Assembly (NCBI GenBank): GCA_964593805.1
Contig: CAZQHP010000001.1
Coordinates: 64,091 to 128,090 of the forward strand
Length of the DNA stretch: 64,000 nt
Direction of reading: 5' to 3'
Source: an uncultured Candidatus Saccharibacteria bacterium
GTDB lineage: Bacteria > Patescibacteriota > Saccharimonadia > Saccharimonadales > JBBQAJ01
Shown here: positions 1-64,000 of the stretch, in pieces
Numbering within the stretch: the stretch's first letter is position 1
How the letters are laid out: the number at the start of each line of letters is the position of its first letter
Notes under the pieces: model-generated
What the model was told of the DNA's origin: nothing
Seen by the model: the letters and a program-made list of their open reading frames with translations, nothing else
The model's database searches: none
Position numbers and translations under genes: made by a program

Positions 1-1
1 C

Positions 2-2416
2 GCTGTTGGCTATACCTTAACCGATGTAATAACGCGTTATAAGCGCATGCAAGGCTATAAAACGCTGTGGCTGCCCGGCACCGATCACGCCGGCATAGAA
101 ACACAGTTTGTTTACGAGCGGGACGTACTGGCGCCGCAAGGGAAGACCCGGCTGGATTTCACGCCGGAGAAGTTTTATGAAGATGTGATGGAGTTCACCC
201 TGATTCAACAGACAAAAATTTTGAGCCAATTCCGAAGTATGGGATTCAGCCCAGACTGGGGCAGGCTAAAATTCACGCTCGACCAGGGAGTTGTGGATAT
301 TGTGTACGATACGTTCAAAAAACTACACAAAGACGGGCATGTTTATAGAGGTAATCGTATAGTAAACTGGTGTCCGCGCTGCAGCGCCGCGTTTGCCGAT
401 ATTGAACTGGAACACCGCGAACAAGAAGACGCCATGTACACGCTGGACTACGGGCCGGTGCGGATTGCAACAGTACGGCCGGAAACGATTTTTGCGGACG
501 TAGCGGTCGCCGTTCACCCCAAAGACAAGCGCTACAAAGACCTCACCGGCAAAGAGGCCACGGTACCGCTTATAGACCGTCCCATACCTGTAATCACCGA
601 CGACTACGTAGACCTAAAAACCGGCACCGGGGCACTAAAAATCACACCAGGGCACGACCCGCACGACTATGAAATCGGACAGCGGCACAATTTGCCCGAA
701 ATATCCGTGATTGATCTGCAGGGAATTATGATCAACGTCCCGGCGGAATTTGCCGGTTTGGACGTCCAGACTGCCCGCGGGCAAGTAGTGGCCGCGCTTG
801 AAAAAGCCGGAAAAATAGTCAAAACCGAAAAGCTGGTTCACCAAGTCGCCGTGCATGACCGCTGTGGCACCCAGATTGAGCCGCTGATTTCGGAACAGTG
901 GTTTTTGCGCATAAATGAACTCAACAAACCAGTTATAGAAGCCTTGAAAAAAGAAGAAGTTCTGATTTTCCCAAAAAGATTCAAACAGGTAGCTCTGAAC
1001 TGGCTGGAGCAGGAACATGACTGGTGCGTCAGCCGTGACAGCTGCTGGTGGGGAATTCGGATGCCGGTGTTCTACAAAACTTCTCACGACAAAGACAAAG
1101 AATCATATTTGATTACCGGCGTAGAACAAGAGGCGATTGATTACTACGGGGCAGGCAACTACCACCAAGAAACAGCCACGTTTGACACTTGGTTTTCCAG
1201 CGGGCAATGGCCCTACGCAACCCTAATGACATCCGGGGAAGGGGACTTTGATACTTTTTATCCAACCAGCCTGATGGGTACGGCCAGAGAAATTTTACAC
1301 AAATGGGTAACTCGAATGATTATGTTCAGCCTGTACACCACAGGACAAGTGCCTTTTAAGCACGTGTACCTCTGGGGAATGGTCACCGACGAACACGGCA
1401 AAAAAATGAGCAAAAGCAAAGGCAACGTGGTTGATCCGCTTGAAATTACCGCCAAATACGGCACCGATGCGCTGCGTTTAGCGGGCGCAATCAGCAATAC
1501 GGCCGGCACGGATTCTCCTATGGCCGAAAAGCGTGTAGAGGCCATGCGAAACTTTTGCAACAAGCTGTGGAACATCGCCCGTTTCGTACAAGACAAAGTT
1601 GGTGATAGTGTTGACTTAGATACAACACCCAAAACTAGTGCTGACCACTGGCTGTTGGATCGTTTGGACGCGGCCAACAGAGACATTTCTGCCCGTATGG
1701 ACAGTTACCAGCTCAACGAAGCGACAAACGCGTTGTACCACCTGGTCTGGGATGATTTTGCCGACTGGTATATAGAGGCTAGCAAAACGCAGCTCAACAA
1801 AGGCGTGCTGGCACATGGGCTAGAGACAATACTTAAACTGGCGCATCCGTTCGCTCCATTTGTCACTGAAACTATTTGGCAAACCCTAAAAGGGGAGGGG
1901 GATGGTTCAACTGGACCCACCACAGGCAGTTTGTTGATTTCCAGCAGCTGGCCAAAAACGCACAAGACCGACGCCAAACAAGCGGCAGTGTTTGAAGACA
2001 TCAAAACCGTGGTTAGCGAAATTCGCTTTATCTGTGCTGCGGCAAAAGCCACAAAGCCGCGTTTGTACCACAGTGGCGATTCATTCATAAACGAACACGC
2101 CCAAATCATCAAAAAGCTGTCAGGCGTCTCAGACGTGTCCCAGGTGCGTGATGGTAGCGGCCTGCACCTGACGCAATCCGACCATGATTGCTGGCTGGAC
2201 CTAGACCACACCACCATCCAGCGTTTTGTTCAGCACCTCCGTGAAGATTTAGAAACAACCAAGCAGGCCGTTGCCCAGCTTGAAACACGCCTAGGTAACA
2301 AAGCCTACACGCGTAAAGCACCGAAAGAACTAGTGGCGCAGACAAAACAACAACTGAAAACAGCGCAAGATTTATTGGCCAAACAGCAAGCTGAATATGA
2401 ACGGTTCAAACTGTAG
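2..2416 (+). CDS. valS: Valyl-tRNA synthetase, 5' end cut by window edge
   Basis: The frame is open back to nt 2 (AVGYTLTDVITRYKRMQGYK...). The class I KMSKS loop is present (GKKMSKSKGN). Anticodon-binding region and C-terminal coiled-coil tail are typical of ValRS. Confidence 0.93.
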   Translation, partial: AVGYTLTDVITRYKRMQGYKTLWLPGTDHAGIETQFVYERDVLAPQGKTRLDFTPEKFYEDVMEFTLIQQTKILSQFRSMGFSPDWGRLKFTLDQGVVDIVYDTFKKLHKDGHVYRGNRIVNWCPRCSAAFADIELEHREQEDAMYTLDYGPVRIATVRPETIFADVAVAVHPKDKRYKDLTGKEATVPLIDRPIPVITDDYVDLKTGTGALKITPGHDPHDYEIGQRHNLPEISVIDLQGIMINVPAEFAGLDVQTARGQVVAALEKAGKIVKTEKLVHQVAVHDRCGTQIEPLISEQWFLRINELNKPVIEALKKEEVLIFPKRFKQVALNWLEQEHDWCVSRDSCWWGIRMPVFYKTSHDKDKESYLITGVEQEAIDYYGAGNYHQETATFDTWFSSGQWPYATLMTSGEGDFDTFYPTSLMGTAREILHKWVTRMIMFSLYTTGQVPFKHVYLWGMVTDEHGKKMSKSKGNVVDPLEITAKYGTDALRLAGAISNTAGTDSPMAEKRVEAMRNFCNKLWNIARFVQDKVGDSVDLDTTPKTSADHWLLDRLDAANRDISARMDSYQLNEATNALYHLVWDDFADWYIEASKTQLNKGVLAHGLETILKLAHPFAPFVTETIWQTLKGEGDGSTGPTTGSLLISSSWPKTHKTDAKQAAVFEDIKTVVSEIRFICAAAKATKPRLYHSGDSFINEHAQIIKKLSGVSDVSQVRDGSGLHLTQSDHDCWLDLDHTTIQRFVQHLREDLETTKQAVAQLETRLGNKAYTRKAPKELVAQTKQQLKTAQDLLAKQQAEYERFKL

Positions 2417-3260
2417 ATTGAGGTTCCAGGGCGTTTTTAACGCGGGCGGCGGATTCTTCCGGGCGGTAGTCGTCAAACCACAGCACATGCCAGCCAAATT
2501 TCTCTGCCGCCATGACATTGGCTCGAGAATCGTCTACCAGCAGAATCTCTGCAGGCTCGCAGCCCGCCTGTTTCTGAGCCGCTTCGTAAATCTTGGGTTC
2601 GGGTTTGATAGCTCCTAGTTGAGAAGAGTCAATAATAGCGCTGTAGCGGATGTCTGGTAGCAGGCCGGCGGCTCGCATGGCGTCTATAAACCCTGGCATA
2701 ATGTTGCTGAGCAGGCCAACTTGGTAATATTCGGCCGCCCAGCGCACTAGTTCATGCATTTCCGGTATGGGATCCACGGCGTCCAGGTAATAGGCTTGCC
2801 AGTCCATTTCGGCCATGCGCAGCTCTTTTGCCATGGCCTGGTTAAAATCAGCCACCGGCATGTCGCCGCGGCAAACCGCGTCGTTGTAGTGCCAAAAAGT
2901 CGTTTCAATCACGTCCGCTGCCGCGCCGGTATCGGCCGCCAACTGCGTGAAAGCCCGGTGGAAAAACCGCACCAAGCAGCCATTTATATCAAAAAATACA
3001 AACCGAACACCGCTTTTGGAGCGGTATTTTTTGCTGGCTGGGATCGCTGGCGCCACGTCTCCCATCAGTTCGTTCAAAGAAACGCCCAGGGCTGCCGCGA
3101 TAGCCTGGATGGTAAATATGGAGGGGGACTTTATAGCCCCGCGTTCAATTTTGGCGAGCGTAGAGTAACTGAGCCCTGCCTTGTGGCAGAGATCTTGCTG
3201 TGTTAGACCAGCTTTTTTGCGCGCCGTTTGTAACTGGCGACCGAGTCCCACCTCATCCAT
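2406..3260 (-). CDS. XRE-type helix-turn-helix domain fused to a HAD-superfamily hydrolase domain
   Basis: The N-terminus LGRQLQTARKKAGLTQQDLCHKAGLSYSTLAKIERG is an HTH_3/XRE pattern. HAD-like motif I is FVFFDINGCLV and a late acidic motif is LLVDDSRANV. The 3' end overlaps valS by 11 nt, convergently. Confidence 0.75.
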   Translation of the reverse strand: MDEVGLGRQLQTARKKAGLTQQDLCHKAGLSYSTLAKIERGAIKSPSIFTIQAIAAALGVSLNELMGDVAPAIPASKKYRSKSGVRFVFFDINGCLVRFFHRAFTQLAADTGAAADVIETTFWHYNDAVCRGDMPVADFNQAMAKELRMAEMDWQAYYLDAVDPIPEMHELVRWAAEYYQVGLLSNIMPGFIDAMRAAGLLPDIRYSAIIDSSQLGAIKPEPKIYEAAQKQAGCEPAEILLVDDSRANVMAAEKFGWHVLWFDDYRPEESAARVKNALEPQSTV

Positions 3261-3381
3261 ATAGGGATTATAGTACCGGTTTTATAGATAAAAAACTAGT
3301 ATCAAATGGCTAGTTAGGCATGAGACAAACTTCGTTTTTCTCATCGCGTCCGCCGTGGCGGAGCGCTCTTTTCCTTGAAAT

Positions 3382-3555
3382 CTATATGAAGACGCCCAGA
3401 ACGGTGATTATCAAAACCATAGCGCCAACGCCGGCGAAACCCGCCACCGTCAAGGAATTTTTTATATTGCCGCCAGTGGAACGCATGACTTGGTTATATA
3501 CCCAGGCGGCGCAGCCAGCTCCGAGCAGTAACCCAATAGTAAAGTTTGAAAACAT
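3382..3555 (-). CDS. Small two-helix membrane protein (57 aa), absent from the ORF track because it is under 60 aa
   Basis: My translation is MFSNFTIGLLLGAGCAAWVYNQVMRSTGGNIKNSLTVAGFAGVGAMVLIITVLGVFI. A GGAG lies 4 nt upstream of the ATG, and the ORF starts 13 nt after the HIT gene stop on the same strand. Confidence 0.55.
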   Translation of the reverse strand: MFSNFTIGLLLGAGCAAWVYNQVMRSTGGNIKNSLTVAGFAGVGAMVLIITVLGVFI

Positions 3556-3567
3556 AACTCCAGTCTA

Positions 3568-3960
3568 CTAAAACGCCAGTTTTTTAGCCATCTCAGCTAG
3601 TGAATTGTGGTCTGGTTCGCTACTCATATCCGCGTTGTGGCGGAATTCTTCGGTGGTATGGAAGGGGATGACGTGTACATGGGCGTGCGGCACATCCACG
3701 CCAATCACTTGCGTGCCGACGTACGGCATGCCAAGTACATCCCGCAGGTGTCTGGCGACTTTTTGGACGGCAGCCATGAGAGCGGCGTAATCTTCGGTTT
3801 CCAGATCCCACACAAACTCCACCTGCGCTTTAGGAATCACCAAAGTATGCCCGGGCTGAACGGGATGTATGTCCAAAAACGCCAGTGTTTTTTCGTCTTC
3901 ATACACTTTGTGGCAGGGAATCTCGCCCTTAATGATTTTGGTAAATATAGAATCTTCCAC
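3568..3960 (-). CDS. HIT (histidine triad) family nucleotide hydrolase
   Basis: The histidine triad HAHVHVIP is near the C-terminus, with the N-terminal FTKIIKGEIP pattern. Start codon is GTG. Confidence 0.88.
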   Translation of the reverse strand: MEDSIFTKIIKGEIPCHKVYEDEKTLAFLDIHPVQPGHTLVIPKAQVEFVWDLETEDYAALMAAVQKVARHLRDVLGMPYVGTQVIGVDVPHAHVHVIPFHTTEEFRHNADMSSEPDHNSLAEMAKKLAF

Positions 3961-4031
3961 CGTTACATTATAGCGTAGTAGTATTCACATTTTAGGCGCC
4001 AAAATTCATTAACTTTGCTATAACGATAATA

Positions 4032-4946
4032 ATGTCAGGATTTGAAACTGCACCTAGATTTCAGAGAATACTAAGCCATGTAGCCAAGGCCTTATTGGTA
4101 TACGCCGCCGCAGCTGCACCAATTGACAACATGCCTACGTGCACCGAACAACTCTACCAGGCTGACTCGACGGAGCAGGGCGTTGGACTGGAGGGTGGGT
4201 CGGTTAATGATTTGCTCATAAACGATAGTCTAAGTATCGTGACCTACAACATTAAGTCCGGGGAGCGTGGCATCCAAGAAGTAGCTGACGAGCTGGCACA
4301 GCAGGAACCTGACGTCATCTGTACTCAAGAAACGGTTGCCAGTAATGTTGATCCAATTCTTAAAGCAACTGGCTTATCACATCACGCCGTGGCGTGGGCT
4401 AGTGAGTCCGACGGCCAGCCATTTGGCAACGTAACTTTTTCTGATTCCGAGATTATCGACAGTTATACAATCCCACTGCCGCGCATTTACGATGAGCAAC
4501 GATCTTTGCTGGTAACAACACATCAACGCGACGGGGAAAAGTTTTATGTTTTAAACACCCACTTGACACCCAAAAACGCCACGGCGCTGGTTGAGGGCAC
4601 AGAAGATACTCAGATATCTGAACGTGATTTACAGGCCATTTACGTCATGAAAGAATTAAATAGCTTGCCAGCTACGGATCCAGCGTTTTTCTGCGGGGAC
4701 TTGAACGCGCGACCAGGATCAAGTACTTACAACGAAATGACTGGAGGTAGATTTATTGATGGAGTGACGGCTGTTGGTGATAAAACGCTCGAAACCTTCG
4801 CAGGTAGTGACGTGCAGATTGACTATATATTAAACAACGGCCAGAAGTGGCTTTTAAGTAAAGTTCGTACATTTGGAGAACGGCAAACCGATCACTGTGG
4901 CGTTGAGGGCGAATTCATACAGCTTGCTGAAACAGAAACTGCTTAA
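4032..4946 (+). CDS. Endonuclease/exonuclease/phosphatase (EEP) family protein
   Basis: An ordered EEP motif series is present: VTYNIKSG, ICTQET, LNTHL, GDLNA, DYIL, TDHCGV. Confidence 0.8.
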   Translation: MSGFETAPRFQRILSHVAKALLVYAAAAAPIDNMPTCTEQLYQADSTEQGVGLEGGSVNDLLINDSLSIVTYNIKSGERGIQEVADELAQQEPDVICTQETVASNVDPILKATGLSHHAVAWASESDGQPFGNVTFSDSEIIDSYTIPLPRIYDEQRSLLVTTHQRDGEKFYVLNTHLTPKNATALVEGTEDTQISERDLQAIYVMKELNSLPATDPAFFCGDLNARPGSSTYNEMTGGRFIDGVTAVGDKTLETFAGSDVQIDYILNNGQKWLLSKVRTFGERQTDHCGVEGEFIQLAETETA

Positions 4947-4978
4947 TTAAGTATATTAATGCAGTACAATAAAGCCAT

Positions 4979-6121
4979 ATGCAGTTTGTGAAAAGATTTT
5001 CACGTGGTTTGGCTTCTACACTACTGAAATTAACTCTGTTTGGAGCGGCCATCACAGCTTCGCTAGTGGCGGTTTTTGCATCGCCGGTAGTGCTGAAAGA
5101 TTCTTTAGCGGAAAATAATCTGTATGACGGTCTGGTACAAAATATTCTTTCGGCCGTCCAGAACAGTGACGTGTCAGGAGAGTCGCAAGCACCGGCCGAT
5201 AAACAGCGCAGCCTGGATGTGCTTAAATCAGCCGCGACTCAAGCCTTTACACCAGAAGTTCTCCAAAGCGCCACGGAACAAGGCCTGGACGGCATTTACC
5301 GCTGGCTGAACGGTGAAGTAGACCAGCCAGATTTCCGGATTGATTTGTCGCAGGCAAAAGCCAACTTCATCGCTGCGGCTGGTGCGGAGCTGGAAGCATA
5401 TGTGGGCGGTTTACCTGTTTGCACAAATGCGCAAATGAAGACACTAGACCCAGATACTGACCCTTTTGCCCTCACGTGCCGGCCATCTAATTTAACAGTC
5501 GCGGTCATAAAGGATCGGGGGTTAGCGGAACTAACCAACAGCGACGAATTTTTCCCTAACCCCGTCATCACTGCCGATAGCCTATCCAAGAACGAAAGTG
5601 GAAAGAACTTCTTTGAACAAGCCGAAGGTGCTCAGGAAGCTTATAAAGCAGTCAAGGCTTTGCCATGGATACTTTTAGTGCTTAGCGCACTATTTGCGGC
5701 GGCAGTTATATTTCTAAGCGAAACCAAACGAAAGGGCGCTAGAAGCGTTGCTATAAGCGTGCTGGGTACGGGTCTTTTCCTGTTTTTCACTACTTGGCTA
5801 TTCGGCTTCCTGTTTGGGCGAGCGGCCGAACCTGGAGGGATGCTTGGCAATTCTATAAACAATGATTTCAGGGAATCGCTTTTGGCCTTAATCCGTTCGC
5901 TAAACAGTATTTTTAACAAAACTGTGCTGGTTTATTGTCTGCTTTATATTGCGCTTGGAGCAGTGATACTGGCGGCTCTGCAATTTACCAAACCAAAGGA
6001 GCATGAAGACAAAAAACTAGACCTCGAAACGACCAAATCTGAAGAACCGACTGAAAAGCCCGAAAATCCAGCAGCAACCGAGCCAGAAAAGACCTCGGCC
6101 GCTAAAGAAACCAAAAAATAA
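4979..6121 (+). CDS. Hypothetical polytopic membrane protein with a Lys/Glu/Pro-rich tail
   Basis: Long ORF with an N-terminal hydrophobic helix, several C-terminal hydrophobic helices and an acidic/lysine tail. I recognise no family. Confidence 0.65.
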   Translation: MQFVKRFSRGLASTLLKLTLFGAAITASLVAVFASPVVLKDSLAENNLYDGLVQNILSAVQNSDVSGESQAPADKQRSLDVLKSAATQAFTPEVLQSATEQGLDGIYRWLNGEVDQPDFRIDLSQAKANFIAAAGAELEAYVGGLPVCTNAQMKTLDPDTDPFALTCRPSNLTVAVIKDRGLAELTNSDEFFPNPVITADSLSKNESGKNFFEQAEGAQEAYKAVKALPWILLVLSALFAAAVIFLSETKRKGARSVAISVLGTGLFLFFTTWLFGFLFGRAAEPGGMLGNSINNDFRESLLALIRSLNSIFNKTVLVYCLLYIALGAVILAALQFTKPKEHEDKKLDLETTKSEEPTEKPENPAATEPEKTSAAKETKK

Positions 6122-6123
6122 CC

Positions 6124-6213
6124 TGGCGGAAGGGGTGGGATTCGAACCCACGGTACCGTTGCCGGCACGACGGTTTTCAAGACCGTTTCCTTCAACCACT
6201 CGGACACCCTTCC
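6124..6213 (-). tRNA. tRNA-Ser (anticodon UGA), CCA encoded
   Basis: Reverse complement is GGAAGGGTGTCCGAGTGG...ACGGT CTTGAAA ACCGT...GTGGGTTCGAATCCCACCCCTTCCGCCA. It has a long variable arm, a 7-bp acceptor and a TTCGAAT T-loop. Confidence 0.92.
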
Positions 6214-6217
6214 AATT

Positions 6218-6310
6218 TGGCGGAGGAGGAGAGATTCGAACTCTCGCTGGAGATTGCTCCCCACTAACGATTTAGCAAACCGTCCCCTTCAGCCACTTGG
6301 GTACTCCTCC
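6218..6310 (-). tRNA. tRNA-Ser (anticodon GCU), CCA encoded
   Basis: Reverse complement is GGAGGAGTACCCAAGTGGCTGAAGGGG ACGGT TTGCTAA ATCGT ... GAGAGTTCGAATCTCTCCTCCTCCGCCA, with a long variable arm. Confidence 0.9.
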
Positions 6311-6402
6311 GCAACAGATACAAATTATATCAACATAGCCCGAATTTACCAGTCGGTATCCAAAATTCGGTCTTCTTGCTTCCAGAGTGCTACAATACGC
6401 TT

Positions 6403-7071
6403 ATGCAACCGGGAGATACCATTACGCCCAATAGCAAAGCCGACGATGACTCTGCAGATACTACTTTGCCCGCTCCCCCCACTGCTACCAAAACCCCAAA
6501 ACCTGAACCTGAACCAGAACCAGAACAACAGCCAGTAGCAGCCGAAGCGCCAAGCCCCTGGCAATATTCGCCGGAAGACCAAGCGGCTGCCAGCCGGCTG
6601 CCCCAGGCCAGTGTCCCACCCGTTAGCTGGAGTGCTTCCGAATTTATAGACAACGAAAAAAACCCCGGCTGGTTCATAGCTCTCGCTGGCATTGCGGCGG
6701 GCGCCGTGATGCTGATTTACCTGATTACGCGAGACCTGGTTACTGTTTTTGTAGTCATTATGGCGGCTACGCTGTTTGGCGTTACGGCCAAGCGCAAACC
6801 CCGCACTCTGCAGTACCAACTCGACCACACTGGCGTAAACATAGACAGCAAACTATACCCGTATGACAGCTTCAAATCGTTTGCCATGATGCAAGAAGGC
6901 GCGTTTAACTCCATACAACTGATGCCGCTCAAACGTTTTATGCCCCCAATCAGCCTGTATTATCCGCCGGAAAGCGAAGCGCAGATAATCGCCACGCTGG
7001 GCAGCTACCTCCCCCATGAAGAACGAGCTCACGATCCGATTGAGCGCCTAATGCGCCGAGTCCGGTTCTAA
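6403..7071 (+). CDS. Hypothetical membrane protein with a Pro/Glu-rich N-terminus
   Basis: I moved the start from the track TTG (6376) to the ATG at 6403, which lies 6 nt after a TACAAT box. The protein has two central hydrophobic helices and a conserved-looking C-terminal domain. No family recognised. Confidence 0.65.
   Translation: MQPGDTITPNSKADDDSADTTLPAPPTATKTPKPEPEPEPEQQPVAAEAPSPWQYSPEDQAAASRLPQASVPPVSWSASEFIDNEKNPGWFIALAGIAAGAVMLIYLITRDLVTVFVVIMAATLFGVTAKRKPRTLQYQLDHTGVNIDSKLYPYDSFKSFAMMQEGAFNSIQLMPLKRFMPPISLYYPPESEAQIIATLGSYLPHEERAHDPIERLMRRVRF
6502..6525 (+). repeat. Hexanucleotide tandem repeat (CCTGAA x2, CCAGAA x2) encoding (PE)4
   Basis: Read directly from the sequence: cctgaacctgaaccagaaccagaa, inside the 6403-7071 CDS. 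Confidence 0.9.
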
Positions 7072-7560
7072 ATGAAATTAGCTTTAGTTATACTTGGAGC
7101 CTCCGCGGTTTTAGTGGTTGGGGTGCTATTGGCGGCAGCCAGTATCTATAATTTTAGAAGTGACAAAAAACCTGAAGCCAAAGAGTTTTTGGCCGGCAAA
7201 GTTCCCCAGCCTGCCCTTGATGGTTCTTACAAGGGCGGGCGGGCCACGGGTTTGGGCGATAATTGGCTGGGAAAGCATTTCAATTCGCTTGAAAATACCG
7301 GCATAAACAATTTTGCCAGCAAATCCAACGCCGGGGAAACGGAACAACGCTATCCTTTTGCTACTTCCCAAGCTGCTAGTTTGCGCAATAAAGGTCAGAT
7401 AGTCCTGCAACTTGACTACAATATTGGCAGTAATCCGTTGTGGCTAAAGCTGATTCGCGATGAATTGGTAGAAGTAAGCCCGGGTAATTATCTGGGCAAA
7501 ATCCAGCTCAAAGTCGGGTTTGTGATAGTCACGCTCGGCTACTTCCGATTAAGCAACTAG
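7072..7560 (+). CDS. Hypothetical protein with an N-terminal signal/anchor helix
   Basis: The ATG directly follows the upstream stop (TAA ATG). N-terminus is MKLALVILGASAVLVVGVLLAAA. No family recognised. Confidence 0.6.
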   Translation: MKLALVILGASAVLVVGVLLAAASIYNFRSDKKPEAKEFLAGKVPQPALDGSYKGGRATGLGDNWLGKHFNSLENTGINNFASKSNAGETEQRYPFATSQAASLRNKGQIVLQLDYNIGSNPLWLKLIRDELVEVSPGNYLGKIQLKVGFVIVTLGYFRLSN

Positions 7561-7598
7561 CAATCACCTCTGTTTTATGCTAAACTTCTCCCCTGTTA

Positions 7599-7675
7599 GT
7601 GCCCGTAGCTCAGCTGGATAGAGCGTCGGCTTGCGGAGCCGAAGGTCGTAGGTTCAAATCCTGTCGGGCACACCA
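7599..7675 (+). tRNA. tRNA-Arg with anticodon GCG (non-canonical G34), CCA encoded
   Basis: GTGCCCG TA GCTC AGCTGGATA GAGC G TCGGC TTGCGGA GCCGA AGGTC GTAGG TTCAAAT CCTGT CGGGCAC A CCA. The D-loop is the same as classical tRNA-Arg (AGCUGGAUA, A20), with C35 and G36. Confidence 0.8.
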
Positions 7676-7682
7676 ATGAAAG

Positions 7683-7705
7683 AGCCTCGTTTTACGGGGC
7701 TTTTT
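7683..7705 (+). terminator. Rho-independent terminator after tRNA-Arg
   Basis: 7-bp stem AGCCTCG/CGGGGCT, loop TTTTA, followed by a T-run. Confidence 0.6.
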
Positions 7706-7726
7706 CATTGCTATAATTTTAGGAGT

Positions 7727-7817
7727 GGAAGGGTCGCATAGTTGGTTTAGTGCGCTGGTCTCGAAAACCGGTAGGCCCGCAAGGGTCTCGAGGGTTCGAA
7801 TCCCTCCCCTTCCGCCA
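7727..7817 (+). tRNA. tRNA-Ser (anticodon CGA), CCA encoded
   Basis: GGAAGGG...CTGGT CTCGAAA ACCGG, a variable arm TAGGCCCGCAAGGGTCTC, then GAGGGTTCGAATCCCTC CCCTTCC G CCA. Confidence 0.9.
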
Positions 7818-7818
7818 G

Positions 7819-7843
7819 AAAAATCGCAATTATGGCGATTTTT
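7819..7843. terminator. Bidirectional hairpin terminator between tRNA-Ser (+) and comFC (-)
   Basis: AAAAATCGC aattatg GCGATTTTT forms a 9-bp stem with A-run and T-run flanks on both strands. Confidence 0.6.
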
Positions 7844-8516
7844 ATTGTTTTTGGGCGAAGGCTACGGCAGCAACGGATTTGGCGCCGGCTTGTTTAAGGG
7901 CTAGTGTCATGGCTTCTAGAGTAGAGCCGGTAGTTACTACGTCGTCCACAATCAAAATATCTCTGCCTTTGACCAGCCTTGGTTTGGTAACTACAAAAGT
8001 GTTTTTGAGCTGAGCCAAGCGCTTTTGACGGTTGGCGCCAACTTGCCGCGTTTGCAACAAATGGGTTACGGCGCGCACCGACATTAGGCCTCGTTTGCGG
8101 GCAATCGCCCGGGCCAGCAAAGCGGCGTGGTCATAACCGCGGGCGCGTACCCGGCTGGTGGCGGTTGGCACGGGGATTACCAGGCTAGCCAGGGGCAAAT
8201 AGGGCAGTACTTCGTCCATTGCTTCGGCGATAACTTGTACTGCTGCCTGTGCTCGTTCGTACTTGTAGCGGTGCAGCAGGGTTTTGGCATGGCCGTCGTA
8301 GTCGGTTCTTATCCAGACATGCCCTATGCGAGTTTGTTTTTTGCAGCGGTCGCAGACGGCAAAATTCGTGGTAATGCGGCGGCAACGGAAACAGCGGCTG
8401 GGCAGTTCTGGAAAAACGTCGGGCAAACACCAGTCGCAGACCAGCTTGCCCTCAGCTCCGCAGGCCAGGCAATTATGTGGAGCTATGGCAGAGAGCAAGG
8501 TGTCTAGTAGTGGCAT
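7842..8516 (-). CDS. comFC: ComF family protein (phosphoribosyltransferase-like competence protein)
   Basis: N-terminal Cys clusters (CLACG...CDWC, CFRC...CDRC) and a C-terminal PRTase motif ILIVDDVVTTGSTL. Confidence 0.85.
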   Translation of the reverse strand: MPLLDTLLSAIAPHNCLACGAEGKLVCDWCLPDVFPELPSRCFRCRRITTNFAVCDRCKKQTRIGHVWIRTDYDGHAKTLLHRYKYERAQAAVQVIAEAMDEVLPYLPLASLVIPVPTATSRVRARGYDHAALLARAIARKRGLMSVRAVTHLLQTRQVGANRQKRLAQLKNTFVVTKPRLVKGRDILIVDDVVTTGSTLEAMTLALKQAGAKSVAAVAFAQKQ

Positions 8517-8542
8517 GTTTCCAGTGTACCACCGGAAAAGTC

Positions 8543-8625
8543 CAGAGCTGAGAGTACTGAGTATGGAGTATCGGGCTACGTGTGATTTTCGCGCTCAGTA
8601 CTCTGTACTATGGACTCCGTACTCC
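8543..8625. repeat. ORF-less copy of the GAGT(A/C)C-word repeat family that flanks the 17.3-kb four-helix-bundle gene
   Basis: The left arm cagagctgagagtactgagtatggagtatcggg closely matches the reverse complement of 17711-17746. The right arm contains CTCAGTACTCT, which pairs with AGAGTACTGAG (11 bp). It shares the 11-mer GAGTACTGAGC with 17308-17318. Confidence 0.7.
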
Positions 8626-8745
8626 TCTGTTGTATATATTATGTTGTAAATATAAGAGGTAGAGGTTGCGCCCCTGATTACCTGGAGCTATACTTGCTAG
8701 TAACAAAAATTGCAAACACACCGTTCTAAAACTGATTTATAAAAC

Positions 8746-8778
8746 TGTTTTTCAAACCAAGGAACTGTTTGAAAAACA
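8746..8778. promoter_or_regulatory. Perfect 12-bp inverted repeat with a 9-nt spacer upstream of hsp20 (candidate operator or RNA structure)
   Basis: TGTTTTTCAAAC (8746-8757), then caaggaact, then GTTTGAAAAACA (8767-8778). It lies 93 nt upstream of the hsp20 ATG. Confidence 0.5.
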
Positions 8779-8870
8779 TAAAGGAAGAATCGACCAGAAG
8801 TTGGAGTAAGGGCAAAGACTTTTGCACTTACGGAAGCTGACCGTCGGTTCTGACGTGGAGGGTAACAACT

Positions 8871-9353
8871 ATGGCTCGAAGAAGCCGAGACGAAGATTTG
8901 TTGATGGAAGATGAGTTAACCGCAGCGTTTTTGGGCGAAGAAGATTTTGGCCCTGCGACTGATGACCAAACCGCTCCTACTGGTACTGCAACCGCAACTG
9001 CTGATGACTGGGAAGAAGAAGACGCCGTGCCCGGGCAACTGGCGGTAGATGTTTATGAAACCAAAGAACGCCTGGTAGTAAAAGGCCGCGTGGCCGGCGT
9101 AAACAAAAGCGACCTGGACGTCAGCATTGCCGACAATACGCTGAGCATTCGTGGCACGCTTTCCGCCGGCAACGAAGACGACGTAGAGAATTATTTTGTA
9201 CAAGAATGTTACTGGGGCGAATTCAGCCGTAGCATAGCTTTGCCCGTTCCGGTCAAAGAAGACGAGATTGAAGCCGTCCTAAAAGATGGCGTGCTGACAA
9301 TTAGCTTTACCAAAGTTAAGCAAGACAGCGTCAAAAAGATCCAAGTCCTTTAA
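8871..9353 (+). CDS. Hsp20/alpha-crystallin family small heat-shock protein
   Basis: Alpha-crystallin domain pattern (LAVDVYETKERLVVKGRVAGVNKSDLDVSIADNTLSIRG ... GEFSRSIALPVPV ... AVLKDGVLTISF). SD GGAGGG lies upstream. Confidence 0.88.
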   Translation: MARRSRDEDLLMEDELTAAFLGEEDFGPATDDQTAPTGTATATADDWEEEDAVPGQLAVDVYETKERLVVKGRVAGVNKSDLDVSIADNTLSIRGTLSAGNEDDVENYFVQECYWGEFSRSIALPVPVKEDEIEAVLKDGVLTISFTKVKQDSVKKIQVL

Positions 9354-9382
9354 GCTGAAAGCTTAAAGCTAAAAGTCAAAAG
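9352..9382. repeat. Left arm of the inverted repeat enclosing the four-helix-bundle gene
   Basis: AAGCTGAAAGCTTAAAGCTAAAAGTCAAAAG. The 18-nt core at 9365-9382 is the exact reverse complement of 9743-9760. Confidence 0.85.
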
Positions 9383-9390
9383 AGAAGACA

Positions 9391-9726
9391 GTGCGATTTG
9401 AAGATATAGTGGTTTGGGAAAAAGCCCGTGAACTTTGTAACGAAGTGTATCGGGCTTTTTCTGTTTGCAAGGATTTTGCGTTTCGCGACCAGATACAGAG
9501 GGCAGCCGTTTCGGTTATGAATAACATTGCAGAGGGCGCTGAACGTGCCACAGACAAAGAGTTACGACAATTTTTACATATTGCCAAAGGTTCTTGTGGT
9601 GAAGTCAGGTCGATGCTGTTTTTGGCTAGCGATCTTAAATATATCCAAGAGGCGGAATTCACACAACTTTTCGAGCGGTCAGAAGAAATCTCAAAAATGC
9701 TTGCCGGATTTATCAAAAAGCTCTAA
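9391..9726 (+). CDS. Four-helix-bundle protein (23S rRNA intervening-sequence protein / Avd-like family)
   Basis: Family pattern: VWEKARELCNEVY...FRDQIQRAAVSVMNNIAEGAER...FLHIAKGSCGEVRSML. Start codon is GTG. Confidence 0.85.
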   Translation: MRFEDIVVWEKARELCNEVYRAFSVCKDFAFRDQIQRAAVSVMNNIAEGAERATDKELRQFLHIAKGSCGEVRSMLFLASDLKYIQEAEFTQLFERSEEISKMLAGFIKKL

Positions 9727-9742
9727 CCATTTCTGATCAGAG

Positions 9743-9773
9743 CTTTTGACTTTTAGCTTTTGACTTTGAGCTT
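9743..9773. repeat. Right arm of the inverted repeat enclosing the four-helix-bundle gene
   Basis: CTTTTGACTTTTAGCTTTTGACTTTGAGCTT. It matches the reverse complement of the left arm at 27 of 31 positions. Confidence 0.85.
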
Positions 9774-9774
9774 G

Positions 9775-10206
9775 TTATTCAGTGGCCTTGGCAAGAACAA
9801 ATTTGACTACAACCTGAGCTAGTGCAACCACAACCAAGCCAATTATGGCGTACAGAATGGTGTTTTTGGCACCAGTTATGTTGCCGCTATCTCCACCAGA
9901 TGTAATGTACTTCAGACCACCAATGATAATCATGATGACCGAAACCACGCCCACGATTAGAGAAAATACATTGATAACCAGTTTTATGATTTGATCAACT
10001 CTACCGCCAGCTGCTGTGACGTCTGGTTGCGTACAAGTACTCGTACCAGCAGTTACCCCGCTAGTGCTGAGATCAACACCACAAGCTATCCCGCCGCTCA
10101 CGTCGTCAGTTGCTGCGTATACAGTTGCGACCGACATAGTAGCCGGCGCCAATAATAACGTTGCTAGTGATGCCGTTGTTAATAGTTTTTTTAGCTTTTT
10201 AATCAT
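9775..10206 (-). CDS. VirB2/TrbC-type T4SS pilin-like protein, paralogue 6 (last in operon)
   Basis: Signal peptide, a variable region with 2 Cys, then the conserved hairpin IMIIIGGLKYITSGGDSGNITGAKNTILYAIIGLVVVALAQVVV. Confidence 0.8.
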   Translation of the reverse strand: MIKKLKKLLTTASLATLLLAPATMSVATVYAATDDVSGGIACGVDLSTSGVTAGTSTCTQPDVTAAGGRVDQIIKLVINVFSLIVGVVSVIMIIIGGLKYITSGGDSGNITGAKNTILYAIIGLVVVALAQVVVKFVLAKATE

Positions 10207-10270
10207 TTTGGGGTGTGACCTTTCTTAAATTCTCTATCATTTATACCACAAACGCTTTATCAGATTCAAG

Positions 10271-10720
10271 CTACGGCGTGCAGCTAGTGGTCACTTTGCC
10301 GCCGCATTTAGGTAGAGCTGTTGATTTGGCGAGCACAAACTTTACTATCACCTGAGCCATAACAACTACCACCAAGCCGACTATGGCATAGAGAATGGTG
10401 TTTTTGGCGCTGGCAGTGTTGGAGCCTTCGCCTTGAGATAATATGTATTTGAGACCACCGACGATAATCATAATTATTGCCGCAACGCCTACAATCATGC
10501 TGAACACATTGATAGCTAATTTGAGAGTATTGTCCACATTTGGTCCGGGGACGGCAGTGTCACAATTGCCACTGTTGCCGGTACTGGCCTGCACTAGCGC
10601 CTCGCAGGCTTGGCTTTTGGGGTCAATCTGGGCGGCACGTACCTGTTTGCCAGAAAAACTTAGAAGGGTCGCCGTAAATACAAGTCCAATTACTGCAATA
10701 TGTATGATTCGTTTTAGCAT
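10271..10720 (-). CDS. VirB2/TrbC-type T4SS pilin-like protein, paralogue 5
   Basis: Signal peptide, 2 Cys in the variable region, hairpin IMIIVGGLKYILSQGEGSNTASAKNTILYAIVGLVVVVMAQ, and an extra C-terminal Cys pair (PKCGGKVTTSCTP). Confidence 0.8.
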   Translation of the reverse strand: MLKRIIHIAVIGLVFTATLLSFSGKQVRAAQIDPKSQACEALVQASTGNSGNCDTAVPGPNVDNTLKLAINVFSMIVGVAAIIMIIVGGLKYILSQGEGSNTASAKNTILYAIVGLVVVVMAQVIVKFVLAKSTALPKCGGKVTTSCTP

Positions 10721-10732
10721 TTCATCCTCATT

Positions 10733-11149
10733 TTACAATCTACTGACTGCCAAAGCTACTACAGCCCGAGCTATCACCACGATTACCAGCCCAATTACGG
10801 CAAACATTATAGTGTTTTTGGCCTTGTTTACCTTAGCACTGTCTCCGCTAGAACGTACATATTCAAACCCGCCAACTATTATGACAACTACGGCCGCTAT
10901 GCCGGTAATAAGCGCGAATATATTGGCAATCCTGGTTATCACGCCGTCCGTGCCGGTAATGGGGTTAGAGCCATCCGTAGAACAAACAACCGACTTCTGG
11001 CTTTGGCCGGTACTGTCGACTGCTTGCGGACAATCCTGTTTGACTTGACCAAATGGATCAAAGGCTGCTGCGCGGCTACCCGAAAAACCTATCACCAAGA
11101 ACAGAAAGGCTACGAACGATAAGCAAGCGGCAATTACGTATCTTTTCAT
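10733..11149 (-). CDS. VirB2/TrbC-type T4SS pilin-like protein, paralogue 4
   Basis: Signal peptide, 2 Cys in the variable region, hairpin VVIIVGGFEYVRSSGDSAKVNKAKNTIMFAVIGLVIVVIA. Confidence 0.8.
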   Translation of the reverse strand: MKRYVIAACLSFVAFLFLVIGFSGSRAAAFDPFGQVKQDCPQAVDSTGQSQKSVVCSTDGSNPITGTDGVITRIANIFALITGIAAVVVIIVGGFEYVRSSGDSAKVNKAKNTIMFAVIGLVIVVIARAVVALAVSRL

Positions 11150-11153
11150 TAAC

Positions 11154-11444
11154 TTATATTATGGCCCTTAGGAACACATTCACTATACCAAAAGCGCTGA
11201 AGGCAATCACCAAGCCAATCAGAGAATACATGATGATGTCTTTGGCTTTGCCCAATTTGTCCGGCTCCCCCTGCGATATCACGTACTTAAAGCCGCCATA
11301 CACCACACTGATAAACGCAATCCCCGCTAGTATGCCAAAAATCACATTGAATATAACTATAACCAACTTAGAATCTAGGCCAGCCTTTGGTAATGGACTT
11401 GTATCTATTGGTAATGCTGCAAGCAGTGCAAATATCAGCCCCAT
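11154..11444 (-). CDS. VirB2/TrbC-type T4SS pilin-like protein, paralogue 3 (minimal, 96 aa, no Cys)
   Basis: Hairpin ISVVYGGFKYVISQGEPDKLGKAKDIIMYSLIGLVIAFSA. The ATG abuts the upstream stop (TAG ATG). Confidence 0.78.
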   Translation of the reverse strand: MGLIFALLAALPIDTSPLPKAGLDSKLVIVIFNVIFGILAGIAFISVVYGGFKYVISQGEPDKLGKAKDIIMYSLIGLVIAFSAFGIVNVFLRAII

Positions 11445-11978
11445 CTAACCTCCTAATTTATTACCAATAAAAGCAACTAATGCCGTAGCGGTAACCACAA
11501 TACCAAGCCCGATTACCGAATTAACCAGAGTGGCCATAGCCGCTTCTATATTTTTGGGCTCGCCTTGGCTAGACATGTACTTATAGCCGCCCATAATTAT
11601 GAAGGCAACCGCAACCAACGCGCCCAAACGTAGCAAAATATCTATGATTGCCAAACCAATTTGTACAAGATGGTCGGTTAACTCACCGCCGATTATCCCG
11701 CATGTATTTTTAGTATTGTTACTGTCAATAAACGGATTGTCGGAAACTACTTCGCCATAGTCATCCCCAAAATATTTGTACCAACCAGGTAGAATACCCA
11801 GCAGTTTGTAGTCCTTGTCACACTTTATAGACCCAGCTGGTGCGGCAAATGCTGACTGGGCTGGGAGTATGCCAGTTATTGCTGGCAGGGCGGCAAGTAC
11901 AAGCCCGGCAGTTACAATTATGGCCAAAAGGACAATCTGGCGTTTTATGCTTTGTGCCAGATATTTCAGATATATCAT
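11445..11978 (-). CDS. VirB2/TrbC-type T4SS pilin-like protein, paralogue 2
   Basis: I moved the start to the ATG at 11978, which forms an ATGA overlap with the upstream stop. There are 2 Cys in the variable region and the hairpin IIMGGYKYMSSQGEPKNIEAAMATLVNSVIGLGIVV. Confidence 0.78.
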   Translation of the reverse strand: MIYLKYLAQSIKRQIVLLAIIVTAGLVLAALPAITGILPAQSAFAAPAGSIKCDKDYKLLGILPGWYKYFGDDYGEVVSDNPFIDSNNTKNTCGIIGGELTDHLVQIGLAIIDILLRLGALVAVAFIIMGGYKYMSSQGEPKNIEAAMATLVNSVIGLGIVVTATALVAFIGNKLGG

Positions 11979-12643
11979 AATATGCCCCCTGGCAACAGCC
12001 ATTGGGCAACAGCAAACAGCAGGCCGTATCCTACCAAAGTTAAAATAGCACTGAAAATGAGTTTTTTAGCCTTTTCTACCGCACCCGGATCGCTACCAGC
12101 CATTGAGTACTTAATACCGCCCACAATAATCATGCCGGTAACTACTATCCCGATTAGTGCACTTAGAAGTTTGATTGCGGTATTGATGTAGGTGAATAAG
12201 CCGCAAGCAGTGCTTTCTTGGCCTGTACAGGCAGTCCCGTGGGGCTGAGCTATACAGTTTTGTTTTTGTTCCGTCGTCCAGTCTTGAAAATCATCTGGTA
12301 AAGCAGCACAATCTAAGGGAGGGGCGGTCGAGTTTGGGGTAATGGCCGTGGGCAGAGGCGGTGGATTGCCAGTTGTATCGGTAAAATGCGCGTCTACTTG
12401 TCTCACACATTCAGCTATCGCATTATTATTGCCAGTGTTCGTCTCATAGCACGCCACGTTATATTTGTCTCGCTTGGAGCTTATGCAGTTTGCGATTTGG
12501 GTTGCGCCAGACCTGGGGTCGTCGCTACAAGTACCATGATCTGCTGACGCGGTTTGGCGACTCGGCGCAACAAACAGGGCAGACACAACTGCAACCAGAA
12601 CCACCAGCGCAAAAATTAATTTTTTGTGTTTTATTGATAACAT
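11975..12643 (-). CDS. VirB2/TrbC-type T4SS pilin-like protein, paralogue 1 (largest, 8-Cys ectodomain)
   Basis: Signal peptide, a roughly 140-aa variable region with 8 Cys, then the hairpin MIIVGGIKYSMAGSDPGAVEKAKKLIFSAILTLVGYGLL. Confidence 0.78.
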   Translation of the reverse strand: MLSIKHKKLIFALVVLVAVVSALFVAPSRQTASADHGTCSDDPRSGATQIANCISSKRDKYNVACYETNTGNNNAIAECVRQVDAHFTDTTGNPPPLPTAITPNSTAPPLDCAALPDDFQDWTTEQKQNCIAQPHGTACTGQESTACGLFTYINTAIKLLSALIGIVVTGMIIVGGIKYSMAGSDPGAVEKAKKLIFSAILTLVGYGLLFAVAQWLLPGGIL

Positions 12644-12829
12644 TTAACTAAACTATAATATCACTCCTTGCAAAAAACAAGGCTCTGCGCTACGACTCTG
12701 GCTTTAATTTGCAATGTGCGGATTCGCTTCAACCAAAGATTACGATTGCGCCTAAAAGTCGCAAACGACCTCTTGGCCAAGCCAAAGCTATCTTGTTTAT
12801 GGCTAGATTTTTTGCTTATATATAGGCAA

Positions 12830-15800
12830 ATGTATCGCAAATTGGTATCTCTTGTAGGCAGTGGGCTGATTTTGGTTTCAGTCTTTATGTCGCTGTTCGC
12901 TGCCGTACGCCCCATGCAGGCAAGCGCTACTTCGACGGAACCGCAGGACGAACAGAGGAGACTACTCGTTGCGTTTAAGTACTGTCTGAGCGATCAAAAA
13001 ATTGACGAAAGCGACAATGGCAACCCGGCTGAAGACTTTGCTGATATGTGGGATGGTGGCATTGATGGCTATAAGAAAGAGGACGTTGTGGTTGGGTTTG
13101 AACTTGAGGGTGATAACGGTGTTAAATCTTGTGAAACGAGCATTTTACCGGGGCTAAAAATTCTGGAACCTCAAATAACTACACCGGGTGCGGCCGAAAC
13201 TCGTTTGTTTGCTTTACTGGCCAATTCCGATGGGAAAGTTTTTAGAGCAAATAGGGATAAATTGGTCGCAAGAATAGACGACCAGATTAAATCTATGGGC
13301 TCCGACCCTAGGAAGGCATTTACCGCAAATCGCCTATCGCCGCTTATCACGCTTTGTTACGACATTAAAATAGACAAACCCTCCTACGAAGCGACAAATC
13401 AAAACTTTAGAGCTAAGTTCTTGGGAACACAATACTTTTTTGAGCACAAAAGCGATGCCGACGATGATAGCTATAAATGGCTCAAACAGGGGGCTATTGG
13501 GGAGAATGTTTTTCTGGGCGATATAAAACTAGGTTTTGAGTCATCGAAAAACGCGATAGGTAAGGGTGATTGGGATTCATTTGAAAGTGATTTCTACCCT
13601 TTTGGTTCGGACTTACAAAGTTTTACTAGTGGGCATGCCGGCAACAATGGTATTCTGGACTGTAAATTCATAAAAGAAAAAATGGAATCAGGCTTTTTCA
13701 CGGATGATGTTATATCTTCTGTGGATATAGATAAAGACATTGTAATAATTGGCGTAGACACCAACGGCGACGGCAAAGCCGATGTGGCACTTGATCCCGT
13801 AACCGTAGCCAGCGTAGATGCAGGTGGCGACACGCACGTGGATTGTCAAACTGGCGGGCTTTCTTTGAACCCTTTTACGCTAGCTGATAACGCCATTAGC
13901 TGGTTGCTGTGCCCTTTGCTTGATGGCGCTCAGGCGATTGTAAACACGGTTGGCGGCTGGGTGGTGGACCAGTTGGAATTTGATGTGGATCAATACCTTG
14001 TAGGACCGACAACCGATAAGAACGATGCAGAAATTTTCCCAGTCAAAGACGCCTGGAATGCCTTCAGGGTTATTTCGCTTTCACTCGTAATACTCGTGGC
14101 GCTGGCTGGCATATTAATGGGGAGTTTTATAGACGCTTATACTATAAAGAAGATACTGCCGCGCATGCTTATAGCCATAATTGCTATTTCGCTGTCGTGG
14201 GATCTGTTGGTGCTTGTTATAAGAATTACTAACTCGCTGGGTATTGCCGTCAGGTCAATGATAGATTTGCCATTCAATAGCCTGAACAATGCCGCCATAA
14301 ACCCGCTGGTTATTTTGGGTGGAGCAGGTGCCGCTACCGGGCTAACGACTATTTTGGGAGCACTAAGTCTTATTGGAACCGCGGCGCTGGCGGTACTTTT
14401 TGCGTTTATTTTCACGATACTGCGAGTTGGAGCAATCATTGCTTTGGTAATCTTTGCGCCGATAGCAATATTGTGCTGGATACTTCCAGGCACGCAAAAA
14501 GGCTGGAATTTCTGGCAAGAGGGCTTGATGGGAGCTTTGCTCATGTTCCCGATAGTAACGGCATTTTTGTCAATTGGTTCCGCTTTTGGGAAAATAATTT
14601 ATAACATTGAACCCAATAGCCCGCTCAACCAAACCATTGCCCTTATAGCCACCTATGCGCCATATTTCTTGATTCCCAAAGCCTTTAGCATGGCAGGCGG
14701 TATAGTTGGCAACCTTTCTGGCCAGCTAAATGATCGTGGTCGTGGCGCCTTTGACCGCCTCAAAAAATTCCGCCAAGACCAAGGCCAAAAACGCTGGGGT
14801 GATATCAAGGGTGGCAGATACTTTCACGGCGGCAATAAGGATAGTTTTAGAAGAAGAGTTAGTGGCATCGCACAAGGCGCCTCATTATTGCCTAATGCCG
14901 GACTTGGTCGCGATACAAGTAAATGGAAGGGTAAGTTGGATGACGCACGGTCCGTAGCCAGCCAAACCTATGCGTCAAAGGCTACGCAAGATGACGCCGC
15001 GAAGCTAGCTAGAGACAAAGATGACGCTATTATGAGAGCATTCATAGAATCTGGAGGTGACTTAGATGAAGCTGAAAAAGTATTAGTATCTAGTCAAGGT
15101 ACCGCCGATCTTTACGGTGGAGGTAAAAAAGCAGATGGAACATTATGGGAAGAAGGGACTGAGGCGTATAAACAAAACTGGGAGGCAAATAGAGGAGCTC
15201 GTGAATCTGCGTTACGTGGAATAGAGGCACTTAAAAAAGATTATGGCGCAGATACCGCAAAGCTTATAGCGGCAAGAACTCTTTTCAGGAGCTCGACCGC
15301 GTTTTCTTACGAGAATGGATTTGGTGAAATGGCGGAAATAATCAGAAAAGTAGCCACCAAGAGCGATGGTACAGTTGATACGCTTTTGGCTACACAGTTA
15401 CTTGAGGAAGGAAACGCTGCTCAAAATGCCGCTGGACGAAACGATGTGGGAGGTGCTAGCTTCTCTGTAGGTATAAAAGCAATTAACAATGTTGGTCGTC
15501 AAAAGATTAATGCTGACGGAACTCTATCCACTGAAATATATACTTCTCAAGATGCCACGCATGATGCTTGGGAATCTGCTTTTGGCGGCAAACCACCAGA
15601 CGAGGTCTTCCGAGGTGGGAAAAAGAAAAATGGTCAAGCAGTTTCTGGTTATTTGTATGGGTATACAGATGGTGCGGGCAATCATCACAAGGGTGAGGTA
15701 GAGATTCGGATGGAAAAACTTCAAGCAGATACCAGTCTAACTGAAGAACAGAGAGCTCAAGAAGCAACTCGCATATTGCAATGGGAAGAATCGTATCATG

Positions 15801-16192
15801 TTGCTGCATCTCGCTCTTCTGCTGATATTCGCGAAGTTATGGGTGCATCTTTCGGTGAAAAGTTTGATCATGATCTGTTGCCTCCAGAAATGCGTGAGAA
15901 AATCTTTACTAAACAAGTACCTGTTTTGCGGAATGGCGTCCCAGTAATGAAACAAGATCCAACTAAGCCAAAAGGGTTCATGATACCCGAAACAACTACT
16001 CAGTATGATCCAGATCTTGAGCTAACTCGTGTTGAGGTATTTGATAAACTTCGTGGTACCAAAGAATGGCAATTATATGCCAAAGAGTATGGGTATGCGG
16101 CGGCGGCGGCAGGAGCTAATGTCGCTGTTGCAGGCATAGAACCACCCCCAGTTGATCCAGGAGCTACTGGTGCAGGCGGAGGAGCACCTTAA
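12830..16192 (+). CDS. Giant VirB6/TrbL-like polytopic T4SS membrane protein (about 1120 aa) with large N- and C-terminal extensions
   Basis: I moved the start to the ATG at 12830 (MYRKLVSLVGSGLILVSVFMSLFAAVRPMQASA is a signal/anchor). The central block has at least 6 hydrophobic helices (AFRVISLSLVILVALAGILMG ... IALIATYAPYFLIPKAF). A hydrophilic tail of about 480 aa ends in an Ala/Gly/Pro-rich stretch. Confidence 0.7.
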   Translation: MYRKLVSLVGSGLILVSVFMSLFAAVRPMQASATSTEPQDEQRRLLVAFKYCLSDQKIDESDNGNPAEDFADMWDGGIDGYKKEDVVVGFELEGDNGVKSCETSILPGLKILEPQITTPGAAETRLFALLANSDGKVFRANRDKLVARIDDQIKSMGSDPRKAFTANRLSPLITLCYDIKIDKPSYEATNQNFRAKFLGTQYFFEHKSDADDDSYKWLKQGAIGENVFLGDIKLGFESSKNAIGKGDWDSFESDFYPFGSDLQSFTSGHAGNNGILDCKFIKEKMESGFFTDDVISSVDIDKDIVIIGVDTNGDGKADVALDPVTVASVDAGGDTHVDCQTGGLSLNPFTLADNAISWLLCPLLDGAQAIVNTVGGWVVDQLEFDVDQYLVGPTTDKNDAEIFPVKDAWNAFRVISLSLVILVALAGILMGSFIDAYTIKKILPRMLIAIIAISLSWDLLVLVIRITNSLGIAVRSMIDLPFNSLNNAAINPLVILGGAGAATGLTTILGALSLIGTAALAVLFAFIFTILRVGAIIALVIFAPIAILCWILPGTQKGWNFWQEGLMGALLMFPIVTAFLSIGSAFGKIIYNIEPNSPLNQTIALIATYAPYFLIPKAFSMAGGIVGNLSGQLNDRGRGAFDRLKKFRQDQGQKRWGDIKGGRYFHGGNKDSFRRRVSGIAQGASLLPNAGLGRDTSKWKGKLDDARSVASQTYASKATQDDAAKLARDKDDAIMRAFIESGGDLDEAEKVLVSSQGTADLYGGGKKADGTLWEEGTEAYKQNWEANRGARESALRGIEALKKDYGADTAKLIAARTLFRSSTAFSYENGFGEMAEIIRKVATKSDGTVDTLLATQLLEEGNAAQNAAGRNDVGGASFSVGIKAINNVGRQKINADGTLSTEIYTSQDATHDAWESAFGGKPPDEVFRGGKKKNGQAVSGYLYGYTDGAGNHHKGEVEIRMEKLQADTSLTEEQRAQEATRILQWEESYHVAASRSSADIREVMGASFGEKFDHDLLPPEMREKIFTKQVPVLRNGVPVMKQDPTKPKGFMIPETTTQYDPDLELTRVEVFDKLRGTKEWQLYAKEYGYAAAAAGANVAVAGIEPPPVDPGATGAGGGAP

Positions 16193-16220
16193 ACAACCAA
16201 AGATGTATACTTACTGATAT

Positions 16221-17306
16221 ATGGCTACGTACAAGGTAATTCAGGATATTGAGTCGGAAGACAAACTGCTGGGGCCGCTTACGCTGAGGCAATTTGTCTA
16301 TGCGGCTATTGTTGTGATGATGGGTTTCCTGGCTTTCAAACTGGCGGCGGTCAGCTCGCTGTTTGTTGTCCCGTTTATCTTGCCTATGGCATTTTTTAGC
16401 CTTTTGGCCGCGCCGTTCGGCCACGACCAATCGTCTGAGGTTTGGCTGCTGGCAAAAATTGGCTTTTTTCTAAAGCCGCGGCGGCGCATCTGGGACCAGG
16501 GCGGTATGCAAGAACTGGTGACCATAACGGCGCCTAAAAAACTGGAGCAGCACCTGACGGACGGACTGACTCAAATGGAAGTCAAAAGCCGTTTGCAAGC
16601 GCTGGCCAACACCATAGACAGCCGCGGCTGGGCCGTCAAAAACGTCAATGTGAATCTGTTTAACCAGCCGTCTTATTTGACCAGCGGCACAGGCTCTGAC
16701 CGTTTGGTAGATGGCAGCAGCCTGCCCCAAGCCGTGCCAAATTATGAAATCGTCGCGGCCGATGACATATTGGACGAAACGAGCAACCCGACCGCCCAGC
16801 ATCTGGACGCTATGATTAGCCAATCCGAACAGGCCCACCGCGAAACGCTGGTAGCGGCTGTGCGAAACGGTCCCCAGCCAGCAGCGCCGCCGGCAGATTA
16901 CTGGTTTATGAATCAGTCTGCCAGCCCTCCACAGCCAAAACCCGGCTATGCTACGTTTGACGGCGGCTCAACCATCGCGCCCGGGGCAACCCCGGCAGAT
17001 GATAGGCAAGTATCAGACTCTGGGACGGCAGAGCAGGAACTGCTAAACCAAATTCACCGTGAAAACTCCAGGCCAAACCCAGCCTACGGCCATATGCGCG
17101 TGCTTGATCCAGCCGGCGCTAAACAAACAAGCCAAGCCCCGCCAAGTGCCAACACTACCCCTATGCGGGCGCGGCAAGACAACGCCAAAGCCGACCTGGC
17201 ACGACTAGCGGCCAACGACGACTTAAACGTTTCTACTATTGCCAGAGAAGCCAACAAAGCCGCCAAACAGCCCCCGGATGACGAAGTAGTTATTAGCTTG
17301 CGCTAA
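16221..17306 (+). CDS. PrgI/VirB3-like membrane protein with a long low-complexity C-terminal extension
   Basis: The N-terminus VIQDIESEDKLLGPLTLRQFVYAAIVVMMGFLAFKLAAVSSLFVVPFILPMAFF resembles the PrgI-family pattern (acidic lead-in, LTLRQF, two TM helices). The rest is Pro/Ala/Gln-rich. Confidence 0.65.
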   Translation: MATYKVIQDIESEDKLLGPLTLRQFVYAAIVVMMGFLAFKLAAVSSLFVVPFILPMAFFSLLAAPFGHDQSSEVWLLAKIGFFLKPRRRIWDQGGMQELVTITAPKKLEQHLTDGLTQMEVKSRLQALANTIDSRGWAVKNVNVNLFNQPSYLTSGTGSDRLVDGSSLPQAVPNYEIVAADDILDETSNPTAQHLDAMISQSEQAHRETLVAAVRNGPQPAAPPADYWFMNQSASPPQPKPGYATFDGGSTIAPGATPADDRQVSDSGTAEQELLNQIHRENSRPNPAYGHMRVLDPAGAKQTSQAPPSANTTPMRARQDNAKADLARLAANDDLNVSTIAREANKAAKQPPDDEVVISLR

Positions 17307-17307
17307 T

Positions 17308-17340
17308 GAGTACTGAGCCGAGAGTCCTGAGTCCGGAGTC
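17308..17340. repeat. Arm of the inverted repeat enclosing the second four-helix-bundle gene
   Basis: GAGTACTGAGCCGAGAGTCCTGAGTCCGGAGTC matches the reverse complement of 17711-17746 at 29 of 33 positions. The perfect 15-nt core is GAGAGTCCTGAGTCC (17320-17334). Confidence 0.85.
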
Positions 17341-17689
17341 AAGAGGGAAGGCTTCGGATAAATCCTGCTAGTAACTTTGAAACTTCATCTGTCTTTTGTA
17401 GAAGTTCTGCTTGTTTTTCACGTTTTAGATAACCTAGATCTGGAGCAACCAAGAGCATTGATTCTACTTCTGCGGCAGAACCCTTGGCAATAGACAAAAA
17501 GTTTTTGAATGACTTGTCACTCCTTTTGGCATAACCTTCCGCTATATTGTTCATAATTGATATTGAAGCTCTTTGGATTTGATCCTTGAAGCCATAGTCC
17601 CGACAGTTTTGAAAGGATTTATAGATATCGACTGTCAAATCGTGCGCTTTCTGCCATGCCAATATATCTTTGAATGATCGAATAGCCAT
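17339..17689 (-). CDS. Four-helix-bundle protein (23S rRNA intervening-sequence protein / Avd-like family), second copy
   Basis: ILAWQKAHDLTVDIYK...FKDQIQRASISIMNNIAEGYAKRS...FLSIAKGSAAEVESML. It is a clear paralogue of the 9391-9726 protein. Confidence 0.85.
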   Translation of the reverse strand: MAIRSFKDILAWQKAHDLTVDIYKSFQNCRDYGFKDQIQRASISIMNNIAEGYAKRSDKSFKNFLSIAKGSAAEVESMLLVAPDLGYLKREKQAELLQKTDEVSKLLAGFIRSLPS

Positions 17690-17710
17690 TTCCCATATTC
17701 TAGCATTTTC

Positions 17711-17746
17711 CCGTACTCTGGACTCAGGACTCTCAGCTCTGTACTC
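17711..17746. repeat. Opposite arm of the inverted repeat enclosing the second four-helix-bundle gene
   Basis: CCGTACTCTGGACTCAGGACTCTCAGCTCTGTACTC. The core GGACTCAGGACTCTC is at 17720-17734. Confidence 0.85.
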
Positions 17747-17760
17747 TAAACGGCTTCGCC

Positions 17761-17769
17761 TGGTATACT
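17761..17769 (+). promoter_or_regulatory. Candidate extended -10 promoter (TGgTATACT) for the downstream T4SS genes
   Basis: TGGTATACT lies 57 nt upstream of the ATG at 17826. The near-palindrome ATGCAAATGCAT (17787-17798) lies between the box and the start codon. No convincing -35. Confidence 0.3.
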
Positions 17770-17825
17770 AAAGCGTAACTGTAATCATGCAAATGCATAC
17801 AAGACTTTAGGTGGGCCAAACATTC

Positions 17826-18743
17826 ATGGATCCAAACAATACACCCCCATACAATCCGCAACAATCACCGCCAGGACCAGCTGTTGGCGGGCAGCCGTAT
17901 ATTGCGCCTGAGGCTCCATTACCCAGCGGCAGCTATAACCCAAACATCCCTTTGCAACCGCTGGCGCAGTACGGCGCCAACCAAGCCCCGCCGGTAAACG
18001 CGCCGCACCTGAAGTCCAACCCAAACAGCACTCAAAACACCCTGCAGATTGCCGAAATCCGCGACGGGATTGTGATTATGAATGACGGCAGTTTTCGTTC
18101 GGTTATCATGGTAAAATCTATCAACTTTGACCTCATGAGCCCTGATGAGCGTGAAGCTGTGGAGTTTAGCTACCAGGGCTTTTTGAATTCACTCTATTTC
18201 CCCATTCAGATTTTTGTGCGTTCGCAAAAAGTAGATTTGCGGCCGTACATTGACCGCCTGGACAAAATTCGTTCCGAGCACGACAACATGCTGCTGGCGC
18301 TGCTTATGGAAGATTACATTGGCTTTATTGCCGACTTGAGCCAGCAGACGAACATTATGGACAAGAAATTTTACGTTGTTATCCCGTACTTCCCGGTAGC
18401 GGACATCACCAAGGCCATAACCCAAAGCAAAAACTTTTTTAGCGGCCTGAAAGGGCTGTTCAACAACAAGCAGCAGCACGTCACCATAAACGAAGCCGAC
18501 CTGAACAAGGCCAAAGACGAATTGCGCAACCGTGTGCAGGCCGTCCTGGCGGGGCTAATGCAGTGTTCTGTGCAGGGGTTGCCGCTAGATACGCAGGAAC
18601 TGATTGAGCTGTATTACGACACTTACAACCCAGACACTGCTACCAGGCAGCAGCTCAAAAATTTTAGTGATTTATCCGCGCCAGTGGTAGAAAAAGGCGA
18701 AGGCGCGGCTTACCAGCCAAATCTGGATAGGGAGCTACAATGA
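17826..18743 (+). CDS. T4SS-associated protein: Pro-rich N-terminus plus a domain resembling the non-ATPase N-terminal region of VirB4-family proteins
   Basis: I moved the start to the ATG at 17826. The pattern LQIAEIRDGIVIMNDGSFRSVIMVKSINFDLMSPDEREAVEFSYQGFLNSLYFPIQIFVRSQKVDLRPY recalls N-termini of monoderm VirB4/TraE-type proteins. It has no Walker motifs. Confidence 0.6.
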   Translation: MDPNNTPPYNPQQSPPGPAVGGQPYIAPEAPLPSGSYNPNIPLQPLAQYGANQAPPVNAPHLKSNPNSTQNTLQIAEIRDGIVIMNDGSFRSVIMVKSINFDLMSPDEREAVEFSYQGFLNSLYFPIQIFVRSQKVDLRPYIDRLDKIRSEHDNMLLALLMEDYIGFIADLSQQTNIMDKKFYVVIPYFPVADITKAITQSKNFFSGLKGLFNNKQQHVTINEADLNKAKDELRNRVQAVLAGLMQCSVQGLPLDTQELIELYYDTYNPDTATRQQLKNFSDLSAPVVEKGEGAAYQPNLDRELQ

Positions 18744-18844
18744 TTTCATCATTTCAAAGTTCAAATATTTGTGATTTGAGTTTTGTTTTTTCTTTGTTAT
18801 CTGCTGCTTGGCATTTGAATTTTACCTCCGAAGGAGGTCTCTAG
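18740..18844 (+). CDS. Candidate 34-aa micro-ORF filling the whole gap between two T4SS genes
   Basis: Its ATG overlaps the upstream stop (ATGA), and its TAG stop is immediately followed by the virB4 ATG (TAGATG). Peptide: MISSFQSSNICDLSFVFSLLSAAWHLNFTSEGGL. This is speculative. Confidence 0.35.
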   Translation: MISSFQSSNICDLSFVFSLLSAAWHLNFTSEGGL

Positions 18845-20770
18845 ATGGCATTTGGCAAACAAAACCCTCAGCTTGACCCAGTGGCACTGGCGCAGCAGCA
18901 GCAAATGCGCGAGCAACAAGAAGTGCAAGCCGCTTTCCAAAAAGGCGTTACGGCCCTGCGCGATTTTATAGCTCCAAGTTCATTGGTTTATAGTGCCAGT
19001 CATTTTCAGATTGGTACGCGCATAGCACGAACTTACTACATATACGGTTTTCCCAGGCAGGTTTTTACCGGCTGGCTGTCCAGTATGGTCAATATGGATG
19101 AGGTTATAGACCTGTCTATGTTTGTCTATCCGGTTGAAAGCCAGGTAGTACTAGAAAACTTGCGCAAAAAAGTTTCTCAGCTGGAAGCGGGCCTGCAAAT
19201 AGATGCCGAAAAAGGCCGCGTGCGCGACCCAGGCAAACAAGCAGCCATATCCGACGCTGAAGAAATGCGCGACAAGCTGCAGGTGGGTGAAGAGCGTTTT
19301 TTCCGCTTTGGTATTTATTTCACAATCTACGGTTCCTCCATGGATGAACTGGAGTTTGTGTCTCATAAAGTAGAATCCGTGCTGGGCCAGCAATTGGTGT
19401 ATTCCAAACCAGCCACTTCCCAGCAAGAACAGGGATTCAACAGTACTGTGCCGCAGTTTAGCGACCAGTTGCAGATAAAGCGCAATTTCAGCACCGGTGC
19501 ACTCAGCACCACTTTTCCGTTTACCAGCGCCGACTTAACTCAAGACACTGGAATCCTGTATGGCATAAATATGCACAATTCGGGGCTGGTCATCTTTGAC
19601 CGTTTCTCACTGGAAAATGGTAACTCAGTAGTGTTTGCCAAATCTGGCGCCGGCAAAAGTTTTACCGTCAAACTGGAAGCTTTACGCAGCATGATGTACG
19701 GCACAGAAATTTTCATAATTGACCCGGAAAACGAATACCAGCGCATGTCTGAAGCCGTAGGCGGCGCTTACGTTCGCCTTAGTTTAAATTCAAACGTCCG
19801 TATTAATCCGTTCGATTTGCCAAAAGTCGTGGACTCCGAGGAAGCCGACAACGCGCTTCGCAGCAACCTGATCACGCTGCATGGCTTGCTAAGGCTGATG
19901 ATGGGCGGCGCCCAGGCTCAAATGGCCGCAGCAGGCACCGGCGGCCAACCAGTCTACGCCCCAGCACTAACGCCTGCCGAAGAGGCAGATTTAGACTCGG
20001 CGCTGATAGAAACTTACGCCAAAGCCGGCATAACCAACGACCCGCTGACGCACAATTCCCAGCCGCCAACCGTGAACGATCTTTATGATACGCTGCTCCA
20101 TATGGGCGGCACGGGGCCGCAGCTGGCCCAGCGCCTGCGCAAATATACCACCGGAACCTTCGCTGGCATTTTCAGCCAGCAAAGCAACATAGACATCAAC
20201 AACCCGCTGGTGGTGTTTAACATTCGCGATTTGGAAGATGAACTGCGCCCCGTGGCCATGTACATCGTCCTGAACTTTATCTGGAACAAAACCAAGTCCG
20301 ACCAGAAAAAGCGCCTGTTGATAGTAGACGAAGCTTGGCAGTTGATGAAATACGAAGACTCGGCAAACTTTTTGTTCAGCTTGGCCAAACGCGCCCGTAA
20401 GTACAACTTAGGCATTACTACCATCACCCAGGACGTGGAAGATTTCATGGGCTCGCGCATGGGCCGGGCAATCGTGGCCAACGCCAGTTTGCAAATACTG
20501 CTCAAGCAGTCCAGTTCCGCGGTTGACGTCCTTTCAGACACTTTCAAACTGACCAGCGAGGAGAAAAAGCGTCTCAGCCAGTTCCCGGTAGGCCAGGGCT
20601 TATTCTTTGCCGGCCAAAACCACGTGCACATCCAGATTACTGCCAGCCCCACAGAAACCGGCCTAATCACCACCAACCCCCAGCAAGTACAAGCCATGGA
20701 GCAACAGGGCGAGTTGAATCAGCCTCAGGGAACCATAGACCTGCAAAACCGCTTAACGCCAGGTTTATAA
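18845..20770 (+). CDS. virB4: VirB4-family T4SS ATPase
   Basis: Walker A is AKSGAGKSFT, Walker B is RLLIVDEAWQL, and a late TTITQDVEDF motif is present. The N-terminal FIAPSS...YYIYGFPRQVFTGWLSSMV pattern is typical of VirB4. SD GAAGGAGG lies upstream. Confidence 0.88.
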   Translation: MAFGKQNPQLDPVALAQQQQMREQQEVQAAFQKGVTALRDFIAPSSLVYSASHFQIGTRIARTYYIYGFPRQVFTGWLSSMVNMDEVIDLSMFVYPVESQVVLENLRKKVSQLEAGLQIDAEKGRVRDPGKQAAISDAEEMRDKLQVGEERFFRFGIYFTIYGSSMDELEFVSHKVESVLGQQLVYSKPATSQQEQGFNSTVPQFSDQLQIKRNFSTGALSTTFPFTSADLTQDTGILYGINMHNSGLVIFDRFSLENGNSVVFAKSGAGKSFTVKLEALRSMMYGTEIFIIDPENEYQRMSEAVGGAYVRLSLNSNVRINPFDLPKVVDSEEADNALRSNLITLHGLLRLMMGGAQAQMAAAGTGGQPVYAPALTPAEEADLDSALIETYAKAGITNDPLTHNSQPPTVNDLYDTLLHMGGTGPQLAQRLRKYTTGTFAGIFSQQSNIDINNPLVVFNIRDLEDELRPVAMYIVLNFIWNKTKSDQKKRLLIVDEAWQLMKYEDSANFLFSLAKRARKYNLGITTITQDVEDFMGSRMGRAIVANASLQILLKQSSSAVDVLSDTFKLTSEEKKRLSQFPVGQGLFFAGQNHVHIQITASPTETGLITTNPQQVQAMEQQGELNQPQGTIDLQNRLTPGL

Positions 20771-20779
20771 TGATTTGGC

Positions 20780-23416
20780 GTGAGGAAACAAGACATCGTG
20801 AGCAGTAACGACCTCTTGGACGAGGAAGAGAAGGCTGGCCAGCATGATAATCTGGGTGTTCACCCTGAGCACCGTGAAGCTGAGGCCGACGAACTGGAAA
20901 ATCTTTATAATGCTTCGTCTGCTGTCGGATCTCAAGACGATGGCCAGATACCTTATCGTGATGAAGGTAAAAAAATTAGCCGTATATCTCGGGCGCGCGC
21001 CAGGCTTAAAAACCCTAGACTAAATAAACGCATAGGAGTTTTAGTTCTTGGCTCAACTGGGATAGCTCTTATTGGTCTTATTTTATTGATGTTGTTTATG
21101 ATTAATAGTCTTAAGCTGCAAAACCTTGCCGCCCATATTACCGAGCAAAATTTAACTCGTCTCTTCCGTGACAATAAAAACGCAACCGAAAATGCTATGG
21201 CAGAAAGCCTTGGTAAAGATGTCGAAAACCAAACAGGCAGAAGTCTAGTTAGGAACCTCAAAGATCAATACGGGAATCTCCGCAGTTCCACCTGGGGAAA
21301 GCTTGACGCCATACGGCCGCAAAAGGTTTTGGATAACCTGCATAGCGGGGGTCAAATCGAATACGTCTACAACGAGGTGGAGCGAGGATTTTTACCAGGC
21401 AAGAAACTAGTCCTAAGCGAAGTAAGAATTAACGGGGAATCTATCACGGTAGCCGATGAAAGATTTGGACGCGTTTTTTCCAATACCGGCGAGCGCATTC
21501 GTTTCAGCCAAGAAGCAGGCGCGGCTTTCAAGCGAGCTACGCCCGAAACCTTTGGCATTATTCGTAGCCGAGCGTATAGCAAGTTGCTGGATGGACTGGG
21601 TATTAAACTACGCCTGTGGGAAAAATTAGCAGTAGGCTTTAAAGGAAAAAGTGTCCAAGAAGCATTTAGCCTGCAACAACAACAAATTGCCGAAAAGACT
21701 TACAAAGGTAGCCAAGTCGAAGGAAGCACGGTAAACGAAGTAAAGAAGGGTGCAGAGGGCACAGAGTCAAGAATAAAAGATACCATAAAAAATACTGAAG
21801 GCGACGAATTTAAACTTGGTAGATTCAAGCAGTCTCTCGAGAACACAAAAATTAAAGTCACTACATACAAAGATAGCGTTAGAACTAGCATAGAAAGCAC
21901 GCTTGGCGCACAGGGAACAAGTAATTTAGTTAAAGCTGCTAGTACGGTCAGTGGTATTTATAAAATTGCTTTCCCGGTGTGTTTAATATATGACGGTTCA
22001 GTAGTAAACAATGCTGGCCCAATAGACGATAAAAGCCGAGCACTTCAGAGCGAAGGATACCAAATTTTGTCGGGGTCTGACCAAACGAAAGTGGGTGCAA
22101 CCGTGCCTGAAGCACGGGGTGCATTTGACAACAAACTGGGCAATATATCCTCATCGGTGCCTGAGCGTATTGCTAGGGGTGAAGTTGTTGATACGTCAAA
22201 AGTACTTACAGGCCCGGACCGACCGCAAGCTGGCGGCAACGGAAGTCTGTCTACAGATACAGAAAGCATACTGACAGCTACTGTTGGTAGTAATGTAGTC
22301 GTTGATAATCTTGATGCGGTTGTGCAAAAGATTTGTCCAATAGTTACTAAGCCAGAGATCATACTTGTTGACGTTGCGCTTCAGGTACTGCTCGCAACAT
22401 TAACGGGCGGAACAAGTGCGGCGGCCGAACAAGGAGCAATAGAAGGAGTGGAGCGAACAACCTCTATTTTAGCCGCCAATGCGGGTTCAGAACTTGCCGA
22501 ACAAATTGCAGTTCAAGGAACATCGCAAGCACTAAAACAAGTTGCCGAAAGAACTCTTGCTCAAAAAGTAAAAGGATTGATTGTAAGGATAGGTGCTCAA
22601 ACAGCCGCCATAACGGGTGTTACATATCTGGCCAAAATGCAGGTGCTTAATCGAACCAGTGGTACTTACGTAGGATTGGATGGCGGTAACGATTATGCTA
22701 CGCAGGGTGCGGTCGGTGCGGAACTCAATATGAACGAAGGGGAACGCCAGGTTGCCATGGGCAGAATACAGACTCCTGAAGAAATTGAACAAAATGATAA
22801 ACTTGACCTTGCCTACCTGAACCAGAAGACTGCTGAAAAAAGTCCGTTTGAGCGTTATTTTGCCGTCAGCAATCCAAATTCACTGGTAACACTCACGGGT
22901 AGCTGGGTGCTGGGGAAATCTCATAATATATTGCAGCCCGGACAAATTAGCCAGTTCTTTTCCGGTATTTTTAAGGGTGTGGGCTCGACTTTTGCGAGTC
23001 TGGCTAGCAAGCCATTTAACGGCACGGTTCGAGCCGCCGCCCCTATAGATAGACATTACGGCATCATCCAGTGGGGTTGGTCTGCGGAAGAAAACAATTT
23101 AGCCGACAATGACCCCCGCTACGGCATGCTTGCAAACGCAGAATACTGGGAACAATCAGTATCCGAACAATCGAAAAAAGATATACAGGAAAAGTATGGT
23201 GTTTGTTTTACAGATTCCATTGGTACGCTACTCAAAGATGGAAAAATTAAACGCGATGAAAGCGGCACGGTTACCGGTGGCGCCTGCAAACCTGAAAACC
23301 TAGGCCCCAATAACCCTGAGGGTTTTGGAGATCTCGTCTTTCGCTATCGCTTATTCAATCGCTACAACAATGTATTGGACAATTTGGGCGATATCCAGAA
23401 CGTAGGTAGCCAGTAA
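20780..23416 (+). CDS. Large (878 aa) single-pass membrane-anchored protein of unknown function, T4SS-linked
   Basis: Continuous ORF with a GTG start. An acidic cytoplasmic N-terminus is followed by one TM (IGVLVLGSTGIALIGLILLMLFMI) and a roughly 760-aa ectodomain. No family recognised. Confidence 0.65.
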   Translation: MRKQDIVSSNDLLDEEEKAGQHDNLGVHPEHREAEADELENLYNASSAVGSQDDGQIPYRDEGKKISRISRARARLKNPRLNKRIGVLVLGSTGIALIGLILLMLFMINSLKLQNLAAHITEQNLTRLFRDNKNATENAMAESLGKDVENQTGRSLVRNLKDQYGNLRSSTWGKLDAIRPQKVLDNLHSGGQIEYVYNEVERGFLPGKKLVLSEVRINGESITVADERFGRVFSNTGERIRFSQEAGAAFKRATPETFGIIRSRAYSKLLDGLGIKLRLWEKLAVGFKGKSVQEAFSLQQQQIAEKTYKGSQVEGSTVNEVKKGAEGTESRIKDTIKNTEGDEFKLGRFKQSLENTKIKVTTYKDSVRTSIESTLGAQGTSNLVKAASTVSGIYKIAFPVCLIYDGSVVNNAGPIDDKSRALQSEGYQILSGSDQTKVGATVPEARGAFDNKLGNISSSVPERIARGEVVDTSKVLTGPDRPQAGGNGSLSTDTESILTATVGSNVVVDNLDAVVQKICPIVTKPEIILVDVALQVLLATLTGGTSAAAEQGAIEGVERTTSILAANAGSELAEQIAVQGTSQALKQVAERTLAQKVKGLIVRIGAQTAAITGVTYLAKMQVLNRTSGTYVGLDGGNDYATQGAVGAELNMNEGERQVAMGRIQTPEEIEQNDKLDLAYLNQKTAEKSPFERYFAVSNPNSLVTLTGSWVLGKSHNILQPGQISQFFSGIFKGVGSTFASLASKPFNGTVRAAAPIDRHYGIIQWGWSAEENNLADNDPRYGMLANAEYWEQSVSEQSKKDIQEKYGVCFTDSIGTLLKDGKIKRDESGTVTGGACKPENLGPNNPEGFGDLVFRYRLFNRYNNVLDNLGDIQNVGSQ

Positions 23417-24603
23417 TGTTACGCCGACTTTTGTCCTGCTTGGCAATTGTATTGATACTTATGCCTTCCGTAGCGCAAGCACAACTTACTCAGGGCGATC
23501 TGGGATCAATACTAGGTGGTACGGAATTCTACGATCCAGTTGCCGAAAATTGCTCGGCGGTAGGTACAACTGCTCTGTCCGGCAGCGACAAAGCCGCTAA
23601 AGTTTACTACTATTTGACTGGCAGGGGGCTGTCTCCCGAACAAGCCGCCGGTGTTATGGGGAATCTTGAACCGGAATCCGGATTTATACCCGATAACCAA
23701 GAAAATAATATACCTTTCCCAAATGGCGGGTGGGGTATTGCCCAGTGGACCGCCGGACGGCGCGATTCACTTGTGTCTGCCGTTTTAGCGGTCGGGCTGC
23801 CGTATACGAACGAACAAACCCCGCCAGACCAAATGGATGCATTATTAGCCTTTGAATTAGACTATCTTTACAACGAATCAAATGGACGCCAATCCAGAAC
23901 ATATCCGGATATAAAGGAGTGGGAGGGGTTAAAACGGCAGACTACTGCCAAAGACGCGGCTTATTACTGGGAATATAATTTTGAGCGTCCGAAAGTAGCT
24001 GGACAACAAATTAGAATCGATGCCGCTGAAAAGTTTTTGGCGCAGTTTGGCGGGGCAACAAGTTCTGGCGCAATCGCAACGGGCTGTAGTGCTTCGCTGG
24101 GAGGAACTGCGGGCGCTAGCGCAGACCAAGATACTTCTGCGATGCAGTGCCCTGCCGGTACAACCGATGCGGGCGTTGTACAAGACTATGGGCCAGGCAG
24201 GGTTCCAACTGTCAAAATCCGGCTGTGTGATCTGCCGACAGTTACCCAAGTGAACGCCAGCATTACCCAAGCCGCGCTAGATATGGTTACCGCCATAGAA
24301 AAGGCCGGTCTTGAGGTTTCTGGCGATGCATGGCGATCATATGACGAACAGGCGGCTTTAAGGGACAGCAACGGCTGCCCAGACGTTGACATCAGTCCAT
24401 CAAGTTCATGTAGAGTTCCTACAGCTAAGGCTGGTTCTGGTACACATGAAGTGGGATTAGCAATTGACTTCAACGACATGTGCTTCCCAAATGCAACCTG
24501 TCCTTCTAGCGCGGCCTGGCGGTGGTTGATGGAAAATGGCGGTACGTACGGATTCAAGAAAAACTCCGACGAGGCCTGGCATTGGTCTCCAACAGGCAAC
24601 TAG
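23416..24603 (+). CDS. Secreted bifunctional cell-wall hydrolase: lysozyme-like domain plus VanY/M15-type peptidase domain (VirB1 analogue)
   Basis: Signal peptide MLRRLLSCLAIVLILMPSVAQAQ. AAGVMGNLEPESGF...GWGIAQWTAGRR is a phage-tail-lysozyme-like pattern. The C-terminal SGDAWRSYDEQ...GSGTHEVGLAIDF...EAWHW shows the HxxxxxxD...H zinc ligands of M15 peptidases. There is a 1-nt overlap with the upstream stop. Confidence 0.75.
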   Translation: MLRRLLSCLAIVLILMPSVAQAQLTQGDLGSILGGTEFYDPVAENCSAVGTTALSGSDKAAKVYYYLTGRGLSPEQAAGVMGNLEPESGFIPDNQENNIPFPNGGWGIAQWTAGRRDSLVSAVLAVGLPYTNEQTPPDQMDALLAFELDYLYNESNGRQSRTYPDIKEWEGLKRQTTAKDAAYYWEYNFERPKVAGQQIRIDAAEKFLAQFGGATSSGAIATGCSASLGGTAGASADQDTSAMQCPAGTTDAGVVQDYGPGRVPTVKIRLCDLPTVTQVNASITQAALDMVTAIEKAGLEVSGDAWRSYDEQAALRDSNGCPDVDISPSSSCRVPTAKAGSGTHEVGLAIDFNDMCFPNATCPSSAAWRWLMENGGTYGFKKNSDEAWHWSPTGN

Positions 24604-24621
24604 TAAAAGAAGGGTAGTTAA

Positions 24622-26229
24622 ATGGAAAATATATTCAAACCAGATATAAGCAACCCGGCAGACCCGCGGCGAAAACTGGTAATTTTTGGCTTGTTGATTG
24701 TTGCGGTTTTCACGCTGATTTTTTTGGTGGTTAAATTTTATGGTACCGGCCGCATAACTTTAAGCCTGCCAAATAATAAACAGCCGCTGACCGTGGAGAT
24801 TTTCAAACAGTCTAACGGCGAAAGGGCGGCTTTGGAAAAGGTACAGGGCGATAGTTTCAGTAAATTTCTCCCAGCTGGGTCGTATGAGATACGTGTTTTT
24901 TCTGCAGATAACCAAGCCGTTTCATACCTTGCATCGGTACCAAGATTTTTCCGTACTACTACCAAAACTGCGACGCTACAGAACCAGTCCGGGCGCCAGA
25001 AACTGGCAAGAGACGTATCGAGCTGCCCGGTGTTAGTAGGTGAACAACTGTATTCTTTTACTTGCGGCTGGTCCAATGTGATTTCTCGTCACACGCCTTT
25101 GACGGCAGAAAAGTACTCAGCACGCCAGGATTTCCCGGTTAGCGGCGTAGTCGCTGCCAAATCTTATCGTGACGGCATGCTAGCACTGAGAATTTTAAGC
25201 GGACAAGCAAATTCACCAATAACACCGGTCATTAGTTTCATAAAAAACGGAGTGGTGGTAAGCAGTAAAACTCTACCGGCGAGTTTTGCTAGTACTGATT
25301 CGTCCAATAATCCTGATTATCAACTGGTTATTGATAGAAAAAATCACACTGGTTTCGTAGTCGTAAAGAAAGCTGCTAGCGTTGAGATCGCGAGCTTCAA
25401 AAGCTTTGAGTCCGACGCGGTAACCAGAAAGGTAGAGTTTACCGGCTTAGAACTGGACCGCCTAGCAAGTTCAACCGATTTGTACGATGATCAGTTTTTG
25501 ATAGCCGTTGGAAAATCCGGCAATCCAGTTCATGAACCCGGCGGCAAGAAAGACACCAAGCCTTTGGCTACGGTCGTCCGTATTATTGATACAAAAAGCC
25601 AAGACGCACCATCCACGGACTATAAGATTAACGAGCCCTTTAGCAAGGTAAGTTTTTGCGGGACACAAGATGTCTGCATTCTACGCGACAATAAGCTCAC
25701 CGTGTATATGAAATCCGCCGGCAAACTTCTAGCGCGTGGATCAATTAACAGCGTGGATAAATTTATAGTAATTGACGGCTCAACTGTGGCATATTTACAA
25801 GACAAAAGAGTCTATAGACTTAATACAGACGACCTCGGCGCAACTATGTTGTACGCCTCGGACCATTTTACTGTTACCGACATTTTCACTTCGGGGAACG
25901 CACTTGTCATGAACGCTAGTTTGCCGAGCGCTACGAACCAGGAAATCACCCACACGTTCCTGCTAGGGTTAAGCCCGGCTGAAAGCAAAGACTTTGTTGA
26001 TGACAAATTGCCTTATAGCAAAGACCGTTATGTTTGGGACATGGATTATAGCGGCAAAACGATACTCGCTACACTAATTCTGAACAGTTCTACTTTTGAT
26101 AGAGCAACCAGCACAATCAGTTACGACCAGGCCGAATATGCCGGTGCCGCAAAGCAGCTGACTGAACGGTTAGCAAAAGATGGCTTCAGCGCGCCAGAAT
26201 ATACAATTAAGTTTATCGTAAGCTACTAA
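24622..26229 (+). CDS. Membrane-anchored 535-aa protein of unknown function, last gene of the T4SS-like locus
   Basis: N-terminal anchor KLVIFGLLIVAVFTLIFLVVKF followed by a beta-rich-looking ectodomain. No family recognised. Confidence 0.62.
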   Translation: MENIFKPDISNPADPRRKLVIFGLLIVAVFTLIFLVVKFYGTGRITLSLPNNKQPLTVEIFKQSNGERAALEKVQGDSFSKFLPAGSYEIRVFSADNQAVSYLASVPRFFRTTTKTATLQNQSGRQKLARDVSSCPVLVGEQLYSFTCGWSNVISRHTPLTAEKYSARQDFPVSGVVAAKSYRDGMLALRILSGQANSPITPVISFIKNGVVVSSKTLPASFASTDSSNNPDYQLVIDRKNHTGFVVVKKAASVEIASFKSFESDAVTRKVEFTGLELDRLASSTDLYDDQFLIAVGKSGNPVHEPGGKKDTKPLATVVRIIDTKSQDAPSTDYKINEPFSKVSFCGTQDVCILRDNKLTVYMKSAGKLLARGSINSVDKFIVIDGSTVAYLQDKRVYRLNTDDLGATMLYASDHFTVTDIFTSGNALVMNASLPSATNQEITHTFLLGLSPAESKDFVDDKLPYSKDRYVWDMDYSGKTILATLILNSSTFDRATSTISYDQAEYAGAAKQLTERLAKDGFSAPEYTIKFIVSY

Positions 26230-26233
26230 ACTG

Positions 26234-27280
26234 CTAGAGGGGGATGACTGTGCAGTTGCCCAAAAAGTGCTGGACTACTATGTCGGCGTCGGTGGTGGTT
26301 ATGAAAGTTTGATGGTCTTTTAGGTGTTCGGTCAGCGCCCGGCGGCGGGCGCCGTCCAGTTCGCTAAAAACATCGTCCAGTAGCAGGATTGGCAACGAGC
26401 CCCGGGCTTTTTCTATGCTTTGGACTTCGAGCAACTTTAGCGCCAGCAACATGGTGCGGGTTTCGCCCCGTGAAGCCGATGCCGCCAGCTGGTAGCCGCC
26501 TATGAGCAGCTGCAGGTCATCGCGGTGCGGGCCAATTGTAGTAAAACCCCGCTCGCGGTCTTTGTTTGTTCTTGCCTCCAACCCCTTCAACATCGCGCTG
26601 CCGTAAGCCTGTGGCTTCAGTTTTGTTTCGTAAATCATGTTGGTTTTAAGCTTTTTGCCAGCCAGTTTGTTGTACAGCCTAGATAGCTGGGCCCGATGTT
26701 CGTCCACAAACGCCATCCGCCGTTCGGCAATCTGCCCGCCCAGTTCGCTCAATCGCACATTCCAGACAAATAGCTGGTCGGGCAAAAAATCTTGTTTGAG
26801 CAGTCGGTTGCGTTGGGAAAGCGTTCTTTTATACTGGCGGCGCAGTTCACCGTACGCGGGGATGGTCTGTTCAATCACGTCGTCCAAAAAATTACGGCGC
26901 AGTTCCGGCGACTCGGTGAGCAGTTGCAGATGGTTTGGCTCAAATACCACCGCCGGCACTGTGCGCAGCAACGGCAAACGCGTCAGGATAGTACCGCCGA
27001 TGGCATGTTCTTTTTTGATTACCTCTCCCTGCAAACGCAATTTTACGCTGCGTTCTTTTCCTCCTGCATCGCCTCCTAGCCGAGCCCAGTCAGCACCGTG
27101 GCGCAATAGGTCGCGGTCGGCGGCGCGATAAGAATTACCCCTGCAAAGCACCAGTATGGCTTCCAGTAAATTAGTTTTGCCGCTGGCATTCGGCCCGACT
27201 ATTATGTTGACGCCAGAACCAAATTCAAAGGTTGCGTCTTTGTAGGAGCGGAAATGCTGCAACCGTAGATTGGAAATCAT
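26234..27280 (-). CDS. recF: DNA replication and repair protein RecF
   Basis: Walker A is GPNASGKTNLLEAI, the signature-like motif is SRGETRTMLLALKL, and Walker B is ILLLDDVFSELD. It sits in dnaA-dnaN-recF synteny. Confidence 0.92.
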   Translation of the reverse strand: MISNLRLQHFRSYKDATFEFGSGVNIIVGPNASGKTNLLEAILVLCRGNSYRAADRDLLRHGADWARLGGDAGGKERSVKLRLQGEVIKKEHAIGGTILTRLPLLRTVPAVVFEPNHLQLLTESPELRRNFLDDVIEQTIPAYGELRRQYKRTLSQRNRLLKQDFLPDQLFVWNVRLSELGGQIAERRMAFVDEHRAQLSRLYNKLAGKKLKTNMIYETKLKPQAYGSAMLKGLEARTNKDRERGFTTIGPHRDDLQLLIGGYQLAASASRGETRTMLLALKLLEVQSIEKARGSLPILLLDDVFSELDGARRRALTEHLKDHQTFITTTDADIVVQHFLGNCTVIPL

Positions 27281-27297
27281 AGCCTTATTGTATATGT

Positions 27298-28389
27298 TTA
27301 GCTTTTCAGTGGCATGATTACATGGGCGTAGTCGTCATGCTTCGGCCCAGACAACAAACAGGCTTCTAGCTTGCCGTTGAAGCCGATTTTTACATCTTCG
27401 CCGTTTATCGCGTGCAACGCGTCCAAAATGTAGCGTGAATTCAGAGTGATAACACCCTCGCCGTCAATCGTGGCGGCGGCGGTAGCGATGTTTTCACCCA
27501 GTTGCGAGGCGATGGAACGAATACTGACGGCTTGCTTGGCTTTGTCCAGGTGAATCGTCACGCTGCCGGCGCTTTCGCGGGCAAACAGGCTAGAAACTTT
27601 GGTGATGTTTATAAATTCTTGTTTTTTGAGCACCGCGCTCTGGGCAAAATTTTCCGGTATAAGTTTGCGGTAATCAGGATACTTTCCCTCAATCAATCTC
27701 GCGACCAGTTCGACGTCGCCAACCCGAAACAACACCTGTTGTTCGTCGTGGGTAACCGTGACTTCGTCCTCTACGTCGGTCAGAATCCTGAGCAAATCCT
27801 GCATGGCAGTGGCAGGAATTAATAGGCTCATTTCTTGGGCTGTTTTCATCAGCCTCTTTTCTGCCAGGCGGTAGCTATCTGTCGCCACCAGATACAAGTT
27901 TTTGTTGTGGGTGTGTACGAAGACGCCGGTTAAAACCGGCCGGCTTTCGTCTGACGAGGCCGCCATTAGAACCTGTTGCAAGCCGCTTCTTAGGACTTTT
28001 GATGGGACTTTCCAGCTGGTACCATCAGCGATTGCTGGCATAACCGGGTATTCTTCGGCTGTTGTGCCGTTGATAATGGATTGGTATTGGGCGGTGGTTA
28101 TTTTGAGTTTTGTTTCATCAAGCTCGAGCGTAATAGTCCCTGAAGGTAGGCTAGCTACAAAATCCACCATCAACCGGGCAGGGACGGTTATGGCGCCTTC
28201 GTCGTTCACCTTTGACCCAATGTAGTGCGTGATGGCTATGTCTAGGTTTGTAGCGGCAATACTGAGCCGGTTGCCAATAGTTTTAATCAGTACGTTTGAC
28301 AATATCGGCAATGTACCTCTACTGTTTGCGACGCGCCCAACGCTGCTAAGGGCTTTGTGTAAATTTTCCTGGGTTACCTGTAGTTTCAT
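27298..28389 (-). CDS. dnaN: DNA polymerase III beta sliding clamp
   Basis: 363 aa with a typical N-terminus (MKLQVTQENLHKALSSVGRVANSRGTLPILSNVLI). Its position is directly downstream of dnaA. Confidence 0.92.
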   Translation of the reverse strand: MKLQVTQENLHKALSSVGRVANSRGTLPILSNVLIKTIGNRLSIAATNLDIAITHYIGSKVNDEGAITVPARLMVDFVASLPSGTITLELDETKLKITTAQYQSIINGTTAEEYPVMPAIADGTSWKVPSKVLRSGLQQVLMAASSDESRPVLTGVFVHTHNKNLYLVATDSYRLAEKRLMKTAQEMSLLIPATAMQDLLRILTDVEDEVTVTHDEQQVLFRVGDVELVARLIEGKYPDYRKLIPENFAQSAVLKKQEFINITKVSSLFARESAGSVTIHLDKAKQAVSIRSIASQLGENIATAAATIDGEGVITLNSRYILDALHAINGEDVKIGFNGKLEACLLSGPKHDDYAHVIMPLKS

Positions 28390-28639
28390 AATAAGTTATT
28401 CTCCTTTGTAATACTTGTTATTAGGGCTGTGGATAGTGTGTATAAATAAGCTAGTCTCATTATAAAACGCATAAAAAAGTAGTGCATAAAGCTGTGCCAA
28501 GCGCTCGGACAAGCTGCTTACAAACCCAGGACTTATCCGCAAGAAGCTTGCTGCCAAAACCACCTGTGGGAAAGCGCGGGTAGTTGCCCCCAACTTATAC
28601 AAGCACTTAGCGCCCGCTCGTAAACAGCTTATGGACACG
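28390..28639. other. dnaA-dnaN spacer with DnaA-box-like 9-mers and an AT-rich stretch (candidate oriC half with unwinding element)
   Basis: TGTGGATAG (28428-28436), TTATCCGCA (28533-28541), TGTGGGAAA (28565-28573), TTATGGACA (28629-28637). An AT-rich run spans about 28437-28490. Confidence 0.55.
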
Positions 28640-30007
28640 CTACGCATATAAACGCTCCTTGATCTCACTAATCGCAGCCTTGATCTCGCTGTCATAACTA
28701 GCTTCTTTTTCTATCTTGTCAACGGAGTGGATCGCGGTGGTGTGGTCTTTGCGCCCCAACTCGCGGGCAATTTTTGGGAAACTGAGATGCAGCTCGCTGC
28801 GGAGCATGTACATGGCAATCTGGCGCGGCACCACAATGTCTTTATCGCGCTTTGGTCCCAGCATTTCTTCCATAGGCAGCTGGAAGTACTTGGCCGTGCG
28901 TTCAATGATTTGTTTGGCACTAATGTGTTTGGGGCGGTTTTTGTTGCCCCCAAGCAAGCTTGTGGCAATGTGGATATCTGGGTTCAAACTGCGCATTTCA
29001 CAGAAAGCCAACAGCTGGTTCAGGGCGCCTTCGAGTTCGCGAATGTTGGACTGGATTAGGCTAGACAAATACTCTACCACCGGCTGCGGCAAGACAACGT
29101 CGTGGTGCTGGGCCTTGGTTTGGATGATAGCGCAGCGGGTTTCAAAGTCCGGGTTTTGCATATCTATGGTCATGCCCCAAGCAAACCGCGAGCGCAAGCG
29201 CTCTTCGAGTGTGGGGATTTCTTTGGGCTGCTTGTCGCTGCTTATTATGATCTGTTTATTGGCCTGGTGCAGGGCGTTAAAGGTGTGGAAAAATTCTTCC
29301 TGCATTTTTTCTTTGCCGGCAATAAACTGCATATCGTCCACAATCAGCACGTCCGCGCTTCTGTAGTGCTTGGCAAAATCAGTCGTTTTCTTAAATCTCA
29401 AAGCGTCCACAAACTCCTGTACAAACTGCTCGGTGGAAGCGTAAACAACCCGCGCGTTCGGGTTGTTGGCCAGCACGGCATTACCCACCGCTTGGACCAA
29501 GTGAGTTTTGCCAATGCCCACGCCGCCATACACAAACAGCGGGTTGTATTTGGTTCCGGGGCTTTGGGCGATTGCCTGGCACGCGGCATAAGCCAGTTCG
29601 TTGCCAGAACCCACGATGAAATTTTCAAACGTATAACGCTCGTTCAGGCCCTGGCGATAACTGTGCGTCAGGGTAGTTGTAAGTTGCTGGACATTTTGTG
29701 GGGTCGTAGCAGCTTGCGCGCCTAGGATCATTGGCTCTTCGTCTGCCTTCTTGTTTTGGGCAGTGTCGGAGTGGATTTTGTAATCCACACGCTGGGGCGT
29801 GATGTCGTTTTTGGCCAGGATCTTAAGAACCATGTCATTGTATTTTCGCTCCAACTGCTGCTTGATAAAAACGTTCGGCACCCCAATTACCAGCACATTA
29901 TCTTTGTGCCTGAGCATGCGGGTATTTTTGAACCAGGTTACAAAACTACCCCTTGAAACAGTGAGTTCAATTTCACCTAATACCGCCTGCCATAGGTCTT
30001 CTTGCAT
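28640..30007 (-). CDS. dnaA: Chromosomal replication initiator DnaA
   Basis: AAA+ Walker A GGVGIGKTHL, Walker B LIVDDMQF, and the C-terminal DNA-binding helix region (SFPKIARELGRKDHTTAIHSVDKIE). Confidence 0.95.
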   Translation of the reverse strand: MQEDLWQAVLGEIELTVSRGSFVTWFKNTRMLRHKDNVLVIGVPNVFIKQQLERKYNDMVLKILAKNDITPQRVDYKIHSDTAQNKKADEEPMILGAQAATTPQNVQQLTTTLTHSYRQGLNERYTFENFIVGSGNELAYAACQAIAQSPGTKYNPLFVYGGVGIGKTHLVQAVGNAVLANNPNARVVYASTEQFVQEFVDALRFKKTTDFAKHYRSADVLIVDDMQFIAGKEKMQEEFFHTFNALHQANKQIIISSDKQPKEIPTLEERLRSRFAWGMTIDMQNPDFETRCAIIQTKAQHHDVVLPQPVVEYLSSLIQSNIRELEGALNQLLAFCEMRSLNPDIHIATSLLGGNKNRPKHISAKQIIERTAKYFQLPMEEMLGPKRDKDIVVPRQIAMYMLRSELHLSFPKIARELGRKDHTTAIHSVDKIEKEASYDSEIKAAISEIKERLYA

Positions 30008-30498
30008 TATGGTCTACGCGCCGCGCCTTCCCAAGCCGGGCAAAGCCCGTCTTTGCAAGCTGTTTTTGGCACCCAGCACATTTTTCAATTGCGCTACTCC
30101 TGAGCAGTACTTTCTGTACTGCTCAGTCCGTTGCTCACTGAGAAAATGCACTGTGCACCCAAGCGCGTAGACCATAAAACCCTCTCCCCGACTTACTTCA
30201 GCACTAACTATACCTAAGGGCAGGCGAGTTTTCCACAACTTTCCAGAAGTCACAACGATACCCGATCAATATCCTCAAAACAGAGCCGGGGTTATGCACA
30301 GCGAAACCAGTCATCTGTTAATCTGTGGAAAATGCTTGTAGTTGTGGGGACAACTGCCGAGAATTCGTGGGTAAATATTGTTAATTTGACTCCGTAGTTT
30401 GGTGCTGGCGCAGATAACTAGCTTTTTTTAGCCGCGCCAGCCGCTGGTTCTGGTTTATCTGTTCCAATTTTTGCCTCTCTCTGTTAAGATAGAAACCT
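30008..30498. other. dnaA-rpmH intergenic region with DnaA-box cluster (candidate oriC half and divergent promoters)
   Basis: TTTTCCACA (30229-30237), TTATGCACA (30292-30300), TGTGGAAAA (30324-30332), TGTGGGGAC (30343-30351), and the inverted repeat CTGGCGC-N22-GCGCCAG near 30403-30438. Confidence 0.6.
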
Positions 30499-30636
30499 AT
30501 GCCAAAACGCACCTATCAACCAAAGAAACGCCGCCGCTCCCGCGAACACGGCTTCATGAAGCGCATGGCCAGCAAAGCCGGCAGAGCAGTGCTCAAACGC
30601 CGCCGAGTCAAACGCCGCACCAAGCTTTCAGCATAA
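30499..30636 (+). CDS. rpmH: 50S ribosomal protein L34 (45 aa, missing from the ORF track)
   Basis: My translation is [45 protein letters not shown]. It sits in canonical rpmH-rnpA-yidC synteny. Confidence 0.93.
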
Positions 30637-30719
30637 GTAACAACTTTCAAGTAACAAGTTTGCAAGATTTATGGTGGAGTTTTCTTGACACTTGTACCTT
30701 GACACCTGAAACTTGATAT

Positions 30720-31097
30720 ATGATTAGTCGCGCCCACCGCTTTCATGGACATGGCTCATTGCGCTACGTCTACCAGCACGGCCAAACCGTGAGGGGGCCG
30801 TTGACGGCTCTGAAATACAGCCAAAACAGCCGCCGTGCGCAGTACCGCCTAGCGGTGGTGGTCAGCAAAAAAGTCAGCAAGTCCGCCGTCAAACGCAATC
30901 GTATCCGCCGCCGGCTCTACGAAGCGGTGCGAGGTTACGAGGCGCAGATTTTGAAGCCTTATGACATGGTTATCACCGTCTTTCACGAACAACTAGCGGC
31001 TCTGCCGGCTCCAGAGCTGGAGCGCCTGGTACGGGCCCAGCTGCGCCAAGCAGGGGTTATCAGCAATACCGCCGCCAGGCAGCCCAAGGCAGATTAA
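30720..31097 (+). CDS. rnpA: Ribonuclease P protein component
   Basis: A basic protein with the pattern RLAVVVSKKVSKSAVKRNRIRRRLYEA, positioned after rpmH. Confidence 0.88.
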   Translation: MISRAHRFHGHGSLRYVYQHGQTVRGPLTALKYSQNSRRAQYRLAVVVSKKVSKSAVKRNRIRRRLYEAVRGYEAQILKPYDMVITVFHEQLAALPAPELERLVRAQLRQAGVISNTAARQPKAD

Positions 31098-31160
31098 TTA
31101 ACCAGGGGCTTAATTTCCCCTGTTAATCATGTTAAGATATAACCAAGAAAGAGAGGATAA

Positions 31161-32099
31161 ATGTTTGTAGCCTCGCTATTTAATACTGTAATCGTTGACC
31201 CAATCTTTAACCTGCTGGTTCTAATCTACGGCTTGCTGCCGGGGCACAATTTTGGCCTCAGCATCGTCCTGTTTACTATCGTTGTGCGTCTGCTCATGTG
31301 GCCGCTAGTCAAAAAGCAGCTGCACCAGGCAAAGGCCATGCGCGAGCTCCAGCCGGAACTAAAACGCATCAAAAAAGCCGCTGCGGGCAACAAACAAGAG
31401 GAATCTGTAATGCTCATGGAGCTCTACAAAGAACGCGGAATTAGTCCTTTCGGCTCGCTCGGCACGCTGGTTATTCAGCTTATTATCCTGATTGGCCTGT
31501 ATTCCGGTCTGCGTCGGGTAGTTGATGACCCGCACGCTATCCTGAACTATTCTTACGACTGGCTTCATAACCTGAATTGGCTCAAAGCGCTTGGGGCGGA
31601 CATTCATCGTTTTGATGCCACGCTGTTTGGGTTTGTTGATCTAACCCGAGCAGCCATAAACAAAGGCGGCGGGGTGTACTGGCCGGCGCTTTTCATCGTC
31701 CTGGGTAGCGCAGTGGCGCAGTTTTATCAGAGCAAACAACTGCTACCTAACAACAAAGACGGCCGCGGCCTAAGAGCTATTTTGAAAGAAGCCAACTCCG
31801 GTAAAAAAGCCGAACAATCAGAAGTAAATGCCGCGGTTGGCCAAAGCACGCGCTATCTTTTACCGTTTATGATTGTGCTGTTTACTATCAACCTGCCTTC
31901 GGCGCTTTCGCTCTACTGGCTGACCAGCGGAATTGTGGCCTATATGCAGCAGGCGCGCGTGCTTGGCAAGGATGAAGTAGAAATGGAAGCCCTGGCTGAC
32001 GCGCCAAACGTGATTGAGGGCGAAGTCATAGAAAAGCCAAAACCAAAGCCCAAAAAACACAAAAAATCCGCTGGCAATAAAAAGCGGAGAAAAAAATGA
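31161..32099 (+). CDS. yidC: YidC/Oxa1-family membrane protein insertase
   Basis: Polytopic protein with PLVKKQLHQAKAMRELQPELKRIKK and the LPSALSLYWLTSGIV pattern, plus a Lys-rich tail. Confidence 0.9.
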   Translation: MFVASLFNTVIVDPIFNLLVLIYGLLPGHNFGLSIVLFTIVVRLLMWPLVKKQLHQAKAMRELQPELKRIKKAAAGNKQEESVMLMELYKERGISPFGSLGTLVIQLIILIGLYSGLRRVVDDPHAILNYSYDWLHNLNWLKALGADIHRFDATLFGFVDLTRAAINKGGGVYWPALFIVLGSAVAQFYQSKQLLPNNKDGRGLRAILKEANSGKKAEQSEVNAAVGQSTRYLLPFMIVLFTINLPSALSLYWLTSGIVAYMQQARVLGKDEVEMEALADAPNVIEGEVIEKPKPKPKKHKKSAGNKKRRKK

Positions 32100-32587
32100 C
32101 AGACGCCGCCAGCCCGTCCATAGAAGACGCCATCCAATACGCCAAAAAGTATTTAGAAGACCTGCTGTCTTTTTTTGGCCTGAACACCGACGTTTACGCC
32201 ACCACCGAAGACCATGAAGTTATAGAACTCAACGTACCCAGCACCCACCTGAACGGCTTTCTGATAGGCCAGCAGGGCGACACCATGCGCGCGCTTCAGT
32301 TCCTGGTCAGCAGCGCGTTGCGCAGCCAGGGCTACGACTACAGCCGGGTAAACGTGGACATTGCAGACTATAAAAAGGCTCGTGCCGACCAAATTGCCGA
32401 CCGCGCCGAAGATTGGATCAAAAAAGTCCAGGAATCCGGCGAGCCCATGGAACTAAACCCCATGAACGCCGCCGACCGCCGCATAGTCCACAAAACAGCT
32501 AACGACGCCGGACTAACCACCGAATCAGTAGGCGAAGGCCCCACCCGCCACGTCGTCCTCAAACCCCCCCCGACAGACAAAACATAA
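32096..32587 (+). CDS. jag: Jag/SpoIIIJ-associated RNA-binding protein (KH + R3H domains)
   Basis: ATGA overlap with yidC. The KH-like segment is LIGQQGDTMRALQFLV and the R3H segment is MNAADRRIVHKTANDAGLTTESVGEGPTRHVVL. Confidence 0.85.
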   Translation: MTDAASPSIEDAIQYAKKYLEDLLSFFGLNTDVYATTEDHEVIELNVPSTHLNGFLIGQQGDTMRALQFLVSSALRSQGYDYSRVNVDIADYKKARADQIADRAEDWIKKVQESGEPMELNPMNAADRRIVHKTANDAGLTTESVGEGPTRHVVLKPPPTDKT

Positions 32588-32588
32588 C

Positions 32589-33340
32589 CAATTCACATTT
32601 CTCCCATCTGTTACAAGACAGTCTTGTATAAGATAGCAAAAATGTGATATTTTCTATGTATGCCATCTCGTAACGCAATTAAATCCGATGTCCCTGAGTC
32701 TTATTACCATGCCTATGCCCGAGGCATCAATAAGCAAACAATTTTCCCCGAAGATGCTGATTTTGAGTATTTCCTAAGACTATTAGCTCGATACTTATCA
32801 ACTAAACAAGCCGAAAACAAGCTTGGCCGCGTTTACCCCACATTTACGAGCCGGATTGAGCTGATTACGTACTGTCTAATGAGCAATCACTTCCATTTAC
32901 TTATTTATCAAGTCGACGAAGGAAGTATGGCCAGTTTCATGAAAAGTCTTTTAACAAGCTACAGTAAATACTTCAACCTTAAGTACAAACGGAGCGGTCC
33001 ACTTTTTGAAAGTCGATATAAAGCCGTGAGAATCGAAGCCCAATCATACCTCGAGCACATCAGTCGATACATTCATCTAAACCCGCGTTACTGGAAGAAC
33101 TATCCGTATTCAAGCTTAGGTTATTATTTCAAAGCTAATGCGGTCGAATGGCTGCGGCCAGGGAAAATAGAGTCATTATTCAATGGCCGCACACAATATT
33201 TGTCATTTCTCGATGACTATGAAGAGCACAAACAGATGTTAAAAGAAATAAAACACGAACTAGCAGACCGTTAACGATAATTCACAAAAACCCTCTCATA
33301 TACAAGACTGTCTTGTAACAGATGGGGGGAATGTGAATTG
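32589..33340. mobile_element. RAYT/IS200-type unit: Y1 transposase gene bracketed by 42-bp REP-like inverted repeats
   Basis: The left arm at 32589-32630 (CAATTCACATTTCTCCCATCTGTTACAAGACAGTCTTGTATA) matches the reverse complement of 33299-33340 at 40 of 42 positions. Each arm carries the internal hairpin TACAAGAC-A-GTCTTGTA. Confidence 0.8.
32660..33274 (+). CDS. IS200/IS605-like Y1 (HUH) transposase, REP-associated tyrosine transposase type
   Basis: The HUH region is CLMSNHFHLLI. The C-terminal helix carries the catalytic Tyr region (GPLFESRYKAVRIE...YLEHISRYIHLNP). Single-ORF unit. Confidence 0.82.
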   Translation: MPSRNAIKSDVPESYYHAYARGINKQTIFPEDADFEYFLRLLARYLSTKQAENKLGRVYPTFTSRIELITYCLMSNHFHLLIYQVDEGSMASFMKSLLTSYSKYFNLKYKRSGPLFESRYKAVRIEAQSYLEHISRYIHLNPRYWKNYPYSSLGYYFKANAVEWLRPGKIESLFNGRTQYLSFLDDYEEHKQMLKEIKHELADR

Positions 33341-36121
33341 TTATTTGGGATGATGGATTACTTTGACTATTACTGCTGCTGTTGCTACGGATAATAGGAC
33401 GTAGAGTGCTTTAAGCCAAGGATTGTCATGTGTTTTGTAGACGTTGGATGTGGTTGTGGGGATTGTTTGTTCGGTTGTTTCTGGAGTAGGGTTTGTGCTT
33501 AATCCTTGGACCTGAGGGGTGGCTGATAAATTGTTCGGATTAGTGGGGCTGCTGGCAGGTTGCAGTTCGGTGTTCGCGGCCGCCACTGCTCCTTGGGTTT
33601 GGGTTGGTTCGGTGACTTCTTGGTTTGGGCCGGCTTCGGTTTCTGGGTTGTTGGCTGGGGGTTTGGGGTCTCCGACAGACGGGTCGATTTCAATAGAAGG
33701 CGTAGGGATTGGTTCGATGACTAGTGGCGGCTGGTCAATTAACGGGTCGCAGGCGTCGTCAGTGCTGTCTTTGTCTGTGTCTTCCGCGCTCGTAGGGACC
33801 ACAACGCAAGCGCCCGGATTGTCTCCGGAAACGTAGACTGTTTCGTATATGTCTACATCTTCATCGCTGGTGTTTTTGCCATACAGGTGAAGCGTGTGGA
33901 AGCCGGTGGGCACAGAACCGGCAAGGGTTATTTGTATGGTGACATTGCCCGATGCATCCGTGTTGAAAGTGCCTAGATCTACTGGGTCGGAATTGAGCCA
34001 ACCGCGAACGGTGCTAGAGGCTTTGATGAGCGAGGCCAGGCCGCTATATTCGGTCACCCAGGTTTTGCCAAGTTCTATCGCGCCGCCGTTTGTGCCAGTC
34101 GTGTTTTTGATAATCCGCATGGTGCGGTTGGTTTTTGGCACGCTCAGGATTGGCAAGCTGTCTGGCGGGTCAGCCGGTGTCAGGCTGGAGTTTGGCGTTG
34201 GCATAGCTAGGGTGAAGTTGGCGGTTTGTTCCAGGATTTTTGCCTTGAGTAGTGATTGGCCCAAGGCGTTCGGGTGGTAGCTTTCGTTGCCAATCGGACC
34301 GTGTACAAAAGGTATGTTGGCTATGTCATTGCCGGTAGTTAGGCCGTTGATCGCCACATTCCAGCTGTCAGTTTCGCAAAGCTTATGGCCGGCCAGTGCG
34401 TCTTCCGTGTCTACGTAAGCCACCCCAACGTTGGAGGCTGCAGTTTTGACCACGGAGTTCAGATAGCTCACCAACTGGTTGGCAAAGATGAGTTCAGTAC
34501 GGTTCAGATGCACATTGTTGGCGCAATTACCGTCTGGGTAGGCAATCTGCGGGTAGCCAACCACGTAGATTTTGGCTCGCGGGTCGCCAGCGTTTTTGAT
34601 TTGGGTGTACAGGTCTGTCAGCCGAGGAAATTGTCTGTTTATTTCGTCCACAATCTCCAGACGGTCTTCGTAGGAGCTGTAGCAAGTGTCTGTATAAAGG
34701 CAGCGCTTGATTTTGTCGGCGAAGCCGATGTCGTTGCCAACAGCGGAGAGGGTTATGATGCTGGGCTGGTACTCTTCTAGGAATCTTTTTTGTCCCCTAT
34801 ATCCGGGCAGAAAGCCAGCTAAGATTTCATCATCAAATGACTTATCTTCTTTGTTTTTTGCTTGCGAGAATTTTTGATTATAAAGTTCACTAAGGTCAGT
34901 TATGTCCTGAATTTTTGCGCCCGAACATGCCATAGATTCGTACTGGCCAAACCCCAGTTCACTAGAAATCAAGTAAGGGTAGGAGCGCTGGGAAAGGTGG
35001 CATTTGTTTTCTGTCGTGTCTGTCAGTGCCTTGTATTGGTAGGCTCCCTCGCCACTCGCAAACGAATCTCCTAGAGCCAGGTACTGGAAGCTGGCGGCTT
35101 GCTGTCCGTCAGCGGTCAATGTATAGCGGGAAATTTTGCTGGTGGTGCCAATTTTACTGCCCAGGTACATGTCCAGCGTGTAGTCGCTCCTGAACCGGAC
35201 GCTTGAAACGTTTGTGAAGCCCGTGACTTGCTGCTGGATAAAGGGCAATAGGTCACGGGAACTGCAGGATACTTTAGTGGTAATGATGTTTGGTACCGGC
35301 CCGCAAGTAGAGAGGTCGTACAGCCTCAAAATTCCAAAATTGTTGGAAGCCACTATGGCGTACTTGCCATCCGGGCTTATGGCCGTTCTAAACCCCGGGC
35401 CCAGCCCAATGGAGTAGTTGACGGCAGTGCCAAATGGCAAAACTTCTCGCGTTTTGGTATTTACCCGGACTGTAGCCACAAATGGTATGTCTACGACCAT
35501 CCAGTCGCCGTTGGTAGAGAAACTCATGGATTCATGAGCCGCAGCCAGCAAGCGGCCAGATTTGTCCCTCAATGAAACCGGAGAAGTTGCCGGGAGTTTA
35601 TGCACTACTTTGCCATCGTTTAACGCAGTGCTGTCTAGTGATTTATCCAGATTGTCCCAGAAAAACAGATAGTACCCATAAAACGTGCCGCCGCCCATGG
35701 TCAATCCGGTAGACGAATAAGGAATGGGTACTGGTATGGTTGACCCTCCGTTCGCGGTGAGTATGTTTCCCGCAACGGTGCTGCCCTGCCGTTGCAAATA
35801 ATTGCTGGTAGAAAAAGCGCCGTAGCCGGTGTCTACTACGCAGCTAGTGTGGCTTTGCTTACTTTGAGGGATGGGCAGTAGTCTTTTGGGGCGGGTGATA
35901 ACTTCGCGCTGCTGGCAGCTTTGATTACCGGTGTTGTTTGGGGTAAGCGGTTCATTTGGGCCTAGGTCTTCGAGCCTGTCCAGAATAGGCAGTGCAGAGG
36001 AAAGCCAAGGGGAAACAGCTGTTTCTGCAGTCGCTGATTTATGTGGCGGCAACAAAAGCAATAGAACGGCAAAACATGCAATGAATGTAATACCGACCCA
36101 AAACTCTCTTCCTGTCCGCAT
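33341..36121 (-). CDS. Giant (926 aa) surface protein with a central SGNH/GDSL hydrolase domain, a Pro/Thr-rich stalk and a C-terminal membrane anchor
   Basis: N-terminal signal/anchor; GDSL block I is YLALGDSFASGEGAY; a late block is NESYHPNALG. The C-terminal P/T/E-rich region is followed by the TM WLKALYVLLSVATAAVIVKVI. Confidence 0.75.
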   Translation of the reverse strand: MRTGREFWVGITFIACFAVLLLLLPPHKSATAETAVSPWLSSALPILDRLEDLGPNEPLTPNNTGNQSCQQREVITRPKRLLPIPQSKQSHTSCVVDTGYGAFSTSNYLQRQGSTVAGNILTANGGSTIPVPIPYSSTGLTMGGGTFYGYYLFFWDNLDKSLDSTALNDGKVVHKLPATSPVSLRDKSGRLLAAAHESMSFSTNGDWMVVDIPFVATVRVNTKTREVLPFGTAVNYSIGLGPGFRTAISPDGKYAIVASNNFGILRLYDLSTCGPVPNIITTKVSCSSRDLLPFIQQQVTGFTNVSSVRFRSDYTLDMYLGSKIGTTSKISRYTLTADGQQAASFQYLALGDSFASGEGAYQYKALTDTTENKCHLSQRSYPYLISSELGFGQYESMACSGAKIQDITDLSELYNQKFSQAKNKEDKSFDDEILAGFLPGYRGQKRFLEEYQPSIITLSAVGNDIGFADKIKRCLYTDTCYSSYEDRLEIVDEINRQFPRLTDLYTQIKNAGDPRAKIYVVGYPQIAYPDGNCANNVHLNRTELIFANQLVSYLNSVVKTAASNVGVAYVDTEDALAGHKLCETDSWNVAINGLTTGNDIANIPFVHGPIGNESYHPNALGQSLLKAKILEQTANFTLAMPTPNSSLTPADPPDSLPILSVPKTNRTMRIIKNTTGTNGGAIELGKTWVTEYSGLASLIKASSTVRGWLNSDPVDLGTFNTDASGNVTIQITLAGSVPTGFHTLHLYGKNTSDEDVDIYETVYVSGDNPGACVVVPTSAEDTDKDSTDDACDPLIDQPPLVIEPIPTPSIEIDPSVGDPKPPANNPETEAGPNQEVTEPTQTQGAVAAANTELQPASSPTNPNNLSATPQVQGLSTNPTPETTEQTIPTTTSNVYKTHDNPWLKALYVLLSVATAAVIVKVIHHPK

Positions 36122-36214
36122 GAATCACCTCTGATGAATGTCTAAACATAACTATAGAGTTTTGTGTGCGTAAAAAGCAAGTAAACCCAAGATTATTCAC
36201 AGATATAGCGCAAG

Positions 36215-36916
36215 CTAGTCTTTTAGCGGGTAGAATTCTTTCAAAGCTGGTCCGCCACAGCTTAACTCAATAGATAAGTTCTTTTGTTGCAATTGCGATT
36301 TTAGCAAGAGATCAGGACTAATGTTGTTTGCAAACACCAATCCTATAGAACAGCCAAGAGAAACATCCGTAAACTTTATATCGTATCCATTTCTTTGTAC
36401 TTGGTTTTCGTTTTTGGGTTCCAAAAATGTCTTTTCAGAATCATATGTGACCGAAAGACTCGGAGACGAAAGCAGGAATTTTCGGATTTCCGAATTTAAC
36501 ACATTTGCTTCTTTGACATCAGATACTGCATAAACAGTCCCAACCTGTACGCCACACCCCAGCGGACCCCTACCGAATTCTTGGCTTGAGTAGCCGCAGG
36601 TTTTTTCTTTTTTGGTTTCGTCGGCTTTGCCAATTTTGTCCTGAATTTGTATAGCCAGCGCGTCCAGGCTGGCTTCTGCTTTGTCAAAGTTCTGTTTCTG
36701 ATTGTGTATTTGCAAGGGGCGGACTACTAACGCGTAACCTACAGCTCCCAAAACGCCAGCTCCAACTAAACCATAGAGAGCATACCGGAGGATTTTTTGA
36801 GTTTTTGTCTGGGCCATGGAGTTTATTGTACTAGTGCTTTTGCTTATTTGCCAAAGACTTCGTTTTAAGTCGCGATATTTTGGTTCACTATGTTTTACAT
36901 AAGCTTTATACTTCAT
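36215..36916 (-). CDS. Hypothetical membrane-anchored protein (start uncertain: ATG at 36916 or 36817)
   Basis: The track ORF extends to 37126 through the neighbouring gene, so I trimmed it. MAQTKTQKILRYALYGLVGAGVLGAVGYALVV is a plausible anchor. No family recognised. Confidence 0.55.
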   Translation of the reverse strand: MKYKAYVKHSEPKYRDLKRSLWQISKSTSTINSMAQTKTQKILRYALYGLVGAGVLGAVGYALVVRPLQIHNQKQNFDKAEASLDALAIQIQDKIGKADETKKEKTCGYSSQEFGRGPLGCGVQVGTVYAVSDVKEANVLNSEIRKFLLSSPSLSVTYDSEKTFLEPKNENQVQRNGYDIKFTDVSLGCSIGLVFANNISPDLLLKSQLQQKNLSIELSCGGPALKEFYPLKD

Positions 36917-37991
36917 GCCAGTGGATGAAATTCTAAAAAACAACAAATTGCGAATGGGCCTGGGGATTATTGTAGTTTTTGAAATCCTGGCTGCGGTATT
37001 TTTGGTGTCACGGCTGAGTATAGAGACTTCACCGGAAGCTAAATCCGAGCCAACAAAACCTGATACAAATACCGCGCTGGTTTCGTTCACGACTGTGGGA
37101 GATTTTGGAGCCAACGAAACCACCAAAAGGGTTTTGAAAACGTCAGTAAGTCAAAAACCAGATTTTACGCTTGCTCTAGGTGACTTTGCTTATAACCAAA
37201 CCAAAAGTGAGGCCGAGTGGTGTGGTTTTATCCATACTGCGGTAGGGGATACTTTCCCTTTCATGCTGATTGCGGGGAATCATGACGTAGAAGGCGACGG
37301 CGGGTTTGGCAACGGACATTTTGAAAAGTATGCGGCGTGTTTGCCAAACAGGATGCCGAATATGCGCGGCACATACGGGGAAAAGTATTTTTTTGATCAA
37401 GGAAACACCGCCAGAATTATTGGGATTGCTCCAAACCTGAGCGTGTACGGCGCGCCAGGAAACTATAACAAGGGCGGAGACGCCTATGTATGGCTCAGCA
37501 GCACAATTGATGACGCCCGGGCAAAAAATATCTCATGGCTGGTGGTTGCCATGCACGAAAACTGCATAGCCATGGGCGTAAAAAAGTGCGAAATCGGCGA
37601 AGATTTGCTGAATTTGTTGGTAGAAAAGAAAGTTGACCTAATTTTGCAGGGCCACGAGCATGGCTATATGAGGAGCTCGCAGCTGAGTTTGAACCCGGCC
37701 TGCGCGAGTATTTCTGCAAGCACTCCAAAAGCGGAGTGTGTAGTTATATCAACGGAAAATAGCTACAAAAAAGGCCTAGGGCCTCTGCTCGTCATAAACG
37801 GCACCGGCGGTTTTGATGTGCGGGACATAAATCTTCAGCGGGCAGAGAAAATCTTTTTTGCCAGCTGGCACGGCAAAAACATAGAACCAGCCAACGGGCC
37901 AGTCTCTGTCAAAATTTATAGCGACAGGTTAGAGGCTGAATATTTGGGCGTAGAAGGCAAAGTCCAGGACAGCTTCAAAGTTATCCAATAA
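36915..37991 (+). CDS. Calcineurin-like metallophosphoesterase with an N-terminal membrane anchor
   Basis: Ordered metallophosphoesterase motifs: VGDFGAN, ALGDFAY, AGNHD, AMHEN, QGHEHGY. Confidence 0.8.
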   Translation: MPVDEILKNNKLRMGLGIIVVFEILAAVFLVSRLSIETSPEAKSEPTKPDTNTALVSFTTVGDFGANETTKRVLKTSVSQKPDFTLALGDFAYNQTKSEAEWCGFIHTAVGDTFPFMLIAGNHDVEGDGGFGNGHFEKYAACLPNRMPNMRGTYGEKYFFDQGNTARIIGIAPNLSVYGAPGNYNKGGDAYVWLSSTIDDARAKNISWLVVAMHENCIAMGVKKCEIGEDLLNLLVEKKVDLILQGHEHGYMRSSQLSLNPACASISASTPKAECVVISTENSYKKGLGPLLVINGTGGFDVRDINLQRAEKIFFASWHGKNIEPANGPVSVKIYSDRLEAEYLGVEGKVQDSFKVIQ

Positions 37992-39069
37992 CTTGCTTAT
38001 AGACTTCCAGGGTTTGTTCGGCCATGCGGCGCCATGAATACTTCTTCACCTGCTGCGACCCTTTGGCTTTGAGCTTGGAGCGGAGAGCTTCATCGTTCAA
38101 AACTTCGGAGATTTTGGCTGCCATGTCACCTACATCTAGCGGATCAAAGTAGTGGGCAGCGTCGCCGTAGACTTCCGGCAGACAGGTAGCGTTGCTGCTA
38201 ACTACCGGGCAGCCGTGCGCCATGGCTTCCAGCCCAGGAAGACCAAAGCCCTCGCTAAGCGACGGCATGGCGTAGGCTCTGGCGTGCTCGTAGAGCCAGC
38301 GCAACTGGCCTTCACTCACAAAACCGGTAAAAACCACCCCGGAAATGCCGTTTTTCTTTACCATACGTTCATGGCGTCTGTACAACGCTTCTCTTTTGCC
38401 GACCAGAACCAGTTTGAGGTCGGGGTTGGCCGGCTTTAGCAAGGCAAAAGCTTCTATGAGTCGACGCAGATTTTTATGCTCCATTGGCCGCCCGGTGTAC
38501 ATAATGTAACTGGAATCTTGCAGTTCGGTAATTGGTTCGGGTTTTTCGACAATCTTGTCCGCGCCCAGATGCGTAACGGTTATTTTGCGGCTATTTATAC
38601 GGGCGAATTTGGCTATGTCGTTTTTTACAAATTCAGAATAAGTTAGCAGAGCGGCTGATTTGCGGGCAACAATTTTGTTTACCAAGCGGTAAACTTTCTG
38701 TTTGGTAGTGAATGTAACGCGATTTTTGTCCGGATTGCGGAAGCGCAGGGTAGTGAGGTCGTTCATGGTTGTCACTACCTTGCCACGGTAGCGGATTGGT
38801 TGCTGAACCATAGTGAAGTGGACGAGGTCGGACTGCAGGCTTTTTATCTGTTTTGCCAAACCCAGCTGTTCGCCAAAACCAAATTCTTTGTAGGGGCAGG
38901 CTAATTTGGAAAAGTTGGGGTTGGTGGGCTGCCAGCTGTCCATATCGCTGGGCTTCAAAAGCACTACATATTTGTTCTGATTATCAATCTTTTCCAGGTA
39001 CTTAACTAGCTGGCGAGCGTAGCGGCCGGTGCTGGAATTCCATTCCCGAGAGCAAATAACTATTTTCAT
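37981..39069 (-). CDS. Glycosyltransferase family 4 (GT-B, GT1-type domain)
   Basis: The C-terminal motif is PSLSEGFGLPGLEAMAHGCPVVSSN. I moved the start to the ATG at 39069 (MKIVICS...). Confidence 0.82.
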   Translation of the reverse strand: MKIVICSREWNSSTGRYARQLVKYLEKIDNQNKYVVLLKPSDMDSWQPTNPNFSKLACPYKEFGFGEQLGLAKQIKSLQSDLVHFTMVQQPIRYRGKVVTTMNDLTTLRFRNPDKNRVTFTTKQKVYRLVNKIVARKSAALLTYSEFVKNDIAKFARINSRKITVTHLGADKIVEKPEPITELQDSSYIMYTGRPMEHKNLRRLIEAFALLKPANPDLKLVLVGKREALYRRHERMVKKNGISGVVFTGFVSEGQLRWLYEHARAYAMPSLSEGFGLPGLEAMAHGCPVVSSNATCLPEVYGDAAHYFDPLDVGDMAAKISEVLNDEALRSKLKAKGSQQVKKYSWRRMAEQTLEVYKQVIG

Positions 39070-39156
39070 ATTAGCCGGCAACCTTCTAAACAATTAGTAT
39101 AATAGGTGGGGTTTGTTAAAATAGACCCATCTGAAGCATAAATTAAAGGGAGCATA

Positions 39157-40155
39157 ATGGCAAAAAGCGCACTGATAACTGGCATTACCGGGCAAGATGG
39201 ATCGCATCTGGCTGAACTGCTCCATGAAAAAGGCTATGAAGTGTTTGGCGTGATTCGCGGACAGCAAAACCCGCGCCGCGTTGCTACGGAAAATTTGCTG
39301 CCATTTGTGAAGCTAATCGAGGCGGACGTAACAGATTTGTCGTCTCTTGTCCGCGCCATAGAAGTGGCAAAACCAGACGAAGTTTATAACTTGGGCGCCA
39401 TAAGTCACGTAGGCTACTCGTTCAAAGACCCGATTTTAACTGCCGAAGTCACAGCCAAGGGCGTGGTAAACATGTTGGAGGCTATTCGTCTGAGCGGCGG
39501 GACAAAAACCATACGTTTCTACCAGGCTTCAACTTCTGAAATGTTTGGCGGACTGGAATACAACCGACCAGAAAAAGGCTACAATGAAACATCTTTGTTT
39601 CATCCACGTAGCCCATACGGTGTAGCCAAATTATATGGCCATTGGATAACGATTAATTACCGTGAAAGCTATGACATGTTCGCCTGCAGCGGCATACTGT
39701 TCAACCACGAAGGCCCGCGCCGCGGCCTGGAATTTGTAACGCGCAAAATCAGCAATGCCGTAGCGCGCATCCAGCTAGGCAAACAAAAAGAGATTGTACT
39801 GGGTGACCTAAAGCCCAAGCGCGACTGGGGTTATGCTGGTGATTACGTAGAGGGTATGTGGCGCATGCTTCAGCAAGAGAAGCCAGCTGATTACGTGCTG
39901 GCTACCGGGGAGACCCATTCCATAGAAGAATTTTTGACATTAGCCTTTAAAGAAATTGGCATAGATGACTGGAAGCCGTATGTGCGCCAAGGTCAAGAGT
40001 TCATGCGCCCAGCCGAGGTAGATTTGCTACTTGGCGACCCCACAAAGGCAGAACAAGAACTGGGCTGGAAGCGCCAAGTTGATTTCCCTGGCCTAGTCAA
40101 GATGATGGTAGAACACGACCTAAAGCTAGAAAATTCTTCTCCCGGCAGTAAATAA
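39157..40155 (+). CDS. gmd: GDP-mannose 4,6-dehydratase
   Basis: ALITGITGQDGSHLAELLHEKGYEV, the STSEMFG catalytic region, YGVAKLYGHW (YxxxK) and the RRGLEFVTRKI pattern. Confidence 0.92.
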   Translation: MAKSALITGITGQDGSHLAELLHEKGYEVFGVIRGQQNPRRVATENLLPFVKLIEADVTDLSSLVRAIEVAKPDEVYNLGAISHVGYSFKDPILTAEVTAKGVVNMLEAIRLSGGTKTIRFYQASTSEMFGGLEYNRPEKGYNETSLFHPRSPYGVAKLYGHWITINYRESYDMFACSGILFNHEGPRRGLEFVTRKISNAVARIQLGKQKEIVLGDLKPKRDWGYAGDYVEGMWRMLQQEKPADYVLATGETHSIEEFLTLAFKEIGIDDWKPYVRQGQEFMRPAEVDLLLGDPTKAEQELGWKRQVDFPGLVKMMVEHDLKLENSSPGSK

Positions 40156-41085
40156 CTAGACTCGGCTTCGCCAATCGGCGACAACATCAGCCAGTGTGGT
40201 CTCAAAGGGAATCTCGGGCTTCCAACCAGTGTGGTCGGTAAGTTTTTTTGGGCTGCCATAAATAATAGGATTGTCAGAAGGGCGAACTTTAGAAGAATCC
40301 TGCTTTATCTCTGGCTTGCAGTCTGTGTTTGCTAAAATACCAGCCAACATATCACTACCGCTGTGGGCTACGCCAGAGCAAAGGTTATAAATTTCTCCAG
40401 TTTTGCCCTTTTCAAGTAAAAGGCGATATGCTCTTGCGATATCGCGAACGTCAGTATAGTCACGCTGTGCGTCCAGATTGCCCACTAGTATCTCACTGCT
40501 CAGACCCTTTTCTATTTCAATAACCTGTTTTGTTAAATCCGGCACTATAAAGCCCAGACCCTGTCCCGGTCCGAAGTGATTGAACGGCCGGGCAATTATG
40601 CATTCGAAGTCCCTAGTTTCGTAATATTGAGCCAGTTGTTCCTGGCCCATCTTGCTGACGTCATACGGCGAACTAGGCGAAACAAGAGAATTTTCAGTTA
40701 ACGGCAAATGTGCCGAGGCGTCGTACAAGTTTCCGCTACTGACTACCAAAAATCGCGGCTTAGCCTGCTGAGCCAAAGCTGCTTCGAATAGGTTCACTTC
40801 AATACCCATATTTGTAGTTATATACAACATAGGATCGTCAAAAGACGGTCCGACTGCTGCCAGGCCAGCCAGGTGAATCACGCCGTCAATGTCTTTAAAC
40901 GGAATTTGTCTTGTTTCCTCTGCACTATTCAAATCAAGTTGCAGATATGATGTAACAAATTCAGATTTTTCGATTTTGCCACCTGGTCGGTCTACCACCA
41001 CAACTTCAATATTATTTTTGGCCAGTTCTTTTACCAGATGTTTACCCACAAAACCGTTGCCACCGGTTACCAACACTCGTTTCAT
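40156..41085 (-). CDS. NAD-dependent epimerase/dehydratase (SDR); candidate GDP-4-keto-6-deoxy-D-mannose reductase (Rmd-like)
   Basis: Rossmann motif VLVTGGNGFVGKHL and YxxxK motif YDVSKMGQE. It abuts gmd tail-to-tail. The substrate assignment rests on context only. Confidence 0.6.
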   Translation of the reverse strand: MKRVLVTGGNGFVGKHLVKELAKNNIEVVVVDRPGGKIEKSEFVTSYLQLDLNSAEETRQIPFKDIDGVIHLAGLAAVGPSFDDPMLYITTNMGIEVNLFEAALAQQAKPRFLVVSSGNLYDASAHLPLTENSLVSPSSPYDVSKMGQEQLAQYYETRDFECIIARPFNHFGPGQGLGFIVPDLTKQVIEIEKGLSSEILVGNLDAQRDYTDVRDIARAYRLLLEKGKTGEIYNLCSGVAHSGSDMLAGILANTDCKPEIKQDSSKVRPSDNPIIYGSPKKLTDHTGWKPEIPFETTLADVVADWRSRV

Positions 41086-41163
41086 ATACTTAGGTTACAG
41101 CAGGATTCAGGCTTCACCAAGTCTGATTGCCCCAGGAGTGAAATACAGGTAAAATGAGCTGAA

Positions 41164-41976
41164 GTGCAAAATCTAAAACAACGCTACCGTTACTCGATTA
41201 TTTTGCTGAAACAGCTAGTTAAAACCGATTTCAAAATCAGGTATCAGAATTCAGTGTTGGGCTATCTTTGGACATTGCTAAGGCCGTTATTTGTGTTTGT
41301 GATTTTGTACTTTGTCTTTGTGAAGATACTCAAAACGGGCGGCGATATACCGCATTTTGGCGTCTATCTGCTACTGGGCATAGTGCTTTGGAATTACTTT
41401 GTAGAAGTGACAAACGGCGGTGTCAGCGCAATCGTCAACAAAGGTGAAATTATGCGCAAGGTAAACTTTCCGCGCTACGTAATTGTGCTGGCCGGGTCGT
41501 TTTCCGCGCTTATTAACCTGACGTTTAATCTAGCTGTGGTTGGGTTTTTTATGGTGCTATCCAAAACGGAAATAAGTCCAAGTGTTATATTTTTGCCACT
41601 GATTCTTATTGAGCTTTTCATTTTCTCGTTGTCGCTAAGTTTTTTACTAAGCGCCGTTTACGTGAAGCTTCGAGACGTGGGATTTATCTGGGAAGTTATT
41701 ATCCAAGGGGCGTTTTTTGCAACGCCAATTATGTACGCCTTTTCATTGGTGACTTCAAAAAGTCTGCTAGCTGGCAAGATTTTGATAAGCAGTCCGGTTG
41801 CCCAGATCTTGCAAGACGCACGGTACATGCTGATTTCCAAAAAAACTGACACTATGTACAGCGTGTTCCATACCACGTGGGCTTGGGCAATACCGGTGTC
41901 AATAGTTATTATTACCGCTGTAATATCGGTAGTATATTTTAGAAAACAATCGCCATATTTTGCGGAGAACGTATAG
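41164..41976 (+). CDS. wzm: ABC-2 type polysaccharide/teichoic-acid export permease
   Basis: A six-helix ABC-2 permease pattern (DFKIRYQNSVLGYLWTLLRPLF...), immediately followed by its ATPase. Start codon is GTG. Confidence 0.82.
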   Translation: MQNLKQRYRYSIILLKQLVKTDFKIRYQNSVLGYLWTLLRPLFVFVILYFVFVKILKTGGDIPHFGVYLLLGIVLWNYFVEVTNGGVSAIVNKGEIMRKVNFPRYVIVLAGSFSALINLTFNLAVVGFFMVLSKTEISPSVIFLPLILIELFIFSLSLSFLLSAVYVKLRDVGFIWEVIIQGAFFATPIMYAFSLVTSKSLLAGKILISSPVAQILQDARYMLISKKTDTMYSVFHTTWAWAIPVSIVIITAVISVVYFRKQSPYFAENV

Positions 41977-43166
41977 TGGACGACGTTGCCGTACGCGTTG
42001 GACGCGTGTCCAAGAATTTTCGTCTGCCGCACGAAAAAGTCAGTTCAGTCAAAAATCTTTTTGTTCACGCCGTTAGATACCTCAGAAATCATCGGACATA
42101 CGAAGTCCAGCATGCTCTAAAAGATGTTTCATTTGAAGTAAAACAAGGCGAATTTTTTGGAATTGTGGGACGGAACGGCAGTGGCAAGAGTACTTTACTC
42201 AAAATGCTTGCCGGTATATACCAGCCATCCAAAGGCAAAATCCAAGTCAACGGTAAACTGGTGCCGTTTATTGAACTTGGTGTGGGTTTTAGCCCAGAAC
42301 TAACCGGCAGAGAAAACGTGTATTTAAACGGAGCGCTGCTGGGGTTTAGTAAAAAAGAAATAGAAGCACAATACAAAGACATTGTGGATTTTGCCGAACT
42401 CGAACCTTTTATGGATCAGAAGTTAAAAAATTATTCTTCAGGTATGCAGGTTCGATTGGCGTTTTCAATGGCAGTGAGAGCCAAAGCTGATGTTTTGCTT
42501 ATTGACGAGGTTCTAGCGGTAGGCGACGCTGACTTTCAGCGCAAATGCTTTAATTATTTCAACAACTTAAAAAAGGAAAAAACGACCGTTATATTTGTTA
42601 GTCACAACATGGATGCTGTCAGAGAATATTGCGACAGGGCAATGCTGATAGAAAACAGTGAAGTAGTTGAAATAGGTTCTACCGACGAAGTTGCCGAAAA
42701 ATATCTGCAGCTGTTCATGGAAGATAAGACTGACGACGGTATTGGCGGCGAGGAAGAAAATCGATGGGGGGACCAAGCTATAAAAGTTATAGATATAAAA
42801 GTAGAAGTAACCAAAGAAACAATTATTATCAAAGAAACAATTAAAGCAACGCAAGCCATCGAACATCCGATTGCTGGTTTTCGCATAAGAGACGCTGCTG
42901 GCAGTGATATAACGGGTACAAATACTCTAATTGAAAACAAAACTTTGCAAAATTTTGAAAAAGGCCAGACTGCTGTGTTGGTTTGGCAGATGTACAATTG
43001 CCTGCGTGATGGCAAATATTCTGTTGATCCCGCCCTGCTTCACCCCGACAAAATTACAGTTGCTGATTGGTGGAATGATGCCGTTCGTTTTACGGTTAAG
43101 AAAAAAAGGCACATTCCATATACAATTGACCCAGGTTTTGACCTGACTGTTAAGGTGGAGCAGTGA
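41976..43166 (+). CDS. wzt: Polysaccharide ABC exporter ATP-binding protein with a roughly 150-aa C-terminal extension (Wzt-type)
   Basis: Walker A GRNGSGKSTL, signature YSSGMQVRLAF, Walker B LLIDEVLAVGD, then a non-ABC beta-rich C-terminal domain (residues about 250-396). Confidence 0.85.
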   Translation: MDDVAVRVGRVSKNFRLPHEKVSSVKNLFVHAVRYLRNHRTYEVQHALKDVSFEVKQGEFFGIVGRNGSGKSTLLKMLAGIYQPSKGKIQVNGKLVPFIELGVGFSPELTGRENVYLNGALLGFSKKEIEAQYKDIVDFAELEPFMDQKLKNYSSGMQVRLAFSMAVRAKADVLLIDEVLAVGDADFQRKCFNYFNNLKKEKTTVIFVSHNMDAVREYCDRAMLIENSEVVEIGSTDEVAEKYLQLFMEDKTDDGIGGEEENRWGDQAIKVIDIKVEVTKETIIIKETIKATQAIEHPIAGFRIRDAAGSDITGTNTLIENKTLQNFEKGQTAVLVWQMYNCLRDGKYSVDPALLHPDKITVADWWNDAVRFTVKKKRHIPYTIDPGFDLTVKVEQ

Positions 43167-44074
43167 TGATTGACCCCAAAGCTATTACCACTTACGCGCA
43201 ATATAACGAAGATCTCATTCTTGCGGCGTTGTTGTCAGACGTTAAACAGGGATTTTATGTTGATATCGGCGCCAATTATCCGGTTATTGATTCGGTAACA
43301 GAGTATTTCTACCAAAAAGGCTGGCATGGCATAAACATTGAGCCGCTTAAGAAGCTGCATAAACAACTGGCCGAAGCCAGACCAAAGGACATAAACCTAA
43401 ATATCGGAATCGGAGAAACAAAAAGTGAGGCTACTTTTCGTGAATATGTGGATGTACCTGGGCAGTCAACATTTGACCCGGAACAAAAAAAACAGCATGC
43501 AAAATCGTTAAAATATATAGACTACACAGTACGTATACTGCCACTGAGCGACGTATTGGCTAAATACAATCCAAAGCACATACACTTCATGAAAATAGAT
43601 GTCGAGGGTTTTGAATACGAGGTGGTGGCCGGGAATAATTGGGAGAAGTTCCGCCCAGATGTGGTGTGCATAGAAGCAAATCATGTCTCAAAAGACTGGC
43701 GCCCAATTCTAGTAGGGCATAACTACAAACTATTTATTGCCGATGGTCTGAATGAATACTATGTGGCACAAAAGCACTGGAATAGAACAGAAGGCTTTGT
43801 GGAGAAAATAGTAGAACTTGATTACCATGCGCTGAAACAGCACCAACAACAATCCTGGCATACTGATAGTGAAGAACTGGTGCGTACGGCCAAAGTTGCC
43901 GAAGAGCAGCAAAAACAAATACAAACCCACAAAGAAAACGTGGCTAATCTGCAAAAAATGGCAGCACTGACCCTGAAAAACAGACCATGGTTTTCAAGGT
44001 TCAAGCGGGCTATTTACGGGCTTACCGTAGACTGGGTGCGCTATAAAAAATCTTCTAAAAAGAACCTTCAATAA
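43166..44074 (+). CDS. FkbM-family methyltransferase with a C-terminal coiled-coil/amphipathic tail
   Basis: FYVDIGANYP and FMKIDVEGFEYEV are FkbM patterns. The C-terminal Gln/Lys/Glu-rich heptad-like region is EEQQKQIQTHKENVANLQKMAAL. The start overlaps the wzt stop (GTG at 43163 is an alternative start). Confidence 0.78.
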   Translation: MIDPKAITTYAQYNEDLILAALLSDVKQGFYVDIGANYPVIDSVTEYFYQKGWHGINIEPLKKLHKQLAEARPKDINLNIGIGETKSEATFREYVDVPGQSTFDPEQKKQHAKSLKYIDYTVRILPLSDVLAKYNPKHIHFMKIDVEGFEYEVVAGNNWEKFRPDVVCIEANHVSKDWRPILVGHNYKLFIADGLNEYYVAQKHWNRTEGFVEKIVELDYHALKQHQQQSWHTDSEELVRTAKVAEEQQKQIQTHKENVANLQKMAALTLKNRPWFSRFKRAIYGLTVDWVRYKKSSKKNLQ

Positions 44075-45353
44075 TTGAGAGCAGCTGTTTGGACATTTTC
44101 TTCCAGCTGAATTTTTTGGACTGCTTTAGGCCCGCGCTGATCATTTTTTTTCTTAGCTTAGGATCTTCCAAAGCTATAATCGCTCTAGCAATAGCGGTGT
44201 AGTCGCCCGTTTCTATTAACAACGCCGCTTTTCCGGCCGCTTCCGGTATGGATGAATTGTTGTAGGTTATAACCGGGCAACTGGATGACATGGCTTCAAG
44301 TATAGGCAGGCCGAAGCCTTCGTAAATAGTAGTAAATATAAAAGCATGCGCCGATTCGTATAAGCCTTTTTTTTGCTCGTCGGTAACAAACCCCACAAGA
44401 TGAATGTCTTTCTTGTATGGGCTGCTCATGATTGCGTTCCTGCCTTCAATGCTCGGCAGGTGATTTAGTTTTTTGAATTCATTTCCCGCTAAAACCAGAG
44501 CCATGTCTGCGCCATGTCCTTTAGCAATATTAAATGCATGGACAATATCCTGAATCCTTTTTCTGACATCAGTCCCCCCTATATAAAAGACATATGGCTT
44601 GGTAATCTTTTTTGCAATCGAGAAATCGGGTTTATCATCCGACAGTACTGCCGCCAGCGGCACGGTATATATCTTGCGTCTGTCTATACCCAGAATTTTC
44701 GCAAAATCTTCGGAAGTTGCTTTGGAGATGCATATGATTTTATCAGCCCGCTTGTATGTTTTGTAATGCAAACGGTATTTTTGGTTATAATAAACCGATC
44801 TTATCAGGGCGATTAGGGTTTTTGGCATTATTTTTGATCTGCTTACAGCAAAAGACCTATGGCTTATCCTAAAAACCAGAGAACGCAGTATGCCTCTCTG
44901 AGTTTTTCCCATAGTGTTTGCTGTGTGTTTGAGCGTAAAAGACAAACTGGGCAGGTATTCATTTTTCATAATTAGCGGAATTAGGTCGTAGCCAATTATG
45001 ATGTTTTGTGTCTGTTTCCATCTGGGCGCGCCAAGCGTAAAGTCAAACTGGACAAATACGTCAGGTTTTATTTTTTTTAGCGGGTGGAAACGGTGGTTTA
45101 TAAGCCTGATAAGCCCAGGCAATTCGCGCGGAGAATTCAGGACGGTTTTAATTGTGGCAGTCTCGATGATTTCATAGGAATTATTAAGTTCAATGCCCAG
45201 CTTTTCCACTGGATTGCTTTTGTCAAAAACATAAAAAACGTACTTATTGTCATCTGCGGGCAGGTTTTCAAGCACGCTTTTTATATACATGCCTATACCA
45301 CGGTTTTCATGGCCAATCTGAAGAGCGCGCAGGTCAAAGCAAATTGTTTTCAC
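44055..45353 (-). CDS. Glycosyltransferase family 4
   Basis: The C-terminal motif is TTIYEGFGLPILEAMSSSCPVITYN. The 3' end overlaps the methyltransferase gene by 20 nt, convergently. Confidence 0.8.
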   Translation of the reverse strand: MKTICFDLRALQIGHENRGIGMYIKSVLENLPADDNKYVFYVFDKSNPVEKLGIELNNSYEIIETATIKTVLNSPRELPGLIRLINHRFHPLKKIKPDVFVQFDFTLGAPRWKQTQNIIIGYDLIPLIMKNEYLPSLSFTLKHTANTMGKTQRGILRSLVFRISHRSFAVSRSKIMPKTLIALIRSVYYNQKYRLHYKTYKRADKIICISKATSEDFAKILGIDRRKIYTVPLAAVLSDDKPDFSIAKKITKPYVFYIGGTDVRKRIQDIVHAFNIAKGHGADMALVLAGNEFKKLNHLPSIEGRNAIMSSPYKKDIHLVGFVTDEQKKGLYESAHAFIFTTIYEGFGLPILEAMSSSCPVITYNNSSIPEAAGKAALLIETGDYTAIARAIIALEDPKLRKKMISAGLKQSKKFSWKKMSKQLLSIIEGSF

Positions 45354-46507
45354 TCGTTGATTTCCTCGAGTATTTTCAGAAGTTTCTTGGCTTCGTTATC
45401 CCAAGAGAATTTATCGACCTGTTTATAGCCCTCTTGTACCATATTTTCCTGTAACTTTTTGTCAGCCAGTACTGTACTCATGACATCCGCAAGCTCTATA
45501 ATCGATTTAGCGTCCACTACTTTTGCAGCAGATCCCACGGCTTCGGGCAAAGATGAATTGTCACTGGTTATAACCGGCACGCCGCACGCCATGGCTTCAA
45601 CCGGCGGAATACCAAAACCTTCATACAAACTTGGGTATACAAAAAGTGAAGCACCGCTAAATATTGCCGGCCTGTCATCATCCTTCACATAATCTAACGG
45701 TTGTTGAATATGACTGCCATTCGTGCGAAGGCGTTCGATGATTTCAAAGATTTCATCATCCAGCCAGCCGCGCGCCCCCACGAGCAACAAAGAATATTCA
45801 TTGCGGACTGATTGGTCCAGCTTTTCGTAGGCAAGAAGTAGATTTTTAAGATTTTTCCTTGGCTCAATGTTGCCTACAAACAAAATATATTTGCCATGTA
45901 TACCATAGCGGGCTTTTATTTTTTTAATCTGCTCTTCGGGACGCCTGTAGAATACTCTTTGGTCTATTCCCGGGTAGACTATTGAAACATCTTTTGAGGG
46001 AACACTATAAAAATCACAAATTTCTTTTTGGCTATTTGTAGAGATGGTAATGATTTTATTAGAACGCTCTACGGATTTTCTGACGTTGTCACTCAGAAAT
46101 TTTTGGTTTCTAGGCTCCACATACTGCGGAAAATATTCAAAAGATAGGTCGTATACAAAAGACACCGATTTCGAAAACCATAATGGCCAAGAAGTGTAGT
46201 TCGGGAAAAGATAAATATACCGGCCAAAGAACAAATCGTACGGAGGCTGAAGGTTCCTGATCTTAAGTGCGTTTGCAATCCGAAGAGTGAAGGGGCTTCG
46301 CTTGATTTTAAAATTACGGAAGCCATAGCTGCGAATTTTAGCCATCTTTCGGTAAAAAACCCCGAGCGTTACTTGTACGTCGTCACGATCTTCTATAAGC
46401 CTGTCCAAAGCTCTGAGCAGTTCTAAGCAGTAGTGGCCGATACCGCTAAAATGAGTGTTAGTCAGCACCTCCGCATCAACAAACACCTTTAATTTTCGTT
46501 TCGACAT
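45350..46507 (-). CDS. Glycosyltransferase family 4
   Basis: The motif is PSLYEGFGIPPVEAMACGVPVITSD. There is a 4-nt overlap with the downstream GT gene. Confidence 0.82.
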   Translation of the reverse strand: MSKRKLKVFVDAEVLTNTHFSGIGHYCLELLRALDRLIEDRDDVQVTLGVFYRKMAKIRSYGFRNFKIKRSPFTLRIANALKIRNLQPPYDLFFGRYIYLFPNYTSWPLWFSKSVSFVYDLSFEYFPQYVEPRNQKFLSDNVRKSVERSNKIITISTNSQKEICDFYSVPSKDVSIVYPGIDQRVFYRRPEEQIKKIKARYGIHGKYILFVGNIEPRKNLKNLLLAYEKLDQSVRNEYSLLLVGARGWLDDEIFEIIERLRTNGSHIQQPLDYVKDDDRPAIFSGASLFVYPSLYEGFGIPPVEAMACGVPVITSDNSSLPEAVGSAAKVVDAKSIIELADVMSTVLADKKLQENMVQEGYKQVDKFSWDNEAKKLLKILEEINE

Positions 46508-46583
46508 ATTAGTATATTCTAACGAAACATAGGCACATCACAAAGAAAAGACGGTCGCACGGCTGACTTTTGGAGTAGTCAGG

Positions 46584-48548
46584 CTATAAGACGCCGGATG
46601 TCTGAGTGTGCCAAAAAGGGACGTTAAGCCAATTGTAAAGTACGGCGTTACCGTCCGGTTGTAGCAAGAGTCTTAAGCTGCCATGACCACTAGTACCGGT
46701 GTACCAAATCGGCTTGGCGCTGCGGTCGTATAGCACCAGATTGCCGTCTGGCTGCATGGCTAGAAATGACACCGACCTACCATCCGTACCCGTTGCCCAA
46801 GTGGCACGGTTTGGTGAATACAGTACAAGATTGCCGTCTGTTTGCAGTATCAATTTGAATCTGCGATCGGTCGTGTCTATGCTTTGGCCTGGATAAAGCC
46901 TGCCGCTTGGGAGGGTTGTATTGATATATGACAAGTGCTCGGGGGTATGAAGCGTATAGGTTGCCCACAAAACAGCGTTGCCGGCGCTATACATTACCAA
47001 ATTACCATCGGTTTGCACCACCAGGCGAGCGCCCGGATTTCCAGCTGTGGCTGTATTCCAAAGTGCCTGTCCGCCGGCGGTGTAAAGTACCAGGTTTCCG
47101 TCACCCTGCATTACTAGCCTGTTGGCAGTAGGAAACACACCCGTGTTCCATACGGTTTTGAAATTTGCATGCAAAGCCACATTGCCGTCTCGCTGCAAAG
47201 TAAGAGCCGACTGGGAATCCGGAGATAGCAACAAGTCGTCTTTATTCAGCGATTCTCCTGAATTTAACACCGAGTCGTTGCTATTGTTTGGAGAGGCAGC
47301 AGTGTTAACGTTGACGGTGAAGAACATACCCGGATCGTTCAGCCACTCCCGTCCCTCGACGAGCACGTTAAAATATTCATTGTAAGTACCTGTTGTTGCC
47401 GGAGCCTTCATGGTGAATTCAAAAGTACCTATTTGTCCGGGAGGGATTGTAGACTCCAGTAGTTGAGCTGGGCGGGCACTATTAAGCCAGTCTGTGTTGG
47501 CAAACTGGCTAACTCTATCCATTTGACGTGATGTTCCTAGGTGGAGAGTTGACTGACTCCATGTTTGAGTGCCCATGTTACGAGCTTTTACTCTTAGATA
47601 AATAGTTCCGTTTGGTACAACTGTAGGTGTCGAAGTAAATGATTGAGTCCGCCCAGAGTCGGTATATGCGTTTTGGCTTTCATATGACCATGCGTAGGGC
47701 ACTGGCGACAGGGTTGAGCCAAACCAGTCTATGTACATACGCCAAAAATTGCGGTTACCGTACGCACCGCAGCTGTCACCACTACCATACAAATTTGCAA
47801 GCGCGGATGCGTTAGGCTGGTAGGGGGTGTAGTTATATAGTCCAGCAGTTGCTTGGTTTTGTATGAACACGTTTGAACCGCCACAACCGGCGTTGGGATT
47901 GTATTGAATGTAGTTGTTCTGGCCGGCCGTGTAATTGAATAAATTTGCTTGTCTGGCGTATCGTTGGTATTGCCTGGCCGCATAGTAAACTTGATTATAA
48001 AATCCATAATACGTTGAATCACAATCTGCAGTATCAGGGCAGCCGTAACCGGTGGCACTGCGGTACTGCACGCTCCAAGGCCAGTCATCGGTTACCAAAC
48101 TCTGTTCTTTTTGCAGTAGCACCAACAAAACCTTAGGGCTAACTCCACAAGCCTGAGAAACGTCATAAATTATCTGAGCTGAAGTTTTAGTACCGCCTGT
48201 GATTGCTCCACAATAAGCATCGGCGGCTTTTGCTGCGGTGTCTTGTGAATAGTCCTTAAGACAAGTATATGGAGGCGGGTACCCACGGCTGGTGCCATAG
48301 GCAGCGCGCGTTGTGCCAGCATATGGCTGCGTCCCGTTTGTATCGCAAACCGGCACTTTGGCGTTCATGAAACTCTGAATATCACCCGGATTCATAGTAT
48401 TGGGGTTAAAGAAAACGGCGTCGTCAATAATCCGACCCGCGCTAAAGTCGCTGCCGGAAAGAGCTTTTGCAGGTGCGCTGGAACTCAGAAGCAGCAAACA
48501 AAGTGTTGCGGAGATTATAGAGACATAGAATTTTCTAGTAAATGCCAT
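46584..48548 (-). CDS. Secreted multidomain protein ending in two bulb-type (monocot mannose-binding) lectin domains
   Basis: It has a signal peptide. Six QxDxNxVxY-type motifs are present: LQRDGNVALH (degenerate), MQGDGNLVLY, VQTDGNLVMY, LQTDGNLVLY, MQPDGNLVLY, LQPDGNAVLY. The N-terminal region carries an ...SPKVLLVLLQKEQSLV... module and an Ig-like module. Confidence 0.8.
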   Translation of the reverse strand: MAFTRKFYVSIISATLCLLLLSSSAPAKALSGSDFSAGRIIDDAVFFNPNTMNPGDIQSFMNAKVPVCDTNGTQPYAGTTRAAYGTSRGYPPPYTCLKDYSQDTAAKAADAYCGAITGGTKTSAQIIYDVSQACGVSPKVLLVLLQKEQSLVTDDWPWSVQYRSATGYGCPDTADCDSTYYGFYNQVYYAARQYQRYARQANLFNYTAGQNNYIQYNPNAGCGGSNVFIQNQATAGLYNYTPYQPNASALANLYGSGDSCGAYGNRNFWRMYIDWFGSTLSPVPYAWSYESQNAYTDSGRTQSFTSTPTVVPNGTIYLRVKARNMGTQTWSQSTLHLGTSRQMDRVSQFANTDWLNSARPAQLLESTIPPGQIGTFEFTMKAPATTGTYNEYFNVLVEGREWLNDPGMFFTVNVNTAASPNNSNDSVLNSGESLNKDDLLLSPDSQSALTLQRDGNVALHANFKTVWNTGVFPTANRLVMQGDGNLVLYTAGGQALWNTATAGNPGARLVVQTDGNLVMYSAGNAVLWATYTLHTPEHLSYINTTLPSGRLYPGQSIDTTDRRFKLILQTDGNLVLYSPNRATWATGTDGRSVSFLAMQPDGNLVLYDRSAKPIWYTGTSGHGSLRLLLQPDGNAVLYNWLNVPFWHTQTSGVL

Positions 48549-48552
48549 GTCC

Positions 48553-49089
48553 TTATTTTACCTCTATAGTTTTGGATTGTGTACCGCTTGCGGTGGGCGA
48601 GTCGTACGTCAGCACTATCAGCCAGCTGCCTGTTGCCAGGGTAGAATCCCAGCTGATTGGAGTGCACTGCGTGTACGAGGCATTTTGAAAACCAGTCGAA
48701 CTTTTAGTAACTACTTGCGTACCTTGGGTTGCCTTTGCCGTACAAGTGCCGCCTTCTTCAAAAACACCCGTTACGTAGCCTTTTACAGCCGTGGCTGACG
48801 CCTCAACGATAAAAACGTCTACTTGTTTTTTTCCTGAGGTTGGCTGGTTGCTGGTGGCTTCATCTTTTTTGACGATAGCGTCTTTGTTGGTGTCTGTTTC
48901 TTGTTTTTCAGCGGTGGTTGGCGGGTCCAAGTTGACAACCTGCCCGTCGGCGGTTTTAGCTGGTTCGGTATCTTTGTTCTTGAGTAGGCGATAACCGGCT
49001 ATGCTTCCGGCAACCAGCAGAACAGCGCCCGCTAGGGCTAGAAAAACGAGCTTCTTGGTTATTTTAATTCTGCGCATGTTTGTTTTCAT
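48553..49089 (-). CDS. Hypothetical membrane-anchored protein
   Basis: The N-terminal anchor is KKLVFLALAGAVLLVAGSIAG. It lies 4 nt upstream of the lectin gene on the same strand. No family recognised. Confidence 0.6.
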   Translation of the reverse strand: MKTNMRRIKITKKLVFLALAGAVLLVAGSIAGYRLLKNKDTEPAKTADGQVVNLDPPTTAEKQETDTNKDAIVKKDEATSNQPTSGKKQVDVFIVEASATAVKGYVTGVFEEGGTCTAKATQGTQVVTKSSTGFQNASYTQCTPISWDSTLATGSWLIVLTYDSPTASGTQSKTIEVK

Positions 49090-49186
49090 CTAACAGTGTT
49101 AATGATACCACAAATAAGCATAAGTTTCAATAGTCAAAACACTAAAAAAAGACTTATTAAGCCAACACAGTATAAAATAAATACCA

Positions 49187-51313
49187 ATGCCCCAAACAAT
49201 CAAAAAAAACGGGAATCTTAGGCTTTGGCTTTCTAAGGCTTGGGTTCAGTGGTTGCTGGCAGCTATAATCTTTTTTTTATTTTCATGGCTTTATATGGGC
49301 CAAGCAATCAGCAGCTGCTCGACCGCTTCAACGGCACTCGGCAGTGATAGTACTGGTGGGTTCGGCTGGGTGCAGTGGGCTGGGGGCAATGATATGTCGT
49401 GGGGGGCTACAGATAAGAGCAACTATCCTTTCGGTGAACAGTTAGGAAAACCACAATTTATCACTTCCGCAGTCTTTATATTTGCATACAAACTGTTTTC
49501 ATCTTTGACTACGCCCATCTGCGGCTTGAATTTGATTGTGCTGCTTGGCTATATGTCGACAGCTCTTACGATGTTTGGATTGGTCCGTTGGCTGTCGAGG
49601 CGTTTTGATATTGCGCTTTTTGCCGGCTACGCGGCAGCCTTTGTGCCTTTTCATTTGATCAAATCACAAAGCCACGTCAATTATATTTATGGCAGTATAT
49701 TTATAGGGGTTATATGGGCTTTTCTATGGCTCCTCAGCAAGCCATCATATCGACGAGCGGCGGTATTGGGCGTGGTGAGCGCCCTGGGATTTTATTTTGA
49801 CGGCTACTTTATTTTAATAACCAGTTTACTTCTTCTTGGTCTATTTGCCGCTCCATTTGCTCTAGATTTTATAAAATTGATAATTAATCGCAAAGCCTGG
49901 CGAGACATTTTAAGAAAATCGTTTGTGCGACTAAGATACATCATATTTTCAGCAATAGTGCTTGCCCTATTGCTCGTACCAATCTTGTTAGTTTTTAGGG
50001 CAAGCGGAGATGCAATTAGCCAGTCGTTAGCGTCAGTCCGAAGTAATATAAAAGCAGAAACATTGATTTATGGAGCAAGGCCGATTGAATTTATCCTTCC
50101 CCCTTACAATAATCCATTGCTGCCTACTGAATACGCTGGCTGGAGGGCCCAAAAACTTCACAGTTCAAATTATTCAGAATCTACGCTTTACGTTGGATAC
50201 ACTGTGCTATTGCTGGCATTTATTGGGCTAGCGGGCTTGAGTCGCAGCAAACTACGCCGGGAAAAGCTAAAAGGAATACCATACACAGATCTAGTTTTTT
50301 CAACCACATTTGCATGGATTGTATGTTTTGCATTTTCACTTCCTGCTGTAGCCTTCCTATTCGGACACGATATACGCATGCCGACTTTACTACTGATTAA
50401 GCTGACGGCAAACTGGCGCGTCTTGTCACGGCTGTTTTTGGCGATGGATCCCCTAATTGTGCTTATGGCAAGTCTGGGTCTTTACTTCCTAACCAGAAAT
50501 AAATCACGGTTGATGCAGATAGGGACAGTCTTTGTTTGCGGACTGCTCTTGTTTTTGGAGTATTTGCCGACGCCACTACACACCACGAACGACCTTTATA
50601 AAGACGCACCACCCATATACAAGCAACTTGCAAACGATGACAGTACGAAAATAGTTGCCGAATACCCCATAGCTGACTTCAGGTATACCCCATCCATTTT
50701 TACCTTTCAGCCCATGCACAAAAAGATACTAGTTAATTCAAACGATTCCAGTATTTCAAGAGGACCATTTCTCGCCAGTTTTGCTGGCCTTAACGATAAA
50801 CAAACCCTAGGTACTTTAAAAAGTCTGAAAGTTGACGAAGTTATTACTCATGGTTTCAAATCTGACAACTCGAGCCTTGCGCAATTTTTTGAAAATCCTA
50901 ACTATAATCCCGACGGTACGCTCAACCTGCCGGCGAGTAGCTACGCCTACAGGCTGGGCGAATCAGTCAACCCAATCAATAGCTTGCTGGTGATAAAAAA
51001 AGGTTATGTAGCGCTGTCTGTGGACAGCAACCAAGTAAGTCACAGGATCATAACTAGCAATGCTACTTTGTATGTCTTTCATATTATCCCAAGCCCTGCC
51101 ACACAAAAATATAGAATCAGTTTTGCGGCCAATTCTATCTGTGAAAACCCTGCGGAGGTAACCATTTCACAGGGCGGTCAAACTATTTGGTTCAGTAGTG
51201 TCGGCAAGCTACCGGCAAGTATTGAGCTAACTGTGGATGATGAAGAATTTAACGTGCAGACGAAGCTATGTTCTATAGACGTCTCGAACCTAAGTTCAGC
51301 GCCATTACCCTAA
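49187..51313 (+). CDS. Large polytopic membrane protein with a C-terminal soluble domain; possible GT-C-type (YfhO/ArnT/PMT-like) glycosyltransferase
   Basis: About 12 hydrophobic helices span the first roughly 470 aa, followed by a roughly 240-aa hydrophilic domain. The assignment rests on architecture and context only. Confidence 0.5.
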   Translation: MPQTIKKNGNLRLWLSKAWVQWLLAAIIFFLFSWLYMGQAISSCSTASTALGSDSTGGFGWVQWAGGNDMSWGATDKSNYPFGEQLGKPQFITSAVFIFAYKLFSSLTTPICGLNLIVLLGYMSTALTMFGLVRWLSRRFDIALFAGYAAAFVPFHLIKSQSHVNYIYGSIFIGVIWAFLWLLSKPSYRRAAVLGVVSALGFYFDGYFILITSLLLLGLFAAPFALDFIKLIINRKAWRDILRKSFVRLRYIIFSAIVLALLLVPILLVFRASGDAISQSLASVRSNIKAETLIYGARPIEFILPPYNNPLLPTEYAGWRAQKLHSSNYSESTLYVGYTVLLLAFIGLAGLSRSKLRREKLKGIPYTDLVFSTTFAWIVCFAFSLPAVAFLFGHDIRMPTLLLIKLTANWRVLSRLFLAMDPLIVLMASLGLYFLTRNKSRLMQIGTVFVCGLLLFLEYLPTPLHTTNDLYKDAPPIYKQLANDDSTKIVAEYPIADFRYTPSIFTFQPMHKKILVNSNDSSISRGPFLASFAGLNDKQTLGTLKSLKVDEVITHGFKSDNSSLAQFFENPNYNPDGTLNLPASSYAYRLGESVNPINSLLVIKKGYVALSVDSNQVSHRIITSNATLYVFHIIPSPATQKYRISFAANSICENPAEVTISQGGQTIWFSSVGKLPASIELTVDDEEFNVQTKLCSIDVSNLSSAPLP

Positions 51314-52428
51314 CGGGAATTTTTGGAGGCAATGCCCGAGTTGGCTAGAAAATCCCTGTAGCAATTATCGAAAGTATATCGTTTGCTTGATTCCCACGCT
51401 GCTTGGCGCAACGCCTTGTAGCGGCCAGGATTGTTTACTAATTGGTTTATGGCGTTTCCAAGGGCGTGCTCATCGCCGGAAGGCGCTAGTAAGCCCGTTT
51501 TGCCATCGGTAATGCTGTCGCGCAGCCCGTCGCAATCATATGCTACGGCTGGAGTACCCTGGCTGTTCGCTTCAGTGACTACAAGGCCCCAGCCTTCCTT
51601 GACGGAAGTGACCAAAATTAATGACGCTTCCCGCATGGCTTCCAAACGCTGCTCGGAATTTACACGACCCAATACCTTGATTGCTTCATGATGCCTTGAG
51701 CGTTCAACATAACGCATGACTTTTTGGGCATATGCGCCACCATTGTCACCAGCGACCGTTAGTTGCAGTGCAGGATTATTGTCGCGTGCATATTCAAAAC
51801 TCTTAACCGCACTCAATGTACGCTTCATGGGTCGTATAGCTCCAAGCACCAAAACGTTATTATGACTTGGCTTTGGAGCCAATACTTTAAGTGGCTCAAT
51901 ATCAATCCCAACTCTTAAGACTTTTGTTTTGCTGAGGGAAAATCCATAACGGTGCAAATCCTGGCGAGTACTTTCGGATTCAGTCAACACGGTCTGATAA
52001 ACCCGAGACAGCGTGAATAAATACAGCGGCTCAATCAAATAACCAACCACAGAAAGAGGAAATGGCATTTGGTAAAACCAAACTTTGCGCGCTAACTGAT
52101 AAGTAAGCAAAATGCTTTTTTTACGAGTGTAAAAGCCGCAGCCGAACGGAATTGTATTCATTTCATCAACGACAACCTCAGCCCAGTTTTTCAGCTTTTT
52201 TCTGTATAACCAAAACGCTCTAGCGTAAACACTTACCCTATTGCCAACCCTTGTGATTCTGACTCCATCTATAGTTTCACTAGCCAAGGACGCAGGGTAA
52301 CGAGCCGTAATTAAACACACTTCGTGCCCATCCCGCACCAGACTTTTCATAAGATGCCATGATATGTTTTCAGCTCCGCCTGCCTGCGGATGCCGGATGT
52401 CCTTCCAGGAAAACCAAACAATGTTCAT
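51310..52428 (-). CDS. Glycosyltransferase family 4
   Basis: N-terminus WKDIRHPQAGGAE and C-terminal motif TSVKEGWGLVVTEANSQGTPAVAYD. Confidence 0.8.
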   Translation of the reverse strand: MNIVWFSWKDIRHPQAGGAENISWHLMKSLVRDGHEVCLITARYPASLASETIDGVRITRVGNRVSVYARAFWLYRKKLKNWAEVVVDEMNTIPFGCGFYTRKKSILLTYQLARKVWFYQMPFPLSVVGYLIEPLYLFTLSRVYQTVLTESESTRQDLHRYGFSLSKTKVLRVGIDIEPLKVLAPKPSHNNVLVLGAIRPMKRTLSAVKSFEYARDNNPALQLTVAGDNGGAYAQKVMRYVERSRHHEAIKVLGRVNSEQRLEAMREASLILVTSVKEGWGLVVTEANSQGTPAVAYDCDGLRDSITDGKTGLLAPSGDEHALGNAINQLVNNPGRYKALRQAAWESSKRYTFDNCYRDFLANSGIASKNSR

Positions 52429-53372
52429 TTCGATTTTCGGGCAATGATATACAACGGTCGGTTCTGTGTTTCGTTATGTATACTTTCAATGTAGAGCGCC
52501 AGCAGCCACTGGCAAATCAAAACAAGGCCGACAAGAAAACTCAACAATAAGGCTAACATGGCTGTTCCAGTAACTTCCAAATTTAGCGGGTCGTCTAGTA
52601 TGTAGGATTCAACTGCCAAGAAGATGCCCAGAATGCTAGACAAAATAGTAACAATAAATCCCAAGAAACCCGTAACCAGCAAGGGCTTTGTTGACTGGGA
52701 TGTAAAGGAGTGAAGGGCCAGCTTAACGAGCTTGCTAAAACTATAAGTGGCGGTACCGCCATGCCTTTGAGGGGAAACGAAAGGCACATAGCTTCTCTGA
52801 AAGCCCAGCCAGTCAATCAAGCCACGGGTGAGGCGATTACGCTCAGTTAGCTTGCTAAACTCATCGGCCACCCTACGGTCAATAAGCCGAAAATCGGTGG
52901 CTCCAGAAACTGAACCGGTATCCGTCAGAAGGTTTAATATGGCATTATGAAGTTTTGATCCGTAGCGTTTTATGAAGCCCTCGTTTTTATTTTGTGTCCG
53001 GACGCCAATTACGACGTCAGAACCCCGCCGCCACTCAGCTAAAAAGGAATCAATTAATTCCACTGGATGCTGACCGTCGGCATCAATCATAACTACTACA
53101 TCCCCATTGCTTTGTTGTATCCCAGCACTGGTGGCTACTTCTTTGCCAAAGTTTCTTGACAGGCTTATAAATTGCACATCTTTGTCTTTTTTGACCAGAT
53201 CCTCAATAATATCTAACGACCCATCATTGCTGCCGTCATCTATATATATAATTTCTTTTTTGATCCGGTACTTGTTGAAAAAATTTACAATTTTATCATG
53301 GTGCCATGCTAAATTGTTGGCTTCGTTATGAACCGGTACAACTAAACTAAGTAAATTGGGTTTTTGACGCAT
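52425..53372 (-). CDS. GT2 polyprenyl-phosphate glycosyltransferase (GtrB/ArnC/CsbB/DPM1-like) with two C-terminal TM helices
   Basis: LSLVVPVHNEANNL, YIDDGSNDGS, MIDADGQHP, then the TMs KPLLVTGFLGFIVTILSSILGIFLAV and MLALLLSFLVGLVLICQWLLALYI. Confidence 0.82.
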   Translation of the reverse strand: MRQKPNLLSLVVPVHNEANNLAWHHDKIVNFFNKYRIKKEIIYIDDGSNDGSLDIIEDLVKKDKDVQFISLSRNFGKEVATSAGIQQSNGDVVVMIDADGQHPVELIDSFLAEWRRGSDVVIGVRTQNKNEGFIKRYGSKLHNAILNLLTDTGSVSGATDFRLIDRRVADEFSKLTERNRLTRGLIDWLGFQRSYVPFVSPQRHGGTATYSFSKLVKLALHSFTSQSTKPLLVTGFLGFIVTILSSILGIFLAVESYILDDPLNLEVTGTAMLALLLSFLVGLVLICQWLLALYIESIHNETQNRPLYIIARKSK

Positions 53373-53424
53373 AATCCTCTATTCCTAATATAATACTGTA
53401 ATATATGAGGAAGAAGCCAATTTA

Positions 53425-54465
53425 ATGCCCAAAAAATCAACAGTATCATCTAGTTCATCTATAACGCTCTCCGTTGTAATGCCGGCATACAATGCTGAAA
53501 AATGGCTGTCTGTGTCGGTACCAAAAATAGCCGCGGCCATCAAAAATGCCGATATTGATCAAGCAGAAATAATTATTGTCGACGATGGTTCTTCGGACGA
53601 CACGGCCGAAGTCGCCAAGTCTCTTAATATAACTTTTCCGGTACAGGTTATCACTCAGAAAAATAGCGGTAGATTTGCTGCCAGATATGCGGGGACTCGA
53701 GCAGCTAAATACAAGTATGTACTTTTCATAGATACGCGTATTTTTATTGGAGAAAATGCACTCAAATATATCACTCGAAAAATTAAGGATTCTGCAAACA
53801 AAGTAGTTTGGACCAGCCATGTGATTATTGAAAGAAAAGGCAACCCCTATGCCCGATTCTGGGAAGCCCTAACTTTTATTGCCTGGAGAAAATATTTTGC
53901 AAATCCGCGTGAATGTTCGTATGGAATCCGGGAATTCGACCATTACCCGAAGGGTACGACTTGCTTTTTTGCGCCTAAAGAAACAATCATGGAAGCTTCA
54001 GAATGGTTTAAGAAAAATACCAAAAACAGCAAAGCTTCAAATGATGACACACTGTTAATACGGCGCATTGCGGAAAATAATCGCATCAACCTAAGCCCTG
54101 ATTTCTACTGCAGATATCATGCCAGGACTAATTTAAAACAATTTGCCAAACACGTTTTTCATAGGGGCAAAGTTTTTGTTGACGGTTTCCTGAGGCGAGA
54201 TGGTAACCGTTTCTTCTGGCCGCTGGTCGGCTTCTTGGTGTTGTCTGTTGCAACTCCAGTTTTTCTAATAATATCTCCCCAGTACGTATTCACTACACTT
54301 GTTTTTCTTGCTTTGGGATGGTTCATAGAGCTTATAATTGCCCTGTTAGTAAAAGTTCCAACCAAGGACGCTCTGAGCCTTTTTGTCCTTAGCCCGTTGT
54401 TCGCAGTGGTTTATGGTGCAGGTATTTGGTTGGCCGTGTTCGATATATACGTTCGAAGAAAATAA
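53425..54465 (+). CDS. Glycosyltransferase family 2 with a C-terminal membrane region
   Basis: LSVVMPAYNAEKWL and IVDDGSSDDT, followed by C-terminal hydrophobic helices. Confidence 0.8.
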   Translation: MPKKSTVSSSSSITLSVVMPAYNAEKWLSVSVPKIAAAIKNADIDQAEIIIVDDGSSDDTAEVAKSLNITFPVQVITQKNSGRFAARYAGTRAAKYKYVLFIDTRIFIGENALKYITRKIKDSANKVVWTSHVIIERKGNPYARFWEALTFIAWRKYFANPRECSYGIREFDHYPKGTTCFFAPKETIMEASEWFKKNTKNSKASNDDTLLIRRIAENNRINLSPDFYCRYHARTNLKQFAKHVFHRGKVFVDGFLRRDGNRFFWPLVGFLVLSVATPVFLIISPQYVFTTLVFLALGWFIELIIALLVKVPTKDALSLFVLSPLFAVVYGAGIWLAVFDIYVRRK

Positions 54466-54560
54466 TTCTTAAAGCAATAAATTATATACAGTACGATTGG
54501 TTATGCTCGCTGGATAGAGTGGTATACTAAGTTTTTATTCGTATGTGTTAGGGAAATCCT

Positions 54561-55331
54561 ATGATTAATTATATCGTCAGACTACTCGTCAGCTCACCTT
54601 TCTATCCTCATTGGATTGAACATCTGAAAATGAAACAGGGGAATAAAATAGTTTTGAAAGGTATAAAAGGTGAAGTACTTGAAGTGGGGGCAGGAGATGG
54701 CTCTAGGAAAGCTGTGATTATGAATGATTTTCCCGGAATTAAAAAATACGTAGCAACTGATTATTCCAGTTGGGATAAAGAATTTGATGGTGATGGAGCC
54801 AAGATGGCTCGCTATGGAAAGGCTGCTGAAATTTTTATGAGCCGTAAAAAAAGATCTAAACTGGATAGAATATGCAGCGCAACAGATCTACCGTTCAAAA
54901 ATGGCAGTTTTGACACACATCTTAGCTTCGAAGTACTAGAACATATATACGACCCAAAAACATATTTTTCTGAAGCGGCAAGGGTAGTAAAAAAGAAAGG
55001 TAAAGTAATCTTTTCGGTACCTTTTATGTACCGGGAGCATACTATGGATTATCAGCGCTATACGAGGGCTTTTATTACAAGGATTGCCGAAGAAAACCAA
55101 CTAAAAGTAAAACTTCTGTATAGCAATACTGGCTTTGGGACGACAATGGCAGTATTCACAAACCAATGGATAGTCAGGCGTATAATTGAAGGCCCCATAT
55201 TTATAAAACCGTTACTACTATTACTCTCGCCAGCGCTTTTTTTGATTAGCAATACACTTGGTTGGATTATTGATCTAAAACCAGACCATCGATTCGCTAC
55301 AAGATATCACGTGGTGTTAAAAAAACCGTAG
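54561..55331 (+). CDS. Class I SAM-dependent methyltransferase with a C-terminal hydrophobic segment
   Basis: Motif I is VLEVGAGDGS, and the post-I/II region includes FDTHLSFEVLEHI. Confidence 0.75.
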   Translation: MINYIVRLLVSSPFYPHWIEHLKMKQGNKIVLKGIKGEVLEVGAGDGSRKAVIMNDFPGIKKYVATDYSSWDKEFDGDGAKMARYGKAAEIFMSRKKRSKLDRICSATDLPFKNGSFDTHLSFEVLEHIYDPKTYFSEAARVVKKKGKVIFSVPFMYREHTMDYQRYTRAFITRIAEENQLKVKLLYSNTGFGTTMAVFTNQWIVRRIIEGPIFIKPLLLLLSPALFLISNTLGWIIDLKPDHRFATRYHVVLKKP

Positions 55332-55364
55332 ATAGTTGACGATGTTGGTTCAAACTAGACTCGT

Positions 55365-56612
55365 CTAGCGTTTTACGGTTTTAGCAATTCTGAGTAAAAT
55401 ACCATATGATGCCATGCCAGCCAAAAGGCTAAGCCAGAGCGTACGTATCATTTCGAGTGGCGTGTTTGAGAAAAGTAACGGCATTAAAATACTGAATACA
55501 AGTACGAGCCCTGCAAGCAGGATGGAGCTTTTTTGGCGACACAACAGCAAATAGAATCCATACAATGTTATTGCAACTAGCGTAAGTTGATAAAGTGTCG
55601 CAAAGATAAGAAGGTTGCCTTGATTGGCGAAGCTGGCTCCCAGCAGTAACTTGGCCAAAAAGCTCTTGAAAACCAATTCTACCGAAAGAGCCACCAGACC
55701 AAGCATTGCGAGCAACTTATAGCCCGTAACCAGCATGCGCCGATTATTTGCCCGATTTTCTATCTCTATCTCGGGCAGTATTATCCAAATCAGCAAAAAA
55801 CAGACGTAATAAAGGGCATTGCTCAAAATGCTTATACCGCTGTAGACACCTGCAACGGCAGGGTCAAATAATGCCTTTGCCAGAATAATGTCGTAGTTTT
55901 GCAAGAAGCTAAGCACGCCCACCACCAACAGGCATAATAGTATATAGCTCTTCAGGCCGATAATAAATCTGTGTTCCTCGGAGCCGCTTTTTTTGAAAAG
56001 CGAGCCAATGCTCGGCAGTCTAACGCCCGGAACTAGGCGCAAAACAACCAGTCCTACCAAGGCCCCACATAATATTCCAAGTAAACCTCCGTTTGAACCA
56101 AAGGCTATTGCCAACATGCTGGCAAATATAAACTTTGCCAACGCCGCACTAATATTAAATCCGCCGACTCTGACCAGCTCCTTATTGCCCTGTAGATAGC
56201 CAGTCCAGATTATTCCGGGTATTGCGGTCAAAAGAATTAGTGCAAGTATAAAAAACGAGCTTATATCTTGGACTCGCAATAGATTACGCAAATAAGGCGA
56301 CGCAACCAGCATAGTTGCAGTGGCACCTAGAAATACCCAAATAAGGAATTTCTGAATTACCTGTGCGTGATTTCTGGCTTTTTCTTCTTCGTGAGCCTTT
56401 ACCAGATAGATAGATATAATATTAAAAGCCAATAAAATACCCAGTATCTGGTTAGATATGGCGACAATTACAGCAAAATCCCCAAATTCTTTGGCGCTCA
56501 GAGTTCGAACCAGAACAGGGTACAGGGCATAGTTAAACAGCGCACCCGTGAGGGAAAGAACACCGAAAAGCCCTGACCGCACATAGAAATTTGATAATTT
56601 GAAATCTTTCAC
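55365..56612 (-). CDS. Polysaccharide biosynthesis/oligosaccharide flippase (Wzx-like, MOP superfamily)
   Basis: 415 aa, almost entirely hydrophobic helices (about 12), sitting in a glycan locus. Confidence 0.7.
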   Translation of the reverse strand: MKDFKLSNFYVRSGLFGVLSLTGALFNYALYPVLVRTLSAKEFGDFAVIVAISNQILGILLAFNIISIYLVKAHEEEKARNHAQVIQKFLIWVFLGATATMLVASPYLRNLLRVQDISSFFILALILLTAIPGIIWTGYLQGNKELVRVGGFNISAALAKFIFASMLAIAFGSNGGLLGILCGALVGLVVLRLVPGVRLPSIGSLFKKSGSEEHRFIIGLKSYILLCLLVVGVLSFLQNYDIILAKALFDPAVAGVYSGISILSNALYYVCFLLIWIILPEIEIENRANNRRMLVTGYKLLAMLGLVALSVELVFKSFLAKLLLGASFANQGNLLIFATLYQLTLVAITLYGFYLLLCRQKSSILLAGLVLVFSILMPLLFSNTPLEMIRTLWLSLLAGMASYGILLRIAKTVKR

Positions 56613-56738
56613 TTGATATCAATAATAGTTGAAAAAAAGGCTAGTTCCTAGCGGGCAAGCAATACCAGGCTATTAAATGAGGCGTTAATCGTCCAGGGGC
56701 TTTATACTGGCATAAGACTAAATGACGAAAGGCAGGTA

Positions 56739-57881
56739 ATGAAAATCAGCGAAGCTACATTTACAATTATAGCCAATGGCTTTGCGGACGGGCCGGCTCA
56801 GCCGCTAAGGGATTATCTGCTGGAGCATAAAGCCAAGAAACTTATAATGGTGAATCACCCGCTTGTTGCCGAGGGAAGCAACAAGCACATTGTAGCTATC
56901 TACGTAAAAGGTAAGCTGAAGAGCCACAAAAAATACAAATTACCTAACAAACCTCCCTACACGTTTGCTTTTGATCCCTTGGTGCCGTTGAAGCTGCCTA
57001 AAAGCGATGCCTGGTTTGGCTTTAACAATCTAGCCACGCTCAGGGGGTTGCGGCACAAGAAACACGGCAAAGCTCAAAAAGTTTATTATTGGGCGGTCGA
57101 TTTTGTTCCTAATAGGTTCGGGAACAATATACTAACCAAGATATATAACAAGGTAGATAAAAAAGTTAGCATGCAGGCTGATGCTCGTATCGAACTTGCG
57201 GAAACCGCAGTTGCAAAACGAGCTAAATATTTAAACCTGGATACCAACAAAACGGCACCAACCATAACAGTGCCCATGGGTACTTGGCTTGAGAGAACGC
57301 CTAAAATAAAAGATACGGCCTGGAAAAGCAAAAAAGTCGTTTACCTTGGGCACTTGGTTGAGAGACAGGGCGTTGCGACGTTAATCAAAGCCTTGGGAAT
57401 GATAATCAAAGAAGACCCAGGCGTAACGGCCGATATAATTGGAGGCGGGCCGCTTGCTGATAGCCTGAAGGCTCAAGCAAAAGAACTGGGCATAGCCAAA
57501 AAAGTAACTTTCCATGGTTTTGTAAAAGATCATCAAGACGTAGAGGCAATACTGGCAAAAGCCACTGTAGCCGCAGCGCCATATGTTAAAGACGAAGCTA
57601 GTTTTACCCAGTTTGCCGACCCTGGGAAAATTAAAGCATACCTAGGCGCTAACTTACCGGTCGTGCTTACGGACGTTCCGCCAAATGCCCGCGAGCTGGA
57701 AGCAAGTGGCGCAGCTTTAGTTGTAGAAGACAGCCCAGAAGCTGTTGCGGCTGGTCTGCAAGAGTTGCTGCAAAACCAGGTAAAATGGCAATCTGCGCAT
57801 AAGGCTGCTGCAAAACTAGCCCAAGAATTTGACTGGAATAACTTGCTCAAACGCGCACTGAGCAAACTAGGATTTGAATAA
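56739..57881 (+). CDS. Glycosyltransferase, GT-B fold (GT4-like, divergent)
   Basis: Length and C-terminal half (VVYLGHLVERQGV...FHGFVKDHQDV...) resemble GT1-domain proteins. The EX7E-type motif is not canonical. Confidence 0.6.
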   Translation: MKISEATFTIIANGFADGPAQPLRDYLLEHKAKKLIMVNHPLVAEGSNKHIVAIYVKGKLKSHKKYKLPNKPPYTFAFDPLVPLKLPKSDAWFGFNNLATLRGLRHKKHGKAQKVYYWAVDFVPNRFGNNILTKIYNKVDKKVSMQADARIELAETAVAKRAKYLNLDTNKTAPTITVPMGTWLERTPKIKDTAWKSKKVVYLGHLVERQGVATLIKALGMIIKEDPGVTADIIGGGPLADSLKAQAKELGIAKKVTFHGFVKDHQDVEAILAKATVAAAPYVKDEASFTQFADPGKIKAYLGANLPVVLTDVPPNARELEASGAALVVEDSPEAVAAGLQELLQNQVKWQSAHKAAAKLAQEFDWNNLLKRALSKLGFE

Positions 57882-57883
57882 AA

Positions 57884-58825
57884 TTACTTTGTAGCCAAGC
57901 CTGACTCGTCAACAAACCATGCATAAGTTTGCTTCAGGCCTTCTTCAAAGGCAATCTTGTGGCGCCAGCCTAGCTCATGCAGTCTGCTTACATCCAAGAG
58001 TTTTTTTGGCATACCATCAGGTTTGCTGGTATCAAAAACCAGCTTACCGGTGTAGCCCACCGTATCCTTTATAATCTGGGCGAGTTCTTTTATAGACACA
58101 TCCACCCCAGTGCCGACATTTAGGAATTCTTTGTCCTGGTAGTTTTCCATAAGCCAAAACACCGCGTCGGCAAGATCATCGGTATGCAGAAATTCTCGCC
58201 GGCTATTGCCGGAACCCCAGATTATAACCTCGGGAGCCTTGGCAACTTTTGCGTCGTGCATGCGGCGCATAAGCGCTGGTATGACGTGCGATGATTCAAA
58301 ATCAAAGTTGTCCCCCTGGCCGTATATGTTTGTTGGCATGCATGATATGAAATTAAGACCATGCTCAACATGAATATATTCGCAGAGTTTCATGCCGGCA
58401 ATTTTTGCGATTGCATAAGCTTCATTTGTTGGCTCTGGCTTGCCTTCAAAGAAATAATCTTCTTTCATCGGTTGTTTGCAGTTTCTAGGATAGATACAGG
58501 AACTACCCAGGAACAGCAGTTTCTTGGTTTTGAATTTCAGAGCCGACCACATCACATTGTTTTGTATCTGCAGGTTTTCGTACAGGAATTCAGCGGGGTA
58601 CGTCATATTAGCTTTGATGCCCCCGACTCTGGCGGCTGCCAAAATAACATAGTCCGGTTTTTCTGATTCAAATAAATCATTCACGGCCTTTGGGTCTGTC
58701 AGATCAAGTTCGGCATGAGTTTTCATGACCAAATTAGTGAATCCCTCGGCCTTCAGCCGCTTTGTGATACCCGACCCGACAAGTCCGCTATGACCGGCAA
58801 CGTAGATTTTATCCGTTTTGTTCAT
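57884..58825 (-). CDS. GDP-L-fucose synthase family enzyme (Fcl or ColC-type 3,5-epimerase/4-reductase)
   Basis: KIYVAGHSGLVGSGI, GSSCIYP and YAIAKIAG (YxxxK). It is translationally coupled (4-nt overlap) to the upstream 3-dehydratase-like gene. Confidence 0.85.
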   Translation of the reverse strand: MNKTDKIYVAGHSGLVGSGITKRLKAEGFTNLVMKTHAELDLTDPKAVNDLFESEKPDYVILAAARVGGIKANMTYPAEFLYENLQIQNNVMWSALKFKTKKLLFLGSSCIYPRNCKQPMKEDYFFEGKPEPTNEAYAIAKIAGMKLCEYIHVEHGLNFISCMPTNIYGQGDNFDFESSHVIPALMRRMHDAKVAKAPEVIIWGSGNSRREFLHTDDLADAVFWLMENYQDKEFLNVGTGVDVSIKELAQIIKDTVGYTGKLVFDTSKPDGMPKKLLDVSRLHELGWRHKIAFEEGLKQTYAWFVDESGLATK

Positions 58826-60042
58826 AGCTTTTTCAAAAGTTCCTGCAAGGTCTTAATCTCAGCAGAATTCATTTCGGCATTGTTGCCAAAATAAAATCCA
58901 TTGGCATGCACGATGTCCGAATTTGGGCAAGCAACCTCGTTTTTAGTATATTTTTGGTAAAATGGCTGCTTTGTCATGTTGCCTGCAATAACAGGGCGGA
59001 TCTCTACGCCCGCATCCATGAATTTTTGCTTGTATTGCTGGGCTGTAGCGTTGTCTTTGCAGATTATTGGCATAGCAAAATTCGACACGGTTTTCATGTG
59101 CGAAAGTTTGTATGTGAAGAAGTGGTCATTATCTCCGAGCGCCTTAGAAAATGATTCAAAATTTTTATGTCTTTGACTCACAATTTCGTCAAAATACTGA
59201 ATCTGCTGATTACCAAGAAAGCCATTAATTTCACTTGGCCGAGCATTATAGGCTAAATCATAAAATGTATATCGCGCATAGAATTCGTCTATGCCATATT
59301 GGTCGCGCAACTTTTTTTGATCGTCTGGGTTGAGGTTACGGTCCCAGCCATGGGCACGCCCCATGGTCAGGGCTTTGTATAGCTCCGGATCATCGGTGCA
59401 TATCATACCACCTTCAACGGTAGACATATGATGCCCTACAAAAAAAGAAAAAGTAGATGCCTGGCCAAAATTTCCCAGCAGCGTATCGCCCACTTTAGAA
59501 CCAAGTGATTCGCAATTATCCTCAAAGAAGACGATGCCCTTGCTATCACAAATGGTTTTTATTTTGTCTATTTCGTCAGCAAATCCAAGTACGTTGGTAA
59601 GAAAAAGCCCCTGAAGCTCATCTGCTTTTTCTTCCAATATAGCCGGCGAAACGTTTAGCGTGTCTGGATTGCAATCCAGCGGAACCGGCACCAGGCCCAG
59701 CTGGATTAACGGCATAACATTGGTTGGCCAAGTTAGAGCCGAAAAACCGACTTTGTCCCCGGGTTTAAGCTTGCCCAAGTTTATAAGAGCTTGTACAAGT
59801 AGTAGGTTTGCCGTGCTGCCACTGCTTACAAATACGGCGAACTCTCTGCCTTGTTTCTTGGCAAAGGCCGCTTCGAATTGCAAGCATTGTTCACCCATGC
59901 TCAGACGATCAGTTTCCAAAATAAACTTGGCTAAAGCCTGCTTTGTTTTTTTCTCATTATAAAAACTCGATTTCACGAGTTTGATCATGTGCTGTCCGGA
60001 ACTATACTTGTCTACCTTGCCAAGCCAGAAGTTCTTACTCAT
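58822..60042 (-). CDS. DegT/DnrJ/EryC1-fold sugar 3-dehydratase (ColD/E1-type, His in place of the Schiff-base Lys)
   Basis: SMGEQCLQFEAAFAKKQGREFAVFVSSGSTANLL, and STFSFFVGHHMSTVEGG, where aminotransferases carry SF...K...GEGG. The ATG at 59988 is an alternative start. Confidence 0.75.
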   Translation of the reverse strand: MSKNFWLGKVDKYSSGQHMIKLVKSSFYNEKKTKQALAKFILETDRLSMGEQCLQFEAAFAKKQGREFAVFVSSGSTANLLLVQALINLGKLKPGDKVGFSALTWPTNVMPLIQLGLVPVPLDCNPDTLNVSPAILEEKADELQGLFLTNVLGFADEIDKIKTICDSKGIVFFEDNCESLGSKVGDTLLGNFGQASTFSFFVGHHMSTVEGGMICTDDPELYKALTMGRAHGWDRNLNPDDQKKLRDQYGIDEFYARYTFYDLAYNARPSEINGFLGNQQIQYFDEIVSQRHKNFESFSKALGDNDHFFTYKLSHMKTVSNFAMPIICKDNATAQQYKQKFMDAGVEIRPVIAGNMTKQPFYQKYTKNEVACPNSDIVHANGFYFGNNAEMNSAEIKTLQELLKKL

Positions 60043-60088
60043 ATCAATCCAGTATACCTGAAAATTATGATATCGACCCGGAGGTCAT

Positions 60089-61048
60089 TCAGCGCCGTAA
60101 ACGACTGGAGGTATTTCCTTCCAGCAGGCGAATAAAGTGGACCGTAGCGATTAGAATGCTTTTTTGCTGCAGTGCACGTTTAGCCTGGAACTCGGGACTG
60201 TCTTGTTCAATTGCTGTCTGTTGGGCTGGATGCTTATACGCTACGGGCACGGACTGTACTCGATATTTTCGAGCCAAAGCGGCAATAATAGGCAAAAAGA
60301 TAGCGTTTGACCATAGATCAGGATGGTCTTTTGTTAGTCCTGACTGGCGTTCGCCAACAAACTCATACCGGTCTTCAAATAAACTGACTAATCCGGGCTC
60401 ATTCTTAAATATTCGCGGGCCAATCCAGGCGTCAAGCTGCTCGGCATGATCATCCAAAAGATGATGACGCCGCAGAATGCCATTCCATGCTTTGTTGCTT
60501 TCTTTTTCAAATTTGACTTGATAATCAGGATAAGTCCCGAAGCCGTCCCCGTCTCTGCTTGGTATTATGAGATCTGCTTTGTCTTCGAGGATTAACTTTG
60601 CCGGCTCAATTAAGCAATCACGAACCATCGATACTTTTTCTGGTTCTGTCCAACATATGACTTTTACACCATCCAACTTGCTGACCGACTCAAACGCCTG
60701 TCTTCGTCCGGCACTCATGCCTGGCTCAGACTGCGCCTCAACCACTACGCCAGTAGCTTCCAGGGCTTTTTTAAACTCCTCAGAGCTTCCCCCATCTACC
60801 ACCACAAATTTGTATCCTTGGGCTGCTGCAAGGCCGGCAGTGGTCAATGCCAAGTCACCGCGAACCTTATCTGAGGTTATAGGTCCGCCTTCCCCGGACC
60901 TCCAAGTAGGGTACAAGGTAGTAGTGGCTATACCGACCTGCTGAGCAATTTGTAGGCGCTCGGAGTCTGAAAAACTGGCAGTTTCATCTGTTGGCAGGAA
61001 GCTGCGTTCATGATTTGAGGCATTAGCCGCGGACGTACTCATTTCCAT
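60089..61048 (-). CDS. Hypothetical protein (possibly nucleotide-sugar-transferase-like)
   Basis: Continuous 319-aa ORF in the glycan locus. The weak pattern FVVVDGGSSEEF...DLIIPSRDGDG is not confidently assignable. Confidence 0.5.
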   Translation of the reverse strand: MEMSTSAANASNHERSFLPTDETASFSDSERLQIAQQVGIATTTLYPTWRSGEGGPITSDKVRGDLALTTAGLAAAQGYKFVVVDGGSSEEFKKALEATGVVVEAQSEPGMSAGRRQAFESVSKLDGVKVICWTEPEKVSMVRDCLIEPAKLILEDKADLIIPSRDGDGFGTYPDYQVKFEKESNKAWNGILRRHHLLDDHAEQLDAWIGPRIFKNEPGLVSLFEDRYEFVGERQSGLTKDHPDLWSNAIFLPIIAALARKYRVQSVPVAYKHPAQQTAIEQDSPEFQAKRALQQKSILIATVHFIRLLEGNTSSRLRR

Positions 61049-61127
61049 ATTATAGTAAATAATACGACTTTTGTCAATCTGCTCATAGTTTGCTAAGCTT
61101 GTAAGGATATCTGGAAAGGATTTTGAT

Positions 61128-62447
61128 TTGAAAATTGCAGTTGTAGGTACTGGTTATGTAGGTCTTGTAACTGGAACCTGCCTAGCCGAAACGGGCAATA
61201 CGGTTGTTTGTGTTGACGTGGATCAGGCAAAAATTGCCAAAATGCAAAAAGGCCAAGTGCCCATATACGAACCCGGACTGGATGCGGTTTTTGAGCGCAA
61301 TATGGCAGAAAAAAGACTGTCTTTCACCACCGAACTAAAACATGCCGTAAAGGACGCCGAAGTAATCTTCCTCGCTCTGCCTACGCCGCCAAACGGCGAC
61401 GGGTCAGCCGACTTGTCGTACATAATGGACGTAGCTGGCGAGTTGGGAAAAATTCTGGATCACTACTGCGTGGTGGTCGATAAAAGCACCGTACCAGTCG
61501 GTACAGCTGTTAAAGTATCCGAAATCATCAACCAGAAGTCAAAAGCCAAAATAGACGTGGTTTCCAATCCTGAATTTTTGCGCGAGGGTTTTGCGGTGTC
61601 GGATTTTATGAAACCGGACCGAGTAGTAATTGGCGCCAACTCAGAACGAGCTTTTGAAGTGATGCGAAGACTATACGACCCGTTTGTACGGCAGTACAAC
61701 GCAGTTATGGAAATGGATACTGCCTCTGCTGAAATGACAAAATACGCCGCGAATGCCTTCCTGGCTCTAAAAATTTCTTATATGAATCAGGTGGCAGCGC
61801 TTTGCGAAAAGCTGGGAGCTGATGTGGACCATGTGCGTCGTGGCATTGGAGCCGATGAGCGAATCGGCAAAAGGTTTTTGTTTCCTGGCATTGGATACGG
61901 CGGCAGCTGTTTCCCAAAAGATGTAAAAGCGATTATAAACACTGCCCAAAACAGTGGCGTAAAGTTTGAAATTCTAGAAGCCGTTGAAGCCGTAAACGCC
62001 AGGCAAAAACAACTTTTGCCTGAAAAGATAAAGCAGTACTATAAGCAAAACCTAAAAGGCAAGACGTTCGCTCTGTGGGGTTTGGCTTTCAAGCCTGATA
62101 CCGACGACATACGCGAAGCACCGGCGCTTGAAATAGTGAAATCTCTGATAAAAGAAGGCGCAAAAATTGTGGCTTATGATCCCGAAGCTATGGATAACGT
62201 AAAAGCTGCCATGGCCAGCGAAACGGCACTTAGTTTTGCAGAAGACCACTACAGTGCGACTGAGGGAGCTGACGCCTTGATAATCGCTACTGACTGGCGG
62301 GAATTTGCCACGATTGATTTCTCTAAACTGAAAAAAGCACTGAAAACTCCCGTCATATTTGACGGCCGAAACATGCAGGAGCTCCATAATCTCCGCGGTC
62401 AGGGAATTTACTACGAAAGTATTGGCCGGGAGGTTGTGCGTGGCTAA
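61128..62447 (+). CDS. ugd: UDP-glucose 6-dehydrogenase
   Basis: KIAVVGTGYVGLVTGTCLAETGN and the catalytic Cys region GYGGSCFPKDV. TTG start with GAAAGGA upstream. Confidence 0.9.
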   Translation: MKIAVVGTGYVGLVTGTCLAETGNTVVCVDVDQAKIAKMQKGQVPIYEPGLDAVFERNMAEKRLSFTTELKHAVKDAEVIFLALPTPPNGDGSADLSYIMDVAGELGKILDHYCVVVDKSTVPVGTAVKVSEIINQKSKAKIDVVSNPEFLREGFAVSDFMKPDRVVIGANSERAFEVMRRLYDPFVRQYNAVMEMDTASAEMTKYAANAFLALKISYMNQVAALCEKLGADVDHVRRGIGADERIGKRFLFPGIGYGGSCFPKDVKAIINTAQNSGVKFEILEAVEAVNARQKQLLPEKIKQYYKQNLKGKTFALWGLAFKPDTDDIREAPALEIVKSLIKEGAKIVAYDPEAMDNVKAAMASETALSFAEDHYSATEGADALIIATDWREFATIDFSKLKKALKTPVIFDGRNMQELHNLRGQGIYYESIGREVVRG

Positions 62448-63318
62448 AAAAGTTATCTTAGTAACCGGAGGAGCGGGGCATGTCGGTTCGCATATAATCG
62501 AGCTGCTGGTCAAAGATGCCAACAACCAAGTAATTTCGCTCGACAACTATTTCATAGGCAAAAAAGAGAACCATATTGCCGGCGCGGAATACCGCGAAGG
62601 GCACACCAAAGACATAGATAGCTTAGTACCCGAAAACCCAGACATTGTTTATCACTTGGGTGAATACGCCCGGATTGCACCATCTTTTGACGACGTTGAA
62701 AAAGTCTATGACATGAATATAGTAGGCACGTTTGCAGTAGTAGAGTTTTGCCGCCGACGCGGCGTGGGAAAACTGGTTTATGCGGCCTCAAGCACAAAAT
62801 TTGCCATAGAAGGCAACGGCCGGCACCAAAACCCGTACGCATTTACCAAAGCAACAAATGTGGACTTAATAAATGACTACGGCAAGTGGTATGACCTGAA
62901 TTATGCTATTTGCTACTTCTACAATGCTTTTGGACCAAGGGAAAACGGCACGGGAAAGTACGCAACCGTGATAGCCAAATTTGAACAATGTTACCTAGGC
63001 GGTCAGCCCCTGCCGGTTGTAAAGCCTGGTACCCAAAGACGTAACTTTACGTATGTCAAAGACTTAGCCCGGGGTATCGTATTGGTAGGAGAAAAAGGCC
63101 AGGGCGATGGTTATGCTCTGAATAATACTAAAGGCTTTTCGATTGTTGAAATTGCAGAGGCTTTTGGAAGATCGTTAGAGTACGTCGATGGGTACGCCGG
63201 GCGGATGGAAACAGGTGATTCACCGGCGAAGGCTCGCGAGGAGCTAGGATGGGAAACCACCGTGGATATCCTCGACTACATAAAAGAATTTACTCAAAAA
63301 CACCCGAATCCAGTCTGA
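62440..63318 (+). CDS. NAD-dependent epimerase/dehydratase (SDR); candidate UDP-glucuronate decarboxylase or epimerase
   Basis: I moved the start to the GTG at 62440 (GGGAGG lies 6 nt upstream, and the start overlaps the ugd stop). Motifs are VILVTGGAGHVGSHI and YAFTKATN (YxxxK). The substrate is inferred from ugd adjacency only. Confidence 0.7.
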   Translation: MAKKVILVTGGAGHVGSHIIELLVKDANNQVISLDNYFIGKKENHIAGAEYREGHTKDIDSLVPENPDIVYHLGEYARIAPSFDDVEKVYDMNIVGTFAVVEFCRRRGVGKLVYAASSTKFAIEGNGRHQNPYAFTKATNVDLINDYGKWYDLNYAICYFYNAFGPRENGTGKYATVIAKFEQCYLGGQPLPVVKPGTQRRNFTYVKDLARGIVLVGEKGQGDGYALNNTKGFSIVEIAEAFGRSLEYVDGYAGRMETGDSPAKAREELGWETTVDILDYIKEFTQKHPNPV

Positions 63319-63349
63319 AACGAGAAAATAATTTGGTAAGATATATTAG

Positions 63350-64000
63350 ATGATAACCGTAATTATTGCTGGCGGGTCGGGAACGCGCCTGTGGCCGCTG
63401 TCCACGCCAGAGTTTCCTAAGCATTTGCTCAAAATTAATAACGATAGCAAATCACTGCTTCAAAACACCTATGAACGCGCCAAAAATATCAGCAGCGCCG
63501 TATATGTAGTCACCGACGCCAGCCACGCCCACCACATCAAAGAGCAGTTGCCAGAGCTAAAAGACACTGCGTTTATAGTTGAACCAGCCAGACGTGGCAC
63601 AGCCAGCTGTATAGTAGCCGCGCTGGCTCACTTGACCGACAAGCACGATGTAAGCGAGCCAATTGCAGTCCTTTCTGCCGACCACTACATACGTGATACA
63701 GCGGGCTTTGAGCACAGTTTTAAGGTCGCGGCCGAAGCCTCTAAGCAGTCGGGAAGAATTGTCTTAGTTGGTGTTGAGCCTGACCACCCGGCTACAGGGT
63801 TCGGTTACATACAAAAAGACGGGATTTTTGATGAGAAATCTTTTGTATATAACGTGCACTCGTTCAAAGAAAAACCAGAATTTGACGTGGCCAGTGAATA
63901 CGTCAAAAGTGGCAATTACCTTTGGAACTGCGGTTATTTTGTAGGTTCGCTCAACACATTCAAAAAAAATATGAAGGCTCACGCCGAAGGCATGCTGGCT
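63350..64000 (+). CDS. manC: Mannose-1-phosphate guanylyltransferase, 3' end cut by window edge (not in ORF track)
   Basis: My translation is MITVIIAGGSGTRLWPLSTPEFPKHLL...GFGYIQ...FKEKP...YLWNCGYF, open to the window end. Confidence 0.85.
   Translation, partial: MITVIIAGGSGTRLWPLSTPEFPKHLLKINNDSKSLLQNTYERAKNISSAVYVVTDASHAHHIKEQLPELKDTAFIVEPARRGTASCIVAALAHLTDKHDVSEPIAVLSADHYIRDTAGFEHSFKVAAEASKQSGRIVLVGVEPDHPATGFGYIQKDGIFDEKSFVYNVHSFKEKPEFDVASEYVKSGNYLWNCGYFVGSLNTFKKNMKAHAEGMLA

Follow-up and report, generated by a model that had tools for sequence, protein, structure and literature searches.

Genes of the four-helix-bundle protein family PF05635 are, as a rule across bacterial phyla, bracketed by inverted arms built of heptamer repeats. 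Two such cassettes occur within the 64,000-nucleotide (64-kb) stretch of DNA analysed here (the window), both far above chance, together with a hairpin of the same build that lacks an open reading frame (ORF). The best reading, for which confidence is about even, is that these are promoterless cassettes of the intervening-sequence (IVS) type, prone to gain and loss, whose arms would pair in the transcript to form an RNase III substrate. No paper was found that describes repeat-array arms around free-standing PF05635 genes or a tie between these genes and heptamer repeats (STRR-like), and the architecture is apparently an undescribed variant of a known IVS element. The features of the window are as follows.

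8539-8616, no strand assigned: ORF-less hairpin of the cassette 2 arm type (arms 8539-8561 and 8594-8616)
9352-9382, plus strand: cassette 1 upstream arm, approximately four tandem heptamers AAAGCTN / AAAGTCA (TRF: period 7, 4.0 copies)
9391-9726, plus strand: cassette 1 gene, 111-amino-acid four-helix-bundle protein (PF05635 / TIGR02436 / NF008912)
9716-9747, plus strand: small A-tract/stem/T-tract hairpin reaching from the last codons of the cassette 1 gene into the beginning of the right arm
9743-9773, plus strand: cassette 1 downstream arm, approximately 4.7 heptamers AGCTTTT / GACTTTT
17308-17339, plus strand: cassette 2 arm downstream of the gene, approximately 4.9 heptamers of GAGTCCN / GAGTACN type (TRF)
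17339-17689, minus strand: cassette 2 gene, 116-amino-acid PF05635 / TIGR02436 protein, antisense to the flanking T4SS genes
17715-17746, plus strand: cassette 2 arm upstream of the gene (inverted-repeat scan), a period-7 array by TRF

The arms of cassette 1 are 31 nt each, complementary at 27 of 31 positions (87%) with a perfect 18-nt core (AAAGCTAAAAGTCAAAAG), and enclose the ORF at a separation of 360 nt. The cassette occupies the spacer between the convergent hsp20 gene (8871-9353) and pilin operon from stop codon to stop codon: the first base of the upstream arm lies within the hsp20 stop codon, the cassette gene begins 37 nt past the hsp20 end in the same orientation, and the downstream arm stops 2 nt short of the stop codon that ends the convergent pilin gene (9775-10206, minus strand). 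The hairpin at 9716-9747 has counterparts in the related cassettes of loci L175 and L178. The arms of cassette 2 (32 nt, 91% complementary, core GAGAGTCCTGAGTCC) enclose the ORF at a separation of 375 nt, and its downstream arm begins 1 nt after the stop codon of a PrgI-like gene. The cassette runs antisense to the co-directional T4SS genes on its two sides (PrgI-like and TraC-like), and this junction may be operon internal. The two cassette proteins are 49% identical, and the arm words differ between the cassettes. In the predicted minimum-energy RNA folds the terminal stem of both cassettes is closed; the fold of cassette 2 has z = -5.5, and the whole-RNA fold of cassette 1 is not exceptional (z = -1.7).

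The ORF-less hairpin, between the comFC start (7842-8516, minus strand; hairpin 23 nt upstream of its start codon) and hsp20, has 23-nt arms that are 83% complementary around a 32-nt loop, with a predicted RNA fold of -40.5 kcal/mol (z = -3.9). The 13-mer CAGAGCTGAGAGT occurs at exactly two sites in 64 kb, 8543 (plus) and 17729-17741 (minus), where 0.01 would be expected, and the left arm of the hairpin is approximately 79% identical to the cassette 2 upstream arm over 38 nt. Judged by this resemblance, the hairpin is a derivative of the cassette 2 arm type.

A preliminary description of this DNA had reported the cassette 1 gene within these same arms, with the 27 of 31 matches and the 18-nt core, and the inverted-repeat scan returned an identical structure. 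Its second pair of inverted arms, around the paralogue at 17339-17689, was also recovered, here delimited as 17308-17339 and 17715-17746, and its ORF-less third copy between comFC and hsp20, sharing 13 nt, is borne out by the two occurrences of the 13-mer. The degenerate sub-repeats it had noted in the arms are present and can be defined more precisely as tandem heptamers (TRF, 4.0 to 4.9 copies). Its placement of both cassettes exactly at operon boundaries holds for cassette 1, in a convergent spacer, and is doubtful only for cassette 2, in view of the possibly operon-internal junction.

TRF assigned period 7 and 4.0 to 4.9 copies to all four cassette arms, and a stricter period-7 scan (at least 16 of 21 matches) found four arrays in 64 kb: three at the cassette and hairpin sites and a fourth (18767-18795) in a T-rich stretch. 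Under a single scoring scheme, the flanks of the two cassettes scored 21 and 20, compared with a 99th percentile of 10.5 for 405 shifted controls and a median of 7 for 138 other genes of related loci. In a sample of 76 homologues (56 to 71% identical; CPR, Bacteroidota, Leptospirales, Nitrospirota, Omnitrophota, and others), arms exceeded the control 99th percentile in 82%, while only 3.6% of the 138 other genes from the same loci had such flanks. AAAGT reached a density of 3.5 per 100 nt upstream, versus 0.22 in controls, and ACTTT 3.0 per 100 nt downstream. Distant plasmid copies (30 to 41% identical; Nostoc, Calothrix, Picosynechococcus, and Riemerella) carry heptamer-array inverted repeats in five of six cases, with unrelated words. 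Both the anatomy and its generality are observations.

Homologue arms have a conserved 5-nt core separated by spacers of 2 to 4 nt that vary in sequence and length, giving unit spacings of 7, 8, and 9 nt, and a modal count of four units. Words co-vary between loci (AAAGTC with GACTTT, AAAGC with GCTTT), further types exist (CCCCAGT-, AGTCGTC-, and GGGAA-type), and the core word shifts between protein subfamilies. Arms pair better with their own partners than with arms from other loci (17.0 versus 13.5, p = 1e-5), with a mean duplex energy of -33 kcal/mol. Whatever the word, purine richness of the sense-strand upstream arm holds in 58 of the 59 loci, and without exception in the 11 extra cases.

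Both window ORFs are clear members of the family, scoring 123.1 and 124.6 bits against PF05635 (cutoff, 33.8) and 116.8 and 119.7 bits against TIGR02436 (cutoff, 24). One homologue search for the four-helix-bundle protein returned 4,419 clusters. A search of 2.9 million viral contigs gave no relative of the protein, and the family is therefore not phage-borne.

Comparison of occupied and empty sites in relatives, proposed in the preliminary description, revealed variability at both junctions. The hsp20/pilin junction is empty in 80 relatives, each with a canonical bidirectional intrinsic terminator (e.g., L084, AAAAACCCGCCC...GGGCGGGTTTTT). The impression from these 80 loci that a cassette was never present in relatives is refuted by L175 to L178: related cassettes occur in L175 to L177 in the same orientation as in the window, and in L178 a 74%-identical gene, again with AAAGC-type arms, lies the other way round. 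In the Hsp20 tree, every lineage with a cassette has an empty lineage as its sister. The PrgI/TraC junction is empty in L164 to L167, and the outermost unit of the cassette 2 upstream arm, CTCTGTACTC (17737-17746), is also found at the empty junction in L164 and L167. The closest relative, L163, carries another PF05635 gene there, oriented the other way. It is not cassette 2 flipped via its arms: the gene is distant (44% identity over 39 residues) and lacks clear arms, and replacement or independent insertion is therefore indicated. Elsewhere, L174 has a 70%-identical cassette in the dnaN-recF spacer. An all-against-all comparison of cassette DNA gave approximately 70% identity between species and no near-identical dispersed copies; the exceptions were a 98%-identical tandem duplicate in L072 and the 90%-identical pair L018/L063, which is probably orthologous, although context was not compared. 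As nothing beyond these two exceptions emerged, recent transfer is not supported. Cassettes are gained and lost over time, both window junctions being empty in most relatives and variously occupied in a few. This observed presence/absence polymorphism, with the ORF-less derivative, supports the earlier suggestion that the elements form a small family, mobile or decaying.

Insertion is tight and co-oriented: in 70 of 74 loci the upstream neighbor points the same way as the cassette gene (p = 0.013 versus background), and median gaps are 54 nt upstream and 58 nt downstream. Only 2 of 60 loci adjoin a tRNA gene, and such adjacency is therefore not general. A promoter scan upstream of either window gene detected no promoter-like site and nothing above shuffled expectation. 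Rfam searches of the cassette region gave no family even at an E value of ≤10, and only four tRNAs were found in the whole window.

The preferred interpretation is as follows. The cassette would consist of a promoterless PF05635 gene of approximately 115 codons with four to five purine-rich heptamers just upstream and an inverted pyrimidine-rich array from the stop codon. It would inhabit spacers that are transcribed, namely rRNA helices, operon junctions, and the ends of convergent genes, with its own transcription supplied by read-through from the host gene. The two arrays may then pair in the transcript into a duplex of approximately 30 bp that loops out the ORF and serves as an RNase III substrate; cleavage would free the ORF RNA and split the flanking host RNAs, so that the insert is tolerated. 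Over evolutionary time, cassettes would be gained, lost, flipped, and replaced, and loss of the ORF would leave a short heptamer hairpin such as that at 8539-8616. Pairing in vivo, RNase III cleavage of copies in mRNA space, and the means of acquisition are inferred only; no transcript or cleavage data exist for this organism. Processing of these copies is extrapolated from rRNA-borne copies and has not been demonstrated, nor has termination.

Several results count against this interpretation. Arm mismatches show no G·U excess (34 G·U versus 44 A·C), and duplexes of sense and antisense arms are equally stable (-33.0 versus -33.4 kcal/mol); selection on the sense RNA helix as such has therefore left no signature. 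The unexceptional fold of cassette 1 is a further point, and a 5-nt core with variable spacing of 7 to 9 nt is unlike the prediction from simple stem selection. Cassette 2 is antisense to its neighbors without a detectable promoter, leaving expression of its gene unexplained. Because no G·U excess supports RNA-only selection, the arms may act at the DNA level or be bound by the encoded pentamer.

Binding by the encoded protein is possible but on balance doubtful. The heptamer arrays would be binding sites for the pentamer, one protomer per unit on an RNA or single-stranded DNA stem. The protein may thereby autoregulate, or else protect or package its transcript, and such binding could coexist with arms that act either as an RNase III substrate or as DNA. 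The family profile matches the solved structures 2gsc_A (XCC0516, a pentameric four-helix bundle; E = 2.6e-16) and 2rld_A (E = 2.2e-10), and the window proteins thus share homology with a pentamer, their own oligomeric state being untested. Arms commonly contain four to five units (TRF, 4.0 to 4.9; commonest, 4; Azospirillum, 5), and a conserved 5-nt core with variable 2- to 4-nt spacers is the pattern seen in motif reading by ring proteins. Ring proteins such as TRAP read repeated short motifs. The change of core word between protein subfamilies fits such recognition, although it could reflect plain co-inheritance, and unit counts range from 2 to 13. Avd, a relative by fold, uses all five protomers on one 11-bp RNA stem-loop, but it has no sequence-level match with the PF05635 family profile, the link being one of fold only, and no binding data exist for any free-standing PF05635 protein. 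Pentameric four-helix bundles are also ascribed to homologues in PMC3936711 (its reference 48).

Somewhat less probable is that the arms act as DNA, as terminal inverted repeats bounding a small cassette that moves or recombines. Insertion, excision, and inversion would then come about by pairing or recombination between the arms, and any RNA stem would be a by-product. The absence of G·U bias and equal pairing energy on both strands would be expected, and occupancy and orientation vary at both junctions: the opposite-orientation cassette of L178, the different gene of L163 beside empty L164 to L167, the dnaN/recF cassette of L174, and the tandem duplicate of L072 all fit. However, no transposase or recombinase was found in or beside the cassettes, no direct repeat of >4 nt that would mark a target-site duplication flanks any element, and the viral contigs yielded no relatives. 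Dispersed copies are not near identical (approximately 70% at the DNA level; window proteins, 49%, with different arm words), and a constantly purine-rich upstream arm is unexpected of a symmetric DNA site.

Use of the cassettes by the host as terminators or insulators at operon ends, with the gene incidental, is improbable. A terminator function had been proposed in the preliminary description, and its support is circumstantial: cassette 1 occupies the exact place of the bidirectional terminator of the 80 cassette-free relatives, and the A-tract/stem/T-tract hairpin at the ORF 3' end recurs in L175 and L178. A terminator scan of 9352-9773 and 17308-17746 found no canonical or terminator-like site and nothing above shuffled expectation, however, and most members lie between co-directional genes with gaps of approximately 55 nt, where termination would be polar. 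Nor is the gene incidental, since the protein is strongly conserved (56 to 75% identity across phyla). Among the longer simple repeats of bacteria, heptamers show the strongest over-representation (PMC4692102), but chance palindromes or neutral replication-slippage products unrelated to the gene can be practically discounted, given scores far above all controls, arms specific to the gene family, and conservation of position and polarity both between phyla and in an rRNA copy.

Few uncharacterised small proteins are as common in bacterial annotation as the "four helix bundle protein" (23S rRNA IVS protein). If free-standing copies keep IVS anatomy, each arm being an array of approximately five heptamers, IVS elements are not an rRNA peculiarity but a general class of promoterless inserts in transcribed spacers, and their presence in operons, including cas operons and the dnaN-recF spacer, would predict sites of RNase III processing overlooked by annotation. 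STRR and similar heptamer simple repeats, which have long lacked a function, would gain a candidate protein partner and origin. More speculatively, and without binding data, PF05635 pentamers and tandem heptamer repeats may be two halves of one widespread system in which each protomer would recognise one unit of the protein's own array on the arm stem, much as Avd holds its RNA stem-loop. The gene with its arms would be the autonomous form, colonising transcribed spacers from rRNA helices to operon junctions, and STRRs (cyanobacteria), GGGAATC pairs (Xanthomonas), and the hairpins at 8539-8616 and in L084 would be ORF-less relics. Two orphans, a protein family known for 30 years and a repeat class known for 35, would then have a common explanation.

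Among known systems, DGR accessory proteins (Avd) resemble PF05635 in being pentameric barrels of four-helix bundles (PMC10053308), and in the DGR ribonucleoprotein all five Avd protomers contact one 11-bp RNA stem-loop via flipped-out bases (bioRxiv 10.1101/2023.10.23.563531). The window genes do not qualify as such, with no reverse transcriptase or template/variable repeat beside them (neighbors T4SS, hsp20, and comFC; repeat scans). MITEs and other TIR elements share inverted ends, ORF-less derivatives, and patchy presence; unlike these, the cassettes have no transposase, target-site duplication, or near-identical families, and their ends are arrays of degenerate short words. The defining combination of target-site duplication and several near-identical copies is not met. 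Neither cassette qualifies as an intrinsic terminator, whereas empty-site relatives carry one.

The arms also resemble STRR heptamers of cyanobacteria and GGGAATC inverted pairs of Xanthomonas, which are likewise tandem 7-nt units, most often approximately four, and often form inverted pairs or hairpins in operon spacers, with no known function (PMC2670836, PMC4692102). Tandem, intergenic, hairpin-capable 7-nt units are present at all four arms and at 8539-8616; the ORF-less hairpins at 8539-8616 and L084:120-201 are STRR-like, and cyanobacterial PF05635 genes are flanked by such heptamers. Those papers make no mention of a four-helix-bundle gene, and the repeats occur by hundreds per genome, whereas the 64-kb window contains only three sites, each linked to the gene family.

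A further likeness is to ORF-bearing IVS of 23S rRNA (Leptospira, Coxiella burnetii, and Azospirillum), which share with the window cassettes a PF05635 gene, a length of approximately 420 to 470 nt, a sense-oriented ORF, and terminal inverted repeats of 28 to 36 nt (PMC4990558). In Coxiella, the 28-bp terminal stem of the rRNA-borne copy is cut by RNase III in vitro (PMC4990558), and that paper cites the same for Leptospira and Salmonella. Unlike these, the window cassettes lie between protein-coding genes (hsp20, T4SS pilin, PrgI-like, and TraC-like) rather than in a 23S or 16S rRNA helix, and one is antisense to its neighbors. Complementary termini forming a long stem around the ORF are present in both. 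The proposal of IVS-like stem-loop cassettes outside rRNA is supported by the homologues and distant copies above and by the observed identity of anatomy with the rRNA-borne copy of Azospirillum lipoferum 4B (L179), a true 23S rRNA IVS with a sense-oriented PF05635 ORF, whose 36-nt arms are 86% complementary and consist, as in the window, of purine-rich heptamers, five in number.

The window lies within a 776,748-bp contig whose closest named relatives are Candidatus Saccharimonadales. Two cassettes, each an ORF with complementary flanking arms, and one arm pair without a gene were delimited:

9352-9382 and 9743-9773, arms of cassette 1 (31 nt, 87% complementary), around the ORF at 9391-9726 (+)
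17308-17339 and 17715-17746, arms of cassette 2 (32 nt, 91% complementary), around the ORF at 17339-17689 (-)
8539-8561 and 8594-8616, arms of an ORF-less hairpin (23 nt, 83% complementary, 32-nt loop), with comFC and hsp20 as its divergent neighbors

The preliminary description had noted gene-bracketing arms and assigned both ORFs to the four-helix-bundle (23S rRNA intervening sequence [IVS]) proteins; the arms were confirmed at these positions, and both ORFs proved to be full-length members of PF05635/TIGR02436. The family profile matches the pentameric four-helix-bundle structure 2gsc (E = 2.6e-16). Short degenerate sub-repeats, also noted earlier, are present in the arms and can now be described more exactly as tandem heptamers, with a period of 7 and 4.0 to 4.9 copies in each of the four cassette arms (TRF). 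A stricter period-7 scan of the 64 kb returned four arrays, three at cassette or hairpin sites and the fourth a T-rich stretch (18767-18795).

The hairpin at 8539-8616 bears out the claim of a third, ORF-less copy. It folds at -40.5 kcal/mol (z = -3.9) and shares with the cassette 2 arm the 13-mer CAGAGCTGAGAGT, found only at 8543 and at 17729-17741 (0.01 expected); the likeness is ~79% over 38 nt and includes bases just inside the arm. Judged by sequence, the hairpin is a derivative of the cassette 2 arm type. The adjacent hsp20 upstream region (8620-8870; L083-L107, L-numbers denoting loci from other genomes used for comparison) has boxes, GTTGTA..TGTTGTAAATA and TAGTAACAAAAATTGCAAA, conserved in the relatives inspected, and a perfect 12-bp palindrome, TGTTTTTCAAAC/GTTTGAAAAACA (8746-8778), that recurs in L084, a relative with an empty hsp20|pilin junction. 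These elements are probably heat-shock regulation, an operator or an RNA thermometer.

Cassette 1 takes up the hsp20/pilin spacer between the two stop codons, with its gene 37 nt past hsp20 and co-oriented with it, and cassette 2 is a member of a rare antisense class. A scan of both cassettes detected no promoter. Within the 5' part of the cassette 1 ORF, a perfect 11-bp hairpin (GAAAAAGCCCG ... CGGGCTTTTTC; ~20-nt loop; 9418-9461), kept in a 74%-identical homologue (L178:1160-1201), looks like a bidirectional terminator inside coding sequence. Separately, three related cassettes have an A-tract/stem/T-tract hairpin that runs from the final codons into the first unit of the downstream arm (window 9716-9747, L175:2329-2367, and L178:1457-1488).

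The window is one example, yet it exposes a family-wide regularity. Scanning one genome per species gave 80 loci with homologues 56 to 71% identical, spanning CPR groups, Bacteroidota, Leptospirales, Nitrospirota, Omnitrophota, Bdellovibrionales, and others. The 90 nt before each start codon were compared with the 90 nt after the stop codon for inverted repeats, with the 99th percentile of 405 shifted controls as the cutoff. Scores above it were obtained for 82% of 76 usable homologue genes (median score, 16 versus 7), and among 138 other genes from these loci only 3.6% reached such scores. In every case the arms repeat a short degenerate word: upstream of the gene, AAAGT has a sense-strand density of 3.5 per 100 nt (0.22 in controls), and downstream, ACTTT reaches 3.0 per 100 nt. 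Words are spaced by 7, 8, or 9 nt and most commonly number four; the downstream array usually begins at the stop codon or overlaps it. Heptamer-array bracketing is a rule for the PF05635 family.

Word changes occur in both arms together (AAAGTC with GACTTT and AAAGC with GCTTT), as they do for further words of the CCCCAGT, AGTCGTC, and GGGAA types. The arms of AAAGT-type loci pair better with each other than with those of other loci (17.0 versus 13.5, p = 1e-5). Furthermore, whatever the word, the sense strand of the upstream arm is purine rich at 58 of 59 loci and in 11 of 11 additional cases; no other result points as clearly to a role of the sense transcript or of one DNA strand. Cassette anatomy was also recognized in five of six distant copies (30 to 41% identity) on plasmids of Nostoc, Calothrix, Picosynechococcus, and Riemerella, which use unrelated words (GGGAAAA, GGAGTCA, AAGGTTY, GGAGATAA, and AGGGTGT). 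One of these five separates cas10/cmr2 from cmr3; positions between cas genes have already been reported for the family (PMC3936711).

AAAGT/ACTTT arrays also bracket some non-family neighbor genes, with the same polarity in L059:2966-3658. In L038:346-1752 and L062:1305-2231, the reversed polarity hints that more arrays or cassettes lie close by. Of quite a different kind is a 94-aa ORF (L056:954-1238) inside a nonrepetitive, near-perfect 33-nt inverted repeat; by eye, its sequence motifs look like those of a GIY-YIG nuclease, and it is another small gene-in-a-stem cassette.

The same architecture is found within rRNA. On plasmid AZO_p2 of Azospirillum lipoferum 4B, an unannotated PF05635 ORF (L179:3436-3904) lies in sense orientation in an rRNA operon, inside a 23S rRNA gene (2283-5481; Rfam) and ~1,150 nt from its 5' end, a site inferred to be the helix-45 region. 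Since this ORF is bracketed by heptamer arms (36 nt, 86% complementary, five heptamers, CAGAGGA/CGGATGA), a bona fide rRNA IVS shares the architecture of the window cassettes. Together with the arms of the homologues, this copy supports the IVS-like cassette family proposed in the preliminary description. In addition, CPR bacteria have family members in 16S and 23S insertions (bioRxiv 10.1101/2024.02.27.582315). The terminal stem of rRNA-borne copies, 28 bp long in Coxiella, is an in vitro substrate of RNase III, and the ends have been mapped within it (PMC4990558).

Outside rRNA, the upstream neighbor is codirectional in 70 of 74 homologue loci where it was callable (background, 86%; p = 0.013; median gap, 54 nt), as is the downstream neighbor in 63 of 73 (median gap, 58 nt). 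With gaps this short, the spacers are taken up by the arms, and a separate promoter would not fit. Cassette 1 conforms to this pattern. Two of 60 loci scanned (L066 and L020) have cassettes between or adjoining tRNA genes, in stable-RNA transcription units.

The best-supported interpretation is an IVS-type cassette that would be transcribed by read-through, its arms pairing into a duplex of ~30 bp (mean, -33 kcal/mol) that RNase III may cut, freeing the ORF RNA and separating the host RNAs. It rests on the architecture common to rRNA copies, the only ones in which cleavage is experimental, and on the promoterless, co-oriented, and tightly packed context together with strand polarity. RNase III processing and termination, both entertained earlier, remain unproven.

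Compatible with RNase III cleavage is the possibility that the array is recognized by the pentameric product of its own gene. A core that is conserved while the spacers vary, the ~4 to 5 units per arm, and the pentameric family structure favor it, and there is precedent in the fold relative Avd, the accessory protein of diversity-generating retroelements, all five protomers of which touch one RNA stem-loop via flipped-out bases (bioRxiv 10.1101/2023.10.23.563531). Binding data are lacking for free-standing PF05635 proteins.

The arms may also act as DNA in acquisition, inversion, and loss, which fits occupancy polymorphism. In 80 metagenomic relatives (Hsp20 76 to 90% identical), the order comFC, hsp20, pilin operon is kept, and none has a PF05635 gene at the hsp20|pilin region; their hsp20/pilin spacer contains a canonical bidirectional terminator. 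Genes at this junction are 66% identical and oriented as in the window in L175 to L177, and 74% identical and opposite in L178; a 70%-identical gene lies between dnaN and recF in L174, and all five loci have AAAGC-type arms. A low-resolution neighbor-joining tree of Hsp20 pairs every occupied lineage with an empty sister. Between PrgI and the TraC-like gene, a different and distant PF05635 gene is present in the closest relative (L163:3640-4029; 129 aa; PrgI 89% identical); it has the opposite orientation and lacks clear inverted arms. Three further relatives have this junction empty. The outermost arm unit of cassette 2, CTCTGTACTC (17737-17746), recurs at empty PrgI|TraC junctions (L164:3576-3585 and L167), where a conserved TATACT box follows ~17 to 20 nt downstream. 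A remnant of a lost cassette, a preferred target, and a part of the TraC-like promoter are all possible readings of this unit. L084, the closest relative at the window hairpin, has there another ORF-less heptamer hairpin (L084:120-201; three AAACATC/three GTTTGAA), with position but not sequence in common. Two tandem cassettes in L072 (1996-2743; 98% identical over 413 nt) are a recent local duplication, presumably via the repeat arrays.

Varying occupancy and the derived hairpin agree with the mobile or decaying family envisaged in the preliminary description, the IVS-like core of which is supported. No enzyme for a DNA role was identified. No recombinase adjoins the cassettes, the elements examined lack target-site duplications, cassette DNA comparison found no near-identical dispersed copies, and no viral relatives of the protein were found in 2.9 million viral contigs. 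A purely RNA-helix function is counted against by the absence of an excess of G·U over A·C mismatches in the arms (34 versus 44) and by an antisense arm duplex as stable as the sense one.

The protein family, rRNA IVSs with complementary termini and their RNase III excision, scattered free-standing copies, and the fold relation to Avd were already known. Heptamer repeats of unknown function were likewise described, as cyanobacterial short tandemly repeated repetitive (STRR) sequences forming hairpins in operon spacers (PMC2670836) and as inverted GGGAATC pairs, mostly of four units, in Xanthomonas (PMC4692102). No statement was found in the literature searched that free-standing family genes are bracketed by heptamer arrays, that rRNA IVS arms are such arrays, or that these two orphan features are linked. 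The window cassettes are not classed as rRNA IVSs, because the defining location test failed; compared with rRNA IVSs, they are elements of the same kind that occupy a new habitat.

Follow-up and report, generated by a model that had tools for sequence, protein, structure and literature searches.

A pilus-bearing type IV secretion-like locus kept beside the replication origin by ultrasmall epibiotic Saccharibacteria

The closest described counterpart of the locus treated here is a type IV secretion system (T4SS), that of Ca. Southlakia epibionticum ML1 (SEML1_0004/0006-0019), which Tn-seq found to be essential for epibiotic growth and whose locus has no coupling protein or relaxase (Wang et al. 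2023, Cell, PMC10633639). Its gene order includes, in turn, dnaA-dnaN-recF, a lysozyme, a 1113-aa protein with an M15 domain, VirB4, a 293-aa protein, PrgI, a VirB6-like protein, six pilins and Hsp20-ComF-tRNA-Ser. A survey of the same system across the Patescibacteria took in its lack of a relaxase and its closeness to dnaA (Quinonero-Coronel et al. 2025, Microb Genom, PMC12102498). A 2024 perspective called the role of the Patescibacteria T4SS "completely unknown". A preliminary description of the present DNA regarded its system as poorly described, a view at odds with the published accounts of the syntenic S. epibionticum T4SS (PMC10633639) and of the survey (PMC12102498). The literature already covers the architecture, the lack of a relaxase and of a coupling protein, the arrays of pilins, the position near oriC and the essentiality (by Tn-seq, in the cultured relative S. 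epibionticum, the one species that essentiality data cover). What is new here is the TrsD-like reading of a "306-aa" protein, an 872-aa family with swappable enzyme tails, the layout of a 535-aa protein and a contrast in conservation between motor and surface.

The contig is 776,748 bp long; the 64-kb stretch of it analysed here (the window) holds at positions 9775-26229 a complete copy of a pilus-bearing type IV secretion-like machine, which ultrasmall epibiotic Saccharibacteria keep beside the replication origin. On sequence grounds it is the orthologue of the S. epibionticum SEML1_0004-0019 locus. Two operons diverge, with six VirB2-type pilins on the minus strand and a membrane engine followed by an envelope module on the plus strand. 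The engine is made up of a polytopic VirB6-like protein, PrgI/VirB3 and a VirB4 ATPase in two pieces, a TrsD-like protein for the N-domain and the ATPase proper; the envelope module consists of a large membrane protein (X), a secreted lysozyme and M15 hydrolase, and a surface protein (Y) that is anchored in the membrane and has a beta-propeller. To the left (7727..9353) lie tRNA-Ser and genes for a ComF-like phosphoribosyltransferase (7842-8516, minus) and Hsp20 (8871-9353), a flank common to S. epibionticum. To the right (26234..30007, minus, by Pfam) lie recF, dnaN, dnaA and a probable oriC region, with DnaA-box-like clusters at 28428-28541 and 30229-30332.

The S. epibionticum locus has the same two flanks and shares, in unchanged order, surface proteins, a lysozyme hydrolase, a large protein, VirB4, a TrsD-like protein of ~300 aa, PrgI, a VirB6-like protein and six divergent PF18895 pilins. 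However, it has two VirB6-like genes with an NTF2-like (VirB8-fold) gene between them, whereas the window has a single VirB6-like gene, and no such VirB8-like component was found in the 9775-26229 copy. The M15 peptidase domain forms the C terminus of the large protein in S. epibionticum but belongs to a separate 395-aa hydrolase here, and the last slot holds two proteins of ~210-250 aa (prealbumin/PEGA-like) there but a single 535-aa protein with a transmembrane (TM) segment, a beta-sandwich and a propeller in the window. Two inserted IVP cassettes also set the window apart. Patescibacteria T4SSs at large (PMC12102498; the TM7x 'T4SS plus Sec-secreted array', McLean et al. 2020, PMC7427843) likewise show an MPF-FATA-related VirB4 with a TrsD homologue beside virB4, a PrgI-type VirB3, VirB2 arrays of 2-11 genes, an absent relaxase and dnaA/dnaN/rnpA nearby. 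The window locus is one more instance of this clade of T4SSs, with no essential difference; the 872-aa family, its polymorphic tails and the motor/surface contrast are not described in the parts of the survey consulted.

With PF18895 (T4SS_pilin), all six pilin ORFs (9775-12604, minus strand) score above the Pfam gathering cut-off (E 3e-7 to 2e-12), in agreement with the six VirB2-type pilin-like ORFs first described. Pilin 1 (143 aa, 9775..10206, E 1.9e-12) has a signal peptide and two hydrophobic helices (70-105 and 110-143), and weakly matches the Mycoplasma ICE pilin-like family NF045849; pilin 2 (149 aa, 10271..10720, E 1e-10, with TrbC/VirB2 at E 7e-4) is 61% identical to it. Pilin 3 (138 aa, 10733..11149, E 1e-9) is followed by the short-form pilin 4 (96 aa, 11154..11444, E 1.6e-10), whose slot holds an ORF of ~90-118 aa in most related loci, by pilin 5 (11445..11978, 177 aa if the called start is used, E 7.4e-9) and by the long-form pilin 6 (209 aa, 11975..12604, E 3.2e-7, above the gathering score), which has a Cys-rich N-terminal ectodomain. 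Slots 4-6 keep their order and size across species. Within the intergenic region between the two operons (12605..12829), a near-consensus TTGATA-N17-TATAAT can be read on the plus strand; this site is not conserved in relatives, and promoter-like sites are no commoner in the region than chance.

The plus-strand operon opens with the extended VirB6-like protein (1120 aa, 12830..16192), laid out as a signal/anchor (4-31), an ectodomain (~32-406), 5-6 TM helices (407-590) and a hydrophilic C-terminal domain of 530 aa. The VirB6 call in the preliminary description is upheld by a precomputed PF19590 TrbL_3 assignment, topology and gene position, but not by local Pfam and NCBIfam profile searches, which gave no match. 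TrbL is weakly matched in 3 of 41 relatives, the PDB match is to TrwI at E 0.96, and conservation among relatives is limited to residues ~300-750. This is the weakest component call, and weak at the sequence level. The next protein (361 aa, 16221..17306, plus) is PrgI/VirB3-like as originally named (PF12666, E 7.6e-10), with a long low-complexity C-terminal tail; 76 of 81 loci encode it, the median identity being 46%.

The "306-aa" protein, previously left without a family, is a TrsD/VirB4-N-terminal-domain homologue (305 aa, 17826..18743, plus; NCBIfam TrsD, E 2.8e-6). A free-standing VirB4 N-terminal domain follows a Pro/Gln-rich leader and matches VirB4_plasma positions 98-255 and CD1110 VirB4 positions 2-102, with a precomputed PF26593 TraC-like assignment; identity across 80 loci is 63-88% (median 73%). 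The VirB4 ATPase (641 aa, 18845..20770, plus) is without this domain and matches P-loop_TraG (E 1.9e-27), AAA_10, NCBIfam NF045971 (VirB4-like, CD1110 family; 346 bits against a cut-off of 325, model positions 176-734 of 752) and PDB 4ag5 (E 1.8e-48), and weakly resembles CedB/CedD in NCBIfam. Both Walker motifs (KSGAGKS and LLIVDEAW) can be read, and the original VirB4 assignment holds.

Protein X (20798..23416, plus) belongs to a SEML1_0007-type family. It was described as an 878-aa protein with no nameable family; searches of Pfam, NCBIfam and PDB bear out the lack of a match, but 872 aa, from a start at 20798, is the likelier length. It has a basic N-terminal tail, a TM segment (~77-110), an ectodomain, a hydrophobic segment (~515-540) and a C-terminal domain with an invariant Cys; its AF2 model is poor (pLDDT 37). 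The un-named family comprises 667 cluster representatives, and an iterated HMM recovers an orthologue in the corresponding position of 74 loci. Around half of the 150 best-scoring members end in interchangeable C-terminal enzyme domains (M15, M23, M74, M14, CHAP, GH5, GH16, EEP and phosphatases), ~50 of 76 tails being ordinary peptidoglycan peptidases. The window copy is without such a tail, and its membrane topology, including a C terminus that would lie outside the cell, is drawn solely from the peptidoglycan-hydrolase tails of its relatives. The adjoining hydrolase (395 aa, 23416..24603, plus) is a secreted lysozyme-like and M15 enzyme as first proposed, with a signal peptide, Phage_lysozyme2 (PF18013, E 1.9e-24), VanY/M15 (PF02557, E 8.7e-9) and an LdcB-like match (E 4e-4). 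Protein Y (535 aa, 24622..26229, plus) is predicted to contain a TM segment (15-39), a transthyretin/PEGA-like beta-sandwich (42-116), a beta-propeller (~176-450) and a small C-terminal alpha/beta domain (AF2 pLDDT 64, pTM 0.53). Foldseek returns hundreds of PDB beta-propellers at probability 1.0 but a TM-score of ~0.3, and there is a weak NOMO transthyretin-like match (E 0.05). The Y family occurs in only 17 of 81 loci.

Conservation was compared across 80 species-level Saccharimonadales genomes, taken from 548 tblastn-positive stretches. Gene order and chromosomal site (hsp20 ... recF-dnaN-dnaA) are kept in most of them, which argues for vertical inheritance rather than an integrative and conjugative element (ICE). 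VirB4 is 83-95% identical across the set, and 94% amino-acid identity at 80% nucleotide identity indicates very strong purifying selection. The VirB6-like, X, hydrolase and Y slots fall to ~25% across the set. VirB4 (83-95%) and TrsD (~73%) are conserved equally to or above DnaA (74%) and DnaN (68%), whereas the extracytoplasmic parts fall to 23-36% in the same genome pairs, as would be expected of a machine whose motor is conserved and whose surfaces, turned towards the host, vary.

Could the locus instead be an ordinary or decaying ICE, with relaxase, coupling protein and integrase beyond the window or recently lost? Its VirB4 does fall in a conjugative CD1110/MPF-FATA-type family, tRNA genes lie ~2 kb from the locus edge, and relaxases occur in a minority of Patescibacteria. 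However, a Pfam scan of all remaining ORFs of at least 90 aa in the 64-kb window found no VirD4/TcpA-type coupling protein, relaxase, VirB11, VirB9/10 or integrase, and no tRNA 3'-end repeat occurs in the window outside the tRNA genes themselves, in line with the absences listed in the preliminary description. The sole recombinase-like gene in the window is an IS200-type Y1 transposase (32660-33274). The chromosomal site and both flanks recur unchanged in S. epibionticum, where the locus is essential, and in dozens of genomes at species level; selection on VirB4 is of the strength noted above, and the locus forms no compositional island, its GC content resembling that of the flanks. An ICE is scarcely credible. 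Because its site is conserved across species and it has neither a linked relaxase or coupling protein nor a linked integrase or att site, the machine does not appear to mobilise itself. The coupling-protein result covers 64 kb of the contig, and a VirD4 homologue may lie elsewhere on it; such homologues are common in Patescibacteria, usually far from virB4 (PMC12102498). A chromosomally fixed, non-conjugative surface or cell-cell machine, as originally suggested, agrees with the synteny in most of the 80 genomes and with what has been concluded for orthologous loci (Wang et al. 2023, PMC10633639; Quinonero-Coronel et al. 2025, PMC12102498).

Gram-positive conjugative T4SSs (MPF-FATA: pGO1/pSK41 Trs, pCF10 Prg/Pcf, C. 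difficile CTn2 with its CD1110-type VirB4, Mycoplasma ICE) resemble the window in PrgI and in a VirB4 that reaches the CD1110-family cut-off. The split-off N-domain is of the TrsD/TraD type of pGO1, the membrane-anchored multi-domain wall hydrolase beside virB4 is analogous to PrgK/TraG, and the pilins show a weak match to Mbov_0395, a pilin-like family of Mycoplasma ICE. Unlike these systems, the locus has no relaxase, coupling protein, VirB8-like protein or PrgB-type surface adhesin, but has a six-pilin VirB2-type array, fixed in the chromosome at oriC and essential in a relative. A VirD4-type receptor is also absent from Bordetella Ptl, which exports toxin, and from H. pylori ComB and archaeal Ced, which import DNA, although Ptl and ComB (diderm) and Ced (archaeal) have different accessory sets. 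Further points of likeness to this group are the weak CedB/CedD similarity of VirB4 and a comF-like gene as conserved neighbour; in contrast, competence in S. epibionticum is ComEC-dependent and dispensable, while its T4SS is essential.

We infer the function of the system from its genes. At a probability of roughly three in four, it is a chromosomal, vertically inherited T4SS of Saccharimonadia (Patescibacteria/CPR) that does not mobilise itself and acts at the epibiont-host interface as a conduit independent of any coupling protein. VirB4/TrsD would dock on PrgI and the VirB6-like channel and, as in diderm T4SSs, extract Sec-inserted pilins from the membrane into a VirB2-type pilus or tube. 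X and the hydrolase would open peptidoglycan locally, in the cell's own wall and, it is suspected, in the host's also, and host-specific contact would be made by the ectodomains of the pilins, VirB6, X and Y, which evolve rapidly. The X-family tails, whose domains are predicted to cleave wall, glycan and phosphodiester substrates, are counted in favour of this reading. As to direction, we lean tentatively, at somewhat less than even odds and wholly by inference, to extraction or uptake of host material (e.g., nucleic acids or nucleotides) over injection of cytoplasmic effectors, because canonical export of cytoplasmic substrates needs a receptor ATPase, which is missing in the window. ComB and Ced, which have no coupling protein, are systems for DNA import. 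In S. epibionticum, competence (ComEC) is dispensable, the T4SS is essential, and the T4SS has been named a candidate route of nucleotide acquisition (PMC11665869); in an RNA-feeding parasite, tubular structures at the parasite-host interface have been read as possible T4SS pili (bioRxiv 10.64898/2026.06.21.733656).

Export in the opposite direction, with the T4SS delivering proteins to the interior or surface of the host bacterium and thereby co-opting or harming it, seems unlikely. Candidates would be Sec-exported hydrolases and X-family enzyme tails, on the model of the coupling-protein-less Bordetella Ptl and the bacteria-killing Xanthomonas T4SS; Ptl-like export of a small secreted array has been proposed (McLean 2020, PMC7427843) and protein export suggested as possible (Wang 2023, PMC10633639). 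Although the X-family EEP nuclease/phosphodiesterase, tyrosine phosphatase, PLC-like phosphoesterase, GH5 and GH16 tails are unneeded for remodelling the cell's own wall, and the surface parts diverge extremely fast, the window has no coupling protein to recruit cytoplasmic substrates, the members of the "secreted array" are genuine VirB2-type pilins rather than toxins, the window X is tail-less, and the peptidases that make up most of the 76 tails are of the type that VirB1/PrgK-type T4SS proteins use on their own wall. Attachment is the main role of conjugative pili, and a purely adhesive filament, in which the VirB4 engine assembles a VirB2-type pilus tethering epibiont to host with no passage through it, would suit the six conserved pilin slots, the constancy of slots 4-6 and a predicted beta-propeller protein at the surface. 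Saccharibacteria, however, already adhere and move by means of two type IV pilus systems (PMC12206443), and the conserved wall-hydrolase module and extended VirB6 channel protein are hard to explain by a tether only, which makes this reading quite improbable.

Two cassettes lie outside the T4SS machine. One (17308..17746, minus) is an insertion, carries a 23S_rRNA_IVP four-helix-bundle gene (17339-17689; PF05635, E 2.5e-36; TIGR02436), is bracketed by a 32-nt inverted repeat (17308-17339/17715-17746, 91% complementary) and is missing at the same site in most relatives. The other, at the locus edge (9352..9773, plus; PF05635, E 7.1e-36), is bracketed by a 31-nt inverted repeat (9352-9382/9743-9773); its gene (9391-9726) was overlooked in the first reading.

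Like the T4SS of Ca. Southlakia epibionticum (S. epibionticum; SEML1_0004-0019), the locus at 9775-26229 lies beside dnaA-dnaN-recF and contains neither a relaxase nor a coupling protein. In S. epibionticum, dnaA-dnaN-recF is followed by two small exported proteins, a lysozyme protein, an 1113-aa protein with a C-terminal M15 domain and VirB4, and then by a 293-aa protein, PrgI, a VirB6-like protein, an NTF2-like protein, a second VirB6-like protein, six pilins, Hsp20, ComF and tRNA-Ser (PMC10633639). The window has the same gene order and the same flanks, and also has the lysozyme/peptidase gene and large (~0.9-1.1 kaa) protein that lie directly downstream of virB4 in the reference system. 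On the grounds of synteny and family membership, the locus is the orthologue of the S. epibionticum T4SS. Its 16.5 kb are densely coding and form two divergent units, the pilin unit and a plus-strand unit that runs in the order 1120-aa polytopic protein (12830-16192), PrgI/VirB3, 305-aa protein, VirB4, 872-aa protein, lysozyme + VanY/M15 hydrolase and 535-aa protein. The intergenic region between the two units showed no conservation among relatives, and promoter- and terminator-like sites showed no enrichment over shuffles. The window copy has one VirB6-like gene and no NTF2-like gene, whereas S. epibionticum has two VirB6-like genes and an NTF2-like gene; it has a predicted propeller protein in the last slot in place of the two small exported proteins, and it carries two inserted cassettes with a 23S_rRNA_IVP (IVP) gene.

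The preliminary description had singled out this locus as the strongest candidate in the window for a poorly described system, a view that the literature does not sustain, since its architecture, absence of a relaxase, pilin array and proximity to dnaA have all been published. A conserved region with VirB4, VirB6, PrgI and four to six arrayed small Sec-signal proteins was described in Saccharibacteria by McLean et al. 2020 (PMC7427843). Wang et al. 2023 (PMC10633639) used Tn-seq to show that SEML1_0006-0019, with six essential pilins and without a recognisable coupling protein or relaxase, are essential for growth of S. epibionticum on its host. A survey of 2,474 Patescibacteria virB4 genes (Quinonero-Coronel et al. 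2025, PMC12102498) describes a Patescibacteria clade related to MPF-FATA, with TrsD, PrgI, VirB6 and VirB2 arrays (2-11 genes, 383 assemblies), a TrsD-type split of VirB4, proximity to dnaA/dnaN and a near absence of relaxases. A December 2025 review sums up the work on the Patescibacteria T4SS (PMC12857230). Features that looked novel are already covered by these dedicated publications, and the window copy differs from the reference only in detail. Tn-seq in S. epibionticum is the sole source for essentiality in epibiotic growth, and the window belongs to an uncultured MAG.

Four components proposed from the sequence, namely six VirB2-type pilins, a PrgI/VirB3-like protein, a VirB4 ATPase with Walker motifs and a secreted lysozyme-like + M15 hydrolase, held up in the searches. 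The pilins are six minus-strand ORFs at 9775-12604 (96-209 aa), all above the gathering score of PF18895 T4SS_pilin (E 3e-7 to 2e-12), and several of them also touch TrbC/VirB2. All six carry two hydrophobic helices at the C-terminus, a signal-like segment is present at the N-terminus of most, and pairwise identity among the six is 27-61%. Slots 1-3 are closer paralogues (37-61% identical); in 42 of 50 complete arrays, slots 4 (always ~90-118 aa), 5 and 6 (long) follow each other in the same order. The retained order and size of slots 4-6, together with the closer paralogy of slots 1-3, suggests that the pilins differ in structural role and are not simple antigenic copies. PrgI/VirB3 (16221-17306, plus strand) matches PF12666 at E 7.6e-10, with 39.6 bits against a cut-off of 27. 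VirB4 (641 aa; 18845-20770, plus strand) has both Walker A and B motifs, reaches 346 bits against a cut-off of 325 for NCBIfam NF045971 (CD1110 family) and matches P-loop_TraG (E 1.9e-27) and PDB 4ag5 (E 1.8e-48), and is accordingly predicted from its sequence to be an ATPase of MPF-FATA-related type. It covers only positions 176-734 of the 752 in the CD1110 model. The 305-aa protein (17826-18743, plus strand), previously counted among three large proteins without a nameable family, can now be placed. Its residues ~60-208 align to NCBIfam TrsD/TraD (E 2.8e-6, under that family's own cut-off), it matches N-terminal parts of three VirB4 models (98-255 of 894, 2-102 of 752 and 18-137 of 792), and a precomputed PF26593 TraC-like match agrees with the TrsD call. 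Because this protein matches VirB4 N-termini and the 641-aa VirB4 starts at model position 176, VirB4 is split into an N-domain protein and an ATPase, an arrangement also seen in pGO1-type systems.

The least secure component is the 1120-aa protein, which we tentatively accept as VirB6-like. Its topology (signal/anchor, ~375-aa ectodomain, 5-6 TM helices at 407-590 and a 530-aa hydrophilic tail) is the "extended VirB6" layout, its gene sits before prgI, and it has a precomputed PF19590 TrbL_3 match. These points favour the original call, but profile searches do not add to it: hmmscan gave no match even at E = 10, PF04610 TrbL was touched weakly (E ~0.004) in 3 of 41 relatives, and the family profile reached R388 VirB6 (TrwI) in the PDB at a sub-threshold E of 0.96. 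A further point in favour is that the S. epibionticum counterparts have been assigned to VirB6 on structural grounds (PMC10633639). Care must be taken with negative Pfam results for T4SS parts, as the precomputed PF19590 and PF26593 matches (12830-16192 and 17826-18743) were not reproduced by hmmscan and the two models are probably missing from the Pfam-A copy used. A VirB8-like (NTF2-fold) bitopic protein had no Pfam or NCBIfam match and no candidate ORF at the locus. In 15 relatives, bitopic ORFs of ~290-400 aa, possible VirB8 analogues, precede the VirB6-like gene; they have no similarity to window proteins, and the idea that the VirB6-like N-terminal ectodomain is a fused copy of them was rejected for want of similarity.

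The 872-aa protein (20798-23416, plus strand) still has no Pfam, NCBIfam or PDB sequence-profile match. A second word-indexed search from its alignment gave the same five proteins, so an exhaustive representative search was needed; this profile search returned 667 cluster representatives, of which 354 had an E-value under 1e-30. With an iterated HMM, a positional orthologue was found directly after virB4 in 74 of 81 loci (80 related Saccharimonadales genomes and the window's own contig). In the alignment, a basic N-terminal tail precedes one strong TM helix (~77-110); next come a long region in which C395 and C513 are invariant, a second hydrophobic stretch (~515-540) and a C-terminal domain that holds the invariant C803 and C830. 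Among the best 150 of the 667 representatives, 76 carry C-terminal extensions past this core, which clustering and Pfam resolve into at least nine unrelated domain types. VanY/M15 accounts for 36 of the 76 and Exo_endo_phos (EEP), in some cases doubled and linked to a tyrosine phosphatase or PLC-like phosphoesterase, for 15; M23-like domains occur in six, M74 and CHAP in three each, M14, GH5 and GH16/ConA-like domains in two each, and the remainder are singletons. A conserved N-terminal carrier with interchangeable C-terminal enzyme domains is the architecture of polymorphic effectors and toxins. No paper describing the family as a host-directed enzyme carrier was found in the literature searched, which is no proof of novelty. 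Relatives with a C-terminal VanY domain resemble SEML1_0007 in this, and an M15 tail is present on ~30 orthologues among the 81 loci. The window copy has no C-terminal extension; here the M15 domain is found on the separate, neighbouring 395-aa hydrolase, while the large protein carries it in S. epibionticum. Structure prediction, which had been suggested for the large proteins, was of little help here: the AlphaFold2 model, built from an alignment of six sequences, was unusable (mean pLDDT 37), and Foldseek on it gave nothing below E = 4. Elsewhere in the window, a 304-aa EEP protein with a hydrophobic N-terminal segment (4032-4946) belongs to the same enzyme family as the tail of 15 of the 76 tailed relatives.

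The 395-aa hydrolase (23416-24603, plus strand) has a signal peptide followed by Phage_lysozyme2 and VanY/M15 domains. For the 535-aa protein (24622-26229, plus strand), structure prediction went further, with a moderate AlphaFold2 model (pLDDT 64, pTM 0.53) that begins with a TM helix and continues with a transthyretin/PEGA-like beta-sandwich and a beta-propeller before ending in a small alpha/beta domain. Foldseek matched this model to hundreds of propellers at probability 1.0, with low TM-scores that limit the prediction to a fold class; a PDB sequence-profile search with the family found nothing. The family fills the last slot in only 17 of the 81 loci, and elsewhere the slot holds one or two proteins of ~190-270 aa. 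In S. epibionticum the last-slot proteins are prealbumin-like and PEGA/Ig-like and were scored essential (PMC10633639).

A search with one genome per species gave 548 related stretches, the best 80 of which are all Saccharimonadales/Saccharibacteria MAGs. Across these 80, VirB4 is 83-95% identical and TrsD ~73%, compared with 74% for DnaA and 68% for DnaN; conservation of VirB4 and TrsD at or above that of DnaA and DnaN is out of the ordinary for secretion-system genes and would fit an essential role. PrgI falls to ~46% and the pilins to 35-51%, the VirB6-like protein aligns with its relatives only over the TM core (~30%), and tblastn mostly fails to detect the 872-aa, hydrolase and 535-aa proteins. 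When aligned globally with their positional orthologues, these last three are 23-36% identical in the same genome pairs in which VirB4 is 91-94% and DnaN 82-93% identical. In the nearest relative, nucleotide homology ends at the virB4 stop codon (20771) and returns at recF (26241), and it is also lost over the VirB6-like gene. Even the nearest relatives are not close (virB4 ~80% nucleotide identity), so the contrast reflects purifying selection that is very strong on the cytoplasmic motor, as against very weak or diversifying selection on all parts exposed outside the membrane, and need not mean recent cassette exchange.

The locus was also judged, from the sequence, to be non-conjugative and chromosomally fixed, and this was right in kind. 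A Pfam scan of every other ORF of at least 90 aa across the 64 kb gave no family match to a relaxase and found no VirD4- or TcpA-type coupling ATPase, no integrase, and neither the outer-membrane core VirB7/9/10 nor the VirB11 ATPase that characterise diderm MPF-T systems; no tRNA 3'-end repeat, that of tRNA-Ser included, or other boundary (att) repeat was present in the window. Because the ORF scan and the repeat search found nothing conjugative, the original observation is confirmed for these 64 kb of a 776,748-bp metagenomic contig. GC at the locus (0.46-0.51) is not distinct from the flanks. To the left lie housekeeping genes (ValRS, HIT, the EEP-family protein, four tRNAs, a ComF-like protein and Hsp20), the four tRNAs being the only Rfam matches in the window; recF, dnaN and dnaA come directly after the locus, with rnpA, yidC and jag further out, so that the right part of the window consists of replication and membrane-insertion genes and then a ~27-kb polysaccharide/glycosyltransferase cluster. 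The same arrangement between hsp20 and recF-dnaN-dnaA occurs in most of the best 80 relatives whose contigs reach far enough. A locus fixed at one chromosomal site across so many species points to vertical inheritance, not an ICE, and with the same flanks in many species and relaxase, coupling ATPase, integrase and att repeats all missing from the window, conjugation is a very improbable function.

What the machine does for the cell is harder to decide, and our preferred reading, that it acquires host material, is given a probability of roughly 40%. In the mechanism favoured here, VirB4 and its detached N-domain would dock on PrgI and the VirB6-like protein, and VirB4 would extract Sec-inserted pilins to form a filament or tube of VirB2 type. 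Opening of peptidoglycan would fall to the 872-aa protein and the hydrolase, and host contact to the variable ectodomains and the propeller protein. Acquisition of host material has been proposed previously (PMC11665869), and possible T4SS pili have been reported at a parasite-host interface (bioRxiv 10.64898/2026.06.21.733656). Export of proteins is a serious rival, if a doubtful one, and a pure tether, in which the filament would only hold the host, is unlikely. The canonical substrate receptor is unlinked here, and the coupling protein is non-essential in S. epibionticum according to the survey (PMC12102498); for these reasons a coupling-protein-independent conduit is favoured. ComEC-dependent competence is likewise dispensable in S. 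epibionticum (PMC12857230). As part of the acquisition of host material, we tentatively propose that the 872-aa family goes beyond a housekeeping VirB1/PrgK analogue and serves as a carrier, coupled to the T4SS, for a polymorphic module that breaches the host envelope. The family's interchangeable tails (M15, M23, M74, M14 and CHAP peptidases, GH5 and GH16 glycosidases, EEP nuclease/phosphodiesterases, tyrosine phosphatase and PLC-like phosphoesterase) would act in this module. Together with the fast-evolving hydrolase, surface protein and VirB6 ectodomain, they may be matched to the wall chemistry of a particular host, determine the host range in this way and breach the envelope of the host so that the T4SS can extract material from it.

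Few machines are known to be essential to epibiotic life in the huge, largely uncultured patescibacterial radiation, and the T4SS is one of these. The window confirms its published architecture in another lineage and leaves the overall picture unchanged. It does offer leads for genetics in S. epibionticum or N. lyticus, namely the split VirB4, the family of 667 representatives with swappable enzyme tails, and a motor conserved more than DnaA beside surface parts that can hardly be aligned from one sister species to another. These leads point to the parts likely to contact the host and to the domains to mutate first.

Several other features of the window were recorded. Two IVP genes (TIGR02436 four-helix bundle) lie at 9352-9773 and 17308-17746; they encode 111 and 116 aa, are 50% identical, and are each bracketed by their own 31-32-nt inverted repeat (87% and 91% complementary) resembling the stems around rRNA intervening sequences. 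IVP genes also occur in eight related loci at other intergenic sites (after prgI, in the trsD/virB4 gap, after virB4 and in the recF/dnaN gap), and inverted repeats flank them in four of six checked cases, so that gene and repeats together look like a small mobile cassette. The sole recombinase- or transposase-like gene in the window encodes a 204-aa IS200-like Y1 transposase protein (32660-33274; PF01797, E 1.3e-8) just past jag/yidC. Two clusters of three DnaA-box-like 9-mers each flank dnaA (28428-28541 and 30229-30332), every site having one mismatch to TTATCCACA; 27 such sites were observed in the whole window against 14 expected. A 926-aa protein (33341-36121, minus strand) has an anchor at its N-terminus and a hydrophobic one at its C-terminus, with a central GDSL/SGNH hydrolase domain and then a Pro/Thr-rich low-complexity region between them, and is a probable large surface esterase. 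At ~41000-56000, the polysaccharide / ABC-2 (Wzm/Wzt-type) export / glycosyltransferase cluster has a GC of 0.40-0.45, clearly lower than the 0.46-0.51 in the rest of the window, and could be a surface-glycan island that varies or is exchanged horizontally. Within it, a 654-aa secreted protein (46584-48548, minus strand) contains several D-mannose-binding (bulb-type) lectin repeats and an Ig-like domain. At the other end of the window, a single ORF (2406-3260, minus strand) combines a Cro/C1-type HTH at the N-terminus with a HAD-family hydrolase domain in one fusion protein.

Follow-up and report, generated by a model that had tools for sequence, protein, structure and literature searches.

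The minus strand of the window (the whole 64,000-nt stretch of DNA analysed here) carries, at positions 9775-12643, six tandem ORFs, all members of the T4SS_pilin family (PF18895), beside a set of type IV secretion genes. Comparison with related genomes shows them to be six anciently diverged orthologous types of VirB2-like membrane pilins. On balance, we consider it probable that they make up a T4SS pilin operon in which T1 is the major shaft pilin and T6 to T2 are minor pilins. Pilin arrays of this kind are already known (10.1101/258137, PMC10633639, PMC12102498, PMC12857230); what is new here is that the six genes form a fixed, ordered and non-redundant set, and that a published suggestion of host-range versatility can be replaced with a testable structural model. 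Saccharibacteria are ultrasmall bacteria living on other bacteria, and few systems are known to be essential to this epibiotic life; the T4SS with its pilin array is one of them.

Layout of the pilin operon and the neighbouring secretion genes

Table 1. Pilin genes, intergenic regions and T4SS-related genes in the window
Feature	Position	Strand	Properties
T1 pilin	9775-10206	-	143 aa, promoter-distal; signal peptide, ~35-aa ectodomain (C42/C58) and two-helix hairpin; PF18895 47.5 bits
T2-T1 intergenic gap	10207-10270	-	64 nt; promoter-like motif and ribosome-binding site
T2 pilin	10271-10720	-	149 aa; ectodomain C39/C53 and C-terminal C139/C147; PF18895 41.9 bits, TrbC E=7e-4
T3 pilin	10733-11149	-	138 aa; ectodomain C40/C56; PF18895 38.8 bits
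T4 pilin	11154-11444	-	96 aa; without ectodomain, Cys or classical signal peptide; PF18895 41.3 bits
T5 pilin	11445-11978	-	177 aa from ATG 11978 (ORF open to 12002, 185 aa); PF18895 36 bits
T6 pilin	11975-12643	-	222 aa, first operon gene; ~110-aa ectodomain, 8 Cys; PF18895 30.8 bits
T6/VirB6-like divergent intergenic region	12644-12829		TGATATTAT 11 nt upstream of T6 ATG, read directly
VirB6-like polytopic membrane protein	12830-16192	+	1120 aa (ORF open from 12668), divergent from pilins; precomputed PF19590 TrbL_3
PrgI (VirB3-like)	16221-17306	+	PF12666 39.6 bits, cut-off 27
TrsD / VirB4 N-terminal-domain-like	17811-18743	+	NCBIfam TrsD E=2.9e-6, sub-cut-off; precomputed PF26593 TraC-like
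VirB4-like ATPase	18845-20770	+	NCBIfam NF045971 (CD1110 family) 346 bits, cut-off 325; PF19044 96 bits
Cell-wall hydrolase (lysozyme and VanY peptidase), VirB1-like role	23416-24603	+	PF18013 86.8 bits, PF02557 35.7 bits

The tandem arrangement with coupled junctions, proposed in the preliminary description, is borne out (Table 1). Public gene callers agree on six genes, the fifth being called in its 177-aa version. At one junction TAG and ATG abut (0-nt gap), at another the genes overlap in ATGA (11975-11978), and two more junctions have spacings of 4 and 12 nt. The 64-nt gap ahead of the last gene, T1, had gone unmentioned. Both divergent operons presumably have their promoters in the stretch that separates T6 from the VirB6-like gene.

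The homologues of VirB6, PrgI and VirB4 all lie within 9 kb of the pilin array, and the VirB6-like gene adjoins the array in nearly all of those among the 80 related loci that reach far enough upstream. This T4SS of a Saccharibacterium (Saccharimonadales) is chromosomal, close to the origin (recF, dnaN and dnaA are at 26234-30007), and is similar to the conjugation machines of Gram-positive bacteria. Neither a relaxase nor a coupling protein was recognised in the window, and both are likewise unrecognised, according to the literature, in the T4SS of S. epibionticum, so that DNA conjugation by this T4SS is probably absent.

Family membership and fold

A shared C-terminal motif had been noted in all six proteins, and it is genuine. 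Two hydrophobic helices and a short polar loop are visible in each sequence, and the consensus GG.kY.TS.GD(P/S)....AK.TI.YA.IGL is kept across 416 related domains. This two-helix module is the part that matches PF18895, at 30.8-47.5 bits for the six proteins against a gathering cut-off of 26.6 bits, in agreement with public precomputed annotation. None of the window proteins reaches the cut-off of the TrbC/VirB2 family, PF04956 (27.9 bits); weak sub-threshold matches are found in three of the six, the best at 20.2 bits (E=7e-4). Of 61 T1 orthologues, 48 reach E<=1e-3 against PF04956, with 8.4e-7 as the lowest value. These matches point to kinship at the superfamily level, not to strict membership of the TrbC family. 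Given PF18895 in all six, these TrbC/VirB2 matches, and VirB6-like, PrgI and VirB4 neighbours, the earlier label of VirB2-type pilin can be upheld at the family level. T1 has 4395 homologues at E<=1e-5; for T6, only 8 were found at E<=1e-3.

The AF2 model of T1 is a helical hairpin (pLDDT 79 overall), with helices at 63-102 and 107-142 modelled at pLDDT 84-93. Short helical hairpins are poorly discriminated by Foldseek, and no match to solved conjugative pilins in PDB was obtained at E<=0.001. The best matches of the hairpin type are to the Aeropyrum pernix conjugation pilus 8dfu (E=3.3 and 7.7, probability 0.51 and 0.41), and, with the same reservation about short hairpins, the T-pilus 8exh matches at E=9.1. 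A sequence-profile search of PDB gave nothing relevant, nor did hhalign match the proteins to an approximate VirB2 sequence.

These searches bear on the possibility that the proteins are not filament subunits, but small proteins exported by Sec, either secreted or membrane-bound, that serve the T4SS as channel or stalk parts or act as effectors. Structure-search matches are not significant; according to PMC12857230, no Patescibacterium has been seen to make a filament of them; T4 has neither signal peptide nor ectodomain; a TM7x transcriptome preprint labels the genes 'putative effector genes'; and the fixed stoichiometry and gene fusions discussed below would suit a membrane-embedded hetero-oligomer as well. 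Soluble secreted effectors, however, are unlikely given the two long hydrophobic helices, and both PF18895 and TrbC are pilin families. PrgF of pCF10 (bioRxiv 10.64898/2025.12.18.695078) also argues for pilins. By its description it is comparable to the window proteins, being small and made of two helices, and its gene lies near virB6 in a monoderm system of the MPF-FATA type. It is essential for conjugation, and a model in which it forms a pilus on top of a VirB6 pentamer has backing from mutagenesis and chemical labelling. By analogy, PrgF offers an earlier case of a VirB2-like pilin in a monoderm T4SS, although each of the plasmids inspected has one clearly pilus-modelling protein, without an array or a Cys-paired ectodomain. 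Taken together, a role outside a filament appears unlikely, if still worth keeping in sight.

Six fixed types across Saccharimonadales

We compared 80 Saccharimonadales loci, 38 of them clean six-gene arrays. Lengths in the clean arrays follow one pattern, ~140/134/134/97/142/202 aa from T1 to T6. Of the 228 proteins compared, 224 find their best match in a second genome at the equivalent place in the array, and ectodomains taken alone behave likewise. The order T6-T5-T4-T3-T2-T1 is invariant among the loci compared, with T6 closest to the VirB6-like gene. Arrays of 5 to 9 genes occur, the extra copies being almost always T1. Thirteen loci contain fused genes of consistent topology: T5+T4 in seven, with T4 behind T5, and T6+T5 in six, where a linker takes the place of the T5 signal peptide. 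The fusions suggest that the types involved would be physical neighbours.

Within this genome, the hairpins of the paralogues are 19-68% identical, T1 and T2 sharing 68%, and BLAST between their ectodomains gives no match. The DNA similarity reported for the two promoter-distal genes is confirmed (71% identity over 197 nt, rising to 89% in a 38-nt core, 9833-9870 vs 10371-10408). The claim that the ectodomains are unrelated holds inside the genome as far as BLAST is concerned, but T1 to T3 follow one plan of ~35 residues with one Cys pair, and the ectodomains have recognisable orthologues elsewhere.

Several tandem divergent virB2 copies in a host-dependent organism are also found in Bartonella and Anaplasma phagocytophilum (PMC12102498), and for these paralogues a variable repertoire has been proposed, i.e., interchangeable VirB2 variants for different host surfaces or for antigenic variation; PMC12102498 suggests the same for Patescibacteria. 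The strong divergence of the paralogues, the existence of arrays with 5-9 genes, and the quick evolution of three of the ectodomains (see below) are in line with such a repertoire. The Bartonella and Anaplasma copies, however, are thought to be strain-variable, in antigenic properties or host range, whereas Saccharimonadales keep the same types in the same order: a comparison across related genomes, suggested in the preliminary description as a check on array turnover, finds positional orthology in 224 of 228 cases and copy-number change almost only in T1, and turnover of copy number and paralogue identity of the Bartonella/Anaplasma kind is not seen. T1 and T2 are highly conserved, ectodomains included, and the cross-type fusions imply joint action and not alternatives. 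In the genetically tractable Ca. Southlakia epibionticum ML1, moreover, which was grown on a single host, all six genes (SEML1_0014-0019) were scored as essential by Tn-seq (Wang et al. 2023, Table S1, PMC10633639), though for T6 to T2 the scores may be due in part to polarity on the genes behind them. A requirement of the array in epibiotic growth is known for this strain only. A repertoire of interchangeable pilins is therefore improbable as an account of the six paralogues.

Rates of evolution and paired cysteines

Rates were estimated from one genome pair, the window and its relative L083, with dS near saturation and with crude boundaries of signal peptides and ectodomains. At this resolution, T1 is 99% identical in the two genomes (dN/dS 0.02, dS 0.78), which exceeds the conservation of Hsp20, ComF and PrgI. 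The contrast between ectodomain and hairpin, which had been proposed as a check, is seen in T3, with 46% identity in the ectodomain (omega 0.48) and 86% in the hairpin (omega 0.07), and in T6, with 99% identity in the hairpin and 43% in the ectodomain, the N-terminal half of which is unalignable. The ectodomains of T3, T4 and T6 evolve fastest (omega 0.26-0.53 between these close relatives), that of T6 being the most variable. The ratios show strong purifying selection on the hairpins, insofar as dN/dS from a single pair can be relied upon.

The hypervariability of T6, and an IVP gene at 9391-9726 that weakly resembles the retroelement accessory protein bAvd (E=0.0025), might point to a diversity-generating retroelement as the source of variation in the T6 ectodomain, with the neighbouring 23S_rRNA_IVP four-helix-bundle genes as accessory factors. 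Between 9300 and 17800 there is no template-repeat-like copy of the T6 region, and a scan of neighbouring ORFs revealed no reverse transcriptase. The differences lie in the N-terminal part and consist of indels, not of adenine-specific substitutions, and most related loci are without IVP genes. This explanation is effectively refuted and retains hardly any probability.

The observation that cysteines come in even numbers extends well beyond this genome. In addition to the pairs listed in Table 1, the T5 ectodomain (~55 aa, with an aromatic LGIxPWYxY motif) has one pair, C61/C101 in the numbering of the 185-aa form; T3 has an additional Cys at residue 9, within its signal peptide; and T4, with a short N-terminus and a conserved LP motif, has none. 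Non-zero ectodomain counts in the 38 six-gene arrays are even in 184 cases and odd in 7. T6 orthologues contain 2 to 22 ectodomain Cys, an even number in 37 of 38; T5 has two in 34 of 38; T4 has no ectodomain Cys in 36 of 38; and the C-terminal pair of T2 is present in 5 of 38. In the T4 of L083, a 10-residue insertion introduces two Cys together. Such parity fits disulfide pairs and not chance, and paired cysteines are known in another Saccharibacterial filament.

A promoter-like motif before T1

The T2-T1 gap contains TTGAAT (10269-10264), a 15-nt spacer and an extended -10 element, TGGTATAA (10248-10241), as well as the ribosome-binding site AAGAAAGG. Of 38 related loci, 36 have the motif TGnTATAA in this gap, as compared with 0.41 expected, 25-44 nt upstream of the T1 start codon, and within the window it directly precedes two tRNA genes. 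A generic promoter scan does not list the site in the T2-T1 gap. We infer from the sequence that the motif is T1's own promoter.

A proposed model of the pilus

The preliminary description had left open a choice between a major-plus-minor pilin set and a repertoire of surface domains tuned to partner cells. The fixed types and order and the essentiality of all six genes in S. epibionticum favour the former, as do the conservation of T1, its promoter-like motif, its duplication, the positional orthology and the fusions. The partner-tuned repertoire finds no support for the whole set, in which ectodomains are, position by position, homologous and conserved across strains, a result that the preliminary description had itself named as refuting; a reduced form of it may apply to T6, T3 and T4.

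The major-plus-minor model has four parts: a T1 shaft with its own promoter, T6, T5 and T4 as neighbours, disulfide-stapled ectodomains, and T6 as the variable host-facing element. The proteins would be exported by Sec and, except for T4, cleaved at the signal peptide, leaving the hairpins in the membrane and the N-terminal ectodomains outside. The VirB6-like/VirB3-like/VirB4 machine would then pull out and polymerise the hairpins, with the inter-helix loop lining the lumen and the short stapled ectodomains coating the exterior of the pilus. T1 would be the abundant shaft subunit; T6 to T2 would be minor pilins of fixed stoichiometry, placed roughly by gene order, that form a priming, tip or base complex. 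Contact with the host cell would fall most plausibly to the ectodomain of T6, which is large, Cys-rich and fast-evolving.

Type IV pili and type II pseudopili likewise combine an abundant major subunit with low-abundance paralogues that share its assembly module, and their minor pilins, encoded in one operon, form an ordered priming or tip complex. The likeness to the proposed T6-T2 set would be a functional analogy only, as fold and assembly machine are unrelated. Agrobacterium VirB2 and RP4 TrbC share with the window proteins a signal peptide, two hydrophobic helices, a short polar loop and linkage to virB3/virB4/virB6, but these canonical systems have a single pilin gene and an unrelated tip protein, VirB5, in place of six paralogues. 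No VirB5 homologue was recognised here. A stricter version of the model would have the pilus made wholly of VirB2-type paralogues, with gene order mirroring assembly (T6 at the tip, T5-T2 as adaptor layers, and the T1 shaft expressed from its own promoter) and with the minor types replacing VirB5; we offer this only tentatively, as a doubtful but possible refinement. If true, a minor-pilin priming complex would have arisen independently inside the VirB2 family, and T6 would be a predictable determinant of host range.

Relation to earlier reports

The array of Saccharibacteria was reported in 2018, as a TM7x signal-peptide protein array (McLean et al. preprint, 10.1101/258137), and 441 VirB2-like arrays were catalogued across Patescibacteria in 2025 (Quinonero-Coronel et al., PMC12102498). 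The catalogue describes arrays of 2-11 tandem pilin genes near virB4, divergent in sequence (within-array identity averages 25%) and frequent in Saccharimonadia. These two sources emphasise variability and suggest host-range versatility, whereas the present analysis finds a fixed set; term searches of their full texts return no mention of positional orthology, Cys parity, a T1 promoter or fusions.

With six genes, the window qualifies as a Saccharibacterial T4SS pilin array, i.e., at least two tandem PF18895 genes by a T4SS, near the origin. Its synteny with SEML1_0013-0021 matches: in both genomes six tandem PF18895 genes, near dnaA, point away from a VirB6-like gene and have Hsp20 and ComF downstream of them. 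The SEML1 proteins (132/185/103/126/127/138 aa) follow a similar length pattern, except that the first has 132 aa as compared with 222 aa in the window, and the SEML1 locus has a second VirB6-like gene and an NTF2-like gene where the window has IVP cassettes.

Six VirB2-like genes in tandem

The array is made of six consecutive open reading frames (ORFs), numbered T1 to T6 from the promoter-distal end, with T6 adjoining the gene of a VirB6-like protein. ORF calls bear out the preliminary description of these genes, and the same six genes, under the same Pfam label, are already present in public gene calls. The Pfam match (T4SS_pilin, PF18895) coincides with the two-helix module at the C-terminus, which had been described as shared by all six and which we call the hairpin; the N-terminal part that follows the signal peptide is referred to as the ectodomain. 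Three of the six proteins also have weak matches to TrbC/VirB2 (PF04956), and all six have a sub-threshold NCBIfam match to a pilin-like protein of Mycoplasma integrative conjugative elements. On re-reading, the cysteine positions were correct, as were the junctions, i.e., the abutting TAG and ATG, the ATGA overlap, and the gaps of 4 and 12 nt; to these should be added another Cys of T3, within its signal peptide, and a 64-nt gap before T1, absent from that description. The stop codon of T5 is immediately followed, in the same frame, by the start codon of T4. The DNA similarity noticed between T1 and T2 was recovered as 197 nt at 71% identity, including a 38-nt core at 89%.

T4 and its orthologues have no classical signal peptide, with neither a basic N-terminal region nor an AxA cleavage site; the N-terminus is short and carries a conserved LP motif. 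T4 would insert with its N-terminus outside; YidC is encoded in the same window.

Features of the window discussed in the text
Feature	Coordinates	Strand	Remarks
23S_rRNA_IVP gene	9391-9726	+	inverted repeats 9352-9382 / 9743-9773, 87%
T1-T6 pilin genes	9775-12643	minus	143, 149, 138, 96, 185 (177 from ATG at 11978) and 222 aa
TGnTATAA motif before T1	10248-10241		TTGAAT 15 nt upstream
T4	11154-11444	minus
VirB6-like membrane protein	12830-16192	divergent from T6	1120 aa, TrbL_3
23S_rRNA_IVP gene	17339-17689	-	inverted repeats 17308-17339 / 17715-17746, 91%
VirB4, apparently split	17811-20770		TrsD/N-terminal-domain-like, 310 aa; ATPase, 641 aa
Large T4SS-cluster protein	20780-23416		878 aa
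Large T4SS-cluster protein	24622-26229		535 aa
YidC	31161-32099
IS200-like Y1 transposase	32660-33274
Protein with GDSL lipase domain	33341-36121		926 aa
Surface-polysaccharide cluster	37981-53372

Positional types across Saccharimonadales

The preliminary description had suggested a comparison of copy number and ectodomains across related genomes. We fetched 80 Saccharimonadales loci by alignment of VirB6-like homologues and searched all their ORFs with a hidden Markov model built from the six hairpins. All relatives found belong to Saccharibacteria/Saccharimonadales, the best locus among the GTDB species representatives retrieved being 41% identical in VirB6. Of the loci covering sufficient upstream sequence, almost all have the array, usually with six genes, and the comparison reveals fixed positional types in an invariant order. 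In 38 clean six-gene arrays, median lengths at positions 1 to 6 are 140, 134, 134, 97, 142 and 202 aa, and for 224 of 228 proteins the best BLAST match in any other genome lies at the corresponding position; ectodomains alone give the same result in 35-38 of 38 cases at positions 1, 2, 3, 5 and 6. All remaining loci have their units in the order 6-5-4-3-2-1, and additional copies, up to four, are almost always of T1.

In several loci, adjacent types are joined into a single gene. T5 and T4 are fused in seven (L011, L014, L024, L029, L035, L040 and L047, of which L029 comes from complete genome CP025011), and T6 and T5 in six (L027, L032, L041, L044, L051 and L077), with one more T6+T5 fusion, P0029, among database proteins. 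The fusion proteins have a consistent four-helix topology, and in the T6+T5 fusions a linker takes the place of the T5 signal peptide, so these are not simple stop-codon artefacts. The fusions suggest that T6 and T5, and likewise T5 and T4, would be direct neighbours.

Paired cysteines

T1, T2, T3 and T5 each have exactly two ectodomain cysteines in 34-36 of the 38 arrays, T4 lacks them in 36 of 38, and T6 has from 2 to 22, an even number in 37 of 38. Altogether, non-zero counts are even in 184 cases and odd in 7, some of which may be explained by crude domain boundaries. The spacing between cysteines varies, and in T3 their positions are shifted between close relatives; parity is thus kept through many independent changes, as disulfide pairs predict. 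T4 of the closely related locus L083 (7790-8113) directly exemplifies the paired gain of cysteines: a 10-residue insertion, TCDPSGQCNP, adds two at once. Paired cysteines are also known from another Saccharibacterial filament, solved by cryo-EM.

Evolutionary rates

Rates were compared with one close relative, L083 (a Logan assembly), at dS of about 0.5-2, and since this is a single genome pair near saturation the figures are indicative only: identity is 99% for T1 (dN/dS 0.02), 87% for T2, 74% for T3, 85% for T4, 77% for T5 and 62% for T6, with 96% for Hsp20, 91% for ComF and 89% for PrgI. In the same comparison, hairpin omega is at most 0.07 in all six types and ectodomain omega is 0.26-0.53 in T3, T4 and T6; T1 and T2 have conserved ectodomains (94-97%), and that of T6 is unalignable in its N-terminal half. 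Database homologues number 4395 for T1 at E<=1e-5 and 8 for T6 at E<=1e-3.

The combination of a conserved hairpin and an unalignable ectodomain in T6 might be taken for recent mosaicism or recombination, a reading rejected on the hairpin dS of 1.4: the T6 hairpin is old and constrained, not recently exchanged. A diversity-generating retroelement acting on T6 was likewise rejected, as there is no template-repeat-like copy within 9300-17800.

Two 23S_rRNA_IVP genes in this part of the window share about 50% identity, and each is bracketed by its own inverted repeats of 31-32 nt. Such genes are found in only a few related loci (L003, L005, L039, L081 and L083), at roughly comparable intergenic sites. 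They resemble small inserted cassettes flanked by a long stem, like the rRNA intervening sequences after which the family is named, but lie outside rRNA here.

A promoter-like motif before T1

T2 and T1 are separated by a median of 72 nt, against about 0-10 nt at all other junctions. TGnTATAA is present in this gap in 36 of 38 loci, where the background rate predicts 0.41; its distance upstream of the T1 start codon is 25-44 nt, and a GAAAGG-type ribosome-binding site comes after it. On the two strands of the window (128 kb together), TGnTATAA occurs only nine times. From its occurrences, it seems to be the organism's usual strong promoter element, and we infer a promoter role for the copy before T1. 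This copy was detected by cross-locus comparison of the gaps; a generic promoter/terminator scan, whose counts did not exceed those for shuffled sequence, did not list it.

Four of the sites are directly upstream of genes (4016, 6332, 7709 and 10248), namely two tRNA-Ser genes, an ORF at 4032, and T1. The site at 4016 would yield an almost leaderless mRNA.

Type IV secretion system neighbourhood

The VirB6-like gene is followed by genes for a PrgI/VirB3-like protein, a protein resembling the N-domain of TrsD/VirB4, and a VirB4 ATPase that scores above the NCBIfam cut-off for the clostridial CD1110 family. The VirB6-like and TraC-like proteins had no match in the local Pfam scan, and their assignments (PF19590 and PF26593, respectively) are taken from precomputed public annotation. 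Two large proteins of the cluster have no Pfam or NCBIfam match, and the longer of them has none among PDB sequences either. A lysozyme/VanY cell-wall hydrolase is encoded in the same cluster, and no relaxase or coupling protein was recognised among the scanned window proteins. Directly next are recF, dnaN and dnaA, with rnpA, yidC and jag beyond, which places the cluster at the replication origin; the opposite flank of the array is occupied by Hsp20, ComF and tRNA genes.

The VirB6-like protein is 67% identical to its L083 orthologue (dN/dS 0.30), i.e., less conserved than every pilin hairpin, and may be co-evolving with the variable pilin ectodomains. Its N-terminal part, of some 340 residues, has conserved cysteines, e.g., HVDCxTGG in alignment A1.

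Structure and proposed organization

The AlphaFold2 model of T1 (61 orthologues, overall pLDDT 79) is confident for the helical hairpin (pLDDT 84-93) and poorly defined in the Cys loop; that of T6 (8 sequences, pLDDT 64) is too weak to interpret. Neither had a significant Foldseek match in the PDB; the most probable hairpin-type match of both, also not significant, was the Aeropyrum pernix conjugation pilus. A profile search with the T1 alignment against PDB sequences produced nothing beyond a chance match, to cytochrome bd subunit II. With hhalign, this alignment had no match to an A. tumefaciens VirB2 sequence, a result of little weight given how insensitive a single-sequence template is. 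The modelled fold is compatible with a VirB2-like pilin, without discriminating. The Pam pilus of a 2026 preprint is a different filament, of Ig-fold. A membrane-embedded hetero-oligomer instead of a pilus would fit much of the same evidence, and the main uncertainty of the pilin reading is that no pilus has been seen so far.

The six genes encode fixed, ordered and individually retained VirB2-like membrane proteins adjoining a monoderm-type T4SS, with constrained hairpins and paired ectodomain cysteines. The preliminary description, confirmed in its observation, is partly supported in its interpretation: it had offered either a set of major and minor pilins, which is favoured by the fixed and ordered set, or an interchangeable repertoire of surface domains, also proposed in the 2025 study cited below, against which the evidence argues. 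If these are pilins, T1 would be the major subunit, being under the strongest constraint, preceded by a putative promoter of its own, and the type present in extra copies. T6 to T2 would be minor pilins working together in fixed stoichiometry, and T6, having the largest, most cysteine-rich and fastest-evolving ectodomain, would be the likeliest host-facing part.

Relation to published arrays

The observation and both interpretations are already in print. A 2018 preprint (10.1101/258137) reported a syntenic array of 4-6 small VirB2-related signal-peptide proteins in Saccharibacteria. In Ca. Southlakia epibionticum ML1, Wang et al. (2023, Table S1, PMC10633639) scored as essential all of SEML1_0014-0019 (132, 185, 103, 126, 127 and 138 aa), which lie between a VirB6-like gene and the Hsp20 and ComF genes; the window array has the same synteny. 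Tn-seq essentiality of the upstream genes may be inflated by polar effects. Quinonero-Coronel et al. (2025, PMC12102498) counted, across 383 assemblies, 441 arrays with 2-11 pilin genes each and a mean identity of 25% among the members of an array, and suggested versatility towards different host strains; a late-2025 preprint found a VirB2-like protein, PrgF, in Gram-positive conjugation systems too. As far as our searches show, the literature contains no report of the positional orthology of the six types, the even parity of ectodomain cysteines, the conserved promoter-like motif before T1, or the T5+T4 and T6+T5 fusions. These four refinements are incremental, the phenomenon being already known.

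Other genes in the window

Just past rnpA-yidC-jag at the replication origin lies an IS200-like Y1 transposase gene, followed in the window by the gene of a large protein with a GDSL lipase domain. After the latter comes a long surface-polysaccharide cluster, which encodes glycosyltransferases, GDP-mannose dehydratase-type enzymes, a Wzm/Wzt ABC exporter, and a 654-aa protein with a mannose-binding lectin domain.
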